From Candidatus Nanohaloarchaea archaeon (GTDB taxonomy: Archaea; Nanohalarchaeota; Nanosalinia; Nanosalinales; Nanosalinaceae): 64,000 nucleotides of DNA. Location: positions 640,001 through 704,000 of the forward strand of contig CP046106.1 in NCBI GenBank assembly GCA_013343275.1, written 5' to 3'. Positions 1 through 64,000 of this stretch are shown here, in pieces (within the stretch, counting starts at the first letter, position 1; each line of letters opens with the position of its first letter). The notes beneath the pieces are model-generated. The model was not told the DNA's origin, searched no databases, and saw only the letters and a list, made by a program, of their open reading frames with translations. A program made the translations under genes and the position numbers.

Positions 1-403
1 CATCGTTATCGGATGTTACTGCGAACACAGGATAGTCTCTTTCTATGAAATACAGCAGCGATTCAAGCACACTTGTTGTTCTGCCGGATTTGCTTATCGG
101 CATGACCAGTGTGTTTTCGCTGTCAGTACTGGAGGCCACACGATGCAGGTAGTCTGGCTCCTGAGTTGTCACCATATGGACATCGATCTCAACCTCATCG
201 ATGAAAGCATAGTATAGAGCTCGGAAAGAGGTTATTGAGCCACCGTTACCTATTACAACCAGGCTTTCGCAGTCCTGTCTTTCGGCCTTCTCAAGAATCT
301 CATCTATATCAGGCTCTACCTCAGAGAACCCAGGTTTATCTACGTCGGAAAATTCTGTATCTACCTCTCTGTCTATATTCTGTATCTCAAGTCCCAGGCT
401 CAT
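1..403 (-). CDS. pgi: Glucose-6-phosphate isomerase-like SIS-domain protein (5' part only; runs off the window)
   Basis: Hand translation from ATG at 403: MSLGLEIQ...LVVIGNGGS...MPISKSGRTTS; both motifs match the PGI family; ATGA overlap with glycogen synthase stop. Confidence 0.75.
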   Translation of the reverse strand, partial: MSLGLEIQNIDREVDTEFSDVDKPGFSEVEPDIDEILEKAERQDCESLVVIGNGGSITSFRALYYAFIDEVEIDVHMVTTQEPDYLHRVASSTDSENTLVMPISKSGRTTSVLESLLYFIERDYPVFAVTSDND

Positions 404-2142
404 TGATGGTTTCTCACCGCTTCTTTATGGGCCTCTAGATAGTTCTCTCCGAGTTTCTCCCAAGAAGTCATCTGCGCAAGCTTCCTGGCATTATGCTTCC
501 TCTCCGTTATCTCTGTCTTCGAGTACTCGGTTAGTTCCTGTATCATATCTGCAAGGTTCTGTGCGGCCTCTTCGTCAGAGAAGTTCTGCCTTCTGAGAAC
601 CTTTATTCCTTTGCGCTCCCCTTCTTCAGTATTATCCATCAGGAAGTGGCCGAAACCAGCCATATCAGTTGTTATAGACATTGCACCGTTGGCCGCTGTT
701 TCCACAGGCGTGTAACCCCATGGCTCGTAGTAACTTGGGAATATACCTGCTGATGATGCCACCATGGCATCCTTGTAGCTCATTGATAGCAGGCGGTCTC
801 CCACAGAGAGATAGGTCGGATAGAAGACCACCTTGACTCTGTCGTCTTCACTATTCGTTATTCCTCTCTCCCTCAGTCTTTCAAGTATGTTGTCGTTATC
901 ATAGTTTAGATCAAACGCGCAGAGCGGCGCTTCCTCCGATTTCTTGGCGTGGAAGTTTCTCTGCAGCGATTCAAGTGTCGAGCTCTCGACTATATCCTCC
1001 AGACCATCAGGATTTTCTCCTGCAGTTACTGAATCAAGTACACGGTTCCTGACCTGTGGAATAATTGAGTCAATGTAGTCCTCAAGTTCCTCATACAAAG
1101 CCATATTGTCGAGGACCTCTCTTTTCGGTCCTGAAGTGTCGCTCGGTACAAAGAAGAACACGAAGAAGTCATCCCCCTCCTGCTCGTTCACCTCTGCCAG
1201 AGCATCTATGAACAGATCCAGGCCTTTGTTGTGGAACTCGTACCTGCCCGATACAAACATTATCCTTGGATCATCCTCCAGCTCAACACCGTAGTAAGGT
1301 TCGAAATAAGCCCTCAGGAACTGTTTCATTTCCTTTTTCTTCTCCTTATGCTGGTAAGACAGCTCTTCAAGGCTAGGAAAGTCTTCAACGTTGAAACCAT
1401 TCGGCAGAATCCTATCAGGTTCTGTGTCAAGCACTGCTGCGGCCTCTTCTCCAGTATTTTTACTTACAGTTGTGAATACATCTGCCTCAGTTGCTGCAGC
1501 CTTCTCAACCTGATGCTTTGGTTTAACACCGTACTCTTCGGCCTTTGAATCATCTACATGACCGCTATCTACCGCCGCCTCCAGATCGTAGTCCGAATCA
1601 GAGAGTGCTCTCCCCAGAACAGTCGCGTGAGTTGTGAAAACAGTTGGGCTGTCCAGCCCAAACATCGCAGGACCGGAAAGCCATTCATGGCAGTGGAAAA
1701 CAGTTTCACCCTGCCACATTTCCTCTATCTTCTCTAGAACACGGCCGACTGCGTAGCTCCATTTCACCGGTTCATCAAAGTCGTCTCCCGCATTCATTGA
1801 GTCGATTCCGTGCTCTTCCCAGAGATACTCTTTGATCTCGTCTACAGATTTCTCCAGGCCTGAAGGATCTACAAGTATTGTGCGTGGAGAGCTTGAGATA
1901 TTCCATACTCCTAGATGGCATTCTATCCCTTCATCTTCAAGCTCCTCCAGGAATCCGAAGTCGGAGAACTCTCTTGATATGAAGTCGTCACGTGCCTTTT
2001 CTTCGTCGTAATATCCTATTGTGAGGTAGCTGTCGCCGTAGAAGTCCTGCATTTTTCCGGCCTTTGAACTCAGGACCTGGTATATTCCTCCGACTTTGTT
2101 TGCTACTTCAAAAGATACCTCAACTACATTTTCCGGCCGCAT
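400..2142 (-). CDS. Glycogen synthase, GT3 family
   Basis: EVANKVGGIY, FHCHEW, FTTHAT, GRYEFHNKG and FPSYYEPWGYTP motifs. Confidence 0.92.
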   Translation of the reverse strand: MRPENVVEVSFEVANKVGGIYQVLSSKAGKMQDFYGDSYLTIGYYDEEKARDDFISREFSDFGFLEELEDEGIECHLGVWNISSSPRTILVDPSGLEKSVDEIKEYLWEEHGIDSMNAGDDFDEPVKWSYAVGRVLEKIEEMWQGETVFHCHEWLSGPAMFGLDSPTVFTTHATVLGRALSDSDYDLEAAVDSGHVDDSKAEEYGVKPKHQVEKAAATEADVFTTVSKNTGEEAAAVLDTEPDRILPNGFNVEDFPSLEELSYQHKEKKKEMKQFLRAYFEPYYGVELEDDPRIMFVSGRYEFHNKGLDLFIDALAEVNEQEGDDFFVFFFVPSDTSGPKREVLDNMALYEELEDYIDSIIPQVRNRVLDSVTAGENPDGLEDIVESSTLESLQRNFHAKKSEEAPLCAFDLNYDNDNILERLRERGITNSEDDRVKVVFYPTYLSVGDRLLSMSYKDAMVASSAGIFPSYYEPWGYTPVETAANGAMSITTDMAGFGHFLMDNTEEGERKGIKVLRRQNFSDEEAAQNLADMIQELTEYSKTEITERKHNARKLAQMTSWEKLGENYLEAHKEAVRNHQ

Positions 2143-2248
2143 AATGAGTTAGTTCTCCTCGCTCAGTATAAAAACCAATGGCCGGATAGATTACTACCTA
2201 CCGGTTAAAATAAAGGTTTTATACCTGAGCGCAGGCCGTTTATTTTCT

Positions 2249-4030
2249 ATGTACAGTTTAAACCAGGATCTCTCGGAGAAGTACGGAGTAATTTCCAACC
2301 TCCACGGTTTTCTCAACAGACATTTCGACACCGGTTTCAAGACGAAATGGAGCGGTTACTGGGCGCCGCCCTACAAGTTCCTCGACTACTACGCGATAAA
2401 GGTTAACGGTATCTGGCTGGACGATTCAACAGTCAGGAACGTGGAGTACGGCGACAAGATGGTTTTCTACCACAAGGCCGGAGGCCTGGAGATAAAGGAG
2501 GAGGTAAGAACCCCCGACTCTGTTCCTGGTTTCGAGATCGAACTTGAGATAACAAACAGCGAGGAAAGCAAAAAAGCTGCTCATATAGTTATAGAACCAG
2601 CTGTAGATATCCGATCCAAGTCAGAAGACGTAGTTGCCGGAGAGTACGATGTCGAAAAAGGACAGGACAAGATAGCAGTTTCGAGAAATGGCAGAAAGAT
2701 AATGATGTGTGGAGAAGGCATGGAGATAGAGGAGAGAGATGACTATAAGACACATCACCCGGGAGGAGAGAAACAGGAGTGCTTCATACCGGCAAACCTA
2801 ATATACCGCAAGGAGATAGAGGCCAATTCCTCTGAAAGCGTAAAGATGGAGGCCTCAACAACCTCAGGTAGCTTTGACAGTCTTGAATCCCAGAAAACAC
2901 ATTTCGAAAACATCCAGCTGGGCCAGGGTTTCTCTGCAGCCGTCAAGAGTATGGAGAACATGGTTTACGACAGGGATGGAAAAGGAGTGATCGCAGGCCA
3001 CCCCTGGTTCCAGAATTACTGGGCCCGAGACACATACTGGACGCTTCTCGGCCTTATCGATGCCGGATACTTCGAGCTGAGTCACGACATACTTGAGAAC
3101 TTTGCAGAAGAGGACGGCTTCCCGGATCAGATACTTCTCGAGGACGAAGAAGTAGATACTCCAACCTCCGATGCCGCCCCTCTCTTCGTTATAGCCGCTG
3201 ACAAGCTGAGAAGACACTGGAAGGTCAGCGATGAAATAGAGGACAAGATAGAGGAGGCCTTCGAAGAACTCGAGACTGAGGACGGAGTAGTACAGCATAA
3301 ACCATGCGGAACATGGATGGATACCATAAGAAGGCCTTCGGCAGTAGATATCCAGGCCCTGTGGCTGAAAGCCGCTGATGCAGAGGATAGAACAGAGTTA
3401 AAGAATAGTCTTGAAACAGGTATGAAAAAATTCCTTGAGGGAGATCGCATCCTGGATCACATGGGCGACAATCCAGGCCTGACAATCAATCCTGCTGTGG
3501 CGCTGATGTTCGGACAGGTTCCGGAAAGCTACATCGAGGATATAAACGCAGAGTTCTCCTCACGTCACGGGGCCAGAACACTGTCCGTAGTTGATCCTGG
3601 TTACGATGCAGAAGGATATCATACAGGCAGCGTCTGGGGTTTAACAACAGGATGGGCTGCAGCAGCAAACTTCAGACAGGACAGAGATGTTCAGGGCATG
3701 AACTTTCTGGAGAAGCTGAACAAGTTTACGATGAGAAACCAGGTAGGAGGCTTCCCAGAAGTAGTAGATGCCGAGAACGGTCACCTGCTCGGATGCGGCG
3801 AACAGGCCTGGAGCGCTGGAATTTACGTGCACACTGTAGACCGATACCTGCTAGGCATAGAGGTAGTCGACCCAGAGACTGTAAGAATTAATCCATCGGA
3901 AAAAGCTGAGGGCCGCAGAACCAGGAAGAGGATCGGCGACGAGTACCTAGATATAGAGTTCAGAGAAGACAGCTTCGAAGTACTGAACTCACCGGATATA
4001 GAGATACTTGAAGGAGGAGAGCAGAAATGA
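2249..4030 (+). CDS. Amylo-alpha-1,6-glucosidase / glycogen debranching enzyme
   Basis: AGHPWF..WARD, TWMD, YHTGSVW and QAWS motifs. Confidence 0.85.
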   Translation: MYSLNQDLSEKYGVISNLHGFLNRHFDTGFKTKWSGYWAPPYKFLDYYAIKVNGIWLDDSTVRNVEYGDKMVFYHKAGGLEIKEEVRTPDSVPGFEIELEITNSEESKKAAHIVIEPAVDIRSKSEDVVAGEYDVEKGQDKIAVSRNGRKIMMCGEGMEIEERDDYKTHHPGGEKQECFIPANLIYRKEIEANSSESVKMEASTTSGSFDSLESQKTHFENIQLGQGFSAAVKSMENMVYDRDGKGVIAGHPWFQNYWARDTYWTLLGLIDAGYFELSHDILENFAEEDGFPDQILLEDEEVDTPTSDAAPLFVIAADKLRRHWKVSDEIEDKIEEAFEELETEDGVVQHKPCGTWMDTIRRPSAVDIQALWLKAADAEDRTELKNSLETGMKKFLEGDRILDHMGDNPGLTINPAVALMFGQVPESYIEDINAEFSSRHGARTLSVVDPGYDAEGYHTGSVWGLTTGWAAAANFRQDRDVQGMNFLEKLNKFTMRNQVGGFPEVVDAENGHLLGCGEQAWSAGIYVHTVDRYLLGIEVVDPETVRINPSEKAEGRRTRKRIGDEYLDIEFREDSFEVLNSPDIEILEGGEQK

Positions 4031-4662
4031 TAATCATCAACACAAAGGCCTACAGAAAAGGCGTTGGAAAGGACTTAGAGCAACTGGTCAAAACCTGTAC
4101 AGAAATGGTCGATCCAGAGAACCTGATATTTTCAGTTCAGCCGGAGGACCTCCTGAGACTGGAGGAAACAGATGTAGAGGTATTTGCCCAGCACCTGGAT
4201 CCAGTAGAGCCCGGAAGCCATACAGGTAGTATCCTTGGAGAAGGCATAGTAGAGGCAGGTGCATCAGGAACTCTTCTCAACCACTCAGAGAACAGACTGG
4301 AAAGTGAACAGATCAAGGCCTCCGTAGAGAAAGCGAAAGAACTAGGCCTGAACACGGTAGTATGCGCTCAGAGCCCTGAGGAATGCAGAGAGTTCAAGGA
4401 GTTCGAGCCAGATTATATCGCGTTTGAACCGCCGGAGCTGATCGGCGGAGATACTTCTGTTGCAGAGGCGGAACCTGAGATCATAGAAGAGGCTGTCGAG
4501 GCCTCCGCTCCCGTACCTGCTTTAACCGGTGCCGGGATTAAAACAGCGGAAGACGTAAGCAAAAGTCTAGAGCATGGATGTGAAGGCGTGCTTGTAGCTT
4601 CAGGAGTTGTAAAAGCTGAAAAACCTGGTGAGGCAGTTGAGGAACTGGTGAAAGGTCTTTGA
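4027..4662 (+). CDS. tpiA: Triosephosphate isomerase, archaeal type
   Basis: INTKAY, LLNHSE, AFEPPELIG, GAGI, GVLVASGV. Confidence 0.95.
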   Translation: MIIINTKAYRKGVGKDLEQLVKTCTEMVDPENLIFSVQPEDLLRLEETDVEVFAQHLDPVEPGSHTGSILGEGIVEAGASGTLLNHSENRLESEQIKASVEKAKELGLNTVVCAQSPEECREFKEFEPDYIAFEPPELIGGDTSVAEAEPEIIEEAVEASAPVPALTGAGIKTAEDVSKSLEHGCEGVLVASGVVKAEKPGEAVEELVKGL

Positions 4663-5912
4663 AAAATGTATGGCGTGAGAGGTACCAGGATATAGATACA
4701 GGTTCTCCTGAAGCAGATGTTCTAACTGGTTTTAACGCTAATATAGATGCAAAATACGATGTCAGCCAGTTATCAGGAGAACTGGAGAGAGTTGATCCTG
4801 AAGAGGTTGAAGAGGCCGATAGCAGGGAGGAGTTTCTCTCACTGTTAAAGTACTGTATAGAGAACGGAGAGAACAAGGAGGTGAACTACCAGAACTTCGA
4901 ACCAGGTATCGAAGCCGATAAAGAGGAAATAGGCGGCCAGGCAGGTATTATGGCGAACTTTCTATGCGGAACCGGCAACAGCACGGTCTTCTACACACCT
5001 TTCCTCTCCGACAGGCTTGCGGAGAACCTGGAGCCTGAACTGAAATACCCTGTTAACTCGGGCGAAGGCCTCGAGTTAGAGAAGATAGAGCAGGCAGCGA
5101 ACACCGACAGGACAAAAGTCAACCATATATTCGAGTTCGACGGCGAGAAAACCGGCAGACTGATTCTATCGGACAAGCTGCGGGGTTTCGGCCCTTACTT
5201 CCGCAAAGGAGTCGAGGACCATATCCAGCAGCTAGACGAAGACCTTGACAGAGTTCTTCTCTCCGGATTCCACAACGCAGATGGCAACATAGAGGCAAAG
5301 TTGAAGAAGGCCTCTCAGCAGCTCGAGAAGTTCAGTACACCAGTCCACATGGAGTACGTGGATCTAAGCAGCAAGCTGAATCTGCTGGAGAAGTATATCT
5401 TCCCTCATGTGCAGAGTATAGGCCTGGATGAGTACGAGATGAAGGCTCTTGAGGAAGCTCTGGATGTACAGCTAGATGGTGAAGAGCCTTCACTTGGCGA
5501 GGCCTTCCAGTTTGCGAAGTTCTTTATAGAGGAGTTCGGGCTTGATCGAGTTCATATCCATACCTATGGATACCATGTAAACGTGACGACAGAGAACTAT
5601 GGAGTTTCACCTGAGAAGATCAGGGAAAGCATGCTCTACGGTGAGACCTGTGCAGTACAGATGGCGGATGAAGGAGAAATACCTGAAGATGTCGATACAC
5701 TGGACTTCGATAACAAGCACGTGAAGAAACTGGATGATCTCGAGAACTTCGAGGAATTTCTGGGCCTCGAGGAGTTCACCAGAGAGGGAATAGGAAAAGT
5801 AGAAGGATACAACGTTGTGGCTATTCCTCCGGTTATCCACGAGGATCCAGAGAGACTGGTCGGAATGGGCGACGTAATATCGGCAGGAAGCTTTGTGAAA
5901 GAGGTTAACTAG
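4659..5912 (+). CDS. ADP-dependent glucokinase/phosphofructokinase
   Basis: GFNANIDA, GGQAGIMAN, HIFEF, VGMGDVIS; TTG start overlaps tpiA stop. Confidence 0.9.
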   Translation: MKNVWRERYQDIDTGSPEADVLTGFNANIDAKYDVSQLSGELERVDPEEVEEADSREEFLSLLKYCIENGENKEVNYQNFEPGIEADKEEIGGQAGIMANFLCGTGNSTVFYTPFLSDRLAENLEPELKYPVNSGEGLELEKIEQAANTDRTKVNHIFEFDGEKTGRLILSDKLRGFGPYFRKGVEDHIQQLDEDLDRVLLSGFHNADGNIEAKLKKASQQLEKFSTPVHMEYVDLSSKLNLLEKYIFPHVQSIGLDEYEMKALEEALDVQLDGEEPSLGEAFQFAKFFIEEFGLDRVHIHTYGYHVNVTTENYGVSPEKIRESMLYGETCAVQMADEGEIPEDVDTLDFDNKHVKKLDDLENFEEFLGLEEFTREGIGKVEGYNVVAIPPVIHEDPERLVGMGDVISAGSFVKEVN

Positions 5913-7239
5913 CCTCCTCTATAAACTCCCTGACATCGCCTTCAACCCTTTCAAGAATCTCATCCAGATCCTCTTCAGTATCAGCCTCACACCTTACACT
6001 CATCTTCTCCTCAGTGTTGGAAGGCCTGACTAGCGCCCATCCATTCTCGAAGTATACCTTGACCCCATCAACTGTTGCAAGTTCATGGTCAGAGTACTTC
6101 TGCTTGACAGATTCAATTACGGGCTGCTTGGCCTCTTCAGGGCAGTCAATTCTTAACTCTGGAGAGACTGGGTATTCAGGCCAGGAGTAAAGCTCCTCCA
6201 CGACATCGGTCTCAGATACAATCTTCGACATAAGCGCTGCAGTGAACAGGCCGTCGTCCCACGGAAAGTCGAAGGCCGGGAAGTAGTAGTGGCCTGAAAG
6301 CTCTCCAGCAAACACTACTTCAGAGTCCTCGTGTATTTTCTCCGAGATAAATGTATGGCCTACACGGGTCTCCACTGCTTCTCCACCGTGCTCCTGGATT
6401 TTCTCAGGTACAAGTTTGGAGGCTCTGAGATCGTGAACTACAGAACCTTTCTCCTCATTCAAACTCTCCTCTGCAAGAAGCGCAATCACTTTATCCTCCT
6501 CTACATAGCCGTATCCAGGAAGAATAAATCCTGCGCGATCGCCATCGCCATCAAATATTATACCTAGATGTTCATCGCTCATAGCTTCCTCAAGCTGTTC
6601 CTGAGCCTCTTCCTCTCCTGGGGCTGGCAGATGGTTCGGGAAGCTGCCGTCGATTTCTTCATTAACCATTTTGACCTCTGCGCCGAGCTCTTCAAACAGT
6701 GCACGGGCCATGGATCCTGTTACTCCGTTTCCACAGTTGATGGCTAGCTTCAGGTCCAGTTCACCTATCTCGTCCCTGACAGCTTCAGTATATTCTGATA
6801 GTATTTCGACTTCTTCCTCCTCTCCTTCACCTGTCTCAAACTCTCCGGACTCGTAGATGCTCTCTATCTCCTCCATGCCTCCGTCACGGGACATTGCGAG
6901 AGCGTTCTCCAGGCAGAACTTGAAACCGGTGTACTCAGGAGGATTATGCGAGGCCGTTACAACAGCAGATGAGCCATAATCTCCCTCTACCTGGCCATAG
7001 TATACCACAGGCGTTGGAACCATGCCAGCATGGGCCACATCAGTACCTGTGGACTTGACTCCTTCGATAAAGGCCTCGGCTACTTCTTCTCCATGCTCTC
7101 TGCCGTCCCTGCCGACTAGAACTTTTTCCGAATCGATGAATGTTCCGTAGGCCTTGCCTACTTTTTCTGCCTCTTCTTCAGAGATTTCATCAGGATAGGT
7201 TCCTCTGAGATCGTAAGAGTGGAAGAAAGAGGTCATCAC
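5905..7239 (-). CDS. Phosphoglucomutase/phosphomannomutase
   Basis: YDLRG, TASHNP, DGDGDR, GELSGH, RPSNTE; start may be ATG at 7236. Confidence 0.93.
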   Translation of the reverse strand: MMTSFFHSYDLRGTYPDEISEEEAEKVGKAYGTFIDSEKVLVGRDGREHGEEVAEAFIEGVKSTGTDVAHAGMVPTPVVYYGQVEGDYGSSAVVTASHNPPEYTGFKFCLENALAMSRDGGMEEIESIYESGEFETGEGEEEEVEILSEYTEAVRDEIGELDLKLAINCGNGVTGSMARALFEELGAEVKMVNEEIDGSFPNHLPAPGEEEAQEQLEEAMSDEHLGIIFDGDGDRAGFILPGYGYVEEDKVIALLAEESLNEEKGSVVHDLRASKLVPEKIQEHGGEAVETRVGHTFISEKIHEDSEVVFAGELSGHYYFPAFDFPWDDGLFTAALMSKIVSETDVVEELYSWPEYPVSPELRIDCPEEAKQPVIESVKQKYSDHELATVDGVKVYFENGWALVRPSNTEEKMSVRCEADTEEDLDEILERVEGDVREFIEEAS

Positions 7240-7242
7240 CGA

Positions 7243-7764
7243 TCACCCCCAGTAGTCTTCAAGTATGTCTGTTCTCTCTTTGTATTCGTCCTGTACGTCA
7301 GGCAGCGATTTCTTCATGACCTTGGTGTCGAGCGAGGTCTCCATAAATCCTCTGTCCTTCTCGAAGATCGGAACCAGTTGAACGTGGAGGTGTGGAATTG
7401 ACTCTCCTGCGGCCTTACCAATATTCATACCGATGTCGATCCCTGCAGGCTCCATAACTTCCTCCTGCAGCTCCTCAACTTTCTGCACCATTGCGAAAAG
7501 TCGGTCGCGTTCCTCATCCTCCAGATCAGCTAGATCATTGACATGACGCTTCGGAACAACCATCAAATGGCCTGTATTGTACGGAAATATATTCAGCTCC
7601 ACCATGAGGAAGTCATCCTCATACACGGCTAGCTTGGAGACTCGGTCATCGCCTTCGACCTGCGCGCAGAAGATACAGTCTATATCCTCTGGCACCTCCT
7701 TGGCCTCGTATTCCGATCTTTTTGGACTCCAGAGATACTGCTCGTACGGCTTCAAATCAGTCAT
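7243..7764 (-). CDS. HIT-family nucleotide phosphorylase (HxHxQ type)
   Basis: CIFC, NIFPYNTGH, AAGESIPHLHVQLVP. Confidence 0.85.
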   Translation of the reverse strand: MTDLKPYEQYLWSPKRSEYEAKEVPEDIDCIFCAQVEGDDRVSKLAVYEDDFLMVELNIFPYNTGHLMVVPKRHVNDLADLEDEERDRLFAMVQKVEELQEEVMEPAGIDIGMNIGKAAGESIPHLHVQLVPIFEKDRGFMETSLDTKVMKKSLPDVQDEYKERTDILEDYWG

Positions 7765-7815
7765 AACGTAGAATTAGTAAGAATGGAATTTAAGATTAGC
7801 GAGTAGCAAGGAAAA

Positions 7816-8577
7816 TCAGAAAGGATTCAGGTCGTGAAGATTCGATTTCAGCCTGACCGTCAGGCCTCTCTCAGGAGGTTCATTCCCTTTCATACGGTGA
7901 GCTACATCTTTTATCGCAAGCGAGGCCTTTGATTGTGGTTTGTGCGCTACCACAGGCTTTCTGAGTGCGATGGATTCTCTGACATGTTTGTGGTCAGGTA
8001 CTTTTCCTATAATATCTGTCTCCATCAGATCCTCTGCGTCCTCAAGACTTACCTCGGATTTCTCGTCTTTAACGCCGTTAACCACAAGACCTAGTACTTC
8101 TCTATCCAGTTCTTCTGCCAGCTTCTTCGCGCCCAGACAGTTAGTTAGTGCCGGAAGTTCGGGTTCAGATACCAGGAGAACTTCATCAGAGGCCTCTATT
8201 GCTGCCTCAACTTCCTCTCCAATACCTGCTGCCGCATCTATGAATACAAAATCTTTATCTCCCAGAAATTCAACCAGAGAGTGCTTAAGCTGCTCTGCGT
8301 TGGAGCTGAACTCCAGAACAGAGGCCGGTATAATAGATACTCCTTCAGGATGTTTGGAAACAGCCTGTGTAATATACGCATCGCCGTTGAGTACATCGTT
8401 AAATGTTACTTCTGAAAACCCGAGTCCGAAATGCTGGGCCAGGTTCGCACCAGAGAAGTTACCGTCAATAATCAGTACGTCCTCTCCCTGCCGGGAAAGC
8501 GCTGTTCCCAGATTAGATGTTACAGTGGTTTTTCCGACACCACCTTTGCCAGATACGACAGAGATAACCCTGGTCAT
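7816..8577 (-). CDS. minD: MinD-family ATPase
   Basis: SGKGGVGKTT deviant Walker A, DAAAG, EPELPAL. Confidence 0.88.
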   Translation of the reverse strand: MTRVISVVSGKGGVGKTTVTSNLGTALSRQGEDVLIIDGNFSGANLAQHFGLGFSEVTFNDVLNGDAYITQAVSKHPEGVSIIPASVLEFSSNAEQLKHSLVEFLGDKDFVFIDAAAGIGEEVEAAIEASDEVLLVSEPELPALTNCLGAKKLAEELDREVLGLVVNGVKDEKSEVSLEDAEDLMETDIIGKVPDHKHVRESIALRKPVVAHKPQSKASLAIKDVAHRMKGNEPPERGLTVRLKSNLHDLNPF

Positions 8578-8615
8578 TGAAGAAAAATTGGTTTTATCGA
8601 GTTAAAAAGGTGGGC

Positions 8616-9383
8616 TTACTTGAACCGGTCCATAATCTTCGAGAAAAGACCTGGCTCCGAGAGATCTGCCTCATACTCTACACCTGCAAGATCACCTGCA
8701 ACAGCCTTGAACCGCTCCGATACATGGTGATCCGGCTCATGATGGACCACCGGTTTCTTCATTGAGAGAGCTTCCTCAACCTTCTCGTGATGCGGAATCT
8801 CCATCATCACAGGATGGCCTATCATCGACTCAACCTCTTCAGTATCGAGCTCCGAGTCATGACCTTTCACCATGTTCAAAATAACTCCTCTGACATCAGT
8901 TCCAGCTTCCTCAGCAATATTAACAGTCTTCAAGGCATCTGTAACTGCTGGAAGATTTGGATTTGTTACAACAAGAACTTCATCAGATGCCTCGATAGCA
9001 TTAATCGATTCATTGCCAAGGCCTGCTGCGGAATCAACCAGTACAAAGTCCGGTTCTCCGACAGCATCAAGAAGCACATCCGAAAGATTTGCTGGATCAG
9101 TATCTTCCAGATCCTCTACCGATAGACCTGCTGGAACGACACGGAGGCCGGAATCATGGATATACATGGCCTCTGTGATGTGGGCATCTCCCTTGAGAAC
9201 GTCGTGAAGCGTCTTAGGGTATAGCGGGATGCCTATGTGGAATCCGAGGTTTGGGTTAGTAAGATTTGCATCGAGCACCACTGTATCCGCGCCGAAATTC
9301 GTCAGCGCTGCTCCAAGATTTGAAGTTACTGTGGTCTTTCCGACCCCTCCCTTTCCACTAGTCACACAGATCAATCGGGTCAT
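8616..9383 (-). CDS. minD: MinD-family ATPase (second paralog)
   Basis: Likely start MTRLICVTSGKGGVGKTT at 9383; C-terminal amphipathic GLFSKIMDRFK. Confidence 0.9.
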   Translation of the reverse strand: MTRLICVTSGKGGVGKTTVTSNLGAALTNFGADTVVLDANLTNPNLGFHIGIPLYPKTLHDVLKGDAHITEAMYIHDSGLRVVPAGLSVEDLEDTDPANLSDVLLDAVGEPDFVLVDSAAGLGNESINAIEASDEVLVVTNPNLPAVTDALKTVNIAEEAGTDVRGVILNMVKGHDSELDTEEVESMIGHPVMMEIPHHEKVEEALSMKKPVVHHEPDHHVSERFKAVAGDLAGVEYEADLSEPGLFSKIMDRFK

Positions 9384-9514
9384 CGTATCAAACTGTTTAC
9401 TCCACGCATTTAAATTATCTATGAGGCCTCCCATTCCCTCACTTTCCTGCAACAGAAACAAACCGCTCAGAGATTTTCTTCAGATTAAAATAACTTGGAT
9501 CCCAAAAACCCGAC

Positions 9515-12289
9515 ATGGCCCAAGAATTCGCGGAAGAGCTCAAACAGATCGAAGAAAAATGGCAGAAAAAATGGGAAAAGGAAGGCCTTTACGAGGCCGA
9601 GAAAGACGAAGACCAGGAAAAATGCTACGTACTGGATATGTTTCCATACCCTTCCGGAAAAATGCACATGGGCCACGGTCGCGCATTCTCTCTAGCTGAC
9701 GCATACGCTCGTTACAAGTCAATGCAGGGCTTCAATGTCATGCATCCGATGGGCTGGGACGCATTCGGCATGCCAGCGGAGAACGCAGCAATTGACAGAA
9801 ACGTTGATCCAGGAGAGTGGACTTTCGACTGTATCAGCGACATGAAAGAAGAGTTCAAACGACTAGGTTTCTCACTTGACTGGAGCCGTGAAGTAACAAC
9901 CTGTAAACCAGAATACTACAAATGGGACCAGTGGATCTTCCAGAAAATGCTGGAAGAAGGCCTAGCATACAGAGACGAGGCAGAAGTCAACTGGTGCCCA
10001 AGCTGCGAGACTGTTCTCGCCGACGAGCAGGTTGAGGACGGCCTGTGCTGGAGATGTGACACCGTAGTCGAGAACAAAGACATGAAGCAGTGGAAGCTCG
10101 GAATCACAGAGTATGCTGACGAACTTCTTGAAGATCTTGAACAGCTTGATGGATGGCCTGACAAAGTCAGAAAGATGCAGCACGACTGGATCGGAAAAAG
10201 CACAGGCGCAGAAATCAACTTCCCGGTCAAAGATGGCGGAGAACTCGAAGTATTCACCACAAGGCCTGATACTATCTTCGGAGCAACATTCATGGCTCTG
10301 GCGCCGGAACACAAGCTGGCTGAAGAAGTAGCGGAAGAAAATAATGATGTAGCAGATTATATCGAAGAGGCCAAGAAGAAAGACGATGAAGAACGCGAGG
10401 AGAAATCCAAGGCAGGAGTATTTACAGGAAGATATGCAGAAAATCCTGTAACAGGCGAAGAAATCCCTATTTACGTAGCAGAGTTCGTTCTTCCAGACTA
10501 CGGTACTGGAGCAATCATGGCCGTTCCTGCACACGACCAGAGAGACTTTGAATTTGCACAGGAGCACGGAATAGAAATACAGAAAGTTGTAGAACCAGAA
10601 GGAGACCACAGTTTCCAGGAAGAGGCCTACGAAGGAGACGGCGACCACGTAAACTCGGAGTTCCTTAACGGCCTCGATAAGGACGAGGGAATAGAAAAGA
10701 TAATTGAATACCTCGAAGATGAAGGACTCGGAGAGGAAGACGTTAACTACAAGCTACGTGACTGGCTGATCTCACGACAGCGCTACTGGGGAACACCGAT
10801 CCCTGTTATCTACTGTGATGAATGCGGCACAGTACCGGTTCCTGAAGAAGATCTTCCTGTCGAGCTACCGGAAGACGTGGAGTTCACAGGCCAAGGTAAC
10901 CCTATGAAGACTTCAGATCATTTCGAGCATACAGAATGTCCTGAATGTGGAGAAGAGGCCCGAAGAGAGACCGACACGATGGATACATTCATCAACTCTT
11001 CTTGGTACTTCCTCAGATACTGTTCACCAGATTTTGAGGAAGCTCCTTTCGATGAAGAGAAGGCCAACTACTGGATGAACGTAGATCAGTACGTCGGTGG
11101 TGTAGAGCACGCAGTAATGCACCTTCTCTATGCAAGATTCTTCCAGAAATTCCTCAGAGACGAAGGTCTTGTTGAAGAAGATGAGCCTTTCGAAAAACTC
11201 TTGACACAAGGGATGGTCAACCATCCAGCCTACAAATGCCCTGAACACGGCTGGCTTTATCCTGAAGAAGTAGAAAATCAGGAAACCTGCAGTAAATGCG
11301 GGAAAGAGGTCGAGACAGAGATGATGAAGATGAGCAAGTCGAAGAACAACGTCGTCAGGCCTTCAGAACTTGTTGAACGTCACGGGGCAGACACAGCCAG
11401 GCTTTTCATCCTCAGGGCCTCACACCCTACTAAAGAACTCGACTGGTCAAAGGACGGAGTAAAGGCCTCAGAAGAAATGCTTGAAAGGATCAACCGGCTT
11501 ATAACAGAAAATGAAGAACTGATCGCAGAAGAAGATGCAAGTCTCGAGGATTCAGACCTTCAGGATAGGATTGTCTCGAGCAGAATTCAGAGAGCAAAGG
11601 AGAAAGCCACAGAGTATATAGAAAATTACGAGTTCAATCTTGCCGCTGGAGAAGCTGACAAACTGTTGACAAAGCTTTACTGGTACAAACAGAGAAATCC
11701 AGACCCTGCAATCTTCACGCACGGAGTAGAAACACTTGTCAAGCTCATCGCGCCTTTCTCCCCTCACCTTGCGGACGAATTATGGAGAGATCTAGGAAAC
11801 GATGAATACCTATGGAACGGAGAATGGCCTGAAGTAGATGAACAGCTGCTTGATGAACAGGCCGAGAGAATCGACGAGTACTTTGACAGAGTATCCAGCG
11901 ATATAAGAGATATTGAGGAAATGATCGACGGCGAACCTGAAAAGGTCAAGATTATACAGGCTGCTGACTGGAAGTACGAGGCCTTCTCCAGTATTATCGA
12001 TAACCTGGAGCTTAGAGATGTCGGAGATATCATGGATGAAGTTCTCAACGGCGAACTGAAGCAGCACGCACAGGACATCAACCAGATGGTTGTGGAGGCC
12101 GTTGAAAATCCTGGCAAGTTCCAGGAACAGTTCATGAAGAAGGCTGCTGAGACTGATGCTCTTGGAGAAAACGTTGGGCGATGGGCCGAGGAGTTCGACG
12201 CCGAGATCGAGGTTGAGACAGAAGACGAGTCCTCAGAAGAAAAAGCCTCCAGAGCTGAGCCAGGAAGGCCTGCAATAGTGATAGAATGA
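9515..12289 (+). CDS. leuS: Leucine--tRNA ligase
   Basis: MFPYPSG.MHMGH, TTRPDT editing motif, KMSKS. Confidence 0.97.
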   Translation: MAQEFAEELKQIEEKWQKKWEKEGLYEAEKDEDQEKCYVLDMFPYPSGKMHMGHGRAFSLADAYARYKSMQGFNVMHPMGWDAFGMPAENAAIDRNVDPGEWTFDCISDMKEEFKRLGFSLDWSREVTTCKPEYYKWDQWIFQKMLEEGLAYRDEAEVNWCPSCETVLADEQVEDGLCWRCDTVVENKDMKQWKLGITEYADELLEDLEQLDGWPDKVRKMQHDWIGKSTGAEINFPVKDGGELEVFTTRPDTIFGATFMALAPEHKLAEEVAEENNDVADYIEEAKKKDDEEREEKSKAGVFTGRYAENPVTGEEIPIYVAEFVLPDYGTGAIMAVPAHDQRDFEFAQEHGIEIQKVVEPEGDHSFQEEAYEGDGDHVNSEFLNGLDKDEGIEKIIEYLEDEGLGEEDVNYKLRDWLISRQRYWGTPIPVIYCDECGTVPVPEEDLPVELPEDVEFTGQGNPMKTSDHFEHTECPECGEEARRETDTMDTFINSSWYFLRYCSPDFEEAPFDEEKANYWMNVDQYVGGVEHAVMHLLYARFFQKFLRDEGLVEEDEPFEKLLTQGMVNHPAYKCPEHGWLYPEEVENQETCSKCGKEVETEMMKMSKSKNNVVRPSELVERHGADTARLFILRASHPTKELDWSKDGVKASEEMLERINRLITENEELIAEEDASLEDSDLQDRIVSSRIQRAKEKATEYIENYEFNLAAGEADKLLTKLYWYKQRNPDPAIFTHGVETLVKLIAPFSPHLADELWRDLGNDEYLWNGEWPEVDEQLLDEQAERIDEYFDRVSSDIRDIEEMIDGEPEKVKIIQAADWKYEAFSSIIDNLELRDVGDIMDEVLNGELKQHAQDINQMVVEAVENPGKFQEQFMKKAAETDALGENVGRWAEEFDAEIEVETEDESSEEKASRAEPGRPAIVIE

Positions 12290-12921
12290 GCGTAGCAATA
12301 TTCTTCGACCTAGATGGAACCTTGATAACCTATCCCGAGGATTTCCGGACGCTTTTTGAAGAATCTATCGGATCCACAGTGTCCGACGAAGTTTTCGATC
12401 TATATGTAGACAAACTCTTCCAGAGTATAGAGAATCTTGAAGACTCACCATACCAGAAAGCGTTTAGGGAGGCAGAAAAGGTCTCCGACATAAGCTTTGA
12501 CGCAGATAAGGCAGCAGAAAAATATATTGAGATAGAACTTAATGCTACAGAACTAAATCAAAACCTGTACAACCTCATGAAGAAGCTTTCCGAAGAACAT
12601 AGTGTAGGAATTCTCACCAACGGAGAAGGCAGGGTACAGAAAAAGAAAGTGAAAAAACACGAGATATCAGACGTAGCCGACGACATAATAATTTCTAATG
12701 AAGTAGGTAGCAGAAAGCCAGACCAGGAGATTTTCCAGATAGCAAAAGACAGGTTACAGGCCGATAATTACATTTACATTGGAGATACCTATGAAGAAGA
12801 CATAGAACCAGCAAAAGAAGCAGGGTTCAAAACTATATACATCTCAGGAGAAAACGAGGCAGATTTACAGGCTCGAAATCCGAACTCTCTAGCCAATTTA
12901 CTGAATCTTCTCCTGGACTAA
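12286..12921 (+). CDS. HAD-superfamily hydrolase
   Basis: FDLDGTL, LTNG, KPD, IGD...D. Confidence 0.9.
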   Translation: MSVAIFFDLDGTLITYPEDFRTLFEESIGSTVSDEVFDLYVDKLFQSIENLEDSPYQKAFREAEKVSDISFDADKAAEKYIEIELNATELNQNLYNLMKKLSEEHSVGILTNGEGRVQKKKVKKHEISDVADDIIISNEVGSRKPDQEIFQIAKDRLQADNYIYIGDTYEEDIEPAKEAGFKTIYISGENEADLQARNPNSLANLLNLLLD

Positions 12922-12924
12922 CTT

Positions 12925-13194
12925 CTAGTATTTCTTCAGGCTTTCTTCCAGGTTCTCGCTGAGGTGTTTGTCTACGTCGACGTCGGCCTCTATTTCCTGC
13001 AGGGCCTTCCTCTGTGCGCGAGCCATCTTCTCTATTTTTTCAAGTCTGCGGTTCATGACTGCCATTGCGACCCATATCTGGCCTATGGATACATTTTCTG
13101 CCTGTGTGTATACGTCTTCGTGCCGGTCTACTGATCTGAGAAGTGACTGCAGAGAGTTCTTTAACTTGGAGGGAAGTTCTTTTCTCCAGCTCAT
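12925..13194 (-). CDS. Hypothetical helical protein
   Basis: 89-aa ORF filling the gap; ATG with upstream TTAAAG box. Confidence 0.6.
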   Translation of the reverse strand: MSWRKELPSKLKNSLQSLLRSVDRHEDVYTQAENVSIGQIWVAMAVMNRRLEKIEKMARAQRKALQEIEADVDVDKHLSENLEESLKKY

Positions 13195-13285
13195 GGAACG
13201 ATTTTTCGTATAGAAATCTTTTAACGATGTCTGGAGCGGTGGAAGTTTTAATGGTTTACAAGCAGTTACTTTCTGTGAATTAACA

Positions 13286-13933
13286 ATGGAAAAAGGAGAT
13301 CTAGTTCTAGTTGACTATGTAGGCCGTGCGAACGGAGAAATATTCGACCTTTCAAACAAGGAAAAAGCAGAGGAAGAAGGCCTTGACACCAGCCAGATGG
13401 AGTTCGAACCAGTACCTGTACTGGTTGGAGAGGAGTACGTTATCCCTGGATTCGAGGAAGCAGTAAAGGATATGGAAGTAGGAGAGGAGAAAGAGTTCGA
13501 AGTCTCTCCTGAGAAAGGTTACGGCGAGAGAAAGTCTGAAGATATCGAAACCTACCCTGAGAAAGAGTTCAACAAGCAGGACGTAAATGTCAGTGTCGGC
13601 GACACACTGATGGTAGGACGCAGACAGGGCCGCGTAATTTCCAAAGGATCAGGTCGCGTAAGAATCGATTTCAACCACCCTCTTGCAGGCAAAGAACTTG
13701 ACTACTGGGTAAAAGTAGTTGAGAAAGTCGAGGACGACGAGGAGAAGGCCCGTACAATCTTCGACTACAGACTGGGCCACGGAGAAATCGAGTTCGACGG
13801 AGAAAAAGTAACTATTGTCCACGAGCACGACGAAGAAGGCCATCAGCACGAACTACCTGAGCAGCTGAAGGACGCGATCAGCAGAGAGATCACGGAATAC
13901 ACGAAGTACGAGAACGTCGAGTTCGACGAGTAG
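13286..13933 (+). CDS. slyD: FKBP-type peptidyl-prolyl isomerase (SlyD-like)
   Basis: IPGFEE, DFNHPLAGK, His-rich HEHDEEGHQHE. Confidence 0.93.
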   Translation: MEKGDLVLVDYVGRANGEIFDLSNKEKAEEEGLDTSQMEFEPVPVLVGEEYVIPGFEEAVKDMEVGEEKEFEVSPEKGYGERKSEDIETYPEKEFNKQDVNVSVGDTLMVGRRQGRVISKGSGRVRIDFNHPLAGKELDYWVKVVEKVEDDEEKARTIFDYRLGHGEIEFDGEKVTIVHEHDEEGHQHELPEQLKDAISREITEYTKYENVEFDE

Positions 13934-14035
13934 AATTTTCCAGTAGTTAAACTTCTGGCCGGGTTTTCTCCGGCCTTCAGCCATTTTTATATACGTTGGT
14001 GATTACTTCTTATACATAACAAGAGTGGTCGCAAG

Positions 14036-15148
14036 ATGGAAGATCAGATCGAACAGGCAAAGAGAAACGACGAAGGCGGAGTACCTCAATCAAGTCAGAA
14101 AAGCCACGACATCGACGAAGAACTCGAAAACTTGATAGAGCAGAGAAAAGCTGACATCAAGGTTATCGGAACAGGAGGAGCAGGAAACAATACTATTTCC
14201 CGCCTCGTAGACGTTGGAATCGAAGGATGCGACACAGTCGCAATGAACACCGACGCACAGGATCTTCTATACGCAAACGCTGACCAGAAAGTACTGATCG
14301 GAAAAGAACTTACACAGGGCCTCGGAGCAGGAGCCGATCCAAAAGTAGGAGAGGAATCCGCAAAAGAGTCCCAACAAAAGATCAAGGAACAGGTCAAAGG
14401 AAGCGACATGGTATTCATCACCTGCGGCCTCGGAGGAGGAACAGGAACCGGATCAGCACACGTAATCGCAGAACAGGCCAAAAAAGAAGGCGCACTAACA
14501 GTCGGAATCGTAACACTGCCATTCGAAATGGAAGGAACTTCTCGTCAGGAAAACGCAGAATACGGCCTAGAACGGTTGGAAGAAGTAGTCGACACACTAA
14601 TCGTAATTCCAAACGACAAGCTCCTCGAAATCGTTCCAGACGTATCGCTTAACACAGCATTCAAGATTGCAGATGAAATACTTGTAAACGCAGTCAAAGG
14701 CGTAACAGAACTTGTCACCAAACCAGGCCTAGTCAACCTCGACTTCGCAGACATCCGCGCAGTCATGGGAGAAGGAGGGATCGCAATGATCGGAATGGGC
14801 CAATCCGATACAGACTCCAGAGCAAACGAAGCAGTGCAGAAAGCACTATCCAACCCTCTACTCGACGTAGACATCGCAGGTGGAGAAGGAGCACTCGTAA
14901 ACGTAACAGGAGGATCATCACTATCCCTCAACGAAGCCCAGGAAGTTGTCAACACAGTTTCAGGAAAGCTTGATGACTCTGCAAAGATCATCTGGGGAGC
15001 ACAGGTCAGAGAAGACATGAGCGACGCACTCCAGGCTATGATCATAGTCACAGGAGTCGACAGTCCTCAGATCTACGGGCCCGACAACACGCATCAGGAC
15101 GAGTACGAGGAAGAGATCGAGCAGGAGCTTGGCGTAGAGTTTATCTAG
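14036..15148 (+). CDS. ftsZ: Cell division protein FtsZ
   Basis: GGAGNN, GGGTGTG, NLDFAD. Confidence 0.98.
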   Translation: MEDQIEQAKRNDEGGVPQSSQKSHDIDEELENLIEQRKADIKVIGTGGAGNNTISRLVDVGIEGCDTVAMNTDAQDLLYANADQKVLIGKELTQGLGAGADPKVGEESAKESQQKIKEQVKGSDMVFITCGLGGGTGTGSAHVIAEQAKKEGALTVGIVTLPFEMEGTSRQENAEYGLERLEEVVDTLIVIPNDKLLEIVPDVSLNTAFKIADEILVNAVKGVTELVTKPGLVNLDFADIRAVMGEGGIAMIGMGQSDTDSRANEAVQKALSNPLLDVDIAGGEGALVNVTGGSSLSLNEAQEVVNTVSGKLDDSAKIIWGAQVREDMSDALQAMIIVTGVDSPQIYGPDNTHQDEYEEEIEQELGVEFI

Positions 15149-15169
15149 AAGCCAAGGCCTTCTCACAGA

Positions 15170-15195
15170 ATTCTTTTTCTTTTCTCCTTTAATTT
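15170..15195 (+). terminator. T-rich terminator after ftsZ
   Basis: TTCTTTTTTCTTTCTCCTTT. Confidence 0.55.
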
Positions 15196-15245
15196 CAGCC
15201 AGCAAAGACAGTATAATTTTAAACAGCAATCCGAAATAGCTACCT

Positions 15246-15740
15246 ATGAAGCCTGATGCCTTGAGAGGTACCTTCGCTCGGCTCTGGGAAGGCCTGTTTC
15301 TATCGGTTGCCGACAATATCTCGGTTTTCTCAATCAGCGATGCAAGATTTCCGCCGTACTTCTTCCGGTTGATGTTGGTCGCGGCCGTACCAATATTTTT
15401 CCTGGCAGGTTACCGTCCTACAAACCCTATTCTACAGCTGCTGGCACTGGTTTCAATACTAGGCGTTGTCATTTCTATTCCTATAGCAACCTATCTCAGC
15501 CTGAAGAAAAAGGAATACACGCTTCAAGGATCGGAGGTAAGAGAGGTAGAGACATTTCTTGGTAGAAATGAGTCATCAGTAAACCTAAGCGAGGTAGGAG
15601 ACGCCTATATAAGCGAAGGAGTTATAGGCCGCATTTTAGGTGTCGGAAAGGTTTGTCTGACTACTGATGAAGGCATTTTCCAGATAGATTACGTTAAAGA
15701 TCCTGAGCAGGTAAAGGCTGATATCAAAAGAGCGCTATAG
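15246..15740 (+). CDS. Membrane protein with bacterial-PH-like domain
   Basis: Two TM segments followed by Y....R...FLGR...V.L..V......I.RILGVG pattern. Confidence 0.65.
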   Translation: MKPDALRGTFARLWEGLFLSVADNISVFSISDARFPPYFFRLMLVAAVPIFFLAGYRPTNPILQLLALVSILGVVISIPIATYLSLKKKEYTLQGSEVREVETFLGRNESSVNLSEVGDAYISEGVIGRILGVGKVCLTTDEGIFQIDYVKDPEQVKADIKRAL

Positions 15741-15878
15741 ATCACGCTACATTTGTCTTTTAAATCTTGTCTTCTATCTCTGTTTTAGTATCGCCCGTAT
15801 GGACCAGCTTTGCTGGGAGGGAGGCCAAGTCTTTTTGGACTAGTTCTCTCTAAATACGGGTATAGGTGTAATTTAGCC

Positions 15879-16079
15879 ATGGAACTAAACCCCGGAGAAT
15901 GGAAGCAGCATGCAGTAGATAAGCTTAGAGAGTACCGTAGAGTGCTCAAGATATCTGAGAAACCTGATAGAGAAGAGTTCGAGATGAGCGCCAAGGTTAC
16001 CGGCGCCGGAATGATCATCATCGGGCTGATAGGTTTCGTGTTCTACCTGCTTTCAAACCTGATTCCGAACTACCTGTGA
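15879..16079 (+). CDS. secE: Protein translocase SecE/Sec61 gamma
   Basis: EYRRVLKISEKPDREEF plus TM helix; ATG at 15879. Confidence 0.92.
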   Translation: MELNPGEWKQHAVDKLREYRRVLKISEKPDREEFEMSAKVTGAGMIIIGLIGFVFYLLSNLIPNYL

Positions 16080-16085
16080 TCTACA

Positions 16086-16523
16086 ATGATACTTACCGCA
16101 AGAACGACAAGAGGCCGTGAGAAGACCGCAATAAACTCTCTGGAAAGCAAAGTTAAAGGCAAAGATATAGATGTAAGAGCGGTTTTCCATCCAGAAGACC
16201 TCCAGGGATATATCTTCATCGAAGGAAACGAGGCCGATATCAGGACACTCGCGAACGATACCCGAAATATCAACGGGATCATCGATGAAGAAGTAGAGGT
16301 TGACGAGATCGAGAAATACCTGAGCGAAGAACAGGAAGAGATCAAGATCGAGGAAGGAGACGTCGTAGAAGTAATCGGCGGGCCTTTCAAAGGCGAAGAA
16401 GCTAAAATCAACAGGGTTGACGAAACCAACAGAGAAGTCACCATCGAACTTATCGACGCAGCAGTACCGATCCCTACAACAGTCGACGCAGACATGGTGC
16501 GGAAGAAAGCTCAGCAAGACTAA
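16086..16523 (+). CDS. spt5: Transcription elongation factor Spt5/NusG
   Basis: GYIFIE, KOW motif GDVVEVIGGPFKG. Confidence 0.95.
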   Translation: MILTARTTRGREKTAINSLESKVKGKDIDVRAVFHPEDLQGYIFIEGNEADIRTLANDTRNINGIIDEEVEVDEIEKYLSEEQEEIKIEEGDVVEVIGGPFKGEEAKINRVDETNREVTIELIDAAVPIPTTVDADMVRKKAQQD

Positions 16524-16562
16524 AACAATACTATCTAGCTAAAAATCTAGAGTGATCAATTT

Positions 16563-17060
16563 ATGGGAGACAAAAAAACGATTTCGACACTAGTCGAGGG
16601 TGGATCTGCATCAGCAGGCCCTCCGCTAGGACCAGAACTTGGGCCTCTACCAACTGACGTTGGAGAGGTTGTAAAATCAATTAACGAAGAAACAGCAGAC
16701 TTCCAGGGAATGGAGGTTCCTGTTGACGTCATCATCGACGAAGAAACAGGCGACTTCGAGATAGAAGTCGGAAAGCCACCAGCAGCAGTCCTGATCAAGG
16801 ATGAACTGGGTATCGAGTCCGGGTCCGGTGAGCCTAACAAGAACAAGGTTGCCGACATGGACTTCGAGACAGCTTGCAAAGTTGCAAGAATGAAGGCCTC
16901 CGACCTGCTTGCAATGGATCTACGCGGAGCTGTAAAGGAGATTATCGGAACAGCTCACTCAATGGGAGTTACCATTGACGGTAAAGACGCGTACGACGTT
17001 GCACAGGAAATCGACGAAGGAAAATACGACGACAAACTGGAAGCAGAGGAAGGAATTTAG
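16563..17060 (+). CDS. rpl11: 50S ribosomal protein L11
   Basis: GPPLGPELGP, KEIIGTAHSMG. Confidence 0.96.
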   Translation: MGDKKTISTLVEGGSASAGPPLGPELGPLPTDVGEVVKSINEETADFQGMEVPVDVIIDEETGDFEIEVGKPPAAVLIKDELGIESGSGEPNKNKVADMDFETACKVARMKASDLLAMDLRGAVKEIIGTAHSMGVTIDGKDAYDVAQEIDEGKYDDKLEAEEGI

Positions 17061-17072
17061 AGGTGAACAAGA

Positions 17073-17699
17073 ATGAACTTTGAAGACGCAGTTAACGAAG
17101 CCGTTGAACAGGCAGAGGAAAGAGGCTTTACAGAAAGTATCGATCTAATAATTAACTTTACAGGCCTTGATCTTTCAGATCCTGACAACAGATTCAACGA
17201 GGACTTCAAGCTTCCTTTCCAGGCTGACGAAGATGTAAAAGTTGCAGTCATCGGAGATACTCTTGCGAAGAATGCAGAAAATGCCGATCTGGAGATTACA
17301 GAGGACGAGCTTGAGGAAGAATACTTTGACAACCCTAAGAACGCAAAAGATCTTGCAGACGAGTACTCGTTCCTGATTGCTGAGGCGCCACTGATGCCTA
17401 AGATTGGTTCTCAGCTGGGACAGGTGTTCGGACCGCGCAATATGATGCCGGATCCAATGCCTCCAGGAAGCGATCCTACAGACGAGATCGAGGACTTGAG
17501 GAACACAGTTACTCTCAGACTTCGTGAAGATCCTTTGATGCAGATCAAGATTGGTAACGAGGACAGAGATCTGGAAGAGGCCGCAAGGAACGCATCCGCA
17601 GTCTACGATTTCGTGGAGAGCCAGCTTCCTCAGGGCCAGAACAACATCAAATCCGTACTGATAAAGACCACTATGGGTCCTACAGTGGAGGTGAATTAA
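17073..17699 (+). CDS. rpl1: 50S ribosomal protein L1
   Basis: FTESIDL, GPRNMMP, KTTMGP. Confidence 0.96.
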   Translation: MNFEDAVNEAVEQAEERGFTESIDLIINFTGLDLSDPDNRFNEDFKLPFQADEDVKVAVIGDTLAKNAENADLEITEDELEEEYFDNPKNAKDLADEYSFLIAEAPLMPKIGSQLGQVFGPRNMMPDPMPPGSDPTDEIEDLRNTVTLRLREDPLMQIKIGNEDRDLEEAARNASAVYDFVESQLPQGQNNIKSVLIKTTMGPTVEVN

Positions 17700-17700
17700 G

Positions 17701-18726
17701 ATGGTGCAGCCAAAGCCGAAGAAACTCTCACGAGAAGAGAAAGAACAGAAGGTTGAGTACTTCAAGGAAGAGATCGAATCGAATCCAGTAATCGGGATCC
17801 TGGACATGCACAACCTTCCGGCGAAGCAGCTCCAGCAGATCAAGAAAGAGATGAAGGAGTTCGCGAAGGTTCGAATGTCTCGAAAGACCTTGATGGAGAT
17901 CGCCATCGAGAAAGCAGATAAAGAGGATATCGAACAGCTGGAAGACAACGATGCAATCCAGCCAGCATTCATCTTCTCAGAGAAAGATCCTTTCCAGCTC
18001 TACTCACTGATCAAACAGAACAAGACCAGTGCAGCAGCTCAGGGAGGAGAAACCGCACCGAACGATATCGAAGTCCCTGACGGAGACACAGGAATCGGGC
18101 CAGGACCAATGCTTGGAAAACTCCAGCAGAGAGGCCTACAGGTGCAGGTCCAGGAAGGTTCCATCCACGTACAGGAACCAGGCGTCATCATCGAGAAAGG
18201 AGAGGAAATCACTGCAGACGATGCAGAAATCCTCAACCAGCTCGGAATCGAACCACTGGAAATCGGACTCGACCTGGACGTAGCATACAGCGAAGGAGAA
18301 CTGTTCACAGCTGACGAACTAGACATCGACACAGAACAGTACAGAACAGATGTCAAATCCGCAGCAAGCGGAGCATTCAACCTCGCAGTCAACGCAGGAA
18401 TCGTCAACGAGACAACCTCAGAGACACTCGTCCAGCAGGCAGTCCGCAAAGCCAAGAACCTGGCAACAAGCGAAGGCCTACCAGTCGAAGAAACAATCGA
18501 AGAAGCACTGGCCTACGCCAAATCCAACGCAGACGGCCTCGACTCCCAGGTAGACCTCGAATCAGTCGACCTAGAAGAAGGAGATGAAGAATCTTCCGAG
18601 GAGCAATCTTCCGAAGAGGAGGACACAGAAGAAGAGACAGAGACTGAAGAGGAAGACACCGAATCCGAAGAGGGATCGGAAGAGTCAGAAGAATCTGAAG
18701 AAGATTCGGACAAGGAAGAGGAATAA
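17701..18726 (+). CDS. rpl10: 50S ribosomal protein L10 (P0)
   Basis: GDTGIGPGP, LGIEP, long acidic tail. Confidence 0.95.
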   Translation: MVQPKPKKLSREEKEQKVEYFKEEIESNPVIGILDMHNLPAKQLQQIKKEMKEFAKVRMSRKTLMEIAIEKADKEDIEQLEDNDAIQPAFIFSEKDPFQLYSLIKQNKTSAAAQGGETAPNDIEVPDGDTGIGPGPMLGKLQQRGLQVQVQEGSIHVQEPGVIIEKGEEITADDAEILNQLGIEPLEIGLDLDVAYSEGELFTADELDIDTEQYRTDVKSAASGAFNLAVNAGIVNETTSETLVQQAVRKAKNLATSEGLPVEETIEEALAYAKSNADGLDSQVDLESVDLEEGDEESSEEQSSEEEDTEEETETEEEDTESEEGSEESEESEEDSDKEEE

Positions 18727-18761
18727 ATTCCTCTTACCCTACTTTTTCCTTCTAAATTTTC

Positions 18762-19466
18762 TTAACCTACTAAATTTCTGACTTTACTTGATTCTTCAGC
18801 AATCAATTCCTGAATTTTTTCCTTATCTCCACGGGCCAGCGCCAGATCAAAGGTCTTGCTGCGTGAGTAAAGTTCTGCATCGAACTCTTCAGCAGGAATT
18901 TCTCTATCGGAGGCCTTTACTTTTTCATCGGAAATCTCCCCTTCTTCATCTACAAGAGCAGAAAATTCTCTATCGAACTCAAGGCTTGAGAGTACTCTAT
19001 GCGAGTACTTCGAGTATCGGACTTCGTAGCGGCCTTCACGGTTGTAGAAGCTCTGTTCTACACCTATTTTTTCCAGCAGATCGATGAATCTCGAGGCCAG
19101 AGATTTCTCATCTGTAATATAGACCGGTGTGCCTTTTCGATTAACTGTTACCGAGGCCTCTACCCGAGTCAGAAGCTCTTCATCTATTTCGACCGGCAGA
19201 TCTATTTCCCAGACCTTTCCCCGGCCTTTACCTTTCACAGCGGAAATTTCCGGAGGGTTCTGTCCCATCAACCTTCGAATGAAGCTTATCGGCATGAATG
19301 AGTTTTTGGATCGCCAGTTGTACATTTTCGAGCTGGAGAAGTCGAATGCCTCCGAAAGCTGTTTGACTCCACCGAATTCGTCTACCCTGTGCCAGAGATC
19401 TTCGCGGCCTTTCTCCGTCAGCTTCACTCGGGTCTGATCTGGCAGATCCTCGAACTTCAATCTCAT
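18762..19466 (-). CDS. Hypothetical protein with HTH and possible degenerate LAGLIDADG-like region
   Basis: 234-aa ORF; GGVKQLSEAFDFSSSKMYNW is HTH-like; YITDEKSLASRFIDLLEKIG...YEVR resembles DOD endonuclease blocks. Confidence 0.55.
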   Translation of the reverse strand: MRLKFEDLPDQTRVKLTEKGREDLWHRVDEFGGVKQLSEAFDFSSSKMYNWRSKNSFMPISFIRRLMGQNPPEISAVKGKGRGKVWEIDLPVEIDEELLTRVEASVTVNRKGTPVYITDEKSLASRFIDLLEKIGVEQSFYNREGRYEVRYSKYSHRVLSSLEFDREFSALVDEEGEISDEKVKASDREIPAEEFDAELYSRSKTFDLALARGDKEKIQELIAEESSKVRNLVG

Positions 19467-19536
19467 TTGTATTCAATTATGCAGGAGAGGTTTTTAAGGG
19501 TTGGTCTCCGATACTGAGGTATTGGTGAATTAATTA

Positions 19537-19851
19537 ATGGAACTAGTTTACGCAGCACTGGCACTACACGAAGCTGGAAAAGAAGTTAACGAAGACAATC
19601 TACAGGACATTGTAGATGCAGCAGGTCTTGACATCGAAGATACTGAGATCAAGGCTCTAGTTGCAGCACTGGAAGACGTCGACATTGAAGAGGCAATGGA
19701 GACAGCTGTCGCTACAGGCGCAGCACCAGCAGCATCAGAATCCGCAGAAGAAGGCGGAGAAGAAGCAGCTGAAGAAGAGGAAGAGGAAGCCGAAGAAGAG
19801 GACGAATCTTCCGAAGAGGAAGCTGCTGAAGGCCTAGGATCAATGTTCTAA
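19537..19851 (+). CDS. rpl12: 50S ribosomal protein L12 (P1)
   Basis: [11 protein letters not shown]...GLGSMF. Confidence 0.96.
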
Positions 19852-19908
19852 AGGCCTTTCAGGCCTACCATTTCTTTTTTATTAATTTAACGCATATCTC
19901 TTTCTACA

Positions 19909-20679
19909 ATGAAGCTAGATATTACAGACACAGTTCTGTCCAGCTTCGAACGAATTTACTCCAAAGCCACGCTAGGCGTTATAGGTGCAGGCCTCGCACT
20001 GCTCGTATTTCTTGCAGCAGGATTTATGCTAGGCGGTGCACTATCGACTGTCAGCGGAGTTCTTGGAGGACTTGTAATGCTATTAACATTTGTCGCATAC
20101 ATTGCAGGAGCAGGAATGCTCACCGTAGGCGCGTTAAGGGCCTTCGATGAAGAAACAATCCGCAAGGAAATGTTCACAGAAAACATTCTGTGGCCTTTCC
20201 TCAGAATTCTAGGAGCGAACATCACGACGCAGGCATTCATCATTGCAATCCTGTACGTCGTCCTTTACCCACTACTGCTTGTAGGCATGATGGGATCAGT
20301 GGCGTCTATGAGTACCGCAATGACCGGAGCCGCAGCAACATCCATGATGGCAGGCCTTGCGCCTCTGATGGGTGTCGGAGCACTAATCGCTCTACTGCTT
20401 TCGCTCTACGTATTCGCAAGTCTGGTGCTTGCACTGCCAAGAATCGCAGTTAACGACAGCAGGCTTTTCCAGGGACTGGACGAAAGCGTGCAGTTCACCA
20501 GCGGAAACAGACTCAGAGTAATGGTCTCATTCATCCCATTTGTCCTGCTCATGGCTGTAGCATTCGGAGGCATGTTCCAGGAAGGAGTGATCGGAATGAT
20601 CATCTACCTCCTGGGAGCCCTTATCGGAGCCTTCTACAACCTGGCACTGATGACAGAACTGAACGAAAGACTTGAGTAA
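19909..20679 (+). CDS. Polytopic membrane protein
   Basis: About six hydrophobic segments. Confidence 0.75.
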   Translation: MKLDITDTVLSSFERIYSKATLGVIGAGLALLVFLAAGFMLGGALSTVSGVLGGLVMLLTFVAYIAGAGMLTVGALRAFDEETIRKEMFTENILWPFLRILGANITTQAFIIAILYVVLYPLLLVGMMGSVASMSTAMTGAAATSMMAGLAPLMGVGALIALLLSLYVFASLVLALPRIAVNDSRLFQGLDESVQFTSGNRLRVMVSFIPFVLLMAVAFGGMFQEGVIGMIIYLLGALIGAFYNLALMTELNERLE

Positions 20680-20681
20680 AG

Positions 20682-20715
20682 ACCTTTCTTCCTTTCTTCT
20701 TTCTTTTTTTCTTCT
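20682..20715 (+). terminator. Pyrimidine-tract terminator
   Basis: CTTTCTTCCTTTCTTCTTTCTTTTTTTCTT. Confidence 0.55.
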
Positions 20716-20753
20716 CACAGCAGATAAAAAAATTCTCGAACAAACCCTGCTGT

Positions 20754-23546
20754 ATGAAAGGCCTCGACGAACTCAAAGAAGAAATCAAACAGGAAGCATC
20801 CGACAATCCCGAGAAATTCTTCGCAACAGACGTACTGAGAGAAAAAGGATTCACTCGAGGCCAATGCTCTAACTGTGGAATGTATTTCTGGGCCAAAGAT
20901 GAAGATAGAGAGATCTGCGGCGAACCGGAATGTGGCGACGGATACACATTCATCAACGACTCCCCAACATCAGAGACGCTGACACATACCGAATCCTGGG
21001 AGCTATTCGAGGAGTTCATGGTCGATCGCGGATACAGGTCAATCGACAGATACCCGGTAGTGGCCCGCTGGAGAGACGACGTAGAATTCACAGGCGCGAG
21101 CATTTACTGCTTCCAGCCCTACGTCGTAAGCGGAGAAGCAGAACCACCAGCAGATGAATTAATCATACCTCAGCCAAGTCTGAGATTCAACGACGTCGAC
21201 AACGTCGGAATAACCGGAAGACACTACACCAACTTCACGATGATCGGTCAGACGTGCTTCAAGGAAGGCGACGAATACGATCAGGACCGTTACTTCCGTG
21301 ACATGTTCGAATTTACGGTAGAAGGCCTTGGAATACCTGAAGAAAAACTTATACTGCACGAAGACAGCTGGGGCGGAGGAGGAAACCTGGGAGCATGCAT
21401 GGAGTTCTTCGTCGACGGCCTCGAGCTGTTTAACCAGGTCTACATGTTCTACGAGCAAACTCCAGACGGCTACGAAGAGCTAGACCTCAAAGTACTGGAC
21501 ATGGGAATGGGCCACGAAAGAATCACCTGGATCAGCAACGGCACAGAAACAAGCTACGAATCAGTCATGCCGGAAACACTGAAGAAGATGAAAGAGAAAA
21601 CAGGCCTGAAAATAGATCAGGAAGTATGGGGGAAATTCCTGCCGCACAGCTCCGAACTCAACATCGATGAGGTAGAGGATATCGACGAAAAATGGAGTGA
21701 GATAGCAGATAAAATAGATGAAGACGTTGACGAACTTAAGGCCGAGATTAAGCCAGCAGCAGGCCTCTACTCGGTAGCAGAACACACCAGAGCACTTATT
21801 TTCGCGCTGGCTGATGGAAAGATTCCTTCAAACACTGGAGGAGGCTACAACCTGAGAATGATCTACAGAAGGGCTCAGGACTTCATCGAGAAGTACGACT
21901 GGGATCTCGACATGGTTGAAGTCGCCAGATGGAACGCAGAAGAACTTGAGGATATGTTCCCAGAGCTCCTGGCCTCAATGAACGAGATAGAGGAAATTCT
22001 CAGAGTGGAGAAAGAAAAATACGAGAAGGCACGGGAAAAAGCCCGCGAACAGCTGGAAAAAGTCGAAGGTCAGCCATCTCTAGACGAAATGATCGAACTT
22101 TACGAAAGCCACGGAGTCTCTCCAGAGATGATGGAGGAGTACGGCCTCGACGTGCCGGAAGACTTCTACACACTGGTAAGCGAGGAAGATGAGACAGTGA
22201 CGGCTGTTGAAGAAAAATTCGATGTTGAAGGCCTTCCAGATACAGAGAAACTTTACTACGAACGACGTGAACCTTATCGGCAGAACGGAGAAACCCGGCA
22301 TTTCAATTTCAAGGCCGAAGTTGTCGATATAGTTGACGAGGAATGGGTTGTCCTTGACAGAACCATGTTCTATCCTCAGGGCGGAGGCCAGCGGTACGAT
22401 GTCGGAAAGATTAACGGCCATCAGGTAGAGGAAGTTCAGAAACAGGGCAACGTGGTACTCCATCGAACGCCAGAGCACGAACTTGAAGAAGGGAAGCGTG
22501 TGAAAGGTGTCGTCAATGGTGAGAAAAGGAAACAGTTGACCCAGCACCACTCCACAACCCACATGGTTAACGCTGCAGCACGTGAAGAGCTCGGCGAACA
22601 TATCTACCAGGCCGGCGCCAACAAGACACTGGAAAAAGCCAGGCTTGATATCACACATTACGAGAAACTTTCACGAGAAGACCTGGACGAAATCGAGGCC
22701 CGCGTCAGAAAGATAATCAACGAAGACCACGATATCAACGTAATTGAGATGCCGAAAAGCGAGGCCGAACAGCAGTACGGCTTCAGAATCTACCAGGGAG
22801 GCGCACCACCAGGCAACACGATCAGGCTCATAGAAATCGAGGACGTCGATATCGAGGCCTGTGGGGGAACACACCTGACAGCGACTTCTCATGCTGAAAA
22901 GTTCTTCATCAAGGGCTCGAAGAGGATTCAGGACGGCGTCATCCGACTGGAATATGTGGCTGGAGAGGCCGCAGAAGAATACATCAACGCGATTGAGGAG
23001 AGAGTAGAGAAAGTAGAGGAACTTCTCGATACGGAGTCGAAGTCGAGGCCTAGAACAGTACAGAGAGAACTCTGTAACATCCTTTCAGTTCAGCCAGAAC
23101 ATCTTGAAGACACTGTACAGAGATTTATTGATGAGATAGAAGATTACAGGCAGAAAATTGAGAAGCTATCCAAATTCCTCGACACTGAGGCAGAGAAAGC
23201 AGAGATAGAGGAGAAAAATACTGTTGAGAAGGCCCGAAAACTCTACGAACTGAGGAAAGACTTGGAGAAGAAAGTTGAGAACCTTGAAGACCAGATAGAG
23301 AACGTTATAGAGGAAGAACTTGAAGATCAACAGGAAATAGAGCTCGAGGTACCAACTGAGAATGTAGGCCTTCTTATTCAGGTTGCTCAGAAACTCTCGC
23401 GGAAGCATCAGGCCTGCGTCACTTTGATCGGTGAGAAAGGTGCTGTTTCTGCGTCTCAGACAGATGAAAGTGCGGAAGAAAAATTAGAGAAGTACTCGGA
23501 GAACGTGCAGGGGGACTCCGAGTTTGCGAAGGCCTTCGATCTCTAG
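20754..23546 (+). CDS. alaS: Alanine--tRNA ligase, archaeal type
   Basis: VARWRDD, LRFNDVDNVG, HSTTH and CGGTH editing motifs. Confidence 0.97.
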   Translation: MKGLDELKEEIKQEASDNPEKFFATDVLREKGFTRGQCSNCGMYFWAKDEDREICGEPECGDGYTFINDSPTSETLTHTESWELFEEFMVDRGYRSIDRYPVVARWRDDVEFTGASIYCFQPYVVSGEAEPPADELIIPQPSLRFNDVDNVGITGRHYTNFTMIGQTCFKEGDEYDQDRYFRDMFEFTVEGLGIPEEKLILHEDSWGGGGNLGACMEFFVDGLELFNQVYMFYEQTPDGYEELDLKVLDMGMGHERITWISNGTETSYESVMPETLKKMKEKTGLKIDQEVWGKFLPHSSELNIDEVEDIDEKWSEIADKIDEDVDELKAEIKPAAGLYSVAEHTRALIFALADGKIPSNTGGGYNLRMIYRRAQDFIEKYDWDLDMVEVARWNAEELEDMFPELLASMNEIEEILRVEKEKYEKAREKAREQLEKVEGQPSLDEMIELYESHGVSPEMMEEYGLDVPEDFYTLVSEEDETVTAVEEKFDVEGLPDTEKLYYERREPYRQNGETRHFNFKAEVVDIVDEEWVVLDRTMFYPQGGGQRYDVGKINGHQVEEVQKQGNVVLHRTPEHELEEGKRVKGVVNGEKRKQLTQHHSTTHMVNAAAREELGEHIYQAGANKTLEKARLDITHYEKLSREDLDEIEARVRKIINEDHDINVIEMPKSEAEQQYGFRIYQGGAPPGNTIRLIEIEDVDIEACGGTHLTATSHAEKFFIKGSKRIQDGVIRLEYVAGEAAEEYINAIEERVEKVEELLDTESKSRPRTVQRELCNILSVQPEHLEDTVQRFIDEIEDYRQKIEKLSKFLDTEAEKAEIEEKNTVEKARKLYELRKDLEKKVENLEDQIENVIEEELEDQQEIELEVPTENVGLLIQVAQKLSRKHQACVTLIGEKGAVSASQTDESAEEKLEKYSENVQGDSEFAKAFDL

Positions 23547-24070
23547 CCGAAGCAGTAGACGACTGCTGAATCCGGTAGCTGTCTGATGTAGCTGCAGGTG
23601 GAGGATGCAACGTTCTGTTCGGTTATGTTGTAGATTACGCTCTGCTGAGGTACAGCTCTCCTGTTCCGGACTACTGCCCCTACTACATGTACGGCCGGGG
23701 TTTTCTCAAGCTGTGTCTGGGCAGGTATATTACTTGTGTTGACGTAGTTCAGGTACATCTTGTCTCCAAAGTTGTTCTGAACTGTTTTTACTGCTTCAAG
23801 CTGCTGGCGGCCTTCCGAAGTGTTGTAGTATCCTGTAACAAAGACCACGTCGTTCACCGCAGCAAGATAGCTTTTCTCACGCGTAGTGAGACCTAAAGAT
23901 CCCCGGGAGAAGGTCTGGTTAGGTAGTTCAGGTGCCTGCTGCTGTTGATTATTGTTTGTTCCTCCGCCTCCACCGGTAAGGCCGGAGTATGATGCGATTC
24001 CTCCGAAAGCGAATCCGCCGCCGATAAGTATTGCTATAATTGCTGTACCGTATTTCTCTACGAATCCCAT
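23543..24070 (-). CDS. Membrane-anchored hypothetical protein (possibly thioredoxin-like fold without CxxC)
   Basis: Likely start MGFVEKY at 24070; N-terminal TM, G/N/Q linker, terminal Cys pair. Confidence 0.65.
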   Translation of the reverse strand: MGFVEKYGTAIIAILIGGGFAFGGIASYSGLTGGGGGTNNNQQQQAPELPNQTFSRGSLGLTTREKSYLAAVNDVVFVTGYYNTSEGRQQLEAVKTVQNNFGDKMYLNYVNTSNIPAQTQLEKTPAVHVVGAVVRNRRAVPQQSVIYNITEQNVASSTCSYIRQLPDSAVVYCFG

Positions 24071-24123
24071 GTCTAGGTATTGTTCGGAAACAAATAAAGG
24101 ACTTGCCGGTCCACAATCCATAC

Positions 24124-24519
24124 ATGATAGTAGGATTCAACGTCACGGAGCTCGAAGCTTCACAGGAGGAAAACGTACAGGGAGATCTTCAGATCAATTA
24201 CACCCCGGAAATAGAAGATGTGGAGACGGCAGATGTCAACGCATTCGAAGAACCGGTAGCTAAAATCTACTACAGCTTCACAGTAGACTACGATGCAAAC
24301 GGCCAGACAGGCGCACAGATCAAGCTCTCAGGAAACGTACTCTGGAAAGGAAACACAGAAGAAATAGTAAAGGCCTGGGAAGACGACAACAGGCTGCCGG
24401 AAAGCATCAACGCACCTCTGATGAACGACATGTACAGAAAACTGATCTCAGAGGCCGTAGGAGTAGCAGACACGCTGAACCTTCTGCCACCGGTACCTAC
24501 ACCACAGGTAGAACAGTAA
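24124..24519 (+). CDS. Conserved archaeal protein, possibly SecB-like fold
   Basis: Start MIVGFNV at 24124; beta-rich N-half, helix, and a C-terminal LNLLPPVPTP. Confidence 0.6.
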   Translation: MIVGFNVTELEASQEENVQGDLQINYTPEIEDVETADVNAFEEPVAKIYYSFTVDYDANGQTGAQIKLSGNVLWKGNTEEIVKAWEDDNRLPESINAPLMNDMYRKLISEAVGVADTLNLLPPVPTPQVEQ

Positions 24520-24520
24520 A

Positions 24521-24730
24521 CTATCTCTTCACACCAATTAAACGGTGCTTGCGCCCCATAAAGGCCTTTGTATACGTCTCGATCTTTCCTTTTTTCTCCA
24601 GCGAGTTCAGACACCGATGTACATCATTTTCAGGCCATCCCAGTTCCTGCGAGAGAACCGTGGCCGAAGGTTTACGGCCGTTGTCGATCATACTCTGGGC
24701 CTGTTCAAGTACTTTTTCTCCACGCCTCAT
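24521..24730 (-). CDS. Small winged-helix DNA-binding protein
   Basis: SATVLSQELGW...VHRCLNSLEKKGKI. Confidence 0.7.
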   Translation of the reverse strand: MRRGEKVLEQAQSMIDNGRKPSATVLSQELGWPENDVHRCLNSLEKKGKIETYTKAFMGRKHRLIGVKR

Positions 24731-24767
24731 ACACAGCTTTAAACTCTGGAGGCGTTAAAATGTTACT

Positions 24768-24962
24768 ATGACGGATTACGAGGACGCCTTGAATGAACTG
24801 GAGACTGAGGTCGAGCAGGTCGAGGACGAGTTCTCCGAGATAGAGAGCAATAGCGATGAGAAAAGCGACAAGGAAGTTCAGGCCGAAAACCTGCTGAACG
24901 AGATACACGAACAGATAGAGTTCCTTGAAGAACAGATGGAGAGAATTGAGGAAAAAGATTAA
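24768..24962 (+). CDS. Small acidic coiled-coil protein
   Basis: 64 aa with heptad pattern; upstream TTTAAA box. Confidence 0.6.
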   Translation: MTDYEDALNELETEVEQVEDEFSEIESNSDEKSDKEVQAENLLNEIHEQIEFLEEQMERIEEKD

Positions 24963-25004
24963 ATATTTTTATCGACATCAACAAAAATGAGGTGCTTGAA
25001 ACAA

Positions 25005-25433
25005 ATGAGAAGACTTGACCGTGAGGACGATATCGACGATGTATTCAGCCAGATGCAAAAATTCGTAGAACAGTTCCAGGACTTCGGAAAGGACATGACC
25101 TCTAGCTTCACAGGCGCAGTACCTGTAGACGTGACAGAGGAAGACGGACACATCACAGTGAAAGCTGATCTACCAGGAGTAGAAAAAGAAGAGATCAATG
25201 TAAAGGCCGACGAGGAAAAGATCGAGATCATGGCCGAAAGCTCACAGGAAGTAAAAGAGGAGAACGAGAAATACTACCGAAAAGAGAGATCCTCCAGAAC
25301 ATTCCAGAGAACCGTCGCCTGGCCTAAACCTGTCGACCCGGAAACAGTCGGGGCAGAGTACGAGGACGGAGTCCTCAAAGTCACTGCAGAAGTCAGCGAA
25401 GAGGAATCAGGCCGCGATATCGAGGTAGAGTAA
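25005..25433 (+). CDS. Small heat shock protein (Hsp20)
   Basis: ADLPGV, F.R, AEYEDGVLKV; GAGGTG Shine-Dalgarno upstream favours ATG 25005. Confidence 0.92.
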   Translation: MRRLDREDDIDDVFSQMQKFVEQFQDFGKDMTSSFTGAVPVDVTEEDGHITVKADLPGVEKEEINVKADEEKIEIMAESSQEVKEENEKYYRKERSSRTFQRTVAWPKPVDPETVGAEYEDGVLKVTAEVSEEESGRDIEVE

Positions 25434-25539
25434 ACTTTTTCCTCTACCGACAACTTTTTCAATTTCTCCTCCCTGTTTTTCATTAGATGGTAGGGCCGGA
25501 CAGTGTAAGGACGCCAGAAAACCAGTTTACTGAAACAGG

Positions 25540-26622
25540 GTGTTCTATCTGAGCGCCAGTTCAGGCCCCGAATACCTCCCTGACGACTTCGATATCCCCG
25601 ATAACTACAACATTCTGCAGATTTCTGAAATACACGCATTCGAGGAGTTCAACGAGGCGGAAAGCGAGAACTACAGCCAGGAAGTAGCCCGCCAGGTCAA
25701 CAGCTACACCGAAAAATATGACGTCGACGAAATCCATGTAATGGGCGACACAGGAACCTTCGACGACGTATACAACTTCCTGGATACCCTGAACCCGGGG
25801 CCCGAAGTTGTAATCGTGGCTGGAGATGAAGACAAGAAAGACGCAAATCCAGGCCCAGGAGAAAAGTCAGACGAATTCACAGGATTCTACACCCAGATCA
25901 ACAGCCTACAGCCCTTCGATGTCGATGTAGACTACCAGATATTCGACGAAGGATTCGAAAAAGAAGTAGCGGGCAACAAAGTGCAGGCAGCACACCATCC
26001 GAGAAAATCCAAGAGAGAAAACTCTCTCAACCGGCCCGACCCAAGGCCTGACAGCTTCCTGGATGATCTTTTCTCCGTTGAGAAACACACAAACGAGAAA
26101 ACAGCAGAATGCATGATATACGAAGCTGAAAACAACAAAAAACATTTCCCGAAAAGCGGGCCTGATGAAGGAAACCCAGAATTGCGGGAAAACGACATGG
26201 TTAAAAGCCCTCCAAGCCTCAAAGGCCTTGACGTAGTTGTATACGACCACCTGCACATGCCATACGCAAGAACCGCTGGCAACACAGTTGTCATGGGTCT
26301 AGGCGGTCGTAAAAACAACCACGATCCTGGAACAGAGGCCTTACCTAGTGAAAGCATGCATCTTGCAAGCTTCGGGGATGAAAGAATTCATTCAATGCAT
26401 TTCGACGCAGGAAAGGACCGCATATTCGAGCACCAGGTTTTCGAGCAGTCAGAGACTGATGTCCAGATGTACGACGTGGAGATCCCTGAAGAGTTAAACT
26501 CTGAAGGCGGTTACAGGCCTGTACAGAAAAGATTTCGACGGGAAAAGATTCCTGAAGAGGCCTGGGAGTTTGAGGAAGACCTACCAGAGAAATGGACTGA
26601 AGAAGTCAGGCCTGCTGCCTGA
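25540..26622 (+). CDS. Divergent calcineurin-like metallophosphoesterase
   Basis: Ordered motifs SEIH, MGD, AGDED, AHH, DHLH; start codon uncertain. Confidence 0.65.
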   Translation: MFYLSASSGPEYLPDDFDIPDNYNILQISEIHAFEEFNEAESENYSQEVARQVNSYTEKYDVDEIHVMGDTGTFDDVYNFLDTLNPGPEVVIVAGDEDKKDANPGPGEKSDEFTGFYTQINSLQPFDVDVDYQIFDEGFEKEVAGNKVQAAHHPRKSKRENSLNRPDPRPDSFLDDLFSVEKHTNEKTAECMIYEAENNKKHFPKSGPDEGNPELRENDMVKSPPSLKGLDVVVYDHLHMPYARTAGNTVVMGLGGRKNNHDPGTEALPSESMHLASFGDERIHSMHFDAGKDRIFEHQVFEQSETDVQMYDVEIPEELNSEGGYRPVQKRFRREKIPEEAWEFEEDLPEKWTEEVRPAA

Positions 26623-26662
26623 AAAAGTACAAAAATAGCGGCCTAACAGTTTTTTACATAGA

Positions 26663-27178
26663 ATGAGCAACTACTTCACCCAGTCTCCAGAACAACTGAA
26701 AGAATTTCTTGAATTTATAGAAGACGACATCGACAACGTGAGAAGGGTAATAGATACAGTTGAAGAAAAAGGCCTTGACGCAGATTTCATGGTTCATGCC
26801 AAGAGCGAGACTGTAGAGGAGTCAGCAGAAAACACAGATATTGACGAGAAAGAGATTGTCAAGACCCTGGTATTCATGGCCGATGAACCTGTGGCTGTGC
26901 TCTGCCCGGGCCATACATCAGTATCTGAAACAAAATTAGAGAGTATTCTAGAAGCAGAGATCAGGATGGCTTCGCCGGAAGAAGTTACAGAGGCCACAGG
27001 ATACTATGTCGGCGGAGTATCTCCTTTCGATCTTGATATACCTGTTTTGATGGAGGAATCGATTCTTGAACAGGAGAAAGTTAAGCCAGCGGCAGGATCG
27101 CGTGTAGTAGGAGTAACAATCAATACCGAAGATCTGAAAGAAGTTACCGGTGCAGAAGTAGTTGATGTATCGCGGTAA
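26663..27178 (+). CDS. YbaK/EbsC aminoacyl-tRNA deacylase
   Basis: IVKTLV, TGYYVGGVSPF, AAGSR. Confidence 0.9.
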   Translation: MSNYFTQSPEQLKEFLEFIEDDIDNVRRVIDTVEEKGLDADFMVHAKSETVEESAENTDIDEKEIVKTLVFMADEPVAVLCPGHTSVSETKLESILEAEIRMASPEEVTEATGYYVGGVSPFDLDIPVLMEESILEQEKVKPAAGSRVVGVTINTEDLKEVTGAEVVDVSR

Positions 27179-28120
27179 TCAGAAAACCTTCTCTCCTTCC
27201 ATTTCAGGCCTTTCGCCTTCAATCAGCTCCGATATATCATCACGGAAGAAAAACTCGTTGAGAACTTCCAGATCATCTGAATTCTCGGCCTTCCTGATCC
27301 CTTCATCTGATCCAAGAATATATCCCGGATCCTGGCTGTACTGAGGTGGTAGCGCGTACTCAGGATTTGACGAAAGCCGTTCTACATCAAGAACTTCGGA
27401 ACCGAAAACAAACTCCGGTTCATATACACTCCAGTCATTTCCAAGCTCATCTACAACGCTCTGCCAGGCCTTTCTCCAGCTAGATGTCTTCTTAACGAGC
27501 GAGCCTCCGCCACGATTATCAGCAGTATCCTGGGCATTAGACTGATCGAAACCTCTTCTTTCAGGCTCAGCGTCCAGAAGCTGGTGTTCTTCCATCTCTT
27601 CCTCTTCAATGAAGAAACGGGCTTCGGCCGGATACTCCTCCTCTATTTCGCTCCATTCTGCAGGATCAGGATCCGAGAACTCTCCACGGTTTTTTACATC
27701 TGTATAGCCTTCATGAGGTTTAACCTCTACCATGTGGGCCTCGTAACGATCCAGATCCAGGAAAAGAAGGTCGGCATCTCCCATCAAAGTTTCATGCTCG
27801 GAAGCTGACATATCTCCCGGGTTCTCATGGAAATCTCTCTCGGTAAGCACCAGATCCCATTTATTGCTGCCGCGATCGATATTTTCAGCGTAACGATCTA
27901 ATCGGCCGTCAACCAGCAGGTCGTGGCGATCCTGAGATTCCCGTGGATCAGAACGCAAAATACCTTCGACATAGGTACCTTCCTCTATCCTGACACCAGG
28001 CTGAGAAACTACTTCCGGAGTCCATGGACGGCCCTGACTAGCATTTTCAAGAACAACGGCGTGCGCATCCTCTGTAATATCATATCTATCTAATGCCTGC
28101 GCCGCATCAAGATCTCCCAT
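27179..28120 (-). CDS. Hypothetical protein with PD-(D/E)xK-like motif
   Basis: 313 aa, acidic; E...GDADLLFLD....HMVEVKP. Confidence 0.6.
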   Translation of the reverse strand: MGDLDAAQALDRYDITEDAHAVVLENASQGRPWTPEVVSQPGVRIEEGTYVEGILRSDPRESQDRHDLLVDGRLDRYAENIDRGSNKWDLVLTERDFHENPGDMSASEHETLMGDADLLFLDLDRYEAHMVEVKPHEGYTDVKNRGEFSDPDPAEWSEIEEEYPAEARFFIEEEEMEEHQLLDAEPERRGFDQSNAQDTADNRGGGSLVKKTSSWRKAWQSVVDELGNDWSVYEPEFVFGSEVLDVERLSSNPEYALPPQYSQDPGYILGSDEGIRKAENSDDLEVLNEFFFRDDISELIEGERPEMEGEKVF

Positions 28121-28158
28121 CTAAAGAAAAATCACACAGTACAAGATTAAAAATATTT

Positions 28159-28647
28159 CTACAGCTCCGACAGCACATCAGAACCTACCATATCTACAAA
28201 GTCCTCATAGGCCTCATCTCGGGCAAAATCCTGATGCTCAGGCCAGTAAACCGTGCCTGCAAGAAGAGAGTTTTCAGGCCTCTCCAACTCCCTGGTATTA
28301 TCGTAGGGAATCGTGGCCAACTCATAACCCCAGTCATTATCCAGTTCCTGAATTATACCGGAAACTTTACGGCCTTCAGAGAACTCTGCACCCGGATCAA
28401 AATCCGTGGAGGCCGGCGAAAAATCAACGTCGTAAATGCGGAGGTAACAGTTCTCCAGGTCAAAATTAGCCATATCTACCTTAACTCCGGGCCTCTTCCC
28501 GAGATCGAAACCCTCTACATCTTCGGTTTCAGCGTTATACTCTCCTCTAACCAGAATATCGAAAGGCCTGTCGCTACCAACTTCGCTCATCCTTTCACGG
28601 GTAATTCTATCCCAGAACAGCTCTTTATGAGAGATATCGTTCGACAC
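28159..28647 (-). CDS. Hypothetical acidic protein
   Basis: 162-aa ORF; GTG start; composition typical of this genome. Confidence 0.65.
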   Translation of the reverse strand: MSNDISHKELFWDRITRERMSEVGSDRPFDILVRGEYNAETEDVEGFDLGKRPGVKVDMANFDLENCYLRIYDVDFSPASTDFDPGAEFSEGRKVSGIIQELDNDWGYELATIPYDNTRELERPENSLLAGTVYWPEHQDFARDEAYEDFVDMVGSDVLSEL

Positions 28648-28767
28648 AGAAAGTTAAATGACTGGCAAAATATTTACAGTAACGCCCTACTGTTGAGATT
28701 GACTGCAGCATTCAAAACCTCCGACAGTAAGAATTTAACAGTTAAGCACGAAGACTTCTCTGTTCCA

Positions 28768-28803
28768 ATGAAAGGTGGACGCTTTTATCCACGAGAAGTT
28801 TGA
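28768..28803 (+). promoter_or_regulatory. Putative leader peptide of tyrS (MKGGRFYPREV)
   Basis: ATG..TGA in frame; TATA-like TTTAAC/GTTAAG upstream; 16-nt identity with the serS leader. Confidence 0.6.
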
Positions 28804-28874
28804 AAACGCCGTAAAACCTTCCAGCCACAGCTCTTTAAGCGTTCTCTCACAAATTCTTCGTAGGTAGATACTAA

Positions 28875-29900
28875 ATGGACAACGAGAAACGTAAAGAACT
28901 AGTTCTCCGTAACTCGGAGGAGATAATCCAGGAAGAAGAACTGGAACAGATACTTGAAGAAAAAGACGAGCCACGGGCCTACGTAGGATACGAGACCTCA
29001 GGGCCTGTACACCTCGGCCACTGGATCTCAGTCCGTAAAATGCTGGACATCCAGAAAGCAGGATTCGATCCCGTAATTCTGTGGGCAGATCTGCATACCT
29101 TCCTCAACAAGAAAGGAGAGGAGGACTGGATCGAGGACATGATCGAGTACTGGCAGGCCACATTCGAAGCTCTAGGCCTTGACGCAGAGTACGTCCACGG
29201 CCGGGACTTCCAGGAAGACGACGAGTACTTCCACGATTTATTGACCATGATGCAAAAAACCACGATCAACCGTGGAGAACGCTCAATGCAACACGATTTG
29301 AGGGACAAGGACGAAGTCTACATCTCCCAGATCACATACCCACTGATGCAGGCACTTGACATCGTCCACCTAGACCTTGATCTGGCAGTCGCTGGAATCG
29401 AGCAGAGAAAAATCCACATGCTCGCAAGAGAACAGCTGCCAAAACTCGGATACGAGAAACCAACCTGCCTGCACTGGCCTCTACTCACATCACTGGCCGG
29501 AAGCGGGGACAAAATGTCTTCATCCAAGAAAAACACGATGTTCCCACTGCACGCAGACCCAGAAGACATCAGGGACGTACTTGAAGACGCTTACTGCCCA
29601 CAGGGCGAAGTAGAAGACAACCCGATTATCCAGATCTGCCAGTTCTTCATCTTCGGAGCAGACCGCGAACTAACAGTCGAGAGAAAAGAAGAATACGGCG
29701 GAGACCTCCACTACGAAACATTTGAGGAGATGACAGAAGATTTCGAAAGCGGCGAACTCCACCCGCTGGACCTAAAAGAAGCAGTAGCAGACGAAGTAAT
29801 CGACAGATTCGAACCAGTAAGAGAAAGGTTCAAAGAAGAACCAGAACTACTGGAACCGCTCGAAGAGATAGGCCACGAAAAACCAGATTATCTGAAGTAA
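28875..29900 (+). CDS. tyrS: Tyrosine--tRNA ligase
   Basis: YVGYETSG.VHLGH, YPLMQALD, KMSSS. Confidence 0.96.
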   Translation: MDNEKRKELVLRNSEEIIQEEELEQILEEKDEPRAYVGYETSGPVHLGHWISVRKMLDIQKAGFDPVILWADLHTFLNKKGEEDWIEDMIEYWQATFEALGLDAEYVHGRDFQEDDEYFHDLLTMMQKTTINRGERSMQHDLRDKDEVYISQITYPLMQALDIVHLDLDLAVAGIEQRKIHMLAREQLPKLGYEKPTCLHWPLLTSLAGSGDKMSSSKKNTMFPLHADPEDIRDVLEDAYCPQGEVEDNPIIQICQFFIFGADRELTVERKEEYGGDLHYETFEEMTEDFESGELHPLDLKEAVADEVIDRFEPVRERFKEEPELLEPLEEIGHEKPDYLK

Positions 29901-29932
29901 AGGCCTTCTCTTCTTCTAACTTTTTCTTTTCT
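29901..29932 (+). terminator. AGGCCT plus T-tract after tyrS
   Basis: AGGCCTTCTCTTCTTCTAACTTTTTCTTTTC. Confidence 0.55.
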
Positions 29933-29997
29933 AGCTAGTTCCCCTTTGGCAGATAGAGTTACTGTATGTTGAAATGTAGAGAAGTAAAGTTGAGAGT

Positions 29998-30198
29998 TTA
30001 CTCCTCTTCTGGATCGTCTTCTTCTACCCAGACACGTACTTTTCCGGGCGGTGCGTCGAAAGGCCTTTTGCCAAACCTGATGTTCTCCGCGAGATCCATT
30101 GCTTCCTTTATCTTGTCGAATTCTTTTTCTGTTACTACTTTTTCCTTGAGTTCGGTGGGATGTGTTTCATCGAACTCGTATCCAGCTACTTCTTTCAT
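29998..30198 (-). CDS. Small hypothetical protein
   Basis: 66-aa acidic ORF with ATG and upstream ATAAAG box. Confidence 0.55.
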   Translation of the reverse strand: MKEVAGYEFDETHPTELKEKVVTEKEFDKIKEAMDLAENIRFGKRPFDAPPGKVRVWVEEDDPEEE

Positions 30199-30280
30199 GT
30201 ATACCTATGGGACAGGCATCTTTATGATATCTCGACATCAACAGGATTGAACTAAAAAGAAACAAGTTACAATTTAAGGT

Positions 30281-30661
30281 GTGAAGATCACTATCTACGG
30301 CCGCACGCTCAACGTCTACGAGCAGTTGATCGATGAACCGCAGAAAGAAGTTAACGACCAGCTTAACGAATACTTCAACGGAGACCGGGAAATCTTTGAC
30401 CTTGAGTACGATATTCCTGAAGGATTTGTCGGCAGTGTTCTCCGCGAGATCCAGAAAATAGACTACGGGGAGACCAAGACCTATGGAGAAATTGCTGATA
30501 AAGTAGACAGCATTCCTATAGCTGTAGGTCAGGCCTGCAGCAAGAACCCTCTCCCTCTAATCGTTCCCTGCCACAGAGTAGTAGGTAAAAACTCTGTAGG
30601 AGGGTATCTTGGAGAAAGCGATAGTGAAGTGAAACGGAAACTGCTACAGCTAGAGAAATAA
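30281..30661 (+). CDS. ogt: Methylated-DNA--protein-cysteine methyltransferase
   Basis: TYGEIA, AVGQA, PCHRV. Confidence 0.92.
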   Translation: MKITIYGRTLNVYEQLIDEPQKEVNDQLNEYFNGDREIFDLEYDIPEGFVGSVLREIQKIDYGETKTYGEIADKVDSIPIAVGQACSKNPLPLIVPCHRVVGKNSVGGYLGESDSEVKRKLLQLEK

Positions 30662-30695
30662 GTTTTTAACTCTGCTTGCAGAATTTCTGGTTACA

Positions 30696-30806
30696 ATGAA
30701 AGGTGGACGTCCCTCTGAAAATCGGAGATTTTCTGGAGTCAAAGGAAATCTGCGATTTCCAGACTTTTCTCACCGGACACATTTTGCAACCAACCAGGCT
30801 CGATGA
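30696..30806 (+). promoter_or_regulatory. Putative leader peptide of serS (MKGGRPSENRRFSGVKGNLRFPDFSHRTHFATNQAR)
   Basis: ATG..TGA in frame; TTTTTAAC about 27 nt upstream; homologous to the tyrS leader. Confidence 0.6.
30710..30763 (+). repeat. Double-hairpin GAA...TTC element, copy A
   Basis: GAAAATC-gga-GATTTTC and GGAAATC-tgc-GATTTCC; 54-nt in-frame insertion relative to the tyrS leader. Confidence 0.7.
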
Positions 30807-30863
30807 GAGCCAGTTAGATCTAAAACCTATTCTAGATAAAAATTTCTACGTAAGTGGTTACGT

Positions 30864-32126
30864 ATGATTGCTATAGAAGTCTTCCGCGATAATCCTGAGG
30901 AGATTAAAGACGCACAGAGACGTAGAGGAAAAGACCCTGAGAAAGTAGATAAAGTAGTTGAACTCGACAGAGAATGGAGAGAGAAACTGCAGGAGCTTGA
31001 ATCTCTTCAGCAGGAGAGAAACGAAGTAGGGGATAAGATCGCGGAGCTTAAACAGGAAGGAGAAGATGCCTCCGATAAAATTGAACGCATGCAGGAAGTA
31101 AAACAGAGAATCAGCGAGCTGGAGGACGAAGTCGACGATCTGAAAGAGGAACGTGACGAAGTCCGCTACCAGGTAGGCAACCTGCTAGCCGACGATGTTC
31201 CTGAAGGAGAGGGAGAGGAAGACAACCCAGAACTCCGGACATGGGAGCCGGAGGAAGGGATGAAAGAGGACTCAAAACTTGCTGCAGACTTCCTTGAAGA
31301 AAACGATCTTCTGTCAGCGGAGAAGGCCACAGAGGTAGGAGGAGAACGCGCATACTACCTATCACCGGAATTGCTACAGCTGAGCCAGGCCCTGATCAAC
31401 TTCTCGATCGACTTCCTGAAAGAGAAAGACTTTGGAGTCTATCAGGTGCCGTACATGCTGGAGGAGAAGTCGATCTCTGCAGCTGTAGATCTGGAAACAT
31501 TCGAAGACCAGCTCTACCAGGTAAACGAAAACGACAGATACCTGATAGGTACCGCAGAACATGCACTGGCCGCGAAATATCAGGGGGAAGTAATAGAACA
31601 AGACCTACCACTCAAACTTGGAGGATACTCCACAAACTTCCGGAGAGAGGCCGGTAAACACGGTAAACAGACCAGAGGTCTCTGGAGAGTCCACCAGTTC
31701 GAGAAAGTAGAGCAGTTCGCATTCTGCAAACCAGAAAACCACCTGGATATACTCCAGGAGACTCTTGGCAATGCAGAGGAGATCATGCAGGAGCTAGGTC
31801 TTCCATACCGAGTAGTCGATATCTGCGACGGCGACATCTCGAACAAGACCTTCAAGCAGTACGATATCGAGGTATGGAGGCCTCCTCTCGGAGAGTACGG
31901 AGAAGTTGGTAGCTACGGGTCATGTACCGATTACCAGGCCCGCGAGTTCGATACCAGATACCGTGAGCAAGGCGACAGAAAAGTTCCTTACACAGTCTAT
32001 GCGACCGGTCTCGTACCTCAGAGGATCATCACGGCAATTATTGAGAACAATATGACTGAGAAAGGAGTGAAGATTCCAGAGGCATTACAGGATTACATGG
32101 GTGGGAAAGAGTACCTGGAAGTTTAG
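30864..32126 (+). CDS. serS: Serine--tRNA ligase
   Basis: N-terminal coiled coil, GTAE, FRREAG, RVHQFEKVEQF, TDYQAR. Confidence 0.97.
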   Translation: MIAIEVFRDNPEEIKDAQRRRGKDPEKVDKVVELDREWREKLQELESLQQERNEVGDKIAELKQEGEDASDKIERMQEVKQRISELEDEVDDLKEERDEVRYQVGNLLADDVPEGEGEEDNPELRTWEPEEGMKEDSKLAADFLEENDLLSAEKATEVGGERAYYLSPELLQLSQALINFSIDFLKEKDFGVYQVPYMLEEKSISAAVDLETFEDQLYQVNENDRYLIGTAEHALAAKYQGEVIEQDLPLKLGGYSTNFRREAGKHGKQTRGLWRVHQFEKVEQFAFCKPENHLDILQETLGNAEEIMQELGLPYRVVDICDGDISNKTFKQYDIEVWRPPLGEYGEVGSYGSCTDYQAREFDTRYREQGDRKVPYTVYATGLVPQRIITAIIENNMTEKGVKIPEALQDYMGGKEYLEV

Positions 32127-32184
32127 ATAGAAGATCAGGAGAATAGAGGAGGAGTAAAAATATTCCTCTCTTATTCCCTTTCTT

Positions 32185-32703
32185 TTACTGGAGGCCTGCG
32201 TCGTAGTTGCTTCCGAATGCGCGGTCGCCTTCGCTGGATGAATGGCCTACGATCTCTTTGCTTTCTTCATCATTGAAGAGTCCCGAGAAAGCATTCATGG
32301 CTTCTTCGCTTTCAAAACCTGTGGCCCATCTATCGTATTCCGGGCCTTCTGTGTGAGGTTCTTTATCTTCAGGTCTCTGACCATTTTGATCGTAGTGCGA
32401 AGGATTGTTGCCCGGCCTGTCCATTGTTACTCCTGCGACTCTTTCAAATTCTACAACCCTTGGATCTTTATCCAGATCAACTGGCGAGGAAATTTCGGAT
32501 TCTTCGGAGCCGTAGAGCACATCTCTAAGCTCTTCAGGTTCAACTCCGACATCTTCAGCAGCTTCTTCTACTGAGTCGTATCTTTCTTCCCCTATATAGA
32601 CTGCTGGTTCGTCTTCTGGAATATCAATATCGTCAGGACTCTCAAATCTGTCTTGCCAGAATTCTTCGTTTGTCTTGGCGTACTCAGGTTTTCTATCTAC
32701 CAT
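32185..32703 (-). CDS. Acidic hypothetical protein with NUMOD1-like HTH
   Basis: YDSVEEAAEDVGVEPEELRDVL; GGAGG Shine-Dalgarno upstream. Confidence 0.65.
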   Translation of the reverse strand: MVDRKPEYAKTNEEFWQDRFESPDDIDIPEDEPAVYIGEERYDSVEEAAEDVGVEPEELRDVLYGSEESEISSPVDLDKDPRVVEFERVAGVTMDRPGNNPSHYDQNGQRPEDKEPHTEGPEYDRWATGFESEEAMNAFSGLFNDEESKEIVGHSSSEGDRAFGSNYDAGLQ

Positions 32704-32777
32704 CAGTACCGGCCTCCTGTTTTTTCTACTGATTTTAAATGGTTGAATACCATAGAGTTGTGTTGTAGTTGTTTCAT
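32703..32777 (-). CDS. Putative 24-aa small ORF (MKQLQHNSMVFNHLKSVEKTGGRY)
   Basis: AAGGTGA Shine-Dalgarno upstream; TGATG overlap with next gene. Confidence 0.45.
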   Translation of the reverse strand: MKQLQHNSMVFNHLKSVEKTGGRY

Positions 32778-32868
32778 GTGTATTGTCACCTTTTAGAATT
32801 TTTACAGCAGTAGAACTAGCAGCAGTAGAGCCACAAGTTCCACAGAAGCTTTGGAGTTAGAGAAAAAG

Positions 32869-32934
32869 CTATCGTAGCAGAACGCATCCACCCTTAGGCA
32901 CAAAACAACCACCTGAAGTCGTGTCTGCGTTCAT
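32869..32934 (-). CDS. Putative leaderless 21-aa ORF (MNADTTSGGCFVPKGGCVLLR)
   Basis: TTTTATAAG box about 25 nt upstream of ATG. Confidence 0.4.
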   Translation of the reverse strand: MNADTTSGGCFVPKGGCVLLR

Positions 32935-33035
32935 AGGACTACTTTGAAGGATAGTTCTTATAAAACCTCTGTTCTCGCCTACAACCTAAACAAAGTGAAT
33001 GCGGAGCAACAAATAGGTTTTAAGGTGAAGACACT

Positions 33036-33245
33036 ATGAGCGTTATGGAAGCTCTTTCCGAGCTACTGGAAAGTGTAGTGGCCTATGTAGTAATGATTCT
33101 GCTGGGAGTAGTATCCTTCTTTGTAACCGTATTCATAGTGAAGTACGGAGCAGATCTGGCAGGTTACGCACCGAGCGGAGACTTCGCAGTCCTTTCAGCA
33201 GCACTGCTGGTAGCAGCATCTATGCTGTCGGGTTCAATGAGGTAG
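33036..33245 (+). CDS. Small membrane protein
   Basis: Two TM helices; AAGGTGA upstream. Confidence 0.75.
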   Translation: MSVMEALSELLESVVAYVVMILLGVVSFFVTVFIVKYGADLAGYAPSGDFAVLSAALLVAASMLSGSMR

Positions 33246-33327
33246 TAAAATTCCGCAGTAAAAACTTCCTTTTCCAATTTTTTCTTCCTTTCAAACAAAC
33301 CCTTTCTTCTTTTAAGCTTCTCAGTTC

Positions 33328-35397
33328 ATGGATAAATCAATGGCAACGACAGTAATGATTGGTGAGAAACCCAAGGTAGCAAGCCGTATAGCCCAGGCAC
33401 TGGGAGATTATTCCATAAAAGAGAACCGTGGAGTGAAGAACTACGTAATCGACAAAGGGGGGAACGACAGAATAATTATTGCACCAGCAGTAGGCCATAT
33501 CTTCAATCTCGAACAGATCAGCGAAGGATGGGACTACCCTGTATTCGACGTTGAATGGGTTCCAACTTTTGAAACCGATGATTCTGCTGACTACATGAAA
33601 AAATACTACAACAATCTACGAGACCAGATCGAAAAGGCCGACGAATACATCAACGCATGCGACTTTGACCTTGAAGGATCCGTCATCGGAGCCAACGTTA
33701 TCAAACAGATCGCTGACGCGCCCGAAGAAAGAATCAAGAGGATGAAGTTCTCAACACTGACTCCAAGCGATCTGCAGGAGGCCTACGACAACCTGGAGGA
33801 CTACGACAGAGGAATGACCGAGGCTGGATTTACAAGACACTATCTGGATTTCTACTATGGTGTAAATGTTTCGAGAGCACTGATGCAGGCTGTCAGAGAG
33901 AACGATCGGTACAAGACCTTGTCCACCGGACGAGTGCAGGGCCCGGCATTAAAGGTTCTTGCGGACAGAGAGCGCGAGATCATGGAGTTCGAACCGGATC
34001 CTTACTGGGAGATCTACCTGATCCACGAAGAGTTCGAGGCCCAGTGGGAGGACGACGAAGACCGTATCTGGAACGAAGACGTAGCTGAAGGGGTATTCAA
34101 CAGAGTCAAGGATGCGAAAAAGACTCACGTCTCCAACATCAAAATCAATAACTACAAGCACAACCCGCCAATCCCTTTCAACCTGACAGGCCTTCAGAAA
34201 GAGGCCTCTTCGCAGTTCAACATCAACCCTAAACAGACTCAGGCTATTGCACAGACACTTTACGAGAACGGCCTGATCAGTTATCCTCGTACCGAGTCAC
34301 AGAAGCTGCCGCCGAAGATCGGGTACAAAAATATACTTAACAAGCTGAAGAAGCAGGACAAGCTGGAAGAACCTGCCAAGAAGGTTCTGGACAAGGATGA
34401 CGATGATCTGTACACCCGGCAGGGTAAGAAAGAGGACGATGCGCACCCTGCAATCTATCCTACAGGCGAGCATCCTTCAGGCCTTTCGAAGAGAGAAGGC
34501 CAAGTCTATGACTTGATTGCGAAGCGTTTCTTCGCGGTCTTCGGTGAGGCCGCTCAGAGACAGTCGCTGACTCTAACCCTTGATGTCGAAGGCCACGAGT
34601 TCAAGGCGAAGTCGAAGGTCACCAAGGAACGTAACTGGTTCGATCTCTACGATCCATATGTTAATGTGGAGGAGGCAGAGCTTCCAGGCCTTGAAGAAGG
34701 AGAGGTTCTTGACATCGAGGATTTCAGACTGGATGAGAAAGAGACTCAGCCACCTAGAAGGTACTCTCAGTCAGGTATTGTCTCCGAGCTGGAGAAGAAA
34801 AATCTGGGTACAAAGGCCACAAGAGCTCAGGTAGTTGATCGACTTTACAACAGGAACTACATTGAGGAAGATCCTATCGAGGTATCTGATCTAGGGCTGA
34901 CCATCGTCAAGACTCTGGAGGAGTACTCTCCAAGCCTCCTAAGCGAAGAATTAACCCGTGAGTTCGAGGAGAACATGCAGGCTATCAGAAACGAGGAAGA
35001 TTCCCGAGAGGAAGTTCTTTCGAAGGCCCGCGAGGAGTTGAAGGAGACTCTTGAGAACTTCAAGGAGAACGAGGCCAAGATTGGTGCACAGCTCGTAGAT
35101 ACCATCGATTCCGAGAGGAAGAGAAGGAGAACTCTAGGGCCGTGTGAGAAATGTGAGGAAGAAGGCCGTGAAGACGGGAAGCTGAGGATTATCAAGTCTA
35201 ACGGCAGCAAGTTTGTAGGCTGCTCCAACTATCCGGACTGTGAGAACACTTATCCTCTTCCGAACAACGGGAAGATTTCCAGTCTTGATAAAGAATGTGA
35301 GACATGTGGTAAGCCTATGATCGATGTGCAGAGGAAGAAGGGCCGTGACTACCAGATGTGTATCGACCCTGACTGCGCTAGTAAAGATGACTGGTAG
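33328..35397 (+). CDS. topA: Type IA DNA topoisomerase
   Basis: GEKP, CDFDLEG, GRVQ, ISYPRT catalytic Tyr, C-terminal zinc ribbons; start may be 33340. Confidence 0.96.
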   Translation: MDKSMATTVMIGEKPKVASRIAQALGDYSIKENRGVKNYVIDKGGNDRIIIAPAVGHIFNLEQISEGWDYPVFDVEWVPTFETDDSADYMKKYYNNLRDQIEKADEYINACDFDLEGSVIGANVIKQIADAPEERIKRMKFSTLTPSDLQEAYDNLEDYDRGMTEAGFTRHYLDFYYGVNVSRALMQAVRENDRYKTLSTGRVQGPALKVLADREREIMEFEPDPYWEIYLIHEEFEAQWEDDEDRIWNEDVAEGVFNRVKDAKKTHVSNIKINNYKHNPPIPFNLTGLQKEASSQFNINPKQTQAIAQTLYENGLISYPRTESQKLPPKIGYKNILNKLKKQDKLEEPAKKVLDKDDDDLYTRQGKKEDDAHPAIYPTGEHPSGLSKREGQVYDLIAKRFFAVFGEAAQRQSLTLTLDVEGHEFKAKSKVTKERNWFDLYDPYVNVEEAELPGLEEGEVLDIEDFRLDEKETQPPRRYSQSGIVSELEKKNLGTKATRAQVVDRLYNRNYIEEDPIEVSDLGLTIVKTLEEYSPSLLSEELTREFEENMQAIRNEEDSREEVLSKAREELKETLENFKENEAKIGAQLVDTIDSERKRRRTLGPCEKCEEEGREDGKLRIIKSNGSKFVGCSNYPDCENTYPLPNNGKISSLDKECETCGKPMIDVQRKKGRDYQMCIDPDCASKDDW

Positions 35398-35398
35398 A

Positions 35399-35677
35399 TT
35401 ACTTGTCCATCATCGTTCTCTCTGCATCAACAGCAGTGTCGATCAGAAGACGGCCTAGCTGGCGTCCTCGCTCCCTTGGTAAATCTCTTTTCTCGAAGAG
35501 ATCGCCGAACTGCTGCATAACCTGTTCCTCTCTGTCCTCATCTTTGACGTTCATATCGTTCTCTTCCTTGTACTCAACTACTTTGACGACCTCTTCCATC
35601 CTGTCGGCAACCTTATCAGCAATTTCTCTATTGATTTCATCGATATTCTGTCTCGCGTCTTCAAGCAGATCGGTCAT
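35399..35677 (-). CDS. Chorismate mutase (AroQ type)
   Basis: LEDARQNIDEIN...R......V..YK.......D.DRE. Confidence 0.85.
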   Translation of the reverse strand: MTDLLEDARQNIDEINREIADKVADRMEEVVKVVEYKEENDMNVKDEDREEQVMQQFGDLFEKRDLPRERGRQLGRLLIDTAVDAERTMMDK

Positions 35678-35687
35678 ACCTTACACC

Positions 35688-35708
35688 TTGAAACTCTCTG
35701 AACTTCAA
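35688..35708 (-). repeat. Single GAA...TTC hairpin, possible copy E, within a 14-aa bridging ORF (35674-35718)
   Basis: TTGAAGTTC-aga-GAGTTTCAA followed by AAGGTG. Confidence 0.45.
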
Positions 35709-35719
35709 ATTTACGCATC

Positions 35720-36574
35720 CTACCGGACCTCATCAGACAGGAACTCGATAACCAGATCAGTCCTGTTCTGAGCACCCTCCAGATCAAACTCGTCGCCAAG
35801 CTCATCGAACTTCTCTGCAAAGGCCTCCTCATCACCAACAATCTCTCTGATATCCTCCGCAGAATCAATGAATCGTTCACGAACGTCCTCGTTCTCCGGG
35901 TTCTCGGCCTGAATACTGCCGTACAGACCTGGCTTCTGGTTCAGCATCCTCGCAGTCAGATCGGTAATCAGCTGATAGACCGGAGAGGAGAACTCCTCCA
36001 TGTCGTCGCCGGAAAGCTCCGACTTCCTGATAACATCGGCAACAACCAGCTCAGAGAAATGCATCAATCCCTGAACCAAGCTCATGGCCTTATCATGAAC
36101 CTCTGGCTCAGTGAAGTGGAGATCAGCGCCGTGCTCCTCCCAGAACTCCTCCATCTCAGACCACTTCTTCCCTCTCTCAGGACACATAACAACTTTCTGG
36201 CCTTTAACCGAGTTGCTCGGAGCATACATCGGATGCATACCAAGAACCTCATCCGAATACTCCCTCATGGCCTCCGTCGGCATCTGCTTCACACTGGTAA
36301 TATCACATAAAAGCGCATCATCGGGGACATGAGGCCCTACCTCATGTATAACTTCTTCCGTAACTGCGATCGGAACTGCGATAATAACTACATCAGCATC
36401 TTCAACTATTTCGGTGCTCGGGCCGTAGCTCCAGCCTCTTTCCTCTGCAACTTCTTGTGCATCCTCTACAGTCTTGCCGGAGATGAAGATCTCGTTTTTC
36501 TCATCCATTCTTTCTCCCAGATGCCGGCCGAACTGTCCTGTACCTCCAACAATCGCGATCTTTCTATCAATCAC
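35720..36574 (-). CDS. tyrA: Prephenate dehydrogenase
   Basis: GGTGQFG, DITSVK, HPMY.P, HDKAMSLVQGL.H. Confidence 0.92.
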   Translation of the reverse strand: MIDRKIAIVGGTGQFGRHLGERMDEKNEIFISGKTVEDAQEVAEERGWSYGPSTEIVEDADVVIIAVPIAVTEEVIHEVGPHVPDDALLCDITSVKQMPTEAMREYSDEVLGMHPMYAPSNSVKGQKVVMCPERGKKWSEMEEFWEEHGADLHFTEPEVHDKAMSLVQGLMHFSELVVADVIRKSELSGDDMEEFSSPVYQLITDLTARMLNQKPGLYGSIQAENPENEDVRERFIDSAEDIREIVGDEEAFAEKFDELGDEFDLEGAQNRTDLVIEFLSDEVR

Positions 36575-36627
36575 TCGAAATCGCCTCGATTTCTGTGTGA
36601 CCAGAAAATATCAGATTTTCGGATCAC
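36571..36627 (-). repeat. Double-hairpin GAA...TTC element, copy B
   Basis: GAAAAT-ctgat-ATTTTC and GAAATCG-agg-CGATTTC; 13-nt direct repeat ATCACTCGAAATC spaced 53 nt. Confidence 0.7.
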
Positions 36628-37730
36628 TCGAAATCACCTCTTTCTTCAAGCCTGTCAAAGGCCTTGTCGATTTCCTCTATCGTAGTTGAGCCGAAACAGA
36701 TTCTGACGTTTTGATCGCTGTCAGGCCCCATCGGCTCGCCGGGCACCATTGCAACTCCTTGTTCAATCATCTCCATGCAGAAATCCCAGGAATCCTCTCC
36801 GACCTCAGGGAATGCATAGATTGCTCCCTCTGGTGCGACAAAGTCCCATCCAAGATCATTCATCCGTTCTACAAGAAGATCTCTGCGGCCCTCATAGGCC
36901 TCTCTCATCTCCTCTACATGAGAATCATTTTGGAGAGCTTCTATCGCCGCATACTGTGAAATTCTTGGAGGGCATGCAGTAGAGGCTCGAGAGACTTTTG
37001 CGTATTCTTCGATATTTTCCGGATCATCGACCAGCCAGCCAACTCTCCAGCCGGTCATCGCATGATTTTTCGAGGCCGAACCGATTATCGCCGCGTTCTC
37101 CGCGTAAGCTGCAGGTGAGAAATGTTCACGGCCGTAAGTCAGTCTATGGTATACCTCATCGGAAACCAGAAAAGTATCATTTTCTTCAGCTACCTCCGCA
37201 ATTTTGCGGGCCTGATCCTCGTTAAGAACGTATCCAGTAGGATTTCCAGGCGTGTTAACGATCACAAGGTCGGCCTCTGCAATTTCCTCTCTGGCTTCTT
37301 CTCTAAGTTCTCTGTCGTCGTTCCAGTACTGTACCTGGCTCCATTCATTTTCCGAGACCTCGGAGATCATCTTGTAAGGTCCCCAGCATGGATCATTGAA
37401 AACTGCTTTATCCTCAGCACCAAGTCGGGCCGCCATTATCGCGTAGAGAGCACCCATACCACCGGTAGTAACCATTACCTCTTCACCGGAGACATTAAGC
37501 CCTTTCTTGCCCGATTCTTCCTCTGCAACAGCTTCTCTAAGCTCTTCGAGGCCCAGCATCGGAGAGTATCCCTGTTTCTCTTCCAGGCCTTCTCTAGCTG
37601 CTTCTTTAACATGTTCTGGCGTGTCGAATGATGGCTGGCCTATGTCGAACCTGACGATGTCGTCCTGTTTTGCTGCTTTTTCCGAAATTTTTCTTATTGA
37701 AAGATTGATGTTCTGTATTCGTTCTCGCAT
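36624..37730 (-). CDS. Class I/II PLP aminotransferase (aspartate/aromatic)
   Basis: IGQPSF, PGNPTG, DEVY, SASKNHAMTGWRVG. Confidence 0.93.
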   Translation of the reverse strand: MRERIQNINLSIRKISEKAAKQDDIVRFDIGQPSFDTPEHVKEAAREGLEEKQGYSPMLGLEELREAVAEEESGKKGLNVSGEEVMVTTGGMGALYAIMAARLGAEDKAVFNDPCWGPYKMISEVSENEWSQVQYWNDDRELREEAREEIAEADLVIVNTPGNPTGYVLNEDQARKIAEVAEENDTFLVSDEVYHRLTYGREHFSPAAYAENAAIIGSASKNHAMTGWRVGWLVDDPENIEEYAKVSRASTACPPRISQYAAIEALQNDSHVEEMREAYEGRRDLLVERMNDLGWDFVAPEGAIYAFPEVGEDSWDFCMEMIEQGVAMVPGEPMGPDSDQNVRICFGSTTIEEIDKAFDRLEERGDFE

Positions 37731-37738
37731 TTTTTGAT

Positions 37739-38518
37739 CTACTCCGGCATCTCCGCCGAACTGTAACTTCCAAGATTTTGGACCTCTCCGTAGGTTTCAA
37801 GGCACTTTAAGGCCTTTTGCAGCCGGCCATTCGCTGTCTCGGCCTCAACATAGAAGAAGTACTCTCCAAGTTTTTCCTTCGTAGGCCGTGACTGTATGTG
37901 GCTCAGGTTAATCTCGTGGCCAGAAAAACACGACAGCATCGAGTGAAGCAGGCCCGGCCTGTCCTCTCCAGGTTTCAGTATCAGCGAAGTTTTCTCCTCG
38001 GCCTCTGGCTCTCCGTTAAGCACAAGGAATCTGGTGACATTCACATCCCTGTCCTGTACGGATTTCCTCAAAATGTTTTTTCCGTTCAGCTCTGCTGCGA
38101 TCTCCGAGGCCAGTGCTGCCTCGCCACTTCCAAGATTTTCAACTGCGTCGGCCGTCGAATTGGCCTCTTCTGTTTCCCATCCATACTCGTTAATTATTTC
38201 TTTGCACTGTGCAAGGGCCTGTGGGTGAGATTTCACTTTCTCAATATCTGAAATATCTTTTTCGTCGGAGATCAGTGCGTGTTGAATTCCTAGAATTACT
38301 TCGCCAGTGATTTTTTCGTCGCGTTCTTCCAGGAGATCGATGGTATCTGTTACCCCTCCGCCCAGCGAGTTCTCGATTGGTACAAATTTTTTCTCGGCTT
38401 CTGATTCGAAAACCTCTCTTATAGTTGAGCAGAACTGTGTTTCAAGGTTGTCAAAGTATTTTTCAGCTGCTTGATGTGTGTAAGTTCCGGAAGGGCCTAG
38501 AAGTGCGACCTTCACCAT
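37739..38518 (-). CDS. pheA: Prephenate dehydratase
   Basis: LGPSGTYT, PIENS, SHPQALAQC, NVTRF, ACT domain IQSRP. Confidence 0.95.
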   Translation of the reverse strand: MVKVALLGPSGTYTHQAAEKYFDNLETQFCSTIREVFESEAEKKFVPIENSLGGGVTDTIDLLEERDEKITGEVILGIQHALISDEKDISDIEKVKSHPQALAQCKEIINEYGWETEEANSTADAVENLGSGEAALASEIAAELNGKNILRKSVQDRDVNVTRFLVLNGEPEAEEKTSLILKPGEDRPGLLHSMLSCFSGHEINLSHIQSRPTKEKLGEYFFYVEAETANGRLQKALKCLETYGEVQNLGSYSSAEMPE

Positions 38519-38586
38519 TTTTTCCTGCCTCCTGTGTGCATACCGTTGTTTTTCTTGTCAAACCTGTTAAATCTTTCAGGAGGACT

Positions 38587-39285
38587 CTAGAAGAGGCCTT
38601 TGTTCTCCGGTGTTTCAAGGCCGTCGTTGGTTATATCGAACTGTGTGGATCTTCCTTCAGGTATTGAACGGTGTTTGGCGACTTTGATCTTTCTGGTGCC
38701 GTCGGATTTCTCGGAGAGCTGGAGTAGGGCCTTCGACCAGTATTTTGGCACGTCTCTTCCTACGAGTTCCAGTTCGTCGTCATCAAAGCTTGTGTAGACC
38801 TGGTTGGTTATGACTACAGGGATTTCATGAGTCCTTGCTATCTTGGAGAGTTCGGATAGCTGGCGTGAAAGCCTCTGGTTGATCTCGGACGCGTTTTCGC
38901 CGTTAACCTGTAACCGGTACAGGGAAACCGCTGAATCCACTATAACGAGCTCCACGTTCTCAGATTCTACAACATCTGCCAGAGAATCTATGGCCTCTTC
39001 CTGCTCCTCGAAGTCTACAGGATCTCTCAGTAAAAGATTTTCGAGGGCCTTCTCTGATGCTACCTGTTCGAATCTTTCAGGCGAGAATCCTCCTTCTGTA
39101 TCGATGTATATTACTTTTCCACCGTTTTCTGCGACCGTGGCTGCTATCTGTATGCATACGTTGGTCTTCCCGGTTCCGGATCCTCCGTAGAAGTTGGTGA
39201 TGATCCCTTTCTCTATCCCGCCGTTCAGTAACTTGTCGACGGATTCACACCGAGTGGACACTCGCTCGACTTTCACAGGAAACAT
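38587..39285 (-). CDS. radB: DNA repair protein RadB
   Basis: Short RecA core, GTGKT, YIDTEGGF, KHR motif. Confidence 0.93.
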   Translation of the reverse strand: MFPVKVERVSTRCESVDKLLNGGIEKGIITNFYGGSGTGKTNVCIQIAATVAENGGKVIYIDTEGGFSPERFEQVASEKALENLLLRDPVDFEEQEEAIDSLADVVESENVELVIVDSAVSLYRLQVNGENASEINQRLSRQLSELSKIARTHEIPVVITNQVYTSFDDDELELVGRDVPKYWSKALLQLSEKSDGTRKIKVAKHRSIPEGRSTQFDITNDGLETPENKGLF

Positions 39286-39383
39286 CTGGTTGGAAATCTT
39301 TTATCGTTACTCTTGAGGAAAAACTACTTTTTTACGGACGTAAACAAAAATCCATTTAAACTTTCACTGACTACTGTTATACT

Positions 39384-39737
39384 ATGTCAGAAGAGGCCTC
39401 TCTCCTCACGTACAACACGGAACGCGATAAGTTCGAGTCCGTGTACGAGAGAAACAAGTTTTACCGCGGGCTGTTCGGATATACCCAGACAGTGAAGCGG
39501 AACGGGAAGAAATACGAGTACGAGAAAGACGGTTTGATGGATGAGATTCCGAACGTCCGTATCGATGACTCTGTTTTTATCCTGTCAAATCAAGATGTTA
39601 AACGTGTAGAGGCATACTTTACAGACTGGGGAGAGAAGGTATCACACCATATTTTCAAGGTCCTTCTCCAGGACCAGAACATAATTCAGAAGATTCAACC
39701 AGACGAAACAGAAGGTGAAGAACAAGATGGCAGATAA
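39384..39737 (+). CDS. Hypothetical protein, possible Cas2/VapD/PaaX-like ferredoxin fold
   Basis: LLTYN..., [18 protein letters not shown]. Confidence 0.6.
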
Positions 39738-42000
39738 CGACAACGAAGTAAAACTACGGGTTGGCGAAGTCCCTCCAAACGCCCAGCAAGACGTGGGCAA
39801 AGGAGTGATCAGGATAGACAGCAAAATCATGGAAGAACTAGGCGTCAGAGAAGGCGACGGAGTAATAGTAGAAGGAGACCGCGAAACAGCAGGAGTAGTC
39901 GCCAGAAGCTATCCTGCAGACAAAGGTCTCGGAATCGCCCGAATGGACGGATACATGAGGAAAAACGCAGGAACCAGCCTGGGAGAAAACGTAACAGTCA
40001 GCCCTGCCGAAGTAGAAGAAGCCGACAAAGTAGTGCTGGCGCCAGCCGAGGAAGGCGTAATGATGCAGGTATCCAACCCGAACTACTTCAAACGCGGATT
40101 AGGAGGCCGGATCCTGATGAAAGGAGACATCGTAGTACCAGGATCCAACAGAGATATGTCACCAAGCCTCTTTGACGAGTTTATGGGCGGAGGCGCCGAC
40201 AACATGAGGTTCGGATTCGGAGACCTCAAACTTTCAGTTGTAAACACAAAGCCGAAAGGCGCAGTCAAGATTACAGACGAAACGGAGATCGAAATGAAAC
40301 AACAAGCAGTAGAACCAAGCCAGACAGAAGTAAGCGTACCAGAGGTAACCTACGAAGATATCGGAGGTCTCGACGAAGAAGTACAGAAAGTCAGAGAAAT
40401 GATCGAGCTACCTCTCAAACACCCGGAAGTATTCCAGCAACTGGGAATCAGCGCACCAAGTGGAGTGCTACTGCACGGCCCGCCAGGAACAGGAAAAACA
40501 CTTCTTGCAAAGGCTGTAGCAAACGAGGCCGACGCAACCTTCCTCTCAATCGACGGCCCGGAAATCATGTCCAAATACTACGGAGAATCAGAGAAACAGC
40601 TGCGCGAAAAGTTCGAGGAAGCTCAGGAAGGAGCGCCAGCAATCATCTTCATCGACGAAATCGATGCAATCGCACCGAAGAGAAGTGACTCGGGCGGAGA
40701 AGTAGAACGCAGGGTAGTCTCAACCTTGCTCAGCGAGATGGATGGCCTGGAAGAAAGAGAAAACGTTATCGTCATCGCAGCAACTAACCGCGTTGACCAC
40801 ATCGATCCAGCACTGCGTAGAGGAGGCCGTTTCGACAGAGAGATCGAGATAGGGGTTCCAAACCGCGAAGGCCGTAAAGAGATCATGCAAGTCCATACAC
40901 GCAACATGCCGATGGATGACGACGTCGACCTTGACGAGATCGCAGACATGACCCACGGATACGTAGGAGCTGACCTCGAAGCGCTGTGCAAAGAAGCTGC
41001 TATGAGCGTGATACGGGGCGTGCTTCCAGAGATCGATATGGACGAAGAAATTCCAAGCGAGGTACTGGAGCAACTCGTTGTTGACAGAGACGCAATGGTC
41101 GAAGGAATGCGGATGGTAGAGCCATCGCAGATGAGAGAAGTCATGGTCGAAGTACCGAAGACCAGCTGGGACGACATCGGAGGCCTCAACGAAACAAAAG
41201 AGCGCCTACGTGAAATGGTTGAATGGCCGCAGAAATACCCTGAAAGATTCGAACGCATGGGAATCGACGTACCAAAAGGCATCCTGCTCTATGGAATGCC
41301 GGGAACAGGAAAAACCATGCTTGCCAAGGCCGTAGCAAACGAATCAGACTCAAACTTCATCTCAATCAAAGGCCCGGAGATTTTCTCCAAGTACGTCGGA
41401 GAATCAGAGGAATCTGTCAGAGAAATCTTCAAGAAGGCCCGCCAGGTAGCACCCTGCATCCTGTTCATCGACGAAATCGATGCAATCGCACCACGCAGAG
41501 GAGGCCGTAACTCAGATTCCGGTGTAGGAGACCGCGTAGTCAACCAATTACTGACAGAGCTCGACGGAATCGAGGCCCTTGAAGGAGTAACAGTTATTGC
41601 AGCAACCAACAGACCTGACATGATTGATCCAGCTATTATGCGTACAGGAAGGATTGATCGTAGCGTGGAAATCCCTATTCCAGACATGGAGGCCCGCAGA
41701 AAGATCTTCGAGGTTCATACAGAAGATATGCCTCTTGCAGATGATGTAGATCTCGACGAGTTAGCTGAGAAAGCAGATAACTGTGTAGGCAGTGATATCG
41801 AGTCGATCTGCAGAGAAGCCGGCATGAACGCTCTGCGTTCAGATACAGAAAGCGATGAAGTAACCATGGAAGACTTTGAGGAAGCAATGAGCGGTACCAG
41901 GCCTACTGCTACCGATGAGAACGTAGAGAACTACAAGGCTATGACGGAGAAGATGAGAGAACTGGAGACAGAGGAAGAGATTCCTGATTACTACGCATAA
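39727..42000 (+). CDS. cdc48: AAA ATPase CDC48/VAT
   Basis: Two AAA modules ([16 protein letters not shown]), C-terminal YYA; GAAGGTGA before ATG 39727. Confidence 0.97.
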
Positions 42001-42002
42001 TC

Positions 42003-42045
42003 AGGCCTCCTCTCCCTTTCCCTTTTCCTTATTAATTCTGCTTTC
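42003..42045 (+). terminator. AGGCCT plus pyrimidine tract after cdc48
   Basis: AGGCCTCCTCTCCCTTTCCCTTTTCCTT. Confidence 0.5.
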
Positions 42046-42058
42046 TCAATGATTTACC

Positions 42059-42976
42059 ATGAGCGATACCTTAACCTGTGAAGAATGTGGCCGAGAATTT
42101 GATTCTGAAAGAGCTCTACATATACACCAGAGCCGGGCGCATAAAGAAGAGGAAGACTCAGACAACAGCTCTGAGGAAGAAGATACTGGAGAAGAAGAGG
42201 GCCGGATGAAGGCAGTTTTCCAGTTCAACTCGAAGAAAACTCTATACGCAAGCTTTCTGATAGGTGTTCTCGTAGGAGGATTCCTTATCGGAGGTCTCAA
42301 CGCATTGAACTCACAGGATATAGGCCTTCCTTCAGATAATAATGATTCAGGCTCTGATAGAATCCAGTTCTCTCCCAGCAACTTCTCCAACGACCCTACT
42401 CTAGGCTCCGCAGACGCTCCGGTTAGAGTGGTCATGGTTACAGACTACGGATGTCCATGGTGCGCAGAATGGATGGGAGTCAACGCAATCCCAAGCAGAA
42501 ATATCGATCAGACACAGACCTACCAGAGAATCAAAAACAACTACATAGACACCGGCAAAGTCAAGATGACGGTACTTGATTATCCTGCACATCCAAACGC
42601 CTTAAAGATGCATAAAGCCGCAAACTGCGTATATGAACAGGATAAAAGCCTTTACGGGGATTTCAGCATAAAGCTATATGAGAGAAGGGAAGATTGGCTT
42701 GGAGGAAGATCCGGCGCCGACAGACCTGTAGAAACGATTAGATCAATTTCACAGAATGTAGGGATCAACACTACTAGCGTACTGCAGTGTGTCAACAATA
42801 CAGGAACTACAGAAATCCAGAACGATGTACAGCTAGTGTCCAGCAAGGTCAGTAAGATTGGAACACCGCTCTTCTTCATCGGAAACGAGGAGAACGGGTA
42901 CGTTAAGATTAGCGGTGCGCAGACGTACAGTACCTTCAGCAAAATTATCGATCAGGAGCTTCAGAACTCAAACTGA
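42059..42976 (+). CDS. DsbA-like thioredoxin-fold protein with N-terminal C2H2 zinc finger and TM anchor
   Basis: CEECG...H....H, DYGCPWC, GTP, GAQ. Confidence 0.88.
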   Translation: MSDTLTCEECGREFDSERALHIHQSRAHKEEEDSDNSSEEEDTGEEEGRMKAVFQFNSKKTLYASFLIGVLVGGFLIGGLNALNSQDIGLPSDNNDSGSDRIQFSPSNFSNDPTLGSADAPVRVVMVTDYGCPWCAEWMGVNAIPSRNIDQTQTYQRIKNNYIDTGKVKMTVLDYPAHPNALKMHKAANCVYEQDKSLYGDFSIKLYERREDWLGGRSGADRPVETIRSISQNVGINTTSVLQCVNNTGTTEIQNDVQLVSSKVSKIGTPLFFIGNEENGYVKISGAQTYSTFSKIIDQELQNSN

Positions 42977-42977
42977 G

Positions 42978-43508
42978 ATGACAGACGTAGCAGAACAACT
43001 GGAAAAGCTAGCGGGTATACTGAAAAGGCCCAGATATTTTTCCTTCTCTATTCTAATATCTCTCACAGCACTCACCGTCTACAGCCTTCTGAACAATTTC
43101 AGCGTTTTAAGCAGATACATTCTGGACGGAGATTTCTCCCTGGTGTTCGCACTAATACCTGCAATATCTATCAGGTACTTTGAAACACTTCCCAGCGCCG
43201 AAATACTGCTGGTAGTAACGATCTCTGCACTGGTGGGCCTCAACATTACACTCGCTATATTCCGGCTTCTTGAACTATCGGAGTTCGGTAGAGAAAACGC
43301 CACCTCTCTAACCGGGGCGGGAATCGCAACGCTGGCACCGGCATGTACTGCATGCGCTGGAGCAGTTGTAGGCCTGACAGGAATTTCCAGTGCTGTAGCT
43401 CTTATTCCGTTCTCAGGCTACATAATCAGAATACTGGCCATAATACTGCTCGCTGGCTCAACAGTCTATACTCTGAACCAGATCGGTCTAAAGGCCTGTA
43501 AAATCTAG
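42978..43508 (+). CDS. Membrane protein with CxxC
   Basis: Start MTDVAEQ; ACTAC within hydrophobic region; terminal ACKI. Confidence 0.75.
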   Translation: MTDVAEQLEKLAGILKRPRYFSFSILISLTALTVYSLLNNFSVLSRYILDGDFSLVFALIPAISIRYFETLPSAEILLVVTISALVGLNITLAIFRLLELSEFGRENATSLTGAGIATLAPACTACAGAVVGLTGISSAVALIPFSGYIIRILAIILLAGSTVYTLNQIGLKACKI

Positions 43509-44398
43509 TTTCTGGTAGTGACGATATTCTCGCCGTCCTCGCCAGCACCTACGAGAACAGTGTGCTCGGCCTGTACAACAGTTCCTCCTTCAACCTCTTT
43601 CAGGACAGGATAGGAATGCACTATATCGGCCTGTACTAGCTTGTTCAGCGCCATCTTCTGTCGGGCCCCGAAATCATCGAACCACCGCGGGCTGAACGGT
43701 AGGCCCTGGAACTCCTTGATCTCTCCAAGAAGTTTTCTCTCATGACGACCTCTAACATTCCGATCAGTCTCCAGCTTGTAGATATTCCCTTGTTTTCCGT
43801 TCTTGATCTTTCCGGAGCCGTCGGTCAGGAAAGGCTCTATCGCAACAGCATCTCCTTCCTGGATAACATGGTCTGACCCGTTGTCCACGTTCGGGATAGA
43901 TACACCGGCGTGCTGAGTGTACTTGCCAAGGTAATGGCCTGTCAAGTTTCTGATAGCAGAGTACTCATCCGGAATCTGTCTCTGAACAAAAGCACCGAAC
44001 TCTCCAACAGTAACACCCGGCTCCAAGAATTCAAGGGCCTCTTCCAGAACCTCTTCAACTACTTCAATCATTTCCTCCTCGCTACCAGAAGGATTTACAG
44101 TAAGAGCAGTATCTGCGATGTATCCTTCAGAATGTGCGCCTATATCGATCTTCAATACATCGTTCTCCTTCAACTCTCTGTCCTCAGAGATGCCCGGAGA
44201 GTAGTGCGCGGCCTCTTCACCGATAGACAGGTTTACAGGAAATGCTGGTTCAAGGCCTTCATCTCTGATAAGTCCTTCAATCTCATCTGCAATAGTCTTG
44301 AGATTTGTTCCCGGGGTTGCTACTTCTCTTGCATGTTTCCTGGCCTTCTGGATTACTTCTCCAGCTCGGACATAGTTTTCGCGTTCTTCCTGATTCAT
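43505..44398 (-). CDS. map: Methionine aminopeptidase type II
   Basis: AAHYSP, DIGAH..GYIADTA, NLTGH, AIEPF, QAEHT. Confidence 0.96.
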   Translation of the reverse strand: MNQEERENYVRAGEVIQKARKHAREVATPGTNLKTIADEIEGLIRDEGLEPAFPVNLSIGEEAAHYSPGISEDRELKENDVLKIDIGAHSEGYIADTALTVNPSGSEEEMIEVVEEVLEEALEFLEPGVTVGEFGAFVQRQIPDEYSAIRNLTGHYLGKYTQHAGVSIPNVDNGSDHVIQEGDAVAIEPFLTDGSGKIKNGKQGNIYKLETDRNVRGRHERKLLGEIKEFQGLPFSPRWFDDFGARQKMALNKLVQADIVHSYPVLKEVEGGTVVQAEHTVLVGAGEDGENIVTTRN

Positions 44399-44430
44399 AG
44401 AAATAGAAAAGGTAGAGAAAAGTGAAAAAC

Positions 44431-45588
44431 CTATTCTCTGGCAACCCCTGAGTTCTTCGCCGCCTCCGCAACTCGGTCAGCGATCTCCATAGCCAGCTCC
44501 TTGTCCAGAGTCTCCGGCACAATATTGTCCTTCTCCGGCTCGATAAACCCTCTTATAGCTTCAGAGGCCGCAATCTTCATCTCCTCATTTATATCCGAGG
44601 CCCGAACATCGAGCGCGCCCCTGAAAACCCCTGGGAAAGCCAGTGAGTTATTTACCTGATTCTCGAAGTCGGATCTGCCGGTAGCAGTAATGTAGGCACC
44701 GGCCTCTTTTGCCTTTCCAGGCTTGATCTCCGGCTCGGGATTGGCAAGTGCAAAGACGATCGGATCCTCAGCCATGGACTCAACCATCTCTTTTGATACA
44801 ATCCCTGGTGCTGAAAGGCCTATAAGCACGTCAGCGTCTTTCATAGCGTCTTCAAGATCTCCTTCCTCTTCAGAGGCCAGAGTTCTCTCCGCAAGATCGG
44901 CCTTGTAGCTGTTTTCGTCGTCCGTTCTCAGAATACCTGATGAGTCTACCGGCACGATCTTTCGGGCGCCGGCGTCGAGAAGGAAGTTCGCTACTGCAAT
45001 ACCTGAGGCTCCTGCCCCGCTGATAACTATCCTGGAGTTCTCCAGATCTCTCTCCGCCAGTTCCAGTGCATTCCGAAGAGCTGCACCTACTACTATAGCG
45101 GTTCCGTGCTGGTCATCGTGGAATACAGGAATATCCAGCGACTTCTTCAGGGCCTCCTCTACCTTGAAGCATCTCGGTGCCTTGATATCCTCAAGATTTA
45201 TCGCGCCGTAGGTAGGTTCGATGCGCTCAACGTGCTCAATTATCTCTTCGGCAGTATCAGTATCGATACATTCCGGAAACCCATCTACATCTCCAAACTT
45301 CTTCATCAAGTTAGCTTTACCCTCCATTACCGGCATCGCAGCCTCCGCACCTATATCGCCGAGACCCAGAACAGCTGAACCATCACTTACAACCGCAACT
45401 AGATTGCCTTTACTGGTATATTCGTAGGCCTTTTCCACCTCTTCCTCTATTTCCTTGCATGGCTCCGCAACTCCGGGAGTATATACCAGGCTGAGATCTT
45501 CCTTGCCTTCGATCTCTACAGAAGGTTCTACAGAAATTTTTCCAGGGTTCTTGCTGTGAAGTTCAAGAGCTTCTTTTCGATCAACCAT
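44431..45588 (-). CDS. NAD(P)-dependent malic enzyme
   Basis: YTPGVA, MEGK, NLEDI, FHDDQHGT, GAGASG, ATGRSD. Confidence 0.95.
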   Translation of the reverse strand: MVDRKEALELHSKNPGKISVEPSVEIEGKEDLSLVYTPGVAEPCKEIEEEVEKAYEYTSKGNLVAVVSDGSAVLGLGDIGAEAAMPVMEGKANLMKKFGDVDGFPECIDTDTAEEIIEHVERIEPTYGAINLEDIKAPRCFKVEEALKKSLDIPVFHDDQHGTAIVVGAALRNALELAERDLENSRIVISGAGASGIAVANFLLDAGARKIVPVDSSGILRTDDENSYKADLAERTLASEEEGDLEDAMKDADVLIGLSAPGIVSKEMVESMAEDPIVFALANPEPEIKPGKAKEAGAYITATGRSDFENQVNNSLAFPGVFRGALDVRASDINEEMKIAASEAIRGFIEPEKDNIVPETLDKELAMEIADRVAEAAKNSGVARE

Positions 45589-45675
45589 GTAGATTACTTG
45601 GCAGTCAAATGACTAAAACAGTTTTCACTACTCCCCGCCATTAATCTTTAGAGATTCCTTCCTACAGAAATTCCT

Positions 45676-46446
45676 ATGGAAGACAAAAACAAGGAAGAAT
45701 CCACTAAAGAACATTTCAGAGAGGGTAAGAAACATCTGGAGAAGGGAACTCAGAAGGTAATGCAGGCCGGAATAGAGAAAGGGCGGGAGCAGACCAAGAA
45801 ACTTGACTATTACCGGCAGAACAGATCTGAGTTTATTGAAAACGTATCTCGGAGAATGGGCAACCCGAAAAAGCCGGCGGTATCCGGCCTTATCGTGGTT
45901 CTTCCCGTAGCAGTCGTTCTTCTTTTGGTCAACTGGCTTTTCAACAAGATCGGCCAGATTCCCGGCAACCAGTACTTCAATATCTCGAATATCTACTACC
46001 TCAATCAGACCTTCAAGCTGGCTATACTGCTGACTGTTGCAGCAGTTGTAGTAACCGGTGTAGGACGCCTAGTAAGGACGGAAAGAGGTTTTCAACTTGA
46101 GAAAATTCTAGACGAAATGTTCGACATGATACCTTTCATAGGCAGCGTATACAACATGACAAAAGTCACAACAGAGACTGTGATGGGCGGCGCCGAAGAC
46201 TTCTCAAGGCCTGTCAAAGTAGAGCACAGCGGATTCCGTCTGACAGGATTCAAAACCGGCAACCAGACCAAAGATGGTCGCGAAATAGTATTCATGCCTA
46301 CCGCGCCAAACATAACTTCAGGCCTTGTACTTGAGCTAGACGAAGAAAAAATAGAGGACGCCGATGAAACAGCCGAAGAGGCCTTAACAAGAATTCTATC
46401 AGCAGGTTTTGGAGAAGGAGGAAACTCCAGCTCGGAGGAGGAATAG
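45676..46446 (+). CDS. DUF502-like membrane protein
   Basis: IPFIGSVY, FMPTAPNITSG. Confidence 0.85.
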   Translation: MEDKNKEESTKEHFREGKKHLEKGTQKVMQAGIEKGREQTKKLDYYRQNRSEFIENVSRRMGNPKKPAVSGLIVVLPVAVVLLLVNWLFNKIGQIPGNQYFNISNIYYLNQTFKLAILLTVAAVVVTGVGRLVRTERGFQLEKILDEMFDMIPFIGSVYNMTKVTTETVMGGAEDFSRPVKVEHSGFRLTGFKTGNQTKDGREIVFMPTAPNITSGLVLELDEEKIEDADETAEEALTRILSAGFGEGGNSSSEEE

Positions 46447-46561
46447 AAAACAGAATTAAACAAGTTAAAGCCTTTAAACACAGAAAGAGTAATTTAAATT
46501 GCCTCAGCTTAACGATTGTTAATAGACCAGTTTAAAACCTTCAGCAAGTTATTGAAGAAAC

Positions 46562-47401
46562 ATGAGAAAATACCTTGCACTGCTACTTGCCTTAACCCTG
46601 ACAACAGGAATAGCCTCAGCGCAACCCAGCGACACTGGAGCCGCACAGAGCAATATTTCTGCAGGCCTTACCCCTGCCAGTCCTCTCTACGGCATTGAGA
46701 TGTTTGCTGAGAACCTGGAGGTCAAGCTAGCAGGCCTGATAGGCGGCAGTGATATGAAGGCAAAAGCCATGGCAAACAATGCCGAGGAAAGGCTTGCTGA
46801 AGCTCAAGAGCTTATTGAGAAAAACAGAAGTAGTAAAGCTACACAGCTGATAGAGAGGTACTCACACACAATCAATGAATCAATTGAAATAGCTAGCAGA
46901 GGGCAAAATGAAGGACTTAAGCAGAGGATAAACAACATTTCCAGCAGAAACGTAGAGATGCTGAAGAAGGTTAAAGAGAAAGTACCTGCCCAGGCACAGG
47001 ATGCGATCCAGAAGGCTATAGAGCAATCTGAAGAACGGGCAAAAGCTGCAAGAAACCGGACAGGTAAACCTGAAGGAATAACCGGCAGAAATAGCTCAGT
47101 TCAGCCCCCTGAAGCGCCAGGCGAAGGCAAAGCTCCTAAAGTAAGTAGAAAAACTAAAAACCGATCCATAGATGAAATCCTGGGCGGAGAGAGCACCAGC
47201 AACAAATCCAGAAAACCCCCTCAGCCATCAGCTAATGAAAGCTCCGTAGATAAAATCGTGCCTAACCAGAATAGCAGCACCTCCGAACGCTCGAACACTA
47301 CCAGAGAAAATGCTGGCGACACCTCGCCAACAGAGAGCCTGAAAAATAATACGGAGCTCAACAAATCATCAGATACTAATTCTCTGAATGAGTTGAAGTA
47401 A
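46562..47401 (+). CDS. Secreted DUF5667-like helical protein
   Basis: Signal peptide, GLTPASPLYG, AEERLAEA, KVPAQAQ. Confidence 0.75.
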   Translation: MRKYLALLLALTLTTGIASAQPSDTGAAQSNISAGLTPASPLYGIEMFAENLEVKLAGLIGGSDMKAKAMANNAEERLAEAQELIEKNRSSKATQLIERYSHTINESIEIASRGQNEGLKQRINNISSRNVEMLKKVKEKVPAQAQDAIQKAIEQSEERAKAARNRTGKPEGITGRNSSVQPPEAPGEGKAPKVSRKTKNRSIDEILGGESTSNKSRKPPQPSANESSVDKIVPNQNSSTSERSNTTRENAGDTSPTESLKNNTELNKSSDTNSLNELK

Positions 47402-47403
47402 TT

Positions 47404-47790
47404 ATGGCCGTTCCATTCCCTGAAGCAGAGCTGGAAATACTAATATACATGCTTCTCGGAGCCTTTATCGCACTTACATTTGCCTCAGGCCTATACATCT
47501 GGAAACTGAGACAAGTCTTGGTCTCAGCCCAGGGAGATTCCTCTGAAGAAGAGGAAGATCTCCGTATCGATAATATAGGCCTCTCGCGCAGAGCTGAAGA
47601 AGTTCTTGACATGGTGATGGATGACCCAACCCTTCAGAGCGATCTCCCTGACGAAGTCGATGTCTCGAAGGCCACGATAAGTAATGCAGTATCTGAACTT
47701 TTCGAGAGAGATCTTGTTATCAAGAAGAAAAAGGCCAATACCTACCTGATTGAACCTAATTTTGAGGAGATCAGGAAACAGCAGCGTTAA
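47404..47790 (+). CDS. Membrane-anchored HTH transcriptional regulator
   Basis: N-terminal TM; QSDL...DVSKATISNAVSEL..RDLV.K. Confidence 0.85.
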   Translation: MAVPFPEAELEILIYMLLGAFIALTFASGLYIWKLRQVLVSAQGDSSEEEEDLRIDNIGLSRRAEEVLDMVMDDPTLQSDLPDEVDVSKATISNAVSELFERDLVIKKKKANTYLIEPNFEEIRKQQR

Positions 47791-47854
47791 ACAATACTGA
47801 ACAGGTTTTCTCAATCATTAAACGGATTTAAACGGTTGCTGAACGGGTTTAAAC
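47788..47854 (+). promoter_or_regulatory. Phased T(A/G)AAC repeat array, putative operator
   Basis: Copies at 47788, 47798, 47819, 47829, 47840, 47850. Confidence 0.6.
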
Positions 47855-47914
47855 CGCTGTTTCTGGATACGCCATTTAAGGGTGGACCGAGTATGTCAGC
47901 TTGGTGAAAACAGA

Positions 47915-48769
47915 ATGAATTACTCAAACAAGTTTACCGCGCTCTTCCTGATCGCAGGAATGGCGCTCGGATTTGCTGCACCAGCAGCAGCACAGCCTTC
48001 ACAGGCCCAGTCCAGTTCAAATGTAGAAACAGATGCGCAAGCATCTGCACAGATAGGTATTACGCAGGCTATTTCCAACCTGCGAGACCAGGTCCAGGAA
48101 CTCACACAGCAGATAAATCAGCTGCAGCAGAGAGTTAATACCCTGGAAGCAAAAGTTAATGCTTCCGCAGAAGCTGCCGGACAGACAACAGCAACCGGCG
48201 AAGTAAACGCCAACGGCCATAGAGGTCCTCCAGAGCACGCACAGAACAACCAGAAAGACAACCTCGGAGCAAAGGTTTCAGCCGAGGCCCGTGCAGGAGA
48301 CCAGGCAGGAATCTTCGCAGCCATCAGCTCGTTCCTCTCAGACAGAGGCAACGATCAGGCTGCAGAATCTGTAGGAAACAACTCCTCAGATGACAGCAAA
48401 CAGCAGGAGGAAACAGAATCGACATCAGAGATTGAAGTCAATGTATCCGGAGAGATCGAAGCCGGAAACAACGTAACTGTAAAAGCAATGCAGGAAGGAG
48501 AGGCCGTAGCTAACGCAACAGTCAAAGTTAACGGCGAAGTAGCTGGCCAGACCAACGCAGATGGAGAAATCGTTGTAACAGTCCCAGAGGCCGACGAATT
48601 CGAAGTTGAAGTTGAGTCAGGCGACAGCGAAGGAGATTTTACATCAGAAATTACCGCGAGCGCTGAAGCAGGCGCAGAGACTGAAACAGAAACCAGCACT
48701 TCAGGAGGAAGTGCAGAGGCTTCAGCAGATGCAGAGATCTCAGGCGAAACCACCGTAGGCCTTAACTAA
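47915..48769 (+). CDS. Secreted acidic protein with coiled coil and Ig/carboxypeptidase-regulatory-like domain
   Basis: Signal peptide, heptad stretch, VANATVKVNG...GQTNADG; GGTGA before ATG 47915. Confidence 0.8.
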   Translation: MNYSNKFTALFLIAGMALGFAAPAAAQPSQAQSSSNVETDAQASAQIGITQAISNLRDQVQELTQQINQLQQRVNTLEAKVNASAEAAGQTTATGEVNANGHRGPPEHAQNNQKDNLGAKVSAEARAGDQAGIFAAISSFLSDRGNDQAAESVGNNSSDDSKQQEETESTSEIEVNVSGEIEAGNNVTVKAMQEGEAVANATVKVNGEVAGQTNADGEIVVTVPEADEFEVEVESGDSEGDFTSEITASAEAGAETETETSTSGGSAEASADAEISGETTVGLN

Positions 48770-48846
48770 GGCCTCTTTCTTCCTTTAATTCTCTTTTTTC
48801 CAGCTTTCTACCAAAGAAGATTTAGGCTTTAACCACGAAATATAGA

Positions 48847-49152
48847 ATGATGGAAGAAGAAAACCTGGAAGAAGAGATAAACGAGTTCTTCAACGAAAAC
48901 AATGATGGCCGTTACAGAGCCAGCGTAGATGTAGATTACAGTCAGCCGGAGGCTAGAATATATGTGGCCTTCGAAGATGGCTCCGAAAAACCAGGTATTG
49001 GCTCGTTTGTTGACGAAATCTTTGAAGATCTTGGTATCTCCAACCCAAGAATGGAGGCTGACTGGCATCCTGAAGAGAACAGATACGACATTACTCTGAA
49101 AGAAGATGTCGACGGACCTCTACAGAGCCAGACTCCGAAAACTTCAGTCTAA
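48847..49152 (+). CDS. Hypothetical acidic protein
   Basis: 101-aa ORF filling the gap. Confidence 0.65.
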   Translation: MMEEENLEEEINEFFNENNDGRYRASVDVDYSQPEARIYVAFEDGSEKPGIGSFVDEIFEDLGISNPRMEADWHPEENRYDITLKEDVDGPLQSQTPKTSV

Positions 49153-49155
49153 AGT

Positions 49156-51198
49156 TTATTCTTCCAGTTCTAGCTCTATATCAGAGACGAAGGCCTCATC
49201 TTTCTTCAGGATCAAAGGGTTGACATCTATCTCGGAGATTTCCTCATGGTTTAATGCCAGTTCTCCCAGTCTGATAATCGCGTCTTTCACGGGCTCCATT
49301 GAGTGATCTTCTCCACGAACCCCTTTGAACAGGTCGCTGCTCTGAAGCTCCTCTATCATCTGTTCGGCTTCTTCCTCGCTAATAGGTGCGATTCCGAACG
49401 AGATATCATGCAGGGCCTCGATGTAGATGCCTCCGAGGCCTACGAGAATCATCGGGCCGAACTGTGGATCTCTCTTCATTCCCAGAGCAACTTCGAGACC
49501 GTTCAGTTCCTCCTGTATGACTATTCCATTGATCGGTACCTCTCCGTTCTTCGCGTGGTGAACGTTTTCAATTATTTCTCTAAAGCTTTCCTGAACATCT
49601 TCCCTGTTCTCAACACCGGTTTTAACACCGCCCACATCGGTCTTATGCGATATTTCCGGCGAATCAATCTTCATAACCAGAGGGTAGCCGATACTGGAGG
49701 CTGCATCCTCCGCATTGCCAGGGGCGCTCTCGACCTCGGTAAGAGGAAGATCAAAACCGTAGGCCTCAAATAGTTGATGGCCTTCCTCATAGCCAGAATA
49801 ATCCTGAAGAGCATTCTCCGCCTTCGTCCTGTCAAAGTCTATATCCTGATATGTTCTGTCGGTTTCAAGGAATTCACGGTAGCTATGCATTGATTTCAGA
49901 GTCTTTATCGCATCTACAGGATCCTCGAACTCAGGAATCCTGTTATCTTCCAGTATCTCCTTGCCTGAAGCAACATCTTCCTCTCCCATGAAAGAGGCAA
50001 AAACCGGTTTCTCCGAATTCTGATCTGCCTCAACTATCGCTTTCGCGGTTTTATCGATCTCTGTATTGGCCTGCGGCGTCAGTAACACTACAACAGCATC
50101 AACATTCCTGTCATCAAGCACCGAATCAAGAGCCTGTCTGTACCTGTGGTGGCCTGCGTCGCCTATAACATCAAGCGGGTTGTGAAGAGTTGATTCATCC
50201 GGCATTACCTCCTCAAGCCCGGCCTTTGTTTCCTCAGAAAACTCCGCAAGCTCCATCCCTCTCTGAGATATCTCATCAGTGGTAATAACTCCAGGCCCTC
50301 CTGCATTAGTAACTATTGCAATTCTCTTGCCTTCAGGAGGTTTCTGGTAGGAGAAAGCGCGGCCGAAATCCAGCAGTTCTCTGTTGGACTCGGCCTCTAT
50401 AATACCTGCCTTTCGGAAGGCTGCCTGATAGGCCTGATAGCTGCCAGCAATACTTCCAGTATGTGACGATGCTGCAGATCCTCCTTTATCTGTACGACCG
50501 GATTTAATCATTACAATCGGTTTCTCACGGGAAGTCTTCTCCGCCTCATTCATGAACTCGCGGCCGTTATCAATCCCCTCGGTATAGGCGATAATTGATT
50601 CAGTATCGTCTTCGCGCCATTTCTTCAGAAGATCAACCTCGTTAAGCTGAGCCTTGTTACCTAGAGACACGAAGTGGCGGAAACCGATATGCTCCGCCTT
50701 CGAGTAATCCAGTATCGCCGTGCAGAAAGCTCCGGACTGGCTCATGAAGGATATATCTCCTTCCTCCGGCATTTTGGATGCAAAGGACGCATTCATCGAG
50801 TTCTCGGTATTGATAAGGCCGAGGACGTTAGGCCCCAGGAGCGCGATATCGTTCTCATTCGCAATATCCAGAACTTCCTGCTCCCTCTGCTCATTGCCTG
50901 TCTCAGAGAATCCTGCGGACACAATAATCGCGGCCTCTACTCCTTTGCTCGCGGCATCCTGCATAACATCAGCAACAATTTTTGAAGGAACCGCTATAAC
51001 TGCAAGATCTGTTCCTTCCGGTATCTCATCGAAGGCCTTTTTTCCTTCCACTTTGTCAGCTTTAGGGTTGACAGGATAGATCTCTCCCTCAAATCCATGA
51101 GCCAGGTTGTCGAAGATTTCATGGCCTGTCTTGCCTTCATGGCGTGAAGCCCCTACTACAGCAATATCTTCTGGTTTGAAGAGTTTATCGAGTTTCAT
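49156..51198 (-). CDS. acd: Acetate--CoA ligase (ADP-forming), fused alpha/beta
   Basis: Start MKLDKLFKP; GPN..G, SQSGA, SHTGS, TNAGG, HKTDVGGV. Confidence 0.94.
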   Translation of the reverse strand: MKLDKLFKPEDIAVVGASRHEGKTGHEIFDNLAHGFEGEIYPVNPKADKVEGKKAFDEIPEGTDLAVIAVPSKIVADVMQDAASKGVEAAIIVSAGFSETGNEQREQEVLDIANENDIALLGPNVLGLINTENSMNASFASKMPEEGDISFMSQSGAFCTAILDYSKAEHIGFRHFVSLGNKAQLNEVDLLKKWREDDTESIIAYTEGIDNGREFMNEAEKTSREKPIVMIKSGRTDKGGSAASSHTGSIAGSYQAYQAAFRKAGIIEAESNRELLDFGRAFSYQKPPEGKRIAIVTNAGGPGVITTDEISQRGMELAEFSEETKAGLEEVMPDESTLHNPLDVIGDAGHHRYRQALDSVLDDRNVDAVVVLLTPQANTEIDKTAKAIVEADQNSEKPVFASFMGEEDVASGKEILEDNRIPEFEDPVDAIKTLKSMHSYREFLETDRTYQDIDFDRTKAENALQDYSGYEEGHQLFEAYGFDLPLTEVESAPGNAEDAASSIGYPLVMKIDSPEISHKTDVGGVKTGVENREDVQESFREIIENVHHAKNGEVPINGIVIQEELNGLEVALGMKRDPQFGPMILVGLGGIYIEALHDISFGIAPISEEEAEQMIEELQSSDLFKGVRGEDHSMEPVKDAIIRLGELALNHEEISEIDVNPLILKKDEAFVSDIELELEE

Positions 51199-51295
51199 GT
51201 TTTTGAATGGTCTAAGCTCGTTATTTAGGTTGTTGAATTCACCGAGAGGTCGCAAACGATTTTTTATATACAGCCGGAGGCCTGTTTCAATCATA

Positions 51296-52351
51296 ATGCG
51301 GGAAGAAGTATATTCTGGTTCTGTTGAGCGTATTGAAGTAATGGGGACTGAAGACGAAGAGGACTTCCCCTGGATCGAAGAAGATGAGTACAGAGAGCTC
51401 TACAGAAAAATGATGATTGCAAGAAAATTTGATGAAAAGGCCTTCTCACTGCAGAGAAGAGGCGAAATATCCACTTACGCGCCGCATAAAGGACAGGAGG
51501 CCGCTCAGATCGGAGCAGTTTTTGCACTGGACGAGGATGACTGGATTGTGCCTTCTTTCCGCGAATCAGCGGCATTCATACAGAGAGGCGCACCTCTAGA
51601 CAAGATCTTTCAGAGATGGATGGGCGATGCCAACGGCCAGAAAGATCTCTCCGAACTGAATACATTACCTGTAGCAATTCCTGTAGGAACGCAGAATCTG
51701 CATACCGCGGGCCTTGGGATGGCTATGGAGAAGAAAGGAGACGAAAACGCAGTACTTGGGTTCACAGGCGATGGATCGACTTCTGAAGGAGATTTCCACG
51801 AGGCCCTGAATTTTTCAGGAGTCTTCAGCGGCCACTCAGTATTCTTCGTACAGAACAACCAGTACGCGATCTCTATGCCCAGGGAGAAGCAGACCAGGTC
51901 CGAGACGATCGCACAGAAAGCTATCGCATACGGGATCGACGGCATACAGGTCGATGGCAACGATCTGCTGGCTGTGATCAAGGCGGTAGAAGAAGCGCTG
52001 GAAAAGGCCCGTAAAGGAGAGCCAGTCCTCGTAGAGGCCATAACTTACAGGCTGGAGGATCACACTACTTCCGACGATTCGACACGTTACAGAGATGAGG
52101 AGGAAGTAGAAGAATGGAAGGAGAAAGACCCCTTAAAACGCTTCAGAGAATACCTGAAAGAACACGATATCTGGGACGACGAAATGGAAAGCTTCGAGGA
52201 AGAGGCCGAGGAAAAAGTAGATAAAGCTGCCCAGAAGGCGATAGAAGCAGACGACCCAAGCTTCGACGAACTGTTCGACTATGTATACGAGGAGATGCCC
52301 GAGCTGTTACAGGAGGAAAAAGAACAGCTCAGAGAAGAGGTGAAGGAATGA
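51296..52351 (+). CDS. pdhA: Pyruvate dehydrogenase E1 alpha
   Basis: GQEA, GDGSTSEG...NNQYAIS, YR..HTTSDD. Confidence 0.93.
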   Translation: MREEVYSGSVERIEVMGTEDEEDFPWIEEDEYRELYRKMMIARKFDEKAFSLQRRGEISTYAPHKGQEAAQIGAVFALDEDDWIVPSFRESAAFIQRGAPLDKIFQRWMGDANGQKDLSELNTLPVAIPVGTQNLHTAGLGMAMEKKGDENAVLGFTGDGSTSEGDFHEALNFSGVFSGHSVFFVQNNQYAISMPREKQTRSETIAQKAIAYGIDGIQVDGNDLLAVIKAVEEALEKARKGEPVLVEAITYRLEDHTTSDDSTRYRDEEEVEEWKEKDPLKRFREYLKEHDIWDDEMESFEEEAEEKVDKAAQKAIEADDPSFDELFDYVYEEMPELLQEEKEQLREEVKE

Positions 52352-52401
52352 TGAAGATCGCAGATCTTCGCAGAGACGAAAACAGAGGTGTTTTCGAATA
52401 A
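52348..52401 (+). repeat. Double-hairpin GAA...TTC element, copy C
   Basis: GAAGATC-gca-GATCTTC and CGAAAAC-agaggt-GTTTTCG. Confidence 0.7.
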
Positions 52402-53369
52402 TGGGAGAAAAAATGAATATTGTTGAGGCCGTTAATCAGGCGCTTCACGACGAAATGGACGAAGATGAAAATGTAATTGCATACGGAGAGGATGTAGGAG
52501 AGGACGGTGGAGTTTTCCGTGCGACCGAAGGCCTCCAGGACGAGTTCGGAGAGGATCGCTGTTTTTCGAGTCCTCTGGCCGAGTCAGGGATTGCCGGAAC
52601 TGCTATCGGGATGAGCCTGTACGGTTTCCGGCCGGTAGTTGAGATGCAGTTCTCCGGGTTCTCGTACCTGGCGTTCTACCAGATCAAAGAACACGCATCC
52701 AGGATGAGAATCAGATCCCGTGGCGACTACAACGTGCCGCTTACAGTTCGTGCACCGTACGGAGGAGGAATTTCAGCACTGGAACACCACCAGGAATCGC
52801 CAGAGACGTTCTTCGCCCATTCACAGGGCCTGCATGTTGTAATCCCAAGTACACCGCAGGACACCTACTCTCTGCTCCGTAAATCAATTCAGATGGATGA
52901 CCCTGTAGTCTTCCTTGAACCGAAGAAAATCTACAGAGCCTTCAAAGAGGAAGTCGATACAGAGAAAGAAGTAGATCTAGAACAAGCCCGTATAGTACAG
53001 GAAGGAGAGGACGTAACCCTGATTGCATGGGGCGCAATGGTTCCTGTAGCAGAGGACGCAGCCGAAGAGATCGATGCCGATGTCGAGATAATCGATCCCC
53101 GCACAATTTACCCCGCGGACTTCGATACGATATACGAATCAGTGGAGAAAACCGGGCGCGCAATGGTACTACACGAGGCCCCAAAGAGTGTCGGTTTTGG
53201 AGCAGAGATCGCTACACGCATACAGGAAAACGAAATCTTGAAGATGGAGGCTCCTGTAGAAAGAGTTACAGCACCAGATACTCCTTACCCACTTTACACT
53301 CTTGAAGACTTCTACATGCCGAACAAGGAAAGAGCTGTGAAAGGCCTTGAGAGAGTACTCAACTTCTAG
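52401..53369 (+). CDS. pdhB: Pyruvate dehydrogenase E1 beta
   Basis: GEDVG..GGVF, PLAESG, EHHQES, FLEPK. Confidence 0.94.
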   Translation: MGEKMNIVEAVNQALHDEMDEDENVIAYGEDVGEDGGVFRATEGLQDEFGEDRCFSSPLAESGIAGTAIGMSLYGFRPVVEMQFSGFSYLAFYQIKEHASRMRIRSRGDYNVPLTVRAPYGGGISALEHHQESPETFFAHSQGLHVVIPSTPQDTYSLLRKSIQMDDPVVFLEPKKIYRAFKEEVDTEKEVDLEQARIVQEGEDVTLIAWGAMVPVAEDAAEEIDADVEIIDPRTIYPADFDTIYESVEKTGRAMVLHEAPKSVGFGAEIATRIQENEILKMEAPVERVTAPDTPYPLYTLEDFYMPNKERAVKGLERVLNF

Positions 53370-53397
53370 GTGATTAAAAATGAAAAATAAAATCAAG

Positions 53398-53454
53398 AAT
53401 CGAAAGCCGGTTTATCCGGCTTCACATGATCGAACTCTGTAGGTGAGTTCGATT
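53398..53454 (+). repeat. Double-hairpin GAA...TTC element, copy D
   Basis: AAGCCGG-tttat-CCGGCTT and ATCGAACTC-tgtaggt-GAGTTCGAT; ends AATCGAA and TTCGATT are inverted. Confidence 0.62.
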
Positions 53455-54900
53455 AAATTCGAGTTCCCTGATACCGGCGAAGGAGTAACTGAAGGAAAGT
53501 TCCTGGAATGGAAGATAGATGTAGGTGACAAAGTAGAGGAAGATCAGGTAGTAGGAGAGGCCGAGACAGACAAGGCCGTAGTTGAAATTCCTGCACCTGC
53601 TGATGGAACAGTTAAAGAGCTTATGGCCTCGCCTGGCGACCGTGTAGAGGTCGGCGATGCAATCATGGAGCTTGATACCAGAGGAAGTAACGAAAGCTCC
53701 TCAGAAGAAAGTAATAACTCCCCGGAGGAACAGAGCGAGGCCAAGGAAACAGAAGAAAAAGACACCGAAAACGAAGAGTCAGAAGAACCAGAAGAGGACG
53801 AGAAGGCCTCCGATAACGAAAGTTCTGAAGGCGATATACTTGCACTGCCGAAGGTCAGAAAGCTGGCTGAGGAAAAAGGGGTAGAACTGGCCTCTATCAA
53901 GACAGGTGAGAGAATTACCGAAGAAGAGGTCTTGCAGGCAGCCAGCGGAGAAGGGAGCCAGGAAACAGAGGTGTCCGGAGAGACAGTTTCCGAAGCTGGT
54001 ACAGAGGAGGTAAATGCATCGCCGTCTGTCCGGCAGTTAGCCCGCGAAAAAGAGGTTGATATACAGTCAGTTGAAGGTAGCGGTCGCGGAGGTAAAGTTA
54101 CCCGGCAGGACGTGCTGGATGCTACAGAAACAGAAGAAACATCTGAAGAAGAGGCCTCTACGAGAGAAGAACCGCCTACCGGTCAGAGCAGTGGAGAAGA
54201 TTACTCTGGAGAGGTAGAGCGTGTGGAGATGTCTGGCATAAGGAAAAGTATTGCCAGCAAGATGGAGAAGTCGCGTTTCACAGCACCGCACGTCACCCAT
54301 GTAGAGAAAGCAGATATAACGGAGCTAGCCGAGTTAAGAGACAAAGTCAAGAACGAAGTCGATGCACACCTCACATACCTTCCTTTCGTGATGAAGGCCT
54401 GTACCAAGGCCCTTCAGGACTATCCATCGCTGAACTCGGAACTGGACGAAGAAAATGATACAGTTGTACAGAAAAAGTACTACGATTTCAATATCGCTGT
54501 TGATACCGATGATGGCCTTCTAGTGCCGCGTATTGATTCTGTTAAGGAGAATAACATGGTTGAACTTGCGCAGGATATTGTTGAGAAGGCAGAGGCCGCT
54601 CGTGCCGGGGAGCTGAGCCAGGAAGAGATGAAGCCCGGCACCTTCTCAATCACAAACCTCGGTGTTATCGGCGGAGAGGAGTTCACACCAATTATTAACT
54701 ATCCTCAGGTAGCTATACTGGGGATCGGGAAGATTGGAGAGACTGCAGAAGTGGTTGATGGCGAGGTAAAGCCAAGGACTACTGTCAAGCTGTCATTAAG
54801 CTATGACCACAGAGTTGTCGACGGAGCAACCGCTGCCAAGTTCATGAACGATGTAGTGGAAAATCTGGAGAAGCCTGAAGAGTTGATGGTGAATCTGTAA
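53443..54900 (+). CDS. pdhC: Dihydrolipoamide acyltransferase E2
   Basis: Lipoyl ETDKA, two E3-binding repeats, DHRVVDG; start codon uncertain. Confidence 0.94.
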   Translation: MSSIKFEFPDTGEGVTEGKFLEWKIDVGDKVEEDQVVGEAETDKAVVEIPAPADGTVKELMASPGDRVEVGDAIMELDTRGSNESSSEESNNSPEEQSEAKETEEKDTENEESEEPEEDEKASDNESSEGDILALPKVRKLAEEKGVELASIKTGERITEEEVLQAASGEGSQETEVSGETVSEAGTEEVNASPSVRQLAREKEVDIQSVEGSGRGGKVTRQDVLDATETEETSEEEASTREEPPTGQSSGEDYSGEVERVEMSGIRKSIASKMEKSRFTAPHVTHVEKADITELAELRDKVKNEVDAHLTYLPFVMKACTKALQDYPSLNSELDEENDTVVQKKYYDFNIAVDTDDGLLVPRIDSVKENNMVELAQDIVEKAEAARAGELSQEEMKPGTFSITNLGVIGGEEFTPIINYPQVAILGIGKIGETAEVVDGEVKPRTTVKLSLSYDHRVVDGATAAKFMNDVVENLEKPEELMVNL

Positions 54901-54901
54901 A

Positions 54902-56311
54902 ATGGTCGTAGGAGATATAGCAACAGGAACAGATCTTGTAGTTATAGGAGCAGGGCCTGGAGGGTATTCGGCAGCAATAAGAGCCGCACAGGAAGGCCTC
55001 GACGTCATGCTTGTGGATAAGGAGAAGATTGGGGGAACATGTTTGAACCGGGGATGTATTCCTGCAAAGGCCTTTATCCATGCCTCGAAGTTCCACGAGG
55101 ATATCCAGCACTGGAACGAGATAGGTATCAAGGCAGAATGCGAACACATCAAGTTCGAGGATATCGCAGAATGGAAGGATGAAATAGTGGAGAAGCTGGA
55201 CAGAGGTGTTGAGCAAATCCTTGATCACGAAAACGTGGAGTACAAGCAGGGGGAGGCCAAGTTCATTGATTCTAACACTGTCAGAATTGAGGAAGAGCAC
55301 CGTACCGACAAGATAGAGTTCGATAACGCAATAATTGCAACCGGCAGCTCCCCGATAGAGATTCCGGGCCTCGAGTTCGATAAAGACAAGGTGATCTCCT
55401 CCCGCGAACTCCTGAACCTGAAAGAAGTACCTGATGAGATAGTAGTCGTTGGCGGAGGATACATTGGTATGGAGGCCGTAACCAAGTTCTGCAAGTTCGG
55501 CGCCACTGTCAAAGTCGTTGAGGCCCGGGATAGAGTCCTGGCGAACTTCGATGAGGAAATAGTCAACCATCTCCAGGAAGTTACAGACGAGTACAGCGAC
55601 GAAATCTATACCTCTGCAGAGGCACAGGAAGTGAGATATGAAGACGACAAGGCCGTACTGGTGGCAGAACAGGATGGAGAACAGCTAGAGATTGAGGGAG
55701 ACTACATACTGGTGGCCGCAGGCAGAACAGCAGAACCAAACCTCGAAAGCCTTGAACTTGACAAAACAGATGTCGAAGTTGAAGAAGGATTTATACAGGC
55801 CGACAAACAGATGAAGACCGGTGACAGCAATATTTTCGCAGTAGGAGATGCTGTAGGACAGCCGATGCTCGCACACAAGGCCTACAGAGAAGGTAAAGTT
55901 GCTGCAGAAGTAGCTGCAGGCAAGAAATCTGCCTTCGACAACCAGTACATACCAAAGGCCATGTACACCGACCCAGAAGTCGCAACAGTAGGCCTTACAC
56001 CTGAAGAGGCCGAAGAAAAATACGGCGAAGTGACGACCGGAAAATTTCCATTCACAGCATCCGGTAGGGCATTGACCACGACAAAGACTGACGGCTTTGT
56101 ACGTGTAGTTGCGAGAGAAGACGGAAAGATGGCGGGAGTGCAGATAGTAGGTGCGCGGGCGTCCGACATGATCGCAGAAGCTACGCTGGCCCTAGAAATG
56201 CAGGCCTATTTAAGCGACGTAGCAAATACAATACATGCACACCCCACCTTCCCTGAAGCATTGGGAGAGGCCTGTGAGGATGCACTGGATAAATCAATAC
56301 ACAAAGCCTGA
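54902..56311 (+). CDS. lpdA: Dihydrolipoamide dehydrogenase E3
   Basis: GAGPGG, GGTCLNRGCIP, HAHPT. Confidence 0.96.
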   Translation: MVVGDIATGTDLVVIGAGPGGYSAAIRAAQEGLDVMLVDKEKIGGTCLNRGCIPAKAFIHASKFHEDIQHWNEIGIKAECEHIKFEDIAEWKDEIVEKLDRGVEQILDHENVEYKQGEAKFIDSNTVRIEEEHRTDKIEFDNAIIATGSSPIEIPGLEFDKDKVISSRELLNLKEVPDEIVVVGGGYIGMEAVTKFCKFGATVKVVEARDRVLANFDEEIVNHLQEVTDEYSDEIYTSAEAQEVRYEDDKAVLVAEQDGEQLEIEGDYILVAAGRTAEPNLESLELDKTDVEVEEGFIQADKQMKTGDSNIFAVGDAVGQPMLAHKAYREGKVAAEVAAGKKSAFDNQYIPKAMYTDPEVATVGLTPEEAEEKYGEVTTGKFPFTASGRALTTTKTDGFVRVVAREDGKMAGVQIVGARASDMIAEATLALEMQAYLSDVANTIHAHPTFPEALGEACEDALDKSIHKA

Positions 56312-56331
56312 AAAATTACTGAAGAATATTT

Positions 56332-59019
56332 ATGACGAACTGGCACAGCAAAAAACTGGATGAAGTTGTACAGAAGCTCGATACCAGCACAGAGGAAGGC
56401 CTTGCTTCTGAAGAAGCAGAAAAAAGGCTTGAAGAGGAAGGAGCTAACGAGATCGAGAAGGGGGAGGAAGTTCATCCTCTTGAAATATTTCTGGGCCAGT
56501 TCAAGGACTTCCTGATCTACCTGCTTTTCTTCGCAGCCATAGTATCTATTGCAATAGGTTTCTTCCCAGGCCACGAGCCCGAATATGTAAATGCTGCGCT
56601 CATACTGATTATTGTTTTCCTGACCGGGATCTTCGGGTTCTTCCAGGATTACAAGGCCGAGAAATCTATAGAGGCCTTGAAGGAGCTTTCGAAGCCCGAT
56701 ATTACTGTTTTGAGAGATGGAAAGAAGATCGAGGTAAGTTCCTCAGACATTGTTCCCGGCGATGTAATAATACTGAATCAGGGCGACTCTATACCTGCGG
56801 ACGCACGTCTGGTTGAGTCAGAGAGTCTTTACACAGATGAGTCGGCGTTGACCGGTGAGAGCGAGAACGTCTCCAAGTCACCTGGAGAAGTTGAAGAGGA
56901 TTCAACGGTAGCTGAGCGCTCCAACATGGTTTTCAAGAATACTTCTGTTGTCAAAGGTCGTGGAAAAGCCGTGGTTGTCGAGACAGGAATGAATACAGAG
57001 GTAGGAGATATTGCAGAGCAGCTGCAGGGATCAGAAGATGAGAAAACAGATTTCCAGAAGGAAGTCGACGAGATGGGGCGGAAGATAGGTTACGGAATTG
57101 TCGCGGTAATACTGATGGTGGCCGTAGTCGAGTTCTCATTTACTTCCGCCTCTATTGTCACTATATTCCTCATGGCTGTAAGCCTGGCCGTTGCAGCAGT
57201 GCCAGTAAGTTTACCAGCTGTAGTTACTCTTACACTAGCCCTAGGCTCACGTAAAATGCTGGAAAAAGATGCCCTGGTGCGCAGACTATCAGTTGTAGAA
57301 AGTCTAGGCTCTATAGATACTATTGTAACCGACAAAACCGGTACTCTGACCGAAGACCTGATGACTGTGGAAAAACTCTACTTCGGCAGCGAAGAGTTCG
57401 AAGTCACCGGTAGCGGAACAAGTATAGACGGCGAGTTCCACAAAGACGGTCACGGCACAGATGTAGACTACCTAACCCCTCTACTCAGGTGCGGCCTGGT
57501 ATGCAACAACGCAGAGAAAGCACCTGAAGAAGAGGAGAAAGACTACTATGGAGAACCGACTGAGATAGCACTACTCGTATCAGGACTGAAAGCAGGCCTG
57601 AACCCTGATGTAGAGAGGGAAAGAGAGATTCCTTTCTCATCTGATAGGAAGAGGATGACAGTAGTAACCGGCGAAAACGAGGCCTACATGAAGGGGGCTC
57701 CGGAAACTGTCCTGGAGAGATGCGACAGGTTCTGGGACGGAGAGAAAGAAGTCGAGATGACTGACGATTTAAGACAGGAGATAAAGGATAAGAACAATGA
57801 AATGGCCTCCAGCGCTTTGAGAGTTCTCGGATTCGCAAAGAAAGATGTCCAAGATGTAGACGCGGACAGCGAAGAAGTGGAATCCAACATGGTCTTCCTC
57901 GGCCTTCAGGGTATGATCGATCCTCCACGGCAGGAAGTTGGAGAGGCCGTTCAGGACTGTAGAGAGGCAGGCATCCATGTTACCATGGCTACCGGTGATC
58001 GCGCGGAGACTGCACAGGCTATCGGAGAAGAGATAGGATTTAACGCAGACAGAGTGGTAACAGGTCAGGAGATAGAGGAGATGAGCGATGAGGAACTCCA
58101 GGAAGAAGTGAAGGAGACCGAGATATTCGCACGGGTTGAACCCCGACACAAGGTAATGATACTCGAAGCGCTAGAAGATAATGGCCGGAAAGTCGCAATG
58201 ACCGGAGATGGAGTAAATGACGCACCGGCACTGAAGAAATCCTCTGTAGGAATCGCAATGGGTAAGAGAGGAACCGATGTCGCCAAGCAATCATCCGACA
58301 TGGTTTTACAGGACGACAACTTTGTAACTATACGAGATGCTATCGCAGAGGGTCGCGGAATATTCGATAACATCAGAAAGTTCGTGAACTACCTGCTCTC
58401 AGCTAACGCAGGAGAAGTGCTGACAGTTTTCTTTGGAATACTGCTAGGAGCAATGTTCTTCCCTTCACTATTCCAGAACACCACCGAGGCCGTTATAATG
58501 ACACCTATCATGCTTATATGGTTCAACTTTGTTACTGATGGCCTTCCAGCTCTTGCTATAGGCTCTGACGATAAGTCAGAAGGTATAATGAACCGAAAGC
58601 CTAGAGGTACTGATGAACCAGTTATCAACAAAAGAATGGTAGCCTCTATGGTAGGGATAGGTATAATCATGGCAGCCACAGGCCTTACACTGTTCTTCTC
58701 CAGAATTGAGGCCGGATACAGCCTGGCAGGAGCGCAGACTATGCTCTTCACATTCTTCGTAATGATCGAGCTTGTGAGAATTCAGACTATCAGACAGCGC
58801 TACGAGCAGTCCTTCCTCTCCAACAGATGGCTGGTTGCTGCTATCGGATCATCTATCCTGCTACAGCTGATGGTAATCTACACTCCTCTGCACAAGTACT
58901 TCGAAGTTACACCGCTCGGAGTTCCTGAGTGGGCTGCAATTGGCGGAGCAGTTACCGCCTTCGTAGTCTTCACCCTAGGCATGATCAATCTGTACGACCG
59001 GGTCTTCCCCGAAGAGTAA
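56332..59019 (+). CDS. Cation-transporting P-type ATPase (type II, Ca2+-like)
   Basis: TGES, DKTGTLT, KGAPE, GDGVNDAP; TM4 reads PVSLP rather than PEGLP. Confidence 0.93.
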   Translation: MTNWHSKKLDEVVQKLDTSTEEGLASEEAEKRLEEEGANEIEKGEEVHPLEIFLGQFKDFLIYLLFFAAIVSIAIGFFPGHEPEYVNAALILIIVFLTGIFGFFQDYKAEKSIEALKELSKPDITVLRDGKKIEVSSSDIVPGDVIILNQGDSIPADARLVESESLYTDESALTGESENVSKSPGEVEEDSTVAERSNMVFKNTSVVKGRGKAVVVETGMNTEVGDIAEQLQGSEDEKTDFQKEVDEMGRKIGYGIVAVILMVAVVEFSFTSASIVTIFLMAVSLAVAAVPVSLPAVVTLTLALGSRKMLEKDALVRRLSVVESLGSIDTIVTDKTGTLTEDLMTVEKLYFGSEEFEVTGSGTSIDGEFHKDGHGTDVDYLTPLLRCGLVCNNAEKAPEEEEKDYYGEPTEIALLVSGLKAGLNPDVEREREIPFSSDRKRMTVVTGENEAYMKGAPETVLERCDRFWDGEKEVEMTDDLRQEIKDKNNEMASSALRVLGFAKKDVQDVDADSEEVESNMVFLGLQGMIDPPRQEVGEAVQDCREAGIHVTMATGDRAETAQAIGEEIGFNADRVVTGQEIEEMSDEELQEEVKETEIFARVEPRHKVMILEALEDNGRKVAMTGDGVNDAPALKKSSVGIAMGKRGTDVAKQSSDMVLQDDNFVTIRDAIAEGRGIFDNIRKFVNYLLSANAGEVLTVFFGILLGAMFFPSLFQNTTEAVIMTPIMLIWFNFVTDGLPALAIGSDDKSEGIMNRKPRGTDEPVINKRMVASMVGIGIIMAATGLTLFFSRIEAGYSLAGAQTMLFTFFVMIELVRIQTIRQRYEQSFLSNRWLVAAIGSSILLQLMVIYTPLHKYFEVTPLGVPEWAAIGGAVTAFVVFTLGMINLYDRVFPEE

Positions 59020-59073
59020 CATAGATCCACTTCTTTAGTAGGGTTTAAAACCGAGCGTTTCAAAGCTACAGTT

Positions 59074-59241
59074 ATGTCTCTGCTAGGAAGTTCAGAGGAA
59101 GAATGTTATGTCTGTGGCAAGGAATTAGGAGATGACGCCATAGAGGAAGACGGGAAGAAGTTCTGTTGTGAGGACTGCAAACAGCAGTACGAGGACGAGG
59201 AAAAATCCGATGATAAAGAAGAAATCTGTCAGTTCTGCTGA
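59074..59241 (+). CDS. Small Cys-rich TRASH/metallothionein-like protein (55 aa; not in ORF track)
   Basis: MSLLGSSEEECYVCG...KFCCEDC...ICQFC; TTTAAAA box upstream. Confidence 0.8.
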   Translation: MSLLGSSEEECYVCGKELGDDAIEEDGKKFCCEDCKQQYEDEEKSDDKEEICQFC

Positions 59242-59244
59242 AAG

Positions 59245-60135
59245 ATGAACGTCCTCAGGAGAACACTTTACTCATTCCCGGTAGCTTTTGTCCTTACAGC
59301 AGCAGCTATAAAGTATTATCCGGAAACCAGCTTCACAGCATACTCTACCAAACTTATAGGCCTTGGTTTTATCGCCACACTGGCCCTCGGATCGATAGCT
59401 TTCTACAGAGAAGACGATTTGACTATGCACGACAAGAACGTGCTGATGAATGCTTTTCTTGTAGCAATACTTGTTCCAAGCCTCTATACAGCGGGAGCGT
59501 TCCTGCATGAAAGCCAGACATCCTGGAGTGGCGGAGAGATCCATTATCACGCAGACTACGAGGTAATAGTCAATACCAGCGGGAACCTACATACTCTTGA
59601 CCTTGTAGATCCTACAAACTACTGCAGTAGCGCAACCACACAGTCAACTCTTATGTGCAAGCTGAACGACAGAACAGGAATTACAAAGTACCACGAGCAC
59701 AACGATAACCGTATACACCTGGAAGGGATATTCAAAGAAAGAGAGGATGCTACACTGGCCGCTTACTTCGAAACATTCCACGGAGAGCTCTCAAACACAC
59801 GAATGGTATATCCAACCAACAACAGAACGGTAGAAGTAACTGAGAACGCAGATAAGAACCTGAAAATAATAGTAAACAGAGGAACAGGCGGGAGCAGGCA
59901 CTGGTGTATAGTAGGAGATCAGGCCTCCAAAGAAAACACCTGTGTAAATCCTTACACCGGAGAACTTGCAACATCTCCTTCAGAATACATAATTTCACCG
60001 CACAAGAAAGGGCCTAGCCTGGACGATATATTCATTATCTACGATTCCAGTACCTCTGAACAGGCACTGGAAGACCTCCAGGAAGATGGAAAATACCAGA
60101 GTATAGGCCTGAGCAAGGAGGGTGAAGGTTTCTAA
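59245..60135 (+). CDS. Membrane protein with extracellular HxH motifs
   Basis: Three TM segments, IHYHAD, YHEHNDNRIHLEG. Confidence 0.75.
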   Translation: MNVLRRTLYSFPVAFVLTAAAIKYYPETSFTAYSTKLIGLGFIATLALGSIAFYREDDLTMHDKNVLMNAFLVAILVPSLYTAGAFLHESQTSWSGGEIHYHADYEVIVNTSGNLHTLDLVDPTNYCSSATTQSTLMCKLNDRTGITKYHEHNDNRIHLEGIFKEREDATLAAYFETFHGELSNTRMVYPTNNRTVEVTENADKNLKIIVNRGTGGSRHWCIVGDQASKENTCVNPYTGELATSPSEYIISPHKKGPSLDDIFIIYDSSTSEQALEDLQEDGKYQSIGLSKEGEGF

Positions 60136-60899
60136 TGGTAACGGCAACACTTCCAACGCTGGGCGCAGTAATAGTTACTGCAGCAGTAGACTCGATAAAC
60201 CCATGTGCTATTGGAGTAGCTCTTCTACTTGTAGCCACTCTCGTCAAACAGGACAGGAGAAGCGAAATACTGAAAGTTGGCGCTATCTACATAACATTTG
60301 TATACCTGACATACCTGTTCGCAGGTCTCGGCATACTTTTCGGGCTAACCAGCGTTTCAACACAGGTAGCTAACTATATAACCGTGTTTGTATCGCTGAT
60401 AGTTATCACGGGAGGCATACTGGAGATTAAGGACTTCTTCTGGTACGGAGAAGGCAGCTCGCTAATGATACCAGAGCAGTACTCGGAGAAGATCGCCGAC
60501 AAGATGGAGAACATCACTACCCCAGCAGCAATCCTCCTGGGAATCTTTGTTGCCGCAGTAGAGCTTCCCTGCACAGGAGGCCCTTACCTCGCGATCCTGA
60601 CAGTTATCCATCAGACAATCGTGGCGCCTGCAACGGCCTCGACAGCAATGATGATCAATATCTTCGGATTCCACGTTCCACTGATTGCACTGGGATTGAT
60701 GGCGCTGTACAACCTGATCTTCGTAATGCCGTTAATCGTAATAGTGGTAATGTCCTACCTCGGAAGCTACAAGGTCAGCGAGATGAAAGAATGGAAACAC
60801 ATGAACAAAGCACGGATGAGAATGGCAGCAGGCCTTCTCATGGTATTCCTAGGCTGGATCCTGCTGCTTCTGGCAACAGGAACGGTCAGATTCGGATAA
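60135..60899 (+). CDS. CcdA/DsbD-like transmembrane thiol protein
   Basis: DSINPC and ELPCTGGPY. Confidence 0.82.
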   Translation: MVTATLPTLGAVIVTAAVDSINPCAIGVALLLVATLVKQDRRSEILKVGAIYITFVYLTYLFAGLGILFGLTSVSTQVANYITVFVSLIVITGGILEIKDFFWYGEGSSLMIPEQYSEKIADKMENITTPAAILLGIFVAAVELPCTGGPYLAILTVIHQTIVAPATASTAMMINIFGFHVPLIALGLMALYNLIFVMPLIVIVVMSYLGSYKVSEMKEWKHMNKARMRMAAGLLMVFLGWILLLLATGTVRFG

Positions 60900-60912
60900 G
60901 AGGCTGATAAAA

Positions 60913-61188
60913 ATGATCAAAGTCGCAAAAAGAGACGGAACGAAAGAAGAACTGGATGAAGGCAAGCTGTGGAACTCCCTGTACAATCCGGCGAAGGAGA
61001 ACCACTACCAGAAAGAAGAAGCCGTTGAACTGGCGGACGAGGCCAAGGAAAGACTGATGACGTGGATTACCGAGCATGAGGATAATGTAGTTACCACGAA
61101 AGAGTTAGCGGAGAAGGTAGAGGAAGTGCTGGCTAAGCTCGATGAAGACGTGGCCCTTATGTACGATAAACACCTGGATATCAACTAG
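60913..61188 (+). CDS. Stand-alone ATP-cone domain protein
   Basis: VAKRDGTKEELDEGKL. Confidence 0.82.
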   Translation: MIKVAKRDGTKEELDEGKLWNSLYNPAKENHYQKEEAVELADEAKERLMTWITEHEDNVVTTKELAEKVEEVLAKLDEDVALMYDKHLDIN

Positions 61189-61190
61189 CC

Positions 61191-61403
61191 TTAATTTTTC
61201 AATCTGTAATGTTTCTTTACACTGAGATAGATTCCTGCCACTGATATTGCTGCGCCTGTAGCAACAGCGGAAAGAATCCATGTATCAGCTGACACTCCGC
61301 TTAAAATACCGGAGGAGTGGCTTTCATGGGCGGAGTGTGCTGCAGCCGTCCCCGCCAGGTATAGACTGGAGAGGCCTGCGGAAAAGTTCTTCCTGTAGTT
61401 CAT
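61191..61403 (-). CDS. Small His-rich membrane protein
   Basis: Signal-like N-terminus, AHSAHESH, C-terminal TM. Confidence 0.55.
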   Translation of the reverse strand: MNYRKNFSAGLSSLYLAGTAAAHSAHESHSSGILSGVSADTWILSAVATGAAISVAGIYLSVKKHYRLKN

Positions 61404-61451
61404 AGGTCTTCTATAGTAAGTTTCTTTACAGTAGTTAAAAAATCAGGTGAG

Positions 61452-63869
61452 TTAGCTGAACCTGTCAAGGCCGCTCTGCTTGCCTTTCCCTTTCAGCTGG
61501 TCTTCTGTGTATCCGAACACCTTAAGAACACGTAGTGCAACAGGCAGGACCTGGTTGTCGACGTAGTACTCCGAGTCGTAGCTGTCCGCGTACTTCAGAA
61601 GTCTTGCGCGAGAGGAGATGCTTCCTCCTCCAGAGGTTATAACATAGGTGATGGTTGTCTCTGGCGGGATTTCGTCACCTCTCTTCTTGGCTTTCTTGGC
61701 AGCTTCTACGTGAGGAGCAGTCGAGCCGTACTCTTCGGGGGGCTTGGTTAGAGTAGTATAGATCTTCAGTTTCTCGATCGGCACTTCCCCGTCCTGAAGC
61801 CTGTCAATAGTGTCTTCCACTATCTCCACTGCTTTATCGACGTCATTCTCCAGTACTGCGCGGAGAACCTTCTTCTGAGTATCCTTGGCGATAGGACTCC
61901 AGTCCCGTCGAACCTGCTCGAAGCCTGTAATCTTCATACTGCCGTCTTCATCGATCAGTGCATACTTCTTCTTGGCGCCCTCTCCCGATTCTGTTGAGGT
62001 AAACAGGCCTCTACTGAAGAAACCTTCGAACTCCAGCTCCATGAACTCCGGCAGGTCATCGTTCACCTCATCCAGGAAGCCATCCATCCTTTCACGGATA
62101 TCCTCCCCCTTGAGGAATACCGAGTCAGTATCTCCATATACGACCTCTAAACCGAGTTCTTCGGCAGTATCGATGGTATCTTCGATATACTTCCGACCCA
62201 TAAACGTCGTGGCCTCCGCAGACTCTCTTGAATACCAGCGGGCGCCGTTATATCCTAGATAACCGTAGAAGGAGTTCGCCAGGATTTTCTCGGCCTGCTG
62301 CCGGTTGTAAAGGCTCTGGTACTCCGCGGTTCCTTCATCTTTCTCCTTCATCTCGCTCTTCAACTCGTACCGCTCTTCTACAAGGCCTTCGATCAGCTCG
62401 GGGAAGAAACCTTGTTCGTCCTGGCAGAAGTCGTAGTCAAACTCCTCCAGCGTAAATCTCTCACTGCATTCGTCGAGATTCAGTGTATCCGGAGAGATAT
62501 TGTGAGCTACCATCACCGTAGGGTACAGCGATCGGAAGTCGAACAACGCGATATTTTCATGCAGGCCCGACTCCGGCGTGTAAACAAATCCTCCTGCGTA
62601 GGCCCCTTCCTGTCTCCTGTCCTGTCTTTTCTGCTGTGAAGGCCTGTTAGGTGCAAGTATTTCTCTGCTGTATGCTTCTCTGAGCAGGAAGTTTTCTGTG
62701 AGCTGGCCGTAGGTAAGTCTGCAGGTGTCGAAAGGTATTGTACCAACCAGTTTTGAAAGCTCCATGATCTGTGGCACGATCTCGTCAGAGAGCTTCAGTG
62801 CGAGTTCAGAGTCTTTGAGGCAGTAGTCGGCGAACTTCTCGAGGTCTTCCTGGTTCTTCCATGAGTCTTTCATCTCCTCCCATGTCATCTCGTCCTTCTT
62901 CTCTCCAAGGAGCTCCTCCGCCACCGAATCCAGATCGAGATTCTCTGCATCCATTCCCGGAGAAAGCACATGGTCGACAAAAGGATACAGATCCAGGTGC
63001 GCCCTGCCTTTCAGACGGGCTGCTGAGAACCGGCCTCTCCTGTTAAACTTCATACGCTCGCCGTCTCTACCCAGGGCCAGAGTTACATTGTTCCTCTCCG
63101 CTGCATCTCTCAGCATGGAGAAATCGAACTCATCAGTGTTGTATCCAGTAAGTATATCTACGTCTTCCTCTCTTATTATCTCTACAAACCTGTTTAACAG
63201 CTCTTCTTCATCCTCTACATGTTCAACGAAAGACCTGTCAACCTCTGAAAGAGAAAGCACTTTCTGAAAGCCTTCTGACTTCATTGAGGTCATTATAATT
63301 CTCTCCTGATATACTTCGAGGTCGAAGGCCATGGTACTGTACTCCTGATCTCTTTCCTCTACCTCTGTGTCTACTTCATCAATATTGAGAGCCCTGTCGA
63401 ATTCTTCGGCCTCGACTTCCTCTCCTTCGAGTCTTACTGTTTTACCTGGCCGGATTCCTTCATCAATCAGGTATCTGCGGTAGAAAGGTATGTCGAACTC
63501 TCTGCATCTCTCTGTTTCCGGCAGGTCCCAGACCTGGTTCTTCAGTTTAGGTACGTTCGCCGGCACCGTAGTGTATATCTTTACGGCCTTTCTCTGCTCC
63601 TGACCTACTTCCCGCTCAACTATCTCAGTCTCCTCTACCGGAAGATAATCGCCATCATCTTCCCCGTCTTCCTTAAACTCCTGGCCTTCTATCTCATCCT
63701 CCAGTTCCTCGGCGTCCGCCTCCTCGGATGGGAGCGCATAGAAGTAAGGTCTGAAATCCCTGTCGTAACCTATAACATTGCTGTCGCCGGATTTGCAGAA
63801 CAGCCGGAGGTAGACTTCGTCGTTCTCCGTCCTGTAATCAATATCCAGTACCTGGGTTTCAATTTCCAT
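61452..63869 (-). CDS. polB: Family B DNA polymerase
   Basis: FDLE, YNTDEFD, DFRSLYP, KILANSFYGY, YGDTDS; no intein. Confidence 0.97.
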   Translation of the reverse strand: MEIETQVLDIDYRTENDEVYLRLFCKSGDSNVIGYDRDFRPYFYALPSEEADAEELEDEIEGQEFKEDGEDDGDYLPVEETEIVEREVGQEQRKAVKIYTTVPANVPKLKNQVWDLPETERCREFDIPFYRRYLIDEGIRPGKTVRLEGEEVEAEEFDRALNIDEVDTEVEERDQEYSTMAFDLEVYQERIIMTSMKSEGFQKVLSLSEVDRSFVEHVEDEEELLNRFVEIIREEDVDILTGYNTDEFDFSMLRDAAERNNVTLALGRDGERMKFNRRGRFSAARLKGRAHLDLYPFVDHVLSPGMDAENLDLDSVAEELLGEKKDEMTWEEMKDSWKNQEDLEKFADYCLKDSELALKLSDEIVPQIMELSKLVGTIPFDTCRLTYGQLTENFLLREAYSREILAPNRPSQQKRQDRRQEGAYAGGFVYTPESGLHENIALFDFRSLYPTVMVAHNISPDTLNLDECSERFTLEEFDYDFCQDEQGFFPELIEGLVEERYELKSEMKEKDEGTAEYQSLYNRQQAEKILANSFYGYLGYNGARWYSRESAEATTFMGRKYIEDTIDTAEELGLEVVYGDTDSVFLKGEDIRERMDGFLDEVNDDLPEFMELEFEGFFSRGLFTSTESGEGAKKKYALIDEDGSMKITGFEQVRRDWSPIAKDTQKKVLRAVLENDVDKAVEIVEDTIDRLQDGEVPIEKLKIYTTLTKPPEEYGSTAPHVEAAKKAKKRGDEIPPETTITYVITSGGGSISSRARLLKYADSYDSEYYVDNQVLPVALRVLKVFGYTEDQLKGKGKQSGLDRFS

Positions 63870-64000
63870 ATACTGGTCTGCGGATCGAAAAATTAAGTAC
63901 CTGTCCAGCAGCAGCCTCTGAAAGAGGGATGTGTAATATCTCGTGAACAGGTTATCCTGGTTTTCGGGCCTGAAAATCAGGGTAGTTGTTGTTGCATAGG

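Follow-up and report, generated by a model that had tools for sequence, protein, structure and literature searches.

A short leader element ahead of aminoacyl-tRNA synthetase genes in Nanohaloarchaeota-type archaea: a candidate charged-tRNA sensor that probably works through a +1 frameshift

In the 64,000-nucleotide stretch of DNA analysed here (the window), tyrS and serS each stand behind a short leader ORF carrying a codon for the enzyme's own amino acid, and the leaders suggest, on sequence comparison, a previously undescribed way of sensing uncharged tRNA. We consider it fairly probable that the leader is an amino-acid-specific sensor of charged tRNA, in which a ribosome waiting at a hungry codon would shift to the +1 frame and then be coupled to the synthetase start. 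Comparison between genomes shows the cognate codon, the translation of frame 0, the early frame-0 stops, the +1 frame open up to the start, and the conservation at the nucleotide level. From these we infer the frameshift itself, reinitiation, the part played by an SD-like core, and the direction in which control runs. The first-pass annotation had proposed that a pause on the cognate codon turns the synthetase on. The sensor codon of that proposal stands, and the output is probably a +1 frameshift rather than simple pausing.

In the proposed mechanism, a leaderless transcript would begin with the short leader ORF. With ample cognate aminoacyl-tRNA, the ribosome would read frame 0 and stop a few codons on, far short of the synthetase start. 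Under shortage of that aminoacyl-tRNA, the A site would be empty, and the pairing of the SD-like core with the 16S 3' end, 2 nt closer to the P site than at real start sites in these leaders, together with a slippery P-site codon would favor a +1 shift. The shifted ribosome would then read a frame presumably kept stop-free by selection and terminate on or beside the synthetase start, often at an ATGA, and the enzyme would be synthesized by termination-reinitiation. Ribosome cover on the RNA may contribute. For a few genes (242-aa GNAT-like, Trp sensor), the +1 frame would be the gene itself, with the protein made only after the shift.

The description of the window locus in the first-pass annotation was largely borne out (Table 1). 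The identical 16-mer CAATGAAAGGTGGACG reported before both genes is found exactly at both sites; in shuffles the mean was 0.03 matches, and two or more matches occurred in 0/100 shuffles. Family-model scores agree with the naming of the downstream genes as tyrS and serS. Each 16-mer opens a short ORF, and codon 7 is TAT before tyrS and TCT before serS, as had been read. The TATA-like boxes, described as lying at leaderless-mRNA distance, are both 25-28 nt upstream of the leader ATGs, in agreement with a family-wide A+T peak. The frame-0 stop of the tyrS leader falls 74 nt upstream of the tyrS ATG. The 54-nt hairpin insert noted in the serS leader is real: the minimum-energy structure is a hairpin, and a same-genus genome (G053, locus L067) is uninterrupted, reading GGACG-CTTTTCTCACCGG, while the 54 extra bases are present in G000 and G054. 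The serS leader inserts among close relatives are 54 and 51 nt long, both multiples of three. The CCC-TCT site of the window's serS leader keeps the canonical spacing to the SD-like core, and its CCC-U would permit exact +1 re-pairing. An open +1 frame that ends in the ATGA overlap recurs in 24/24 SerRS leaders.

Table 1. Leader features and downstream genes in the window (positions counted from its first letter)
Feature	Position	Strand	Remark
TATA-like box AATTTAAC, tyrS leader transcript	28732..28739	+	
16-mer CAATGAAAGGTGGACG, tyrS leader	28766-28781	+	
tyrS leader ORF, frame 0, MKGGRFYPREV-stop	28768..28803	+	ATG 28768; stop TGA 28801-28803
SD-like AGGTGG, tyrS leader	28773..28778	+	complementary to 16S 3' end ...GGAUCACCUCC
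Proposed shift site, tyrS leader	28783..28788	+	TTT (P site) + TAT (A site, Tyr sensor)
Codon 7 TAT (Tyr sensor), tyrS leader	28786-28788	+	
+1 frame, tyrS leader, open from sensor	28787..28867	+	TAG 28865-28867 ends 7 nt before tyrS ATG
tyrS (tyrosine--tRNA ligase, 341 aa)	28875..29900	+	NF006330, 404 bits
TATA-like box GTTTTTAAC, serS leader transcript	30662..30670	+	
16-mer CAATGAAAGGTGGACG, serS leader	30694-30709	+	
serS leader ORF, frame 0, 36 codons	30696..30806	+	ATG 30696
SD-like AGGTGG, serS leader	30701..30706	+	
54-nt insert (18 codons, predicted hairpin), serS leader	30710..30763	+	frame 0 and +1 frame both stay open
Proposed shift site, serS leader	30711..30716	+	CCC (P site) + TCT (Ser sensor)
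In-frame TCT codons, serS leader	30714-30716, 30732-30734, 30768-30770	+	first is codon 7
+1 frame, serS leader, open from first Ser sensor	30715..30867	+	TGA 30865-30867 overlaps serS ATG (ATGA)
serS (serine--tRNA ligase, 420 aa)	30864..32126	+	TIGR00414, 404 bits
Third leader, two in-frame motif copies	32869..32934	-	MNADTTSGGCFVPKGGCVLLR-stop
Third-leader sensors	32899-32901, 32878-32880	-	GTG (Val) and CTG (Leu), respectively
+1 frame, third leader	32802..32900	-	open to TAA 32802-32804
SD-preceded 24-codon ORF, then 172-aa ORF	32185..32777	-	downstream of third leader; ATG of 24-codon ORF about 32777

The count of only two examples in the window did not hold, as a third element was found on the minus strand. 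Its TATA-like TTTTATAAG ends 22 nt upstream of the leader ATG. Behind it, the TGA of the 24-codon ORF overlaps the ATG of the 172-aa ORF (TGATG), and the latter has no Pfam family match.

The element extends well beyond the window. Allowing up to one mismatch, we found the 16-mer four times in the window's genome, the two further copies standing before ThrRS (codon 7 ACC) and GlyRS (codon 7 GGA). A shorter core adds ValRS, ProRS, CysRS, and four non-synthetase targets in the same genome. All 7/7 synthetase leaders of this genome carry the cognate codon at the same position, with GTA for ValRS, CCA for ProRS, and TGT for CysRS besides the four already given. Across the phylum, the element is present in 64/70 genomes. 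We labelled a copy when it precedes a named synthetase or biosynthesis gene, which applied to 116 of the 168 exact-core copies. The codon tracks the downstream gene, as the first reading of the locus had supposed: the sensor is cognate in 116/116 labelled copies spanning 12 amino acids, and in all 110 of the synthetase-labelled subset, where related genomes are non-independent samples and the counts rest on comparison. Other cognate pairs include HisRS with CAC, PheRS-alpha with TTC, TrpRS and TrpB with TGG, LeuA with CTG, and IlvA with ATT/ATC. LysRS with AAG, found with one-mismatch cores, is a 13th amino acid. Non-orthologous enzymes of the same specificity, namely the bacterial-type and archaeal-type ThrRS and ProRS, have the same kind of sensor. 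The motif is not equally frequent before unrelated genes. Most leaders have a single sensor codon, the exceptions being the Cys leaders, the tandem motifs, and the G000 serS leader with its insert.

Several features point to translation of the leader. An in-frame ATG lies within 14 codons, with no stop between, in 153/168 copies, compared with 6/168 and 56/168 in the control frames; 54 of these 56 are the ATG inside a GGATG variant, leaving 2. Most of the 15 copies that lack a near ATG have one in frame at a greater distance upstream or come second in a tandem pair whose members share a frame. Leaders that have lost the canonical ATG have another in frame a few codons upstream and keep the reading frame, and tandem motif copies are mutually in frame. 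Around the leader ATG (153 leaders), A+T peaks at -36 to -24, with C at -2 in 64% and A at -1 in 65%, which fits leaderless transcripts. A translated leader that would sense the cognate charged tRNA is thus well supported by these comparisons.

The conservation of the frame also bears on a T-box-like riboswitch, in which uncharged tRNA would be bound directly by the triplet (as specifier) and GGUGG without translation. The triplet does act like a specifier codon, and AAUGAAGGGUGGA is reminiscent of the GGGUGG of the bacterial T-box sequence. However, the ATG is kept in 153/168 copies (6 and 2 for the control frames), the tandem copies are in frame, and no conserved stem structure is seen. The triplet is 7 nt from GGUGG, too near for the anticodon and the 3' end of one tRNA, and the base following UGG is always A, whichever the tRNA. 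An Rfam search of window positions 28000-31500 with E up to 10 gave no T-box and no other family match. We regard direct tRNA binding as very improbable.

The first-pass annotation described homologous MKGGR peptides. A shared leader element is indeed present, but its conserved part is the nucleotides, not the peptide. From 5' to 3', the element consists of AUG, an SD-like RGGUG(G/A), five bases, a slippery NUU (mostly UUU), and the sensor codon, with the AUG at the canonical position or as much as about 20 codons before it. The two Gly codons are invariably GGT GGA, though their shares among Gly codons are 20% and 41%; TTT accounts for 24% of Phe codons and CGT for 13% of Arg codons. Codon 5 is Y-R-Y, encoding Arg, Cys, Tyr, or His (CGT 52, TGT 29, CGC 18, TAT 7, TGC 6, TAC 2, CAC 1, and CAT 1). 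The RGGTG core is the best-conserved part, and its RNA form is complementary to the 16S tail ...GGATCACCTCC.

The SD-like GUG of the leaders lies at -8 to -6 from the P-site codon. Where these genes have their real starts, the corresponding GUG peaks at -10 to -8, making the leader spacing 2 nt shorter. We infer that the SD-like core may act as a frameshift stimulator, an argument from spacing that takes its logic from bacterial prfB. We know of no demonstrated case of SD-stimulated frameshifting in archaea. The P-site codons are UUU (99), GUU (13), and CUU (4). After a +1 slip, exact P-site re-pairing is possible only for UUU-U and CCC-U, and two of three pairs are kept for UUU-A, UUU-G, and GUU-C. 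With C-initial sensors, the P site is GUU in all 6.

The frames downstream of the sensor differ. Between the sensor and the last 30 nt before the synthetase start, the +1 frame is stop-free in 102/102 synthetase leaders; the same test gave 0/102 for frame 0 and 30/102 for frame +2, with about 35 each in shuffles. This openness holds in whichever phase the start codon stands to the sensor (63/66, 26/26, and 10/10 for the three phases). The first +1 stop of the synthetase leaders overlaps the start as ATGA in 32 and otherwise lies mostly at -13 to +19. In a count over 117 leaders, 33 are ATGA overlaps and 110/117 of the +1 stops are within -29 to +19 of the start, while the frame-0 stop is more than 30 nt upstream of the start in 115/117. 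An upstream stop that overlaps or adjoins the downstream start, a feature of translational coupling, is present for the +1 frame only. Chance matches to the same 18-mer, taken from 50 records not titled as archaea, had a +1 frame open for at least 60 nt in 17/50, compared with 30/30 Nanohaloarchaeal records. The +1 frame falls 49 to 325 nt short of the start in three other settings, namely IlvA, the 393-aa ORFs, and those copies before TrpB that lie upstream.

The open +1 frame might be entered without a shift if the leader held two overlapping ORFs. The +1 frame would then be self-started, either at a GUG in the motif or by ribosomes that reinitiate past the frame-0 stop, and constitutively coupled to the synthetase start, with frame 0 only modulating. 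Every copy does contain a +1-frame GUG within GGGUGGA, and the TGA overlapping the canonical leader ATG (ATGA) closes the +1 frame upstream, so the frame can only begin there. However, this GUG is without an SD at a usable distance and is 8 nt from the presumed 5' end. A sensor-stalled ribosome would cover it and yield less synthetase under starvation, the wrong direction of control. Such an arrangement also gives the cognate codon no role, and the +1 frame of G000 glyS is without ATG or GTG past the sensor. We consider self-starting of the +1 frame quite improbable.

In synthetase leaders, the +1 frame does not encode the regulated protein and stops at or beside the start codon. It encodes the downstream protein only in the 242-aa GNAT-like ORFs (Trp sensor) and in an approximately 120-codon ORF before TrpRS. 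In the fusion-type genes, the conserved protein (LEIEVYQNPE...) starts 3 residues past the shift site in the +1 frame, which has no start codon for 21 to more than 60 codons; ahead of it lie 11-19 codons of frame 0 that begin with an ATG.

A ribosome paused at the sensor might instead alter expression without any frameshift, through leader RNA remodelling, 5'-end protection, or transcription-translation coupling, as bacterial leader-peptide attenuators do. The cognate codon and the translated leader would fit such stalling equally well, and structure in two leader families speaks for it: a covarying hairpin begins 1-2 nt past the sensor in GlyRS leaders, and a hairpin conserved among ThrRS leaders lies further down. 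Cys-rich leaders (MKGGCVCGDGDDDGCGCGGDCDC-stop) stand before tRNA-Cys with several Cys codons, like classical attenuators; a Cys-sensor leader was upstream of the tRNA-Cys gene in 4/5 loci tested. Because a tRNA gene is beyond the reach of translational coupling, there must be one or more further outputs, possibly on transcription. Nevertheless, stalling leaves unexplained both the openness of the +1 frame (102/102, ending at the start codon) and the early frame-0 stops (open in 0/102 against about 35 expected), and most leaders have a single sensor codon. There is no structure common to all families (RNAalifold energies of -4.8, -1.6, 0.0, and -0.9, with no strongly covarying column pairs), and mutually exclusive hairpins of the terminator/antiterminator or start-hiding kind were not found across the leader families, nor is the start region predicted to be hidden. 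Overall, we consider stalling without a frameshift unlikely, and the hungry-codon shift remains our preferred reading.

The start region of the synthetases bears on the shift as well. Hiding of the start by leader structure was not predicted, with an unpaired probability of 0.44 compared with 0.40 for shuffled leaders and less accessible starts in 32/100, computed at 37 °C with low-salt energy parameters that are ill-suited to a high-salt cytoplasm. Since the start region is not predicted to be hidden, the 'off' state is unexplained. The synthetase genes have an SD-like site of their own (match of at least 4 nt) in 71/102, and the A+T block at -30 to -20 of these genes could be a second promoter.

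Taking the evidence together, we think it rather probable that a portable module of about 25 nt underlies a phylum-wide regulon in the tiny halophilic archaea of the Nanohaloarchaeota type, such that a programmed +1 frameshift follows when a specific aminoacyl-tRNA runs short. It would be the first natural hungry-codon frameshift sensor and would fill in archaea the role that the T-box has in bacteria. The module would turn on 11 or more synthetases, IlvA, LeuA, TrpB, and a tRNA gene, yield trans-frame fusions made only under starvation, and label proteins of unknown family by its sensor codon. Sensors for Trp, Ile/Leu, Leu, Val, or His precede several proteins without a family match; with the sensor codon as a functional label, they become candidates for amino-acid uptake or salvage in host-dependent cells. 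The literature searched contained no general cis-acting archaeal system matching synthetase levels to tRNA charging and nothing like the leaders. With 13 specificities and more than 160 natural variants, the leaders are an easily tested candidate for such matching, and a 25-nt module with an exchangeable codon could report the charging of individual tRNAs compactly. If the frameshift is confirmed, it would add a further case of regulatory programmed frameshifting in archaea, for which a 2021 review gives a single -1 case (PMC8211752).

Among known systems, the T-box riboswitch is likewise modular, stands ahead of many genes for synthetases and amino-acid functions, and takes its specificity from one exchangeable codon. 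The present element differs in being archaeal, about 25 nt long, apparently ribosome-dependent, and free of Stem I, antiterminator, and Rfam match; its leader reading frame and ATG are conserved, whereas the T-box works without leader translation. Bacterial leader-peptide attenuation (trp, his, pheST, and thr operons) shares a short translated leader with codons of the controlled amino acid, and its targets are also synthetases and biosynthesis genes (here IlvA, LeuA, and TrpB). Unlike attenuators, the leaders usually have one sensor codon instead of a run, no conserved terminator/antiterminator hairpins were found in them, and their output appears to be a change of frame. The mycobacterial polycysteine leaderless short ORFs are reported to be Cys-responsive attenuators (bioRxiv 10.1101/834739). 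As Cys-codon-rich leaderless short ORFs they resemble the Cys leaders before tRNA-Cys, but they are bacterial, have no SD-like core or single-codon design, and control the downstream ORFs of their operon.

The hungry-codon frameshifting of Gallant and the yeast Ty1 site CUU-AGG-C are alike in a +1 shift at a starved A site with slippage of an xUU P-site codon, and CUU-A is found in four ThrRS leaders. Ty1 differs in using a constitutively rare tRNA for a fixed product ratio. Starvation-induced hungry-codon shifts in E. coli are regarded as errors. According to the review of Atkins et al. (2016), no hungry-codon shifts that make starvation-specific products are known (PMC5009743), a gap in the recoding literature that a confirmed frameshift would fill. 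The same review also discusses the frameshift site of prfB (PMC5009743), the gene for release factor 2.

As in prfB, a slippery xUU P-site codon in the leaders follows an SD-like element at a distance of a few bases. Common to both would also be an A-site codon that is slow when the gene's own product is limiting, with the shift raising expression in a homeostatic loop. The +1 shift site of E. coli prfB, AGGGGG-UAU-CUU-UGA-C, has a C after the A-site codon; C is also the commonest base there in the leaders (70/115), and the +1 codon is GAC in 17/20 GlyRS leaders, the same codon as in prfB. The leaders differ from prfB in that their sensor is a sense codon (for 13 amino acids) instead of a stop codon and lies in a separate ORF instead of inside the gene, the +1 frame of synthetase leaders ends at the start codon without encoding the product, and the leaders come from archaea with leaderless transcripts.

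The first-pass annotation had described MKGGRx leader peptides before tyrS and serS in the window. The shared 16-mer, CAATGAAAGGTGGACG, occurs there twice without mismatch, with a shuffle expectation of 0.03 copies and at least two copies in 0 of 100 shuffles. The downstream ORFs score as tyrosine--tRNA ligase and serine--tRNA ligase, and each 16-mer copy contains an ATG that opens a short ORF, with a TATA-like box 25-28 nt upstream. As described, codon 7 is a Tyr codon (TAT) in the tyrS leader and a Ser codon (TCT) in the serS leader, and the two leaders are alike beyond the 16-mer as well. The 54-nt insert recognized in the serS leader is real: a same-genus genome has the uninterrupted form, and the insert is present in the window's genome (G000) and in one other relative. 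Close relatives carry serS-leader inserts of 54 and 51 nt, each divisible by three. The statement that the window holds only two examples has to be corrected, because a third leader of the family lies on the minus strand. The remaining synthetases of G000, among them LeuRS and AlaRS, which had been described as lacking the motif, show no exact or one-mismatch core passing the grammar filter. The original observation is confirmed and greatly extended.

G000 is a single contig of 915,886 bases. With up to one mismatch, the 16-mer has four copies in it, all on the plus strand, and the two further ones are located 110 nt upstream of ThrRS (codon 7 ACC) and GlyRS (codon 7 GGA). Related genomes had been suggested as the place to look next, and the element was found across the phylum. 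A 15-mer pattern with one mismatch allowed was present in 61 of 70 phylum genomes, and its reversed control was absent from 54 of the 70. A sequence-only covariance model was built from 30 element copies, with the loci L003, L004 and L015 excluded from the alignment as chance matches; it gave matches in 64 of the 70 genomes; of the 28 high-quality ones, 26 had matches. When one genome per prokaryotic species was scanned, the named records were titled Nanohaloarchaea, Nanohalobium, Nanosalina or Asbonarchaeum, and the scattered single bacterial matches were about as numerous as expected by chance. We defined the element by the core RGGTGGAYR, then NNTT, then the sensor triplet, and applied this definition to the regions around the matches, obtaining 168 distinct exact-core copies. 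G000 contains 12 exact-core copies, compared with 2 in its reversed sequence. The match at genome position 550412 (AAA) was rejected as a chance one, having no leader ATG and a +1 frame that closes after 6 nt.

The sensor triplet tracks the gene downstream. Downstream ORFs were labelled by NCBIfam on representatives and then by the best BLASTP match to those representatives. Every one of the 116 elements ahead of a named synthetase or biosynthesis gene carries a cognate codon: ThrRS (34 elements; ACC, ACA, ACT), SerRS (26; TCC, TCT), GlyRS (20; GGA), TyrRS (12; TAC, TAT), ValRS (5; GTA), CysRS (3; TGT), TrpRS (3; TGG), ProRS (3; CCA, CCG), HisRS (2; CAC), PheRS-alpha (2; TTC), TrpB (3; TGG), IlvA (2; ATT, ATC) and LeuA (1; CTG). 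Among the remaining 52 of the 168, 26 had no match, for 5 the fetched stretch contained no ORF, and 21 precede ORFs of unknown family, endonuclease V or a glutamine-amidotransferase (GATase)-like ORF. LysRS with an AAG sensor was found among the one-mismatch cores. The sensor is of the same kind where enzymes of one specificity differ in ancestry, as ThrRS and ProRS of bacterial and archaeal type do. The seven synthetase leaders of G000 belong to ThrRS, GlyRS, TyrRS, SerRS, ValRS, ProRS and CysRS. Its ProRS (L189) is short (408 aa) and bacterial-type (proS_fam_II, 404 bits), and the archaeal-type ProRS of other phylum genomes (L182) likewise stands behind a Pro sensor. The elements at L150 and L130 have an AAA (Lys) triplet before an endonuclease V gene, where a link to lysine is not obvious.

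The leaders have the marks of translated sequences. In 153 of the 168 copies an in-frame ATG lies no more than 14 codons away with no stop in between, against 6 and 2 of 168 in the control frames (the latter after setting aside the ATG inside a GGATG variant). Many copies have another triplet (ATC, CAG, CTG and others) in place of the canonical ATG; they carry an in-frame ATG a few codons further up, and the position of the TATA box changes with it. Most of the other 15 copies either have a more distant upstream ATG or stand second in a tandem pair that shares one frame, as in MSKAITGGRFIEGQLEKGGRVLQTK (ending at a stop), with Ile and Leu sensors, and in the third leader of the window. Relative to the leader ATG, A+T content peaks at -36 to -24 and CA is found at -2/-1, which fits leaderless transcripts. 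In our view the element is very probably a leader that is translated and senses through its cognate codon, and sequence comparison supports the earlier reading of it as a candidate sensor of tRNA charging.

The conserved part of the element is RNA and not peptide. Both Gly codons are fixed as GGT GGA, yet GGT accounts for 20% of Gly codons and GGA for 41%; TTT, at 24%, is the rarer codon for Phe, and CGT represents 13% of Arg codons. Codon 5 is Y-R-Y, coding Arg, Cys, Tyr or His. In the validated one-mismatch variants GGUG is constant and the following two bases vary. RGGUG is complementary to the 3' end of the 16S rRNA of this genome (...GGATCACCTCC). The possibility that MKGGR is a conserved arrest peptide was ruled out, because codon 5 varies in its amino acid and the Gly codons show no synonymous variation.

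In the synthetase leaders, the +1 frame is kept open from the sensor to the region of the start codon. In the G000 leaders, frame 0, the frame of the leader ATG, ends 4-29 codons further on. The +1 frame of thrS, glyS, serS, proS and cysS stays open until a TGA overlapping the synthetase ATG; that of valS ends 2 nt before the ATG (its TAA starts 5 nt before), and that of tyrS ends 7 nt before (its TAG starts 10 nt before). Stop positions were counted in the 117 of the 168 exact-core elements with a downstream ORF of at least 300 aa; for ORFs beginning with GTG or TTG, we set the start at the first ATG found in the initial 12 codons. In 115 of the 117 the frame-0 stop is over 30 nt ahead of the start, the first +1 stop falls within -29 to +19 of the start in 110 (with an ATGA overlap in 33 of these), and frame +2 stops early in 81. 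An openness test was applied to 102 of the 110 synthetase-labelled elements, eight being truncated by the end of their locus. The +1 frame had no stop to within 30 nt of the start in 102/102 leaders, compared with 0/102 for frame 0, 30/102 for frame +2 and about 35 per frame in shuffles. The open +1 frame is seen in every family, whichever phase the start codon has with respect to the sensor. It extended for at least 60 nt in 17 of 50 bacterial chance matches to the 18-mer versus 30 of 30 Nanohaloarchaeal records. L260, a public record titled as a gammaproteobacterial (Colwellia) MAG, was in neither group; its exact 18-mer match may be chance or a mis-binned contig. The +1 frame ends well before the start at IlvA, the 393-aa ORFs and the upstream copies before TrpB.

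Two blocks are conserved in the leaders at about -50 to -20 from the synthetase ATGs, CAAAACCU(U/G)UUCUAG and (C)UAUAAAAAUUUC. The second forms an A+T peak at -30 to -20 from the main ATG and is phased throughout so that the +1 frame gains no stop. It could be a second, internal promoter.

In some loci the conserved protein is itself the +1 frame. A 242-aa GNAT-like ORF (weak Pfam match to Acetyltransf_1, E = 6.7e-5) stands behind a Trp sensor in three genomes (L193, L142 and L149), with a second Trp-sensor leader 280 nt upstream. An ORF of about 120 codons precedes TrpRS in two more genomes. In both types, the conserved protein starts three residues past the shift site in the +1 frame, which lacks a start codon for 21 to more than 60 codons and is preceded by 11-19 frame-0 codons that begin with an ATG and have a TATA box of their own. 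Both proteins would be made only by +1 entry at the motif.

The codon in the P site at the proposed shift site is UUU in 99 elements, GUU in 13 and CUU in 4, and C is the commonest base after the sensor (70/115). At the real starts of the same genes the SD-like GUG peaks at -10 to -8, and in the leader it lies at -8 to -6 from the P-site codon, 2 nt closer. In bacteria, compressed SD spacing promotes a forward shift. Because the spacing is compressed and the layout resembles those of prfB and Ty1, we propose a +1 shift at the empty A site. When the sensor codon leaves the A site empty, the ribosome would shift to +1, translate up to the synthetase start, terminate there and reinitiate. All four parts of this scheme are inferred: that the ribosome shifts, what the core does, that translation reinitiates, and in which direction control acts. 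We favor the frameshift-and-coupling mechanism with moderate confidence. Some features fit it less well. The P-site tRNA can re-pair exactly after a +1 slip only where the sensor begins with U, and before sensors beginning with C the P-site codon is always GUU. The synthetase genes also have their own SD-like sites and the A+T block, a possible second promoter. Equally hard to reconcile with it are the +1 frames that end early at IlvA, the 393-aa ORFs, the TrpB upstream copies and the third leader of the window, the start regions for which no hiding is predicted, and the tRNA-Cys targets.

A leader RNA structure shared across the families was not supported by the predictions. An Rfam search of window positions 28000-31500 with E up to 10 gave no T-box and four weak chance matches (FuFi-1, mir-8196, drum and bxd_1). 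RNAalifold energies for the GlyRS, SerRS, ThrRS and TyrRS leaders were -4.8, -1.6, 0.0 and -0.9, with local, family-specific hairpins alone, and a mutual-information scan of 115 sensor-anchored leaders found no strong complementary column pair (maximum 0.30). Two pairings were considered and rejected, one between AAGGU and the downstream AAAACCUU motif, the other between GUGG and a CCAC around the triplet, their partners being invariant or inconsistent across families. The start region is not predicted to be hidden by leader structure, and therefore expression without induction may be basal instead of fully off. GlyRS leaders alone have a hairpin 1-2 nt past the GGA sensor (e.g., L192, L019, L020, L069 and L080), with evident compensatory changes (CUGCC...GGCAG, CCGCG...CGCGG, CUGUC...GACAG).

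Other targets extend beyond synthetases. In the third leader of the window, 24 nt separate the end of the +1 frame from an SD-led ORF of 24 codons. A TGATG overlap couples this small ORF to one of 172 aa without a Pfam or NCBIfam match. At L195, the +1 frame ends 5 nt into the GTG start of the amidotransferase-like ORF. ORFs of 285-539 aa behind Ile+Leu, Leu, His or Phe sensors had no Pfam or NCBIfam match; their sensor codon may hint at the amino acid they help to handle. Of 5 loci tested that have a Cys-sensor leader, 4 have a tRNA-Cys(GCA) gene 100-250 nt downstream of it on the same strand; the frame-0 peptides of these leaders are Cys-rich (e.g., MKGGCVCGDGDDDGCGCGGDCDC, ending at a stop). 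With a tRNA gene as the target, the output there would be other than translational, acting on transcription or RNA processing.

Positions of leaders and associated features (L numbers are individual loci with the element)
Feature	Sequence or locus	Position	Strand	Remarks
16-mer before tyrS	window	28766	+	
16-mer before serS	window	30694	+	
Conserved leader block	window	28835-28850		
Conserved leader block	window	30828-30848		
Third leader, MNADTTSGGCFVPKGGCVLLR then stop	window	32869-32934	-	two in-frame motif copies, sensors Val (GTG) and Leu (CTG)
Region downstream of the third leader, with the 24-codon and 172-aa ORFs	window	32185-32804	-	
ProRS	L189, G000 genome	240087-241310		Pro sensor
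Leu-sensor leader, MKYSCDPVAQGGCVLVHRFK then stop	L195, G000 genome	318285-319112	-	before 243-aa class-I glutamine-amidotransferase-like ORF
285-539-aa ORF	L196, G000 genome	249223-250692	-	
285-539-aa ORFs	L138, L132, L178, L176, L188, L121, L114, L134			
242-aa GNAT-like ORF	L193, G000 genome	580358-581366	-	no start codon of its own
242-aa GNAT-like ORF	L142, L149			no start codon of its own
Cys-sensor leader	L009	1324-1395	-	
Cys-sensor leader	L013	1621-1692	+	
Cys-sensor leader	L153	498-571	+	
Cys-sensor leader	L014	714-785	+	

We found no description of the element in the full-text literature searched. It lacks the defining features of a T-box, having no Rfam match and needing translation. 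It lacks two features of classical attenuators, a run of codons and alternative hairpins. In its layout, with an SD-like part, a short spacer, an xUU codon in the P site and an A-site codon whose decoding is tied to the product of the controlled gene, the element is similar to E. coli prfB and the Ty1 hungry-codon site. However, the shifted frame of the element ends at the gene start, whereas that of prfB encodes the gene. According to a 2016 recoding review (PMC5009743), no natural hungry-codon frameshifting that yields starvation-specific products is known. The element would be a variation on known kinds of control, leader sensing mediated by the ribosome and autoregulation by +1 frameshifting, and if the shift is confirmed it would arguably form a class of its own.

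Follow-up and report, generated by a model that had tools for sequence, protein, structure and literature searches.

We found that the double hairpins present at four places in the window (the whole analysed stretch of 64 000 nt, from a nanohaloarchaeal genome of 915 886 bp) probably represent a small, non-autonomous mobile element, a MITE-like relay cassette whose hairpins would act at the DNA level and whose short reading frame would hand ribosomes on to the next gene. A typical copy consists of two adjacent hairpins of ~17–20 nt with the feet GAAA...TTTC, represents a net insert of ~54 nt and lies, in sense orientation, precisely where an operon gene has its start codon. In Nanohaloarchaeota, the surviving copies are almost confined to operon-internal start codons in this orientation. 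The original prediction had described hairpins at the four sites, all of which are indeed present, and had suggested a tiny non-autonomous mobile element comparable to REP or Rickettsia palindromic elements (RPEs). The mobile element itself is supported by further copies, by empty sites and by a frequency above that of shuffled sequences, whereas the REP/RAYT analogy fails and mycobacterial MIRUs come nearer than REP or RPE. The copies in the window, with adjacent genes named by Pfam, and E-values from the covariance model R2, are as follows:

30717..30760, plus strand: copy A, double hairpin in the spacer of 202 nt that separates serS from an Ogt-like gene, orientation ambiguous
35674..35718, minus strand: candidate half copy, mini-ORF of 14 codons (MRKFEVQRVSRCKV) flanked by prephenate dehydrogenase and an ORF of 92 aa
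36572..36627, minus strand: copy B, relay mini-ORF of 18 codons (VIRKSDIFWSHRNRGDFE), E=3.3e-4
52348..52403, plus strand: copy C, relay mini-ORF of 17 codons (MMKIADLRRDENRGVFE), E=7e-12
53380..53453, plus strand: copy D, mini-ORF of 20 codons (MKNKIKNRKPVYPASHDRTL) at the E1-beta/E2 junction, divergent second subfamily

Copy A is built from GAAAATC-gga-GATTTTC (30717–30733) and GGAAATC-tgc-GATTTCC (30744–30760), lies away from any start codon and is matched by R2 on both strands (E 0.002 and 0.007). It is present in one genome of the same genus (G002), with a compensatory change in hairpin 1; in another (G001) the site is empty, the difference being exactly 54 nt, and comparison with this empty site reveals no flanking direct repeat. 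Copy A had been described as an in-frame insertion relative to the tyrS leader. The downstream gene is in fact serS (seryl-tRNA synthetase), and the insertion is in frame only in the narrow sense that its 54 nt leave the reading frame of a short ORF ahead of serS, a putative leader, intact. In copy B (hairpin 1 at 36604–36620 and hairpin 2 at 36577–36593, plus-strand coordinates) the mini-ORF begins with a GTG that shares nucleotides with the aminotransferase stop and ends in a TGA that does so with the GTG start of prephenate dehydrogenase. The 13-nt direct repeat noticed earlier at its ends is perfect (ATCACTCGAAATC at 36570–36582 and 36623–36635); the flanking repeat measures 13–18 nt, not 8. 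The site is empty in G001, G002 and G021, as it is 54 nt shorter there. Copy C occupies the junction of PDH E1-alpha and E1-beta with the hairpins GAAGATC-gca-GATCTTC (52353–52369) and GAAAACA-gagg-TGTTTTC (52378–52395), the latter containing GAGGTG. Start and stop of the mini-ORF overlap with the neighbouring genes, the ATG with the stop of E1-alpha (ATGA) and the TAA with the ATG of E1-beta (TAATG); among eight related loci, three are filled, one has a one-hairpin mini-ORF and four are empty. Copy D has a GC-rich first hairpin, AAGCCGG-tttat-CCGGCTT (53404–53422), and a second one, ATCGAACTC-tgtaggt-GAGTTCGAT (53429–53453), whose loop holds both the stop TAG of the mini-ORF (53440–53442) and the E2 start GTG (53443). 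It is absent from the R2 matches even at E<=10; L002 and L003 are filled at its junction, and the site is empty in L001, L004, L006 and L007 (L005 and L008 are not comparable). Empty orthologous sites were found for each of the four window copies. Measured against 200 shuffles, the folding z-scores are −3.56 (A), −1.27 (B), −2.92 (C) and −2.81 (D). The half copy suspected at 35688–35708 is not significant taken alone (folding z −0.27 and −0.15; R2 E=4.8), but it sits within a relay mini-ORF with one hairpin, which contains G-U pairs and has AAGGTG and an ATGA overlap behind it, and for this reason looks decayed. We regard it as a possible decayed member of the family, assigned purely by its architecture and by a peptide resembling those of class II copies.

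The genome-wide covariance search yielded 18 matches at E<=0.01, corresponding to 16 loci, with E-values reaching 1e-12. Thirteen of the 16 loci are same-strand gene junctions:

ribosomal-protein junctions with a copy: L23/L2, L22/S3, L14/L24, L5/S14, S5/L30, S12/S7, L44e/S27e
transcription, ribosomal, exosome and dehydrogenase junctions with a copy: Rpb7/Spt4, Spt4/S24e, Rrp4/Rrp41, E1a/E1b
other junctions with a copy: ferredoxin/FAD oxidoreductase, aminotransferase/prephenate dehydrogenase

TopoVI B/A is a further example of a junction with a typical copy. Matches occur in 27 of 41 genomes of relatives (E<=0.01) and, at E<=0.001, in 45 of 70 genomes of the phylum, including 38 of the 49 of the window's own family; four genomes of the family, three of them 96–99% complete, gave no R2 match at all. 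No Rfam family matches the double hairpin. One might object that AT-rich GAA...TTC palindromes cluster by chance, as hairpins overall are not enriched (1784 six-bp seeds versus 1691–1872 across three shuffles) and a structure-only criterion is noisy (113/1071 stops versus 32/558 interior controls). GAA-opening hairpin seeds, on their own, are enriched (92 versus 55–65 in shuffles, n=3). The genome contains the exact motif GAAAATC-N3-5-GATTTTC of hairpin 1 13 times, against none in any of five first-order Markov genomes, so that the element is far more frequent than in shuffled sequence, and at least 116 stretches, almost all archaeal, carry the exact double pattern, with ~0.02 expected under uniform base composition. 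Together with the low R2 E-values, these counts refute chance clustering, to which we give next to no credence.

The anatomy of the copies had been overlooked in the original prediction, in particular the start-codon sites, the mini-ORFs coupled on both sides and the Shine-Dalgarno (SD) sequence in hairpin 2. Sequence comparison places the insert between two start codons: the former SD and first ATG now begin a mini-ORF that runs through both hairpins, and a new SD, GAGGTG, lies in the loop and 3′ arm of hairpin 2. In typical copies the mini-ORF comprises 15–21 codons and touches both neighbouring genes: its start abuts the stop of the preceding gene or overlaps with it, and its own stop stands in the same relation to the start of the following gene (ATGA, GTGA, TAATG or TGA-ATG). 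An ORF crosses both hairpins in 57 of 59 distinct copies, and the coupled architecture is seen in 48/59, compared to 19.5 ± 3.2 in interior shuffles (maximum 28 in 200) and 14/59 after reverse-complementing the element in place. An SD-like tetramer is found within the final 30 nt of 57/64 matches; the 16S 3′ end of the genome reads GGATCACCTCC. The open frame with its proper start and SD, as well as the recurrent peptide motifs KI(A/E)DF and ENQRFSG, could be taken as signs of conserved micropeptide genes (MKIADFR...GVFE) with the peptide rather than the DNA as product. We consider this very improbable: two classes of copies read the same hairpin in different frames, giving the unrelated KIADF and ENQRFS, it is the palindrome and not the codons that tracks conservation, some copies have no ORF or lie beside tRNAs, and presence varies between close relatives.

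Gaps at ribosomal-protein junctions are distributed bimodally among 20 relatives, with 254 of 305 scored gaps being <=20 nt and 33 measuring 40–150 nt. A genome of the same genus (L2 94% identical) is empty at four of the five ribosomal junctions filled here, further same-genus filled/empty pairs were observed at such junctions, and S5/L30 is filled in this genome only (0/12 others). L22/S3, in turn, is filled in 9 of the 20 relatives scored. Tandem copies also occur, two at L14/L24 in one relative and about two at S19/L22 in another. The ends are transposon-like: the two flanks abutting the hairpin feet have a best 8-mer identity of 5.10, whereas flanks paired across copies give 4.65 ± 0.11 (maximum 4.98 in 500), and 10/58 copies matched at >=7 of 8 positions versus 3.4 ± 1.6. 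Most copies nevertheless have only a weak direct repeat. Precise loss or transfer of alleles by homologous recombination could account for part of the filled/empty pattern.

The claim of covarying stems is confirmed, with 98.5% of cells paired and double changes in 12 of 14 pairs across 59 distinct copies, although these counts derive from model-selected, model-fitted alignments and are thus biased toward perfect stems; none of 500 shuffles equalled the observed pairing. The stem cells comprise 806 Watson-Crick, 5 G-U, 3 A-C and 9 other combinations, i.e. G-U pairs are not enriched. Such strong pairing would also be expected of a host-selected cis-regulatory RNA, a vertically inherited translational operator. 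Hairpin 2 might hide the SD, so that translation of the downstream subunit depends on that of the upstream one; alternatively, one RNA-binding protein might bind all copies and thereby co-regulate the operons for ribosome, RNA polymerase, exosome, ATPase and PDH. In favour of this, copies separate genes for subunits of one complex, 57/64 matches have the SD within hairpin 2, and coupling by RNA unfolding is, according to PMC12548453, established in bacteria and phages. Moreover, hairpin 2 stems of the orthologous L22/S3 copies differ yet remain paired, and these differences, like the compensatory pair of copy A, also fit selection for structure. We nevertheless judge a cis-regulatory RNA to be unlikely in view of the same-genus differences at ribosomal junctions, the nearly complete family genomes without a match, the missing Rfam family and the copies located next to tRNAs, within a haloarchaeal TnpB gene and in spacers that are not translated. 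Furthermore, old shared L22/S3 copies have decayed hairpins and a retained mini-ORF. Given this decay and the lack of G-U enrichment, selection on RNA structure is not a necessary reading of the compensatory changes.

Some copies adjoin tRNA genes, in one case with 10 nt of the tRNA 3′ end repeated after the copy, and others lie in spacers outside start codons. Arrays of three to four hairpins are found after ftsZ and NFACT and also before or after tRNA genes. The same hairpin pair is present in Woesearchaeota, Methanosarcinales-labelled MAGs and Halobacteria. The pairs of other archaea are located between genes; in Halobacteria the element forms an in-frame insert of 54 nt (18 codons) within a TnpB gene, and TnpB homologues 92–96% identical do not have it. 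The arrays and intergenic pairs, along with T4 runs on both strands and the TTTTC closing each arm, would suit a punctuation of transcripts by weak bidirectional archaeal terminators, RNA-processing sites or stability hairpins, similar to bacterial REP and ERIC elements. This appears quite improbable to us, as most copies reside in conserved operons for ribosomal proteins, in which termination would do harm, and as neither termination nor processing needs a kept reading frame with stop/start overlaps.

The statement that no mobilising enzyme is encoded in the window holds, and extends to the whole genome for six transposase families: PF01797, PF01609, PF00665, PF13358 and PF12762 have no match in this genome and PF07282 has just two sub-threshold ones. 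An HUH/Y1 transposase, proposed as a possible partner, is likewise missing, with no Y1 in this genome or in any of the 24 searched genomes of the family, and mobilisation of the REP/RAYT type fails on this ground. DDE_Tnp_1 exceeds the cut-off in only three of these 24 genomes, and no element adjoins any of the genes above it. Since no mobilising enzyme was found, transposition is inferred from presence and absence only.

For a mobile relay cassette, we propose that ribosomes leaving the upstream gene would translate the mini-ORF, melt hairpin 2 and pass to the downstream gene. The gene behind the insert is probably still translated, because the element brings along a mini reading frame and a ribosome-binding site. 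Through this hand-on, insertion would be nearly harmless in tightly coupled operons and copies would persist there, while elsewhere they would be purged. The hairpins, in turn, may serve recognition at the DNA level by a putative mobilising enzyme rather than being RNA structures kept by the host.

By description, the closest known analogue appears to be the mycobacterial MIRU (Supply et al. 1997, via PMC12548453); start-codon sites, coupled mini-ORFs and an SD in hairpin 2 bring it closer than REP or RPE. In that source, MIRUs are short dispersed repeats in operons, gene-oriented, with tandem copies, whose insertion at start codons couples an internal ORF to the gene (PMC12548453). The present element is archaeal and not actinobacterial, is likened to MIRUs by description and not by sequence, has two perfect hairpins with an SD of its own in hairpin 2 and also occurs outside operons and in frame within a gene. 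MIRUs are not known to have marked dyad symmetry. REP/REPIN-RAYT and the IS200/IS605-derived PATE share short, often paired palindromic hairpins, dispersed multicopy occurrence, compensatory stem variation and non-autonomy. Apart from the missing Y1 transposase, our element differs in having its hairpins in tandem instead of inverted doublets (REPINs), and in copies at start codons that are read through by an ORF. It also shows evidence for short flanking direct repeats, which IS200/IS605-type insertion is not known to make. With MITE, Correia, ERIC, BOX and RUP elements it has in common small size, AT-richness, multiple copies present or absent between close relatives, inverted-repeat-like termini (here GAAAAYC...GRTTTTC), no transposase coding capacity and short flanking direct repeats in a subset; it is, however, much smaller (~46 nt plus flanking repeat) and specialised for start codons, with an outward-facing ribosome-binding site and no partner IS found. 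Hairpins occluding ribosome-binding sites in translationally coupled gene pairs, and synthetic bicistronic-design cassettes, resemble it in that, under the RNA-unfolding model as covered in PMC12548453, the downstream SD lies in translated structured RNA that ribosomes would melt. These are single evolved or engineered sites, whereas the present cassette, with its presumed function, has been copied to dozens of junctions and varies between strains. RPEs, finally, are bacterial, ~150 bp long and mostly in-frame fusions inside genes, i.e. mobile palindromic repeats tolerated in translated sequence with the frame staying open, as given in PMC10969869. The haloarchaeal TnpB insert and copy A behave in an RPE-like manner, but the present copies are mostly separate intergenic mini-cistrons with stop/start overlaps.

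The double hairpins predicted at four sites of the window are present at all four. Copy A lies in the ogt-serS spacer, copy B between the aminotransferase and prephenate dehydrogenase genes, where the perfect 13-nt direct repeat described at its ends was also found, copy C between the genes for PDH E1a and E1b, and copy D, a member of a divergent subfamily, between those for E1b and E2. The genome carrying the window is a single contig of 915,886 bp (47% G+C), and among named relatives its PDH E1-beta gene comes closest to those of Nanohaloarchaea (78–88% identity). Searching this genome as a whole brought to light the further copies that the original prediction called for: 13 double hairpins passed a strict scan, nhmmer recovered about 15 strong copies, and a covariance model based first on three copies (R1) and then on 11 (R2) gave 18 R2 matches at E ≤ 0.01, spread over 16 loci. 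Hairpins with six-bp seeds are not in general excess (1784 genome-wide vs 1691–1872 in three shuffles), those with GAA-opening seeds are (92 observed vs 55–65 in shuffles), and the exact pattern of hairpin 1, GAAAATC-N3-5-GATTTTC, occurs 13 times in the genome and in none of five Markov genomes. The frequency is thus not that of shuffled sequence. A scan for structure alone after stop codons (113 of 1071 vs 32 of 558 controls) was too noisy to serve as a census. Among relatives we found R2 matches in 27 of 41 genomes at E ≤ 0.01, and across the phylum in 45 of 70 at E ≤ 0.001 (window's family 38 of 49; two others 5 of 8 and 1 of 10; two more 0 of 1 each). Genomes with 15–28 matches stand beside complete genomes that have none. 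A search of the whole window, including the strong copy C, against Rfam 15 returned no matches at gathering thresholds.

Once oriented, the copies show a shared plan. An SD-like (Shine-Dalgarno-like) GGTG lies within the 3′ end of the upstream gene, whose stop codon is often overlapped (ATGA) by the start codon of a mini-ORF, a short frame through both hairpins. Hairpin 1, GAAAATC-nnn-GATTTTC, is followed after a linker of about 10 nt by hairpin 2, which has a variable stem and carries GAGGTG or AGGTG in its loop and 3′ arm, and the stop codon of the mini-ORF overlaps or abuts the start of the next gene (TAATG, ATGA, GTGA or TGA-ATG). In the 14 core copies the stretch that begins with the mini-ORF start and includes the downstream start codon is 53–62 nt long; typical offsets between mini-ORF and neighbouring genes are −1, +2 and +3. 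As the 16S rRNA of this genome terminates in GGATCACCTCC (the anti-SD), GAGGTG is a true Shine-Dalgarno sequence. An ORF runs across both hairpins in 57 of 59 distinct copies, and the full coupled architecture is seen in 48 of the 59, vs 19.5 ± 3.2 after shuffling of the interiors and 14 with the element reverse-complemented in place. Loosely defined mini-ORFs are of little use for detection: a scan for them gave 59 sites, 33 without any hairpin, mostly noise. There are two classes of mini-ORF, MKIADFR... and M.ENQRFSG..., in which hairpin 1 is read in different frames, so that the palindrome is conserved and not the peptide. The downstream SD lies in hairpin 2 and within the frame that opens upstream of it, the arrangement of an SD in a translated stem-loop on the RNA-unfolding model; hairpin 2 may gate this SD.

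Of the 16 loci with R2 matches, 13 are same-strand gene junctions, and in the ribosomal clusters of relatives 20 of 23 matches are co-oriented with the genes. The flanking genes belong largely to conserved operons:

Gene pairs flanking the element (Pfam assignments)
Ribosomal: L23/L2, L22/S3, L14/L24, L5/S14, S5/L30, S12/S7, L44e/S27e
Other: Rpb7/Spt4, Spt4/S24e, Rrp4/Rrp41
Other: PDH E1a/E1b, E1b/E2, TopoVI B/A, A-ATPase subunits
Other: ferredoxin/FAD oxidoreductase, aminotransferase/prephenate dehydrogenase

Copy A had been described as an in-frame insertion relative to the leader of tyrS. It is indeed an exact in-frame insert of 18 codons in a short ORF, but this ORF precedes serS, the gene behind copy A being that of seryl-tRNA synthetase according to Pfam. 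The short ORF (window 30696–30806; MKGGRFSHRTHIATNQA in the same-genus relative L307) and its surroundings are well conserved among three same-genus genomes; it may represent a leader peptide, a small RNA or a promoter region. Another copy follows the gene of RNA polymerase A'' (genome 26722–26776, minus strand; stretches L085/L103); its 26-codon ORF does not end on a start codon, and the gene of a NusA-like KH protein begins 88 nt downstream.

Empty orthologous junctions, which had been proposed as a check on mobility, were found in relatives. Copy C is present here and in three of eight related loci; one of the others has a one-hairpin mini-ORF and four have plain TAATG-type junctions. For copy D two related loci are filled and four empty. 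Exactly 54 nt are missing at the site of copy B in two same-genus genomes and one other genome, and 54 nt at that of copy A in one same-genus genome; another same-genus genome has copy A, whose hairpin 1 there shows a compensatory change (GAAAGTC/GACTTTC). The genome that is empty for copy A (L307) carries a different double hairpin of about 60 nt elsewhere in the ogt-serS spacer, where the window has no insert; it also has about 560 nt extra between ogt and the serS leader region. We further compared the ribosomal cluster from L3 to SecY across 20 relatives. Gap lengths at its junctions are bimodal: 254 of the 305 scored measure ≤20 nt, and another 33 lie at 40–150 nt; a 106-nt gap at L23/L2 in one genome (G024, L170) is a run of N, masked or withheld, and was left out of the scoring. 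With one same-genus genome (94% identity in L2) the window's genome has only the ribosomal copy at L22/S3 in common, L23/L2, L14/L24, L5/S14 and S5/L30 being empty there. The copy at L23/L2 here closely resembles the one in a genome of another genus, the two being near-identical. No copy stands at S5/L30 in any of 12 other genomes, so the one here was gained on the lineage of the window's genome. In other genera the copies sit at different junctions, and same-genus pairs differ there too. In clean filled/empty pairs the downstream start codon is always the exact point of insertion, and ATG(A) flanks the insert on either side.

Flanking sequences were compared at the feet of the hairpins. The best 8-nt likeness of the two flanks is 5.10 within an element vs 4.65 ± 0.11 between elements, and flank 8-mers match at ≥7 of 8 positions in 10 of 58 copies vs 3.4 ± 1.6 expected. 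This weak signal looks like a decaying target-site duplication, as far as flanking sequence can tell; the repeat lengths vary, with none visible for copy A, 13–18 nt for copy B and 10 nt for a copy at a tRNA-Gly gene.

The stems could be conserved as an RNA structure selected by the host or as a DNA palindrome. Compensatory changes, already noted among the window's copies, are widespread: 12 of 14 pairs changed on both sides (69 cells), a level reached in 0 of 500 shuffles, and slid controls collapse. Across the 59 distinct copies, drawn from this genome and from relatives, pairing holds for 98.5% of stem cells, in an alignment that was fitted to the model and so favours structure. On a plain MAFFT alignment RNAalifold returned hairpin 1 only, because hairpin 2 was out of register; re-alignment to the three-sequence R1 remedied this. 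Stem cells comprise 806 Watson-Crick, 5 G-U, 3 A-C and 9 other pairs, so G-U is not favoured. An old insertion at L22/S3 is common to nine of the 20 relatives scored, and in several of its copies the hairpins have decayed while mini-ORF and overlaps were kept. Moreover, copies occur in untranslated locations, namely the ogt-serS spacer (copy A), a four-hairpin array behind ftsZ and the neighbourhood of tRNA genes. The rarity of G-U, the decayed L22/S3 stems and the untranslated copies point away from a host-selected RNA structure, and on these grounds we read the hairpins as needed for spread: they would serve the spread of the element, and the open frame and the SD would let an insertion survive. 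In favour of a role as RNA, hairpin 2 stems that differ at orthologous sites and are nevertheless paired are compatible with some selection for SD sequestration, and both kinds of selection may be at work.

The untranslated copies vary in their layout. Behind the tRNA-Gly gene come in turn a two-hairpin element, 10 nt that directly repeat the 3′ end of the tRNA (GGACGCCGCA) and further hairpins (L149:1437–1570; genome 542336–542469), and hairpin arrays adjoin genes of tRNA-Pro and tRNA-Arg (L152, L150). Four consecutive GAA...TTC hairpins without a relay ORF stand directly behind the ftsZ stop codon (L094/L108; genome 434615–434720), and similar arrays of three to four hairpins occur in the Woesearchaeota contigs L218 and L220.

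The original prediction compared the element with REP sequences and suggested looking for an HUH/Y1 transposase flanked by the motif. The Y1_Tnp profile (PF01797, RAYT) matched control genomes and nothing in the window's genome, and Y1 transposase is absent from all 24 genomes of the family that were searched; REP/REPIN-RAYT is accordingly rejected, since the repeats stand in a genome in which no RAYT gene was found. Nor did DDE_Tnp_1, rve, DDE_3 or IS1595 (PF01609, PF00665, PF13358, PF12762) match anything in the window's genome, and TnpB gave two sub-threshold matches only. No element adjoins the few transposase genes of relatives. Among 40 relatives Y1 transposases (two) occur in a single genome, G039 (L174, L175, L305), which also has a transposase of the IS1595 type. 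This genome comes from another family of the order, and its one R2 match lies away from the transposase genes. An origin as IS200/IS605-derived PATE was likewise rejected, as TnpA is missing and the flanking 8-mers are more alike than in cross-paired controls. A partner IS with the same termini, which a classical MITE should have, was not found among the transposase families searched, and the exact double-hairpin pattern had 0 matches in a viral sequence collection. Taken together, the mobile-element reading is supported by filled and empty sites and by copy numbers beyond chance, whereas its REP/HUH analogy fails.

The pattern itself is not confined to Nanohaloarchaea. With 26 fixed bases, the exact two-hairpin pattern should by our own arithmetic have about 0.02 chance matches in 596 Gb at uniform base composition; we found it in at least 116 stretches. 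The 80 titles among the matches listed comprise 19 Nanohaloarchaea, 20 Woesearchaeota, 15 MAGs labelled Methanosarcinales, 10 Halobacteria, 3 Nanoarchaeota, 2 Methanobacterium, 7 other archaea (1 Asbonarchaeaceae) and 4 bacterial MAG contigs, though MAG labels may be unreliable. Identical copies are found under Woesearchaeota and Methanosarcinales. Near-identical elements with the same flanks stand under both labels (L181, L199, L212, L227, L253), which could reflect mis-binning or recent transfer. In archaea outside the Nanohaloarchaea the hairpin pairs are intergenic or part of hairpin arrays. Halobacteria have one copy per genome, which interrupts an IS200/IS605 element within its TnpB gene; this sole tie to IS200/IS605 is a copy in the middle of the gene and not at an IS end. 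It forms an in-frame insert of 18 codons (SRKIEDFPEVENTSRFRN) between the flanks GGATTCAC and GAATTCAC, and TnpB homologues of 92–96% identity are without it.

Double hairpins in haloarchaeal TnpB genes
Haloferax prahovense contig_51, L292:3019–3070, minus strand: AT-rich insert, R2 E about 1e-5 to 1e-6, Y1 TnpA gene adjoins
Haloarcula pellucida sequence06, L293:2956–3007, minus strand: AT-rich insert, R2 E about 1e-5 to 1e-6, Y1 TnpA gene adjoins
L293:2747–2796, minus strand, in the same gene as the preceding: second, GC-richer in-frame double hairpin of 54 nt, GAGAGAC-gaa-GTCTCTC ... GGAAGAC-gaa-GTCTTCC

The GC-richer double hairpin is present in some TnpB genes; its 18-residue insert is also found in the proteins P0001 and P0005.

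A far-reaching idea, which we consider rather improbable, is that a new transposition system, widespread in Archaea and neither Y1 HUH nor of the tested DDE types, recognises the hairpin pair; it would act in trans on genomes not encoding it, perhaps from a virus, a plasmid or a haloarchaeal host cell. In DPANN the element would by evolution have become a genuine relay of translation, hairpin 2 tying downstream strictly to upstream translation. Supply by the host cell is conceivable, given that a GC-rich haloarchaeal TnpB gene contains an AT-rich copy that fits the nanohaloarchaeal model. More generally, the hairpin pair in several archaeal phyla without a known mobiliser hints at an undescribed mechanism of mobility.

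The description that fits the element best is that of a MITE-like double hairpin acting in the manner of a MIRU; we further infer that its mini-ORF is translated and that an enzyme mobilises it. It suggests how a genome below 1 Mb can harbour a selfish insert in its most conserved, tightly coupled operons (ribosome, RNA polymerase, exosome, ATPase) and yet keep them intact, and it accounts for most of the odd junction gaps of 45–60 nt in these genomes. Its mini-ORFs call for caution in annotation, its filled and empty sites offer strain-level markers for nanohaloarchaea, and its stems illustrate that compensatory changes in a repeated hairpin are alone no proof of a functional RNA.

Several known repeats and RNAs were considered and rejected. 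A CRISPR array is contradicted by at most four hairpins in a row, with differing stems and linkers of about 10 nt. C/D-box sRNA, bulge-helix-bulge intron, integron attC and CRISPR repeat were dismissed by eye on the usual motif definitions: C/D boxes are missing, the folds show no 3-nt bulges, and the hairpins form no regular array. The ncRNAs of a cultivated nanohaloarchaeon are 115–322 nt long (PMC10266531, Table S3) and appear unrelated, the sequences shown in that source being without the motif. Our literature searches returned no report of such elements in Nanohaloarchaeota, and the available portion of a MITE review lists no DPANN elements (PMC10969869). The closest known thing is the mycobacterial MIRU, described in a 2025 review (PMC12548453) as a mobile element that inserts at start codons and whose internal ORF is coupled, with −4 spacing, to the gene. 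Like it, our element is a dispersed multi-copy short repeat between co-oriented operon genes, with an internal ORF that overlaps or abuts the neighbours' stop and start codons (48 of 59 copies), and it is inserted exactly at the start codon and polymorphic between close relatives. The likeness is one of functional class and not of homology class; across domains, sequence homology to mycobacterial MIRUs is not expected. The element is to archaea what MIRUs are to mycobacteria, and a natural equivalent of engineered bicistronic cassettes.
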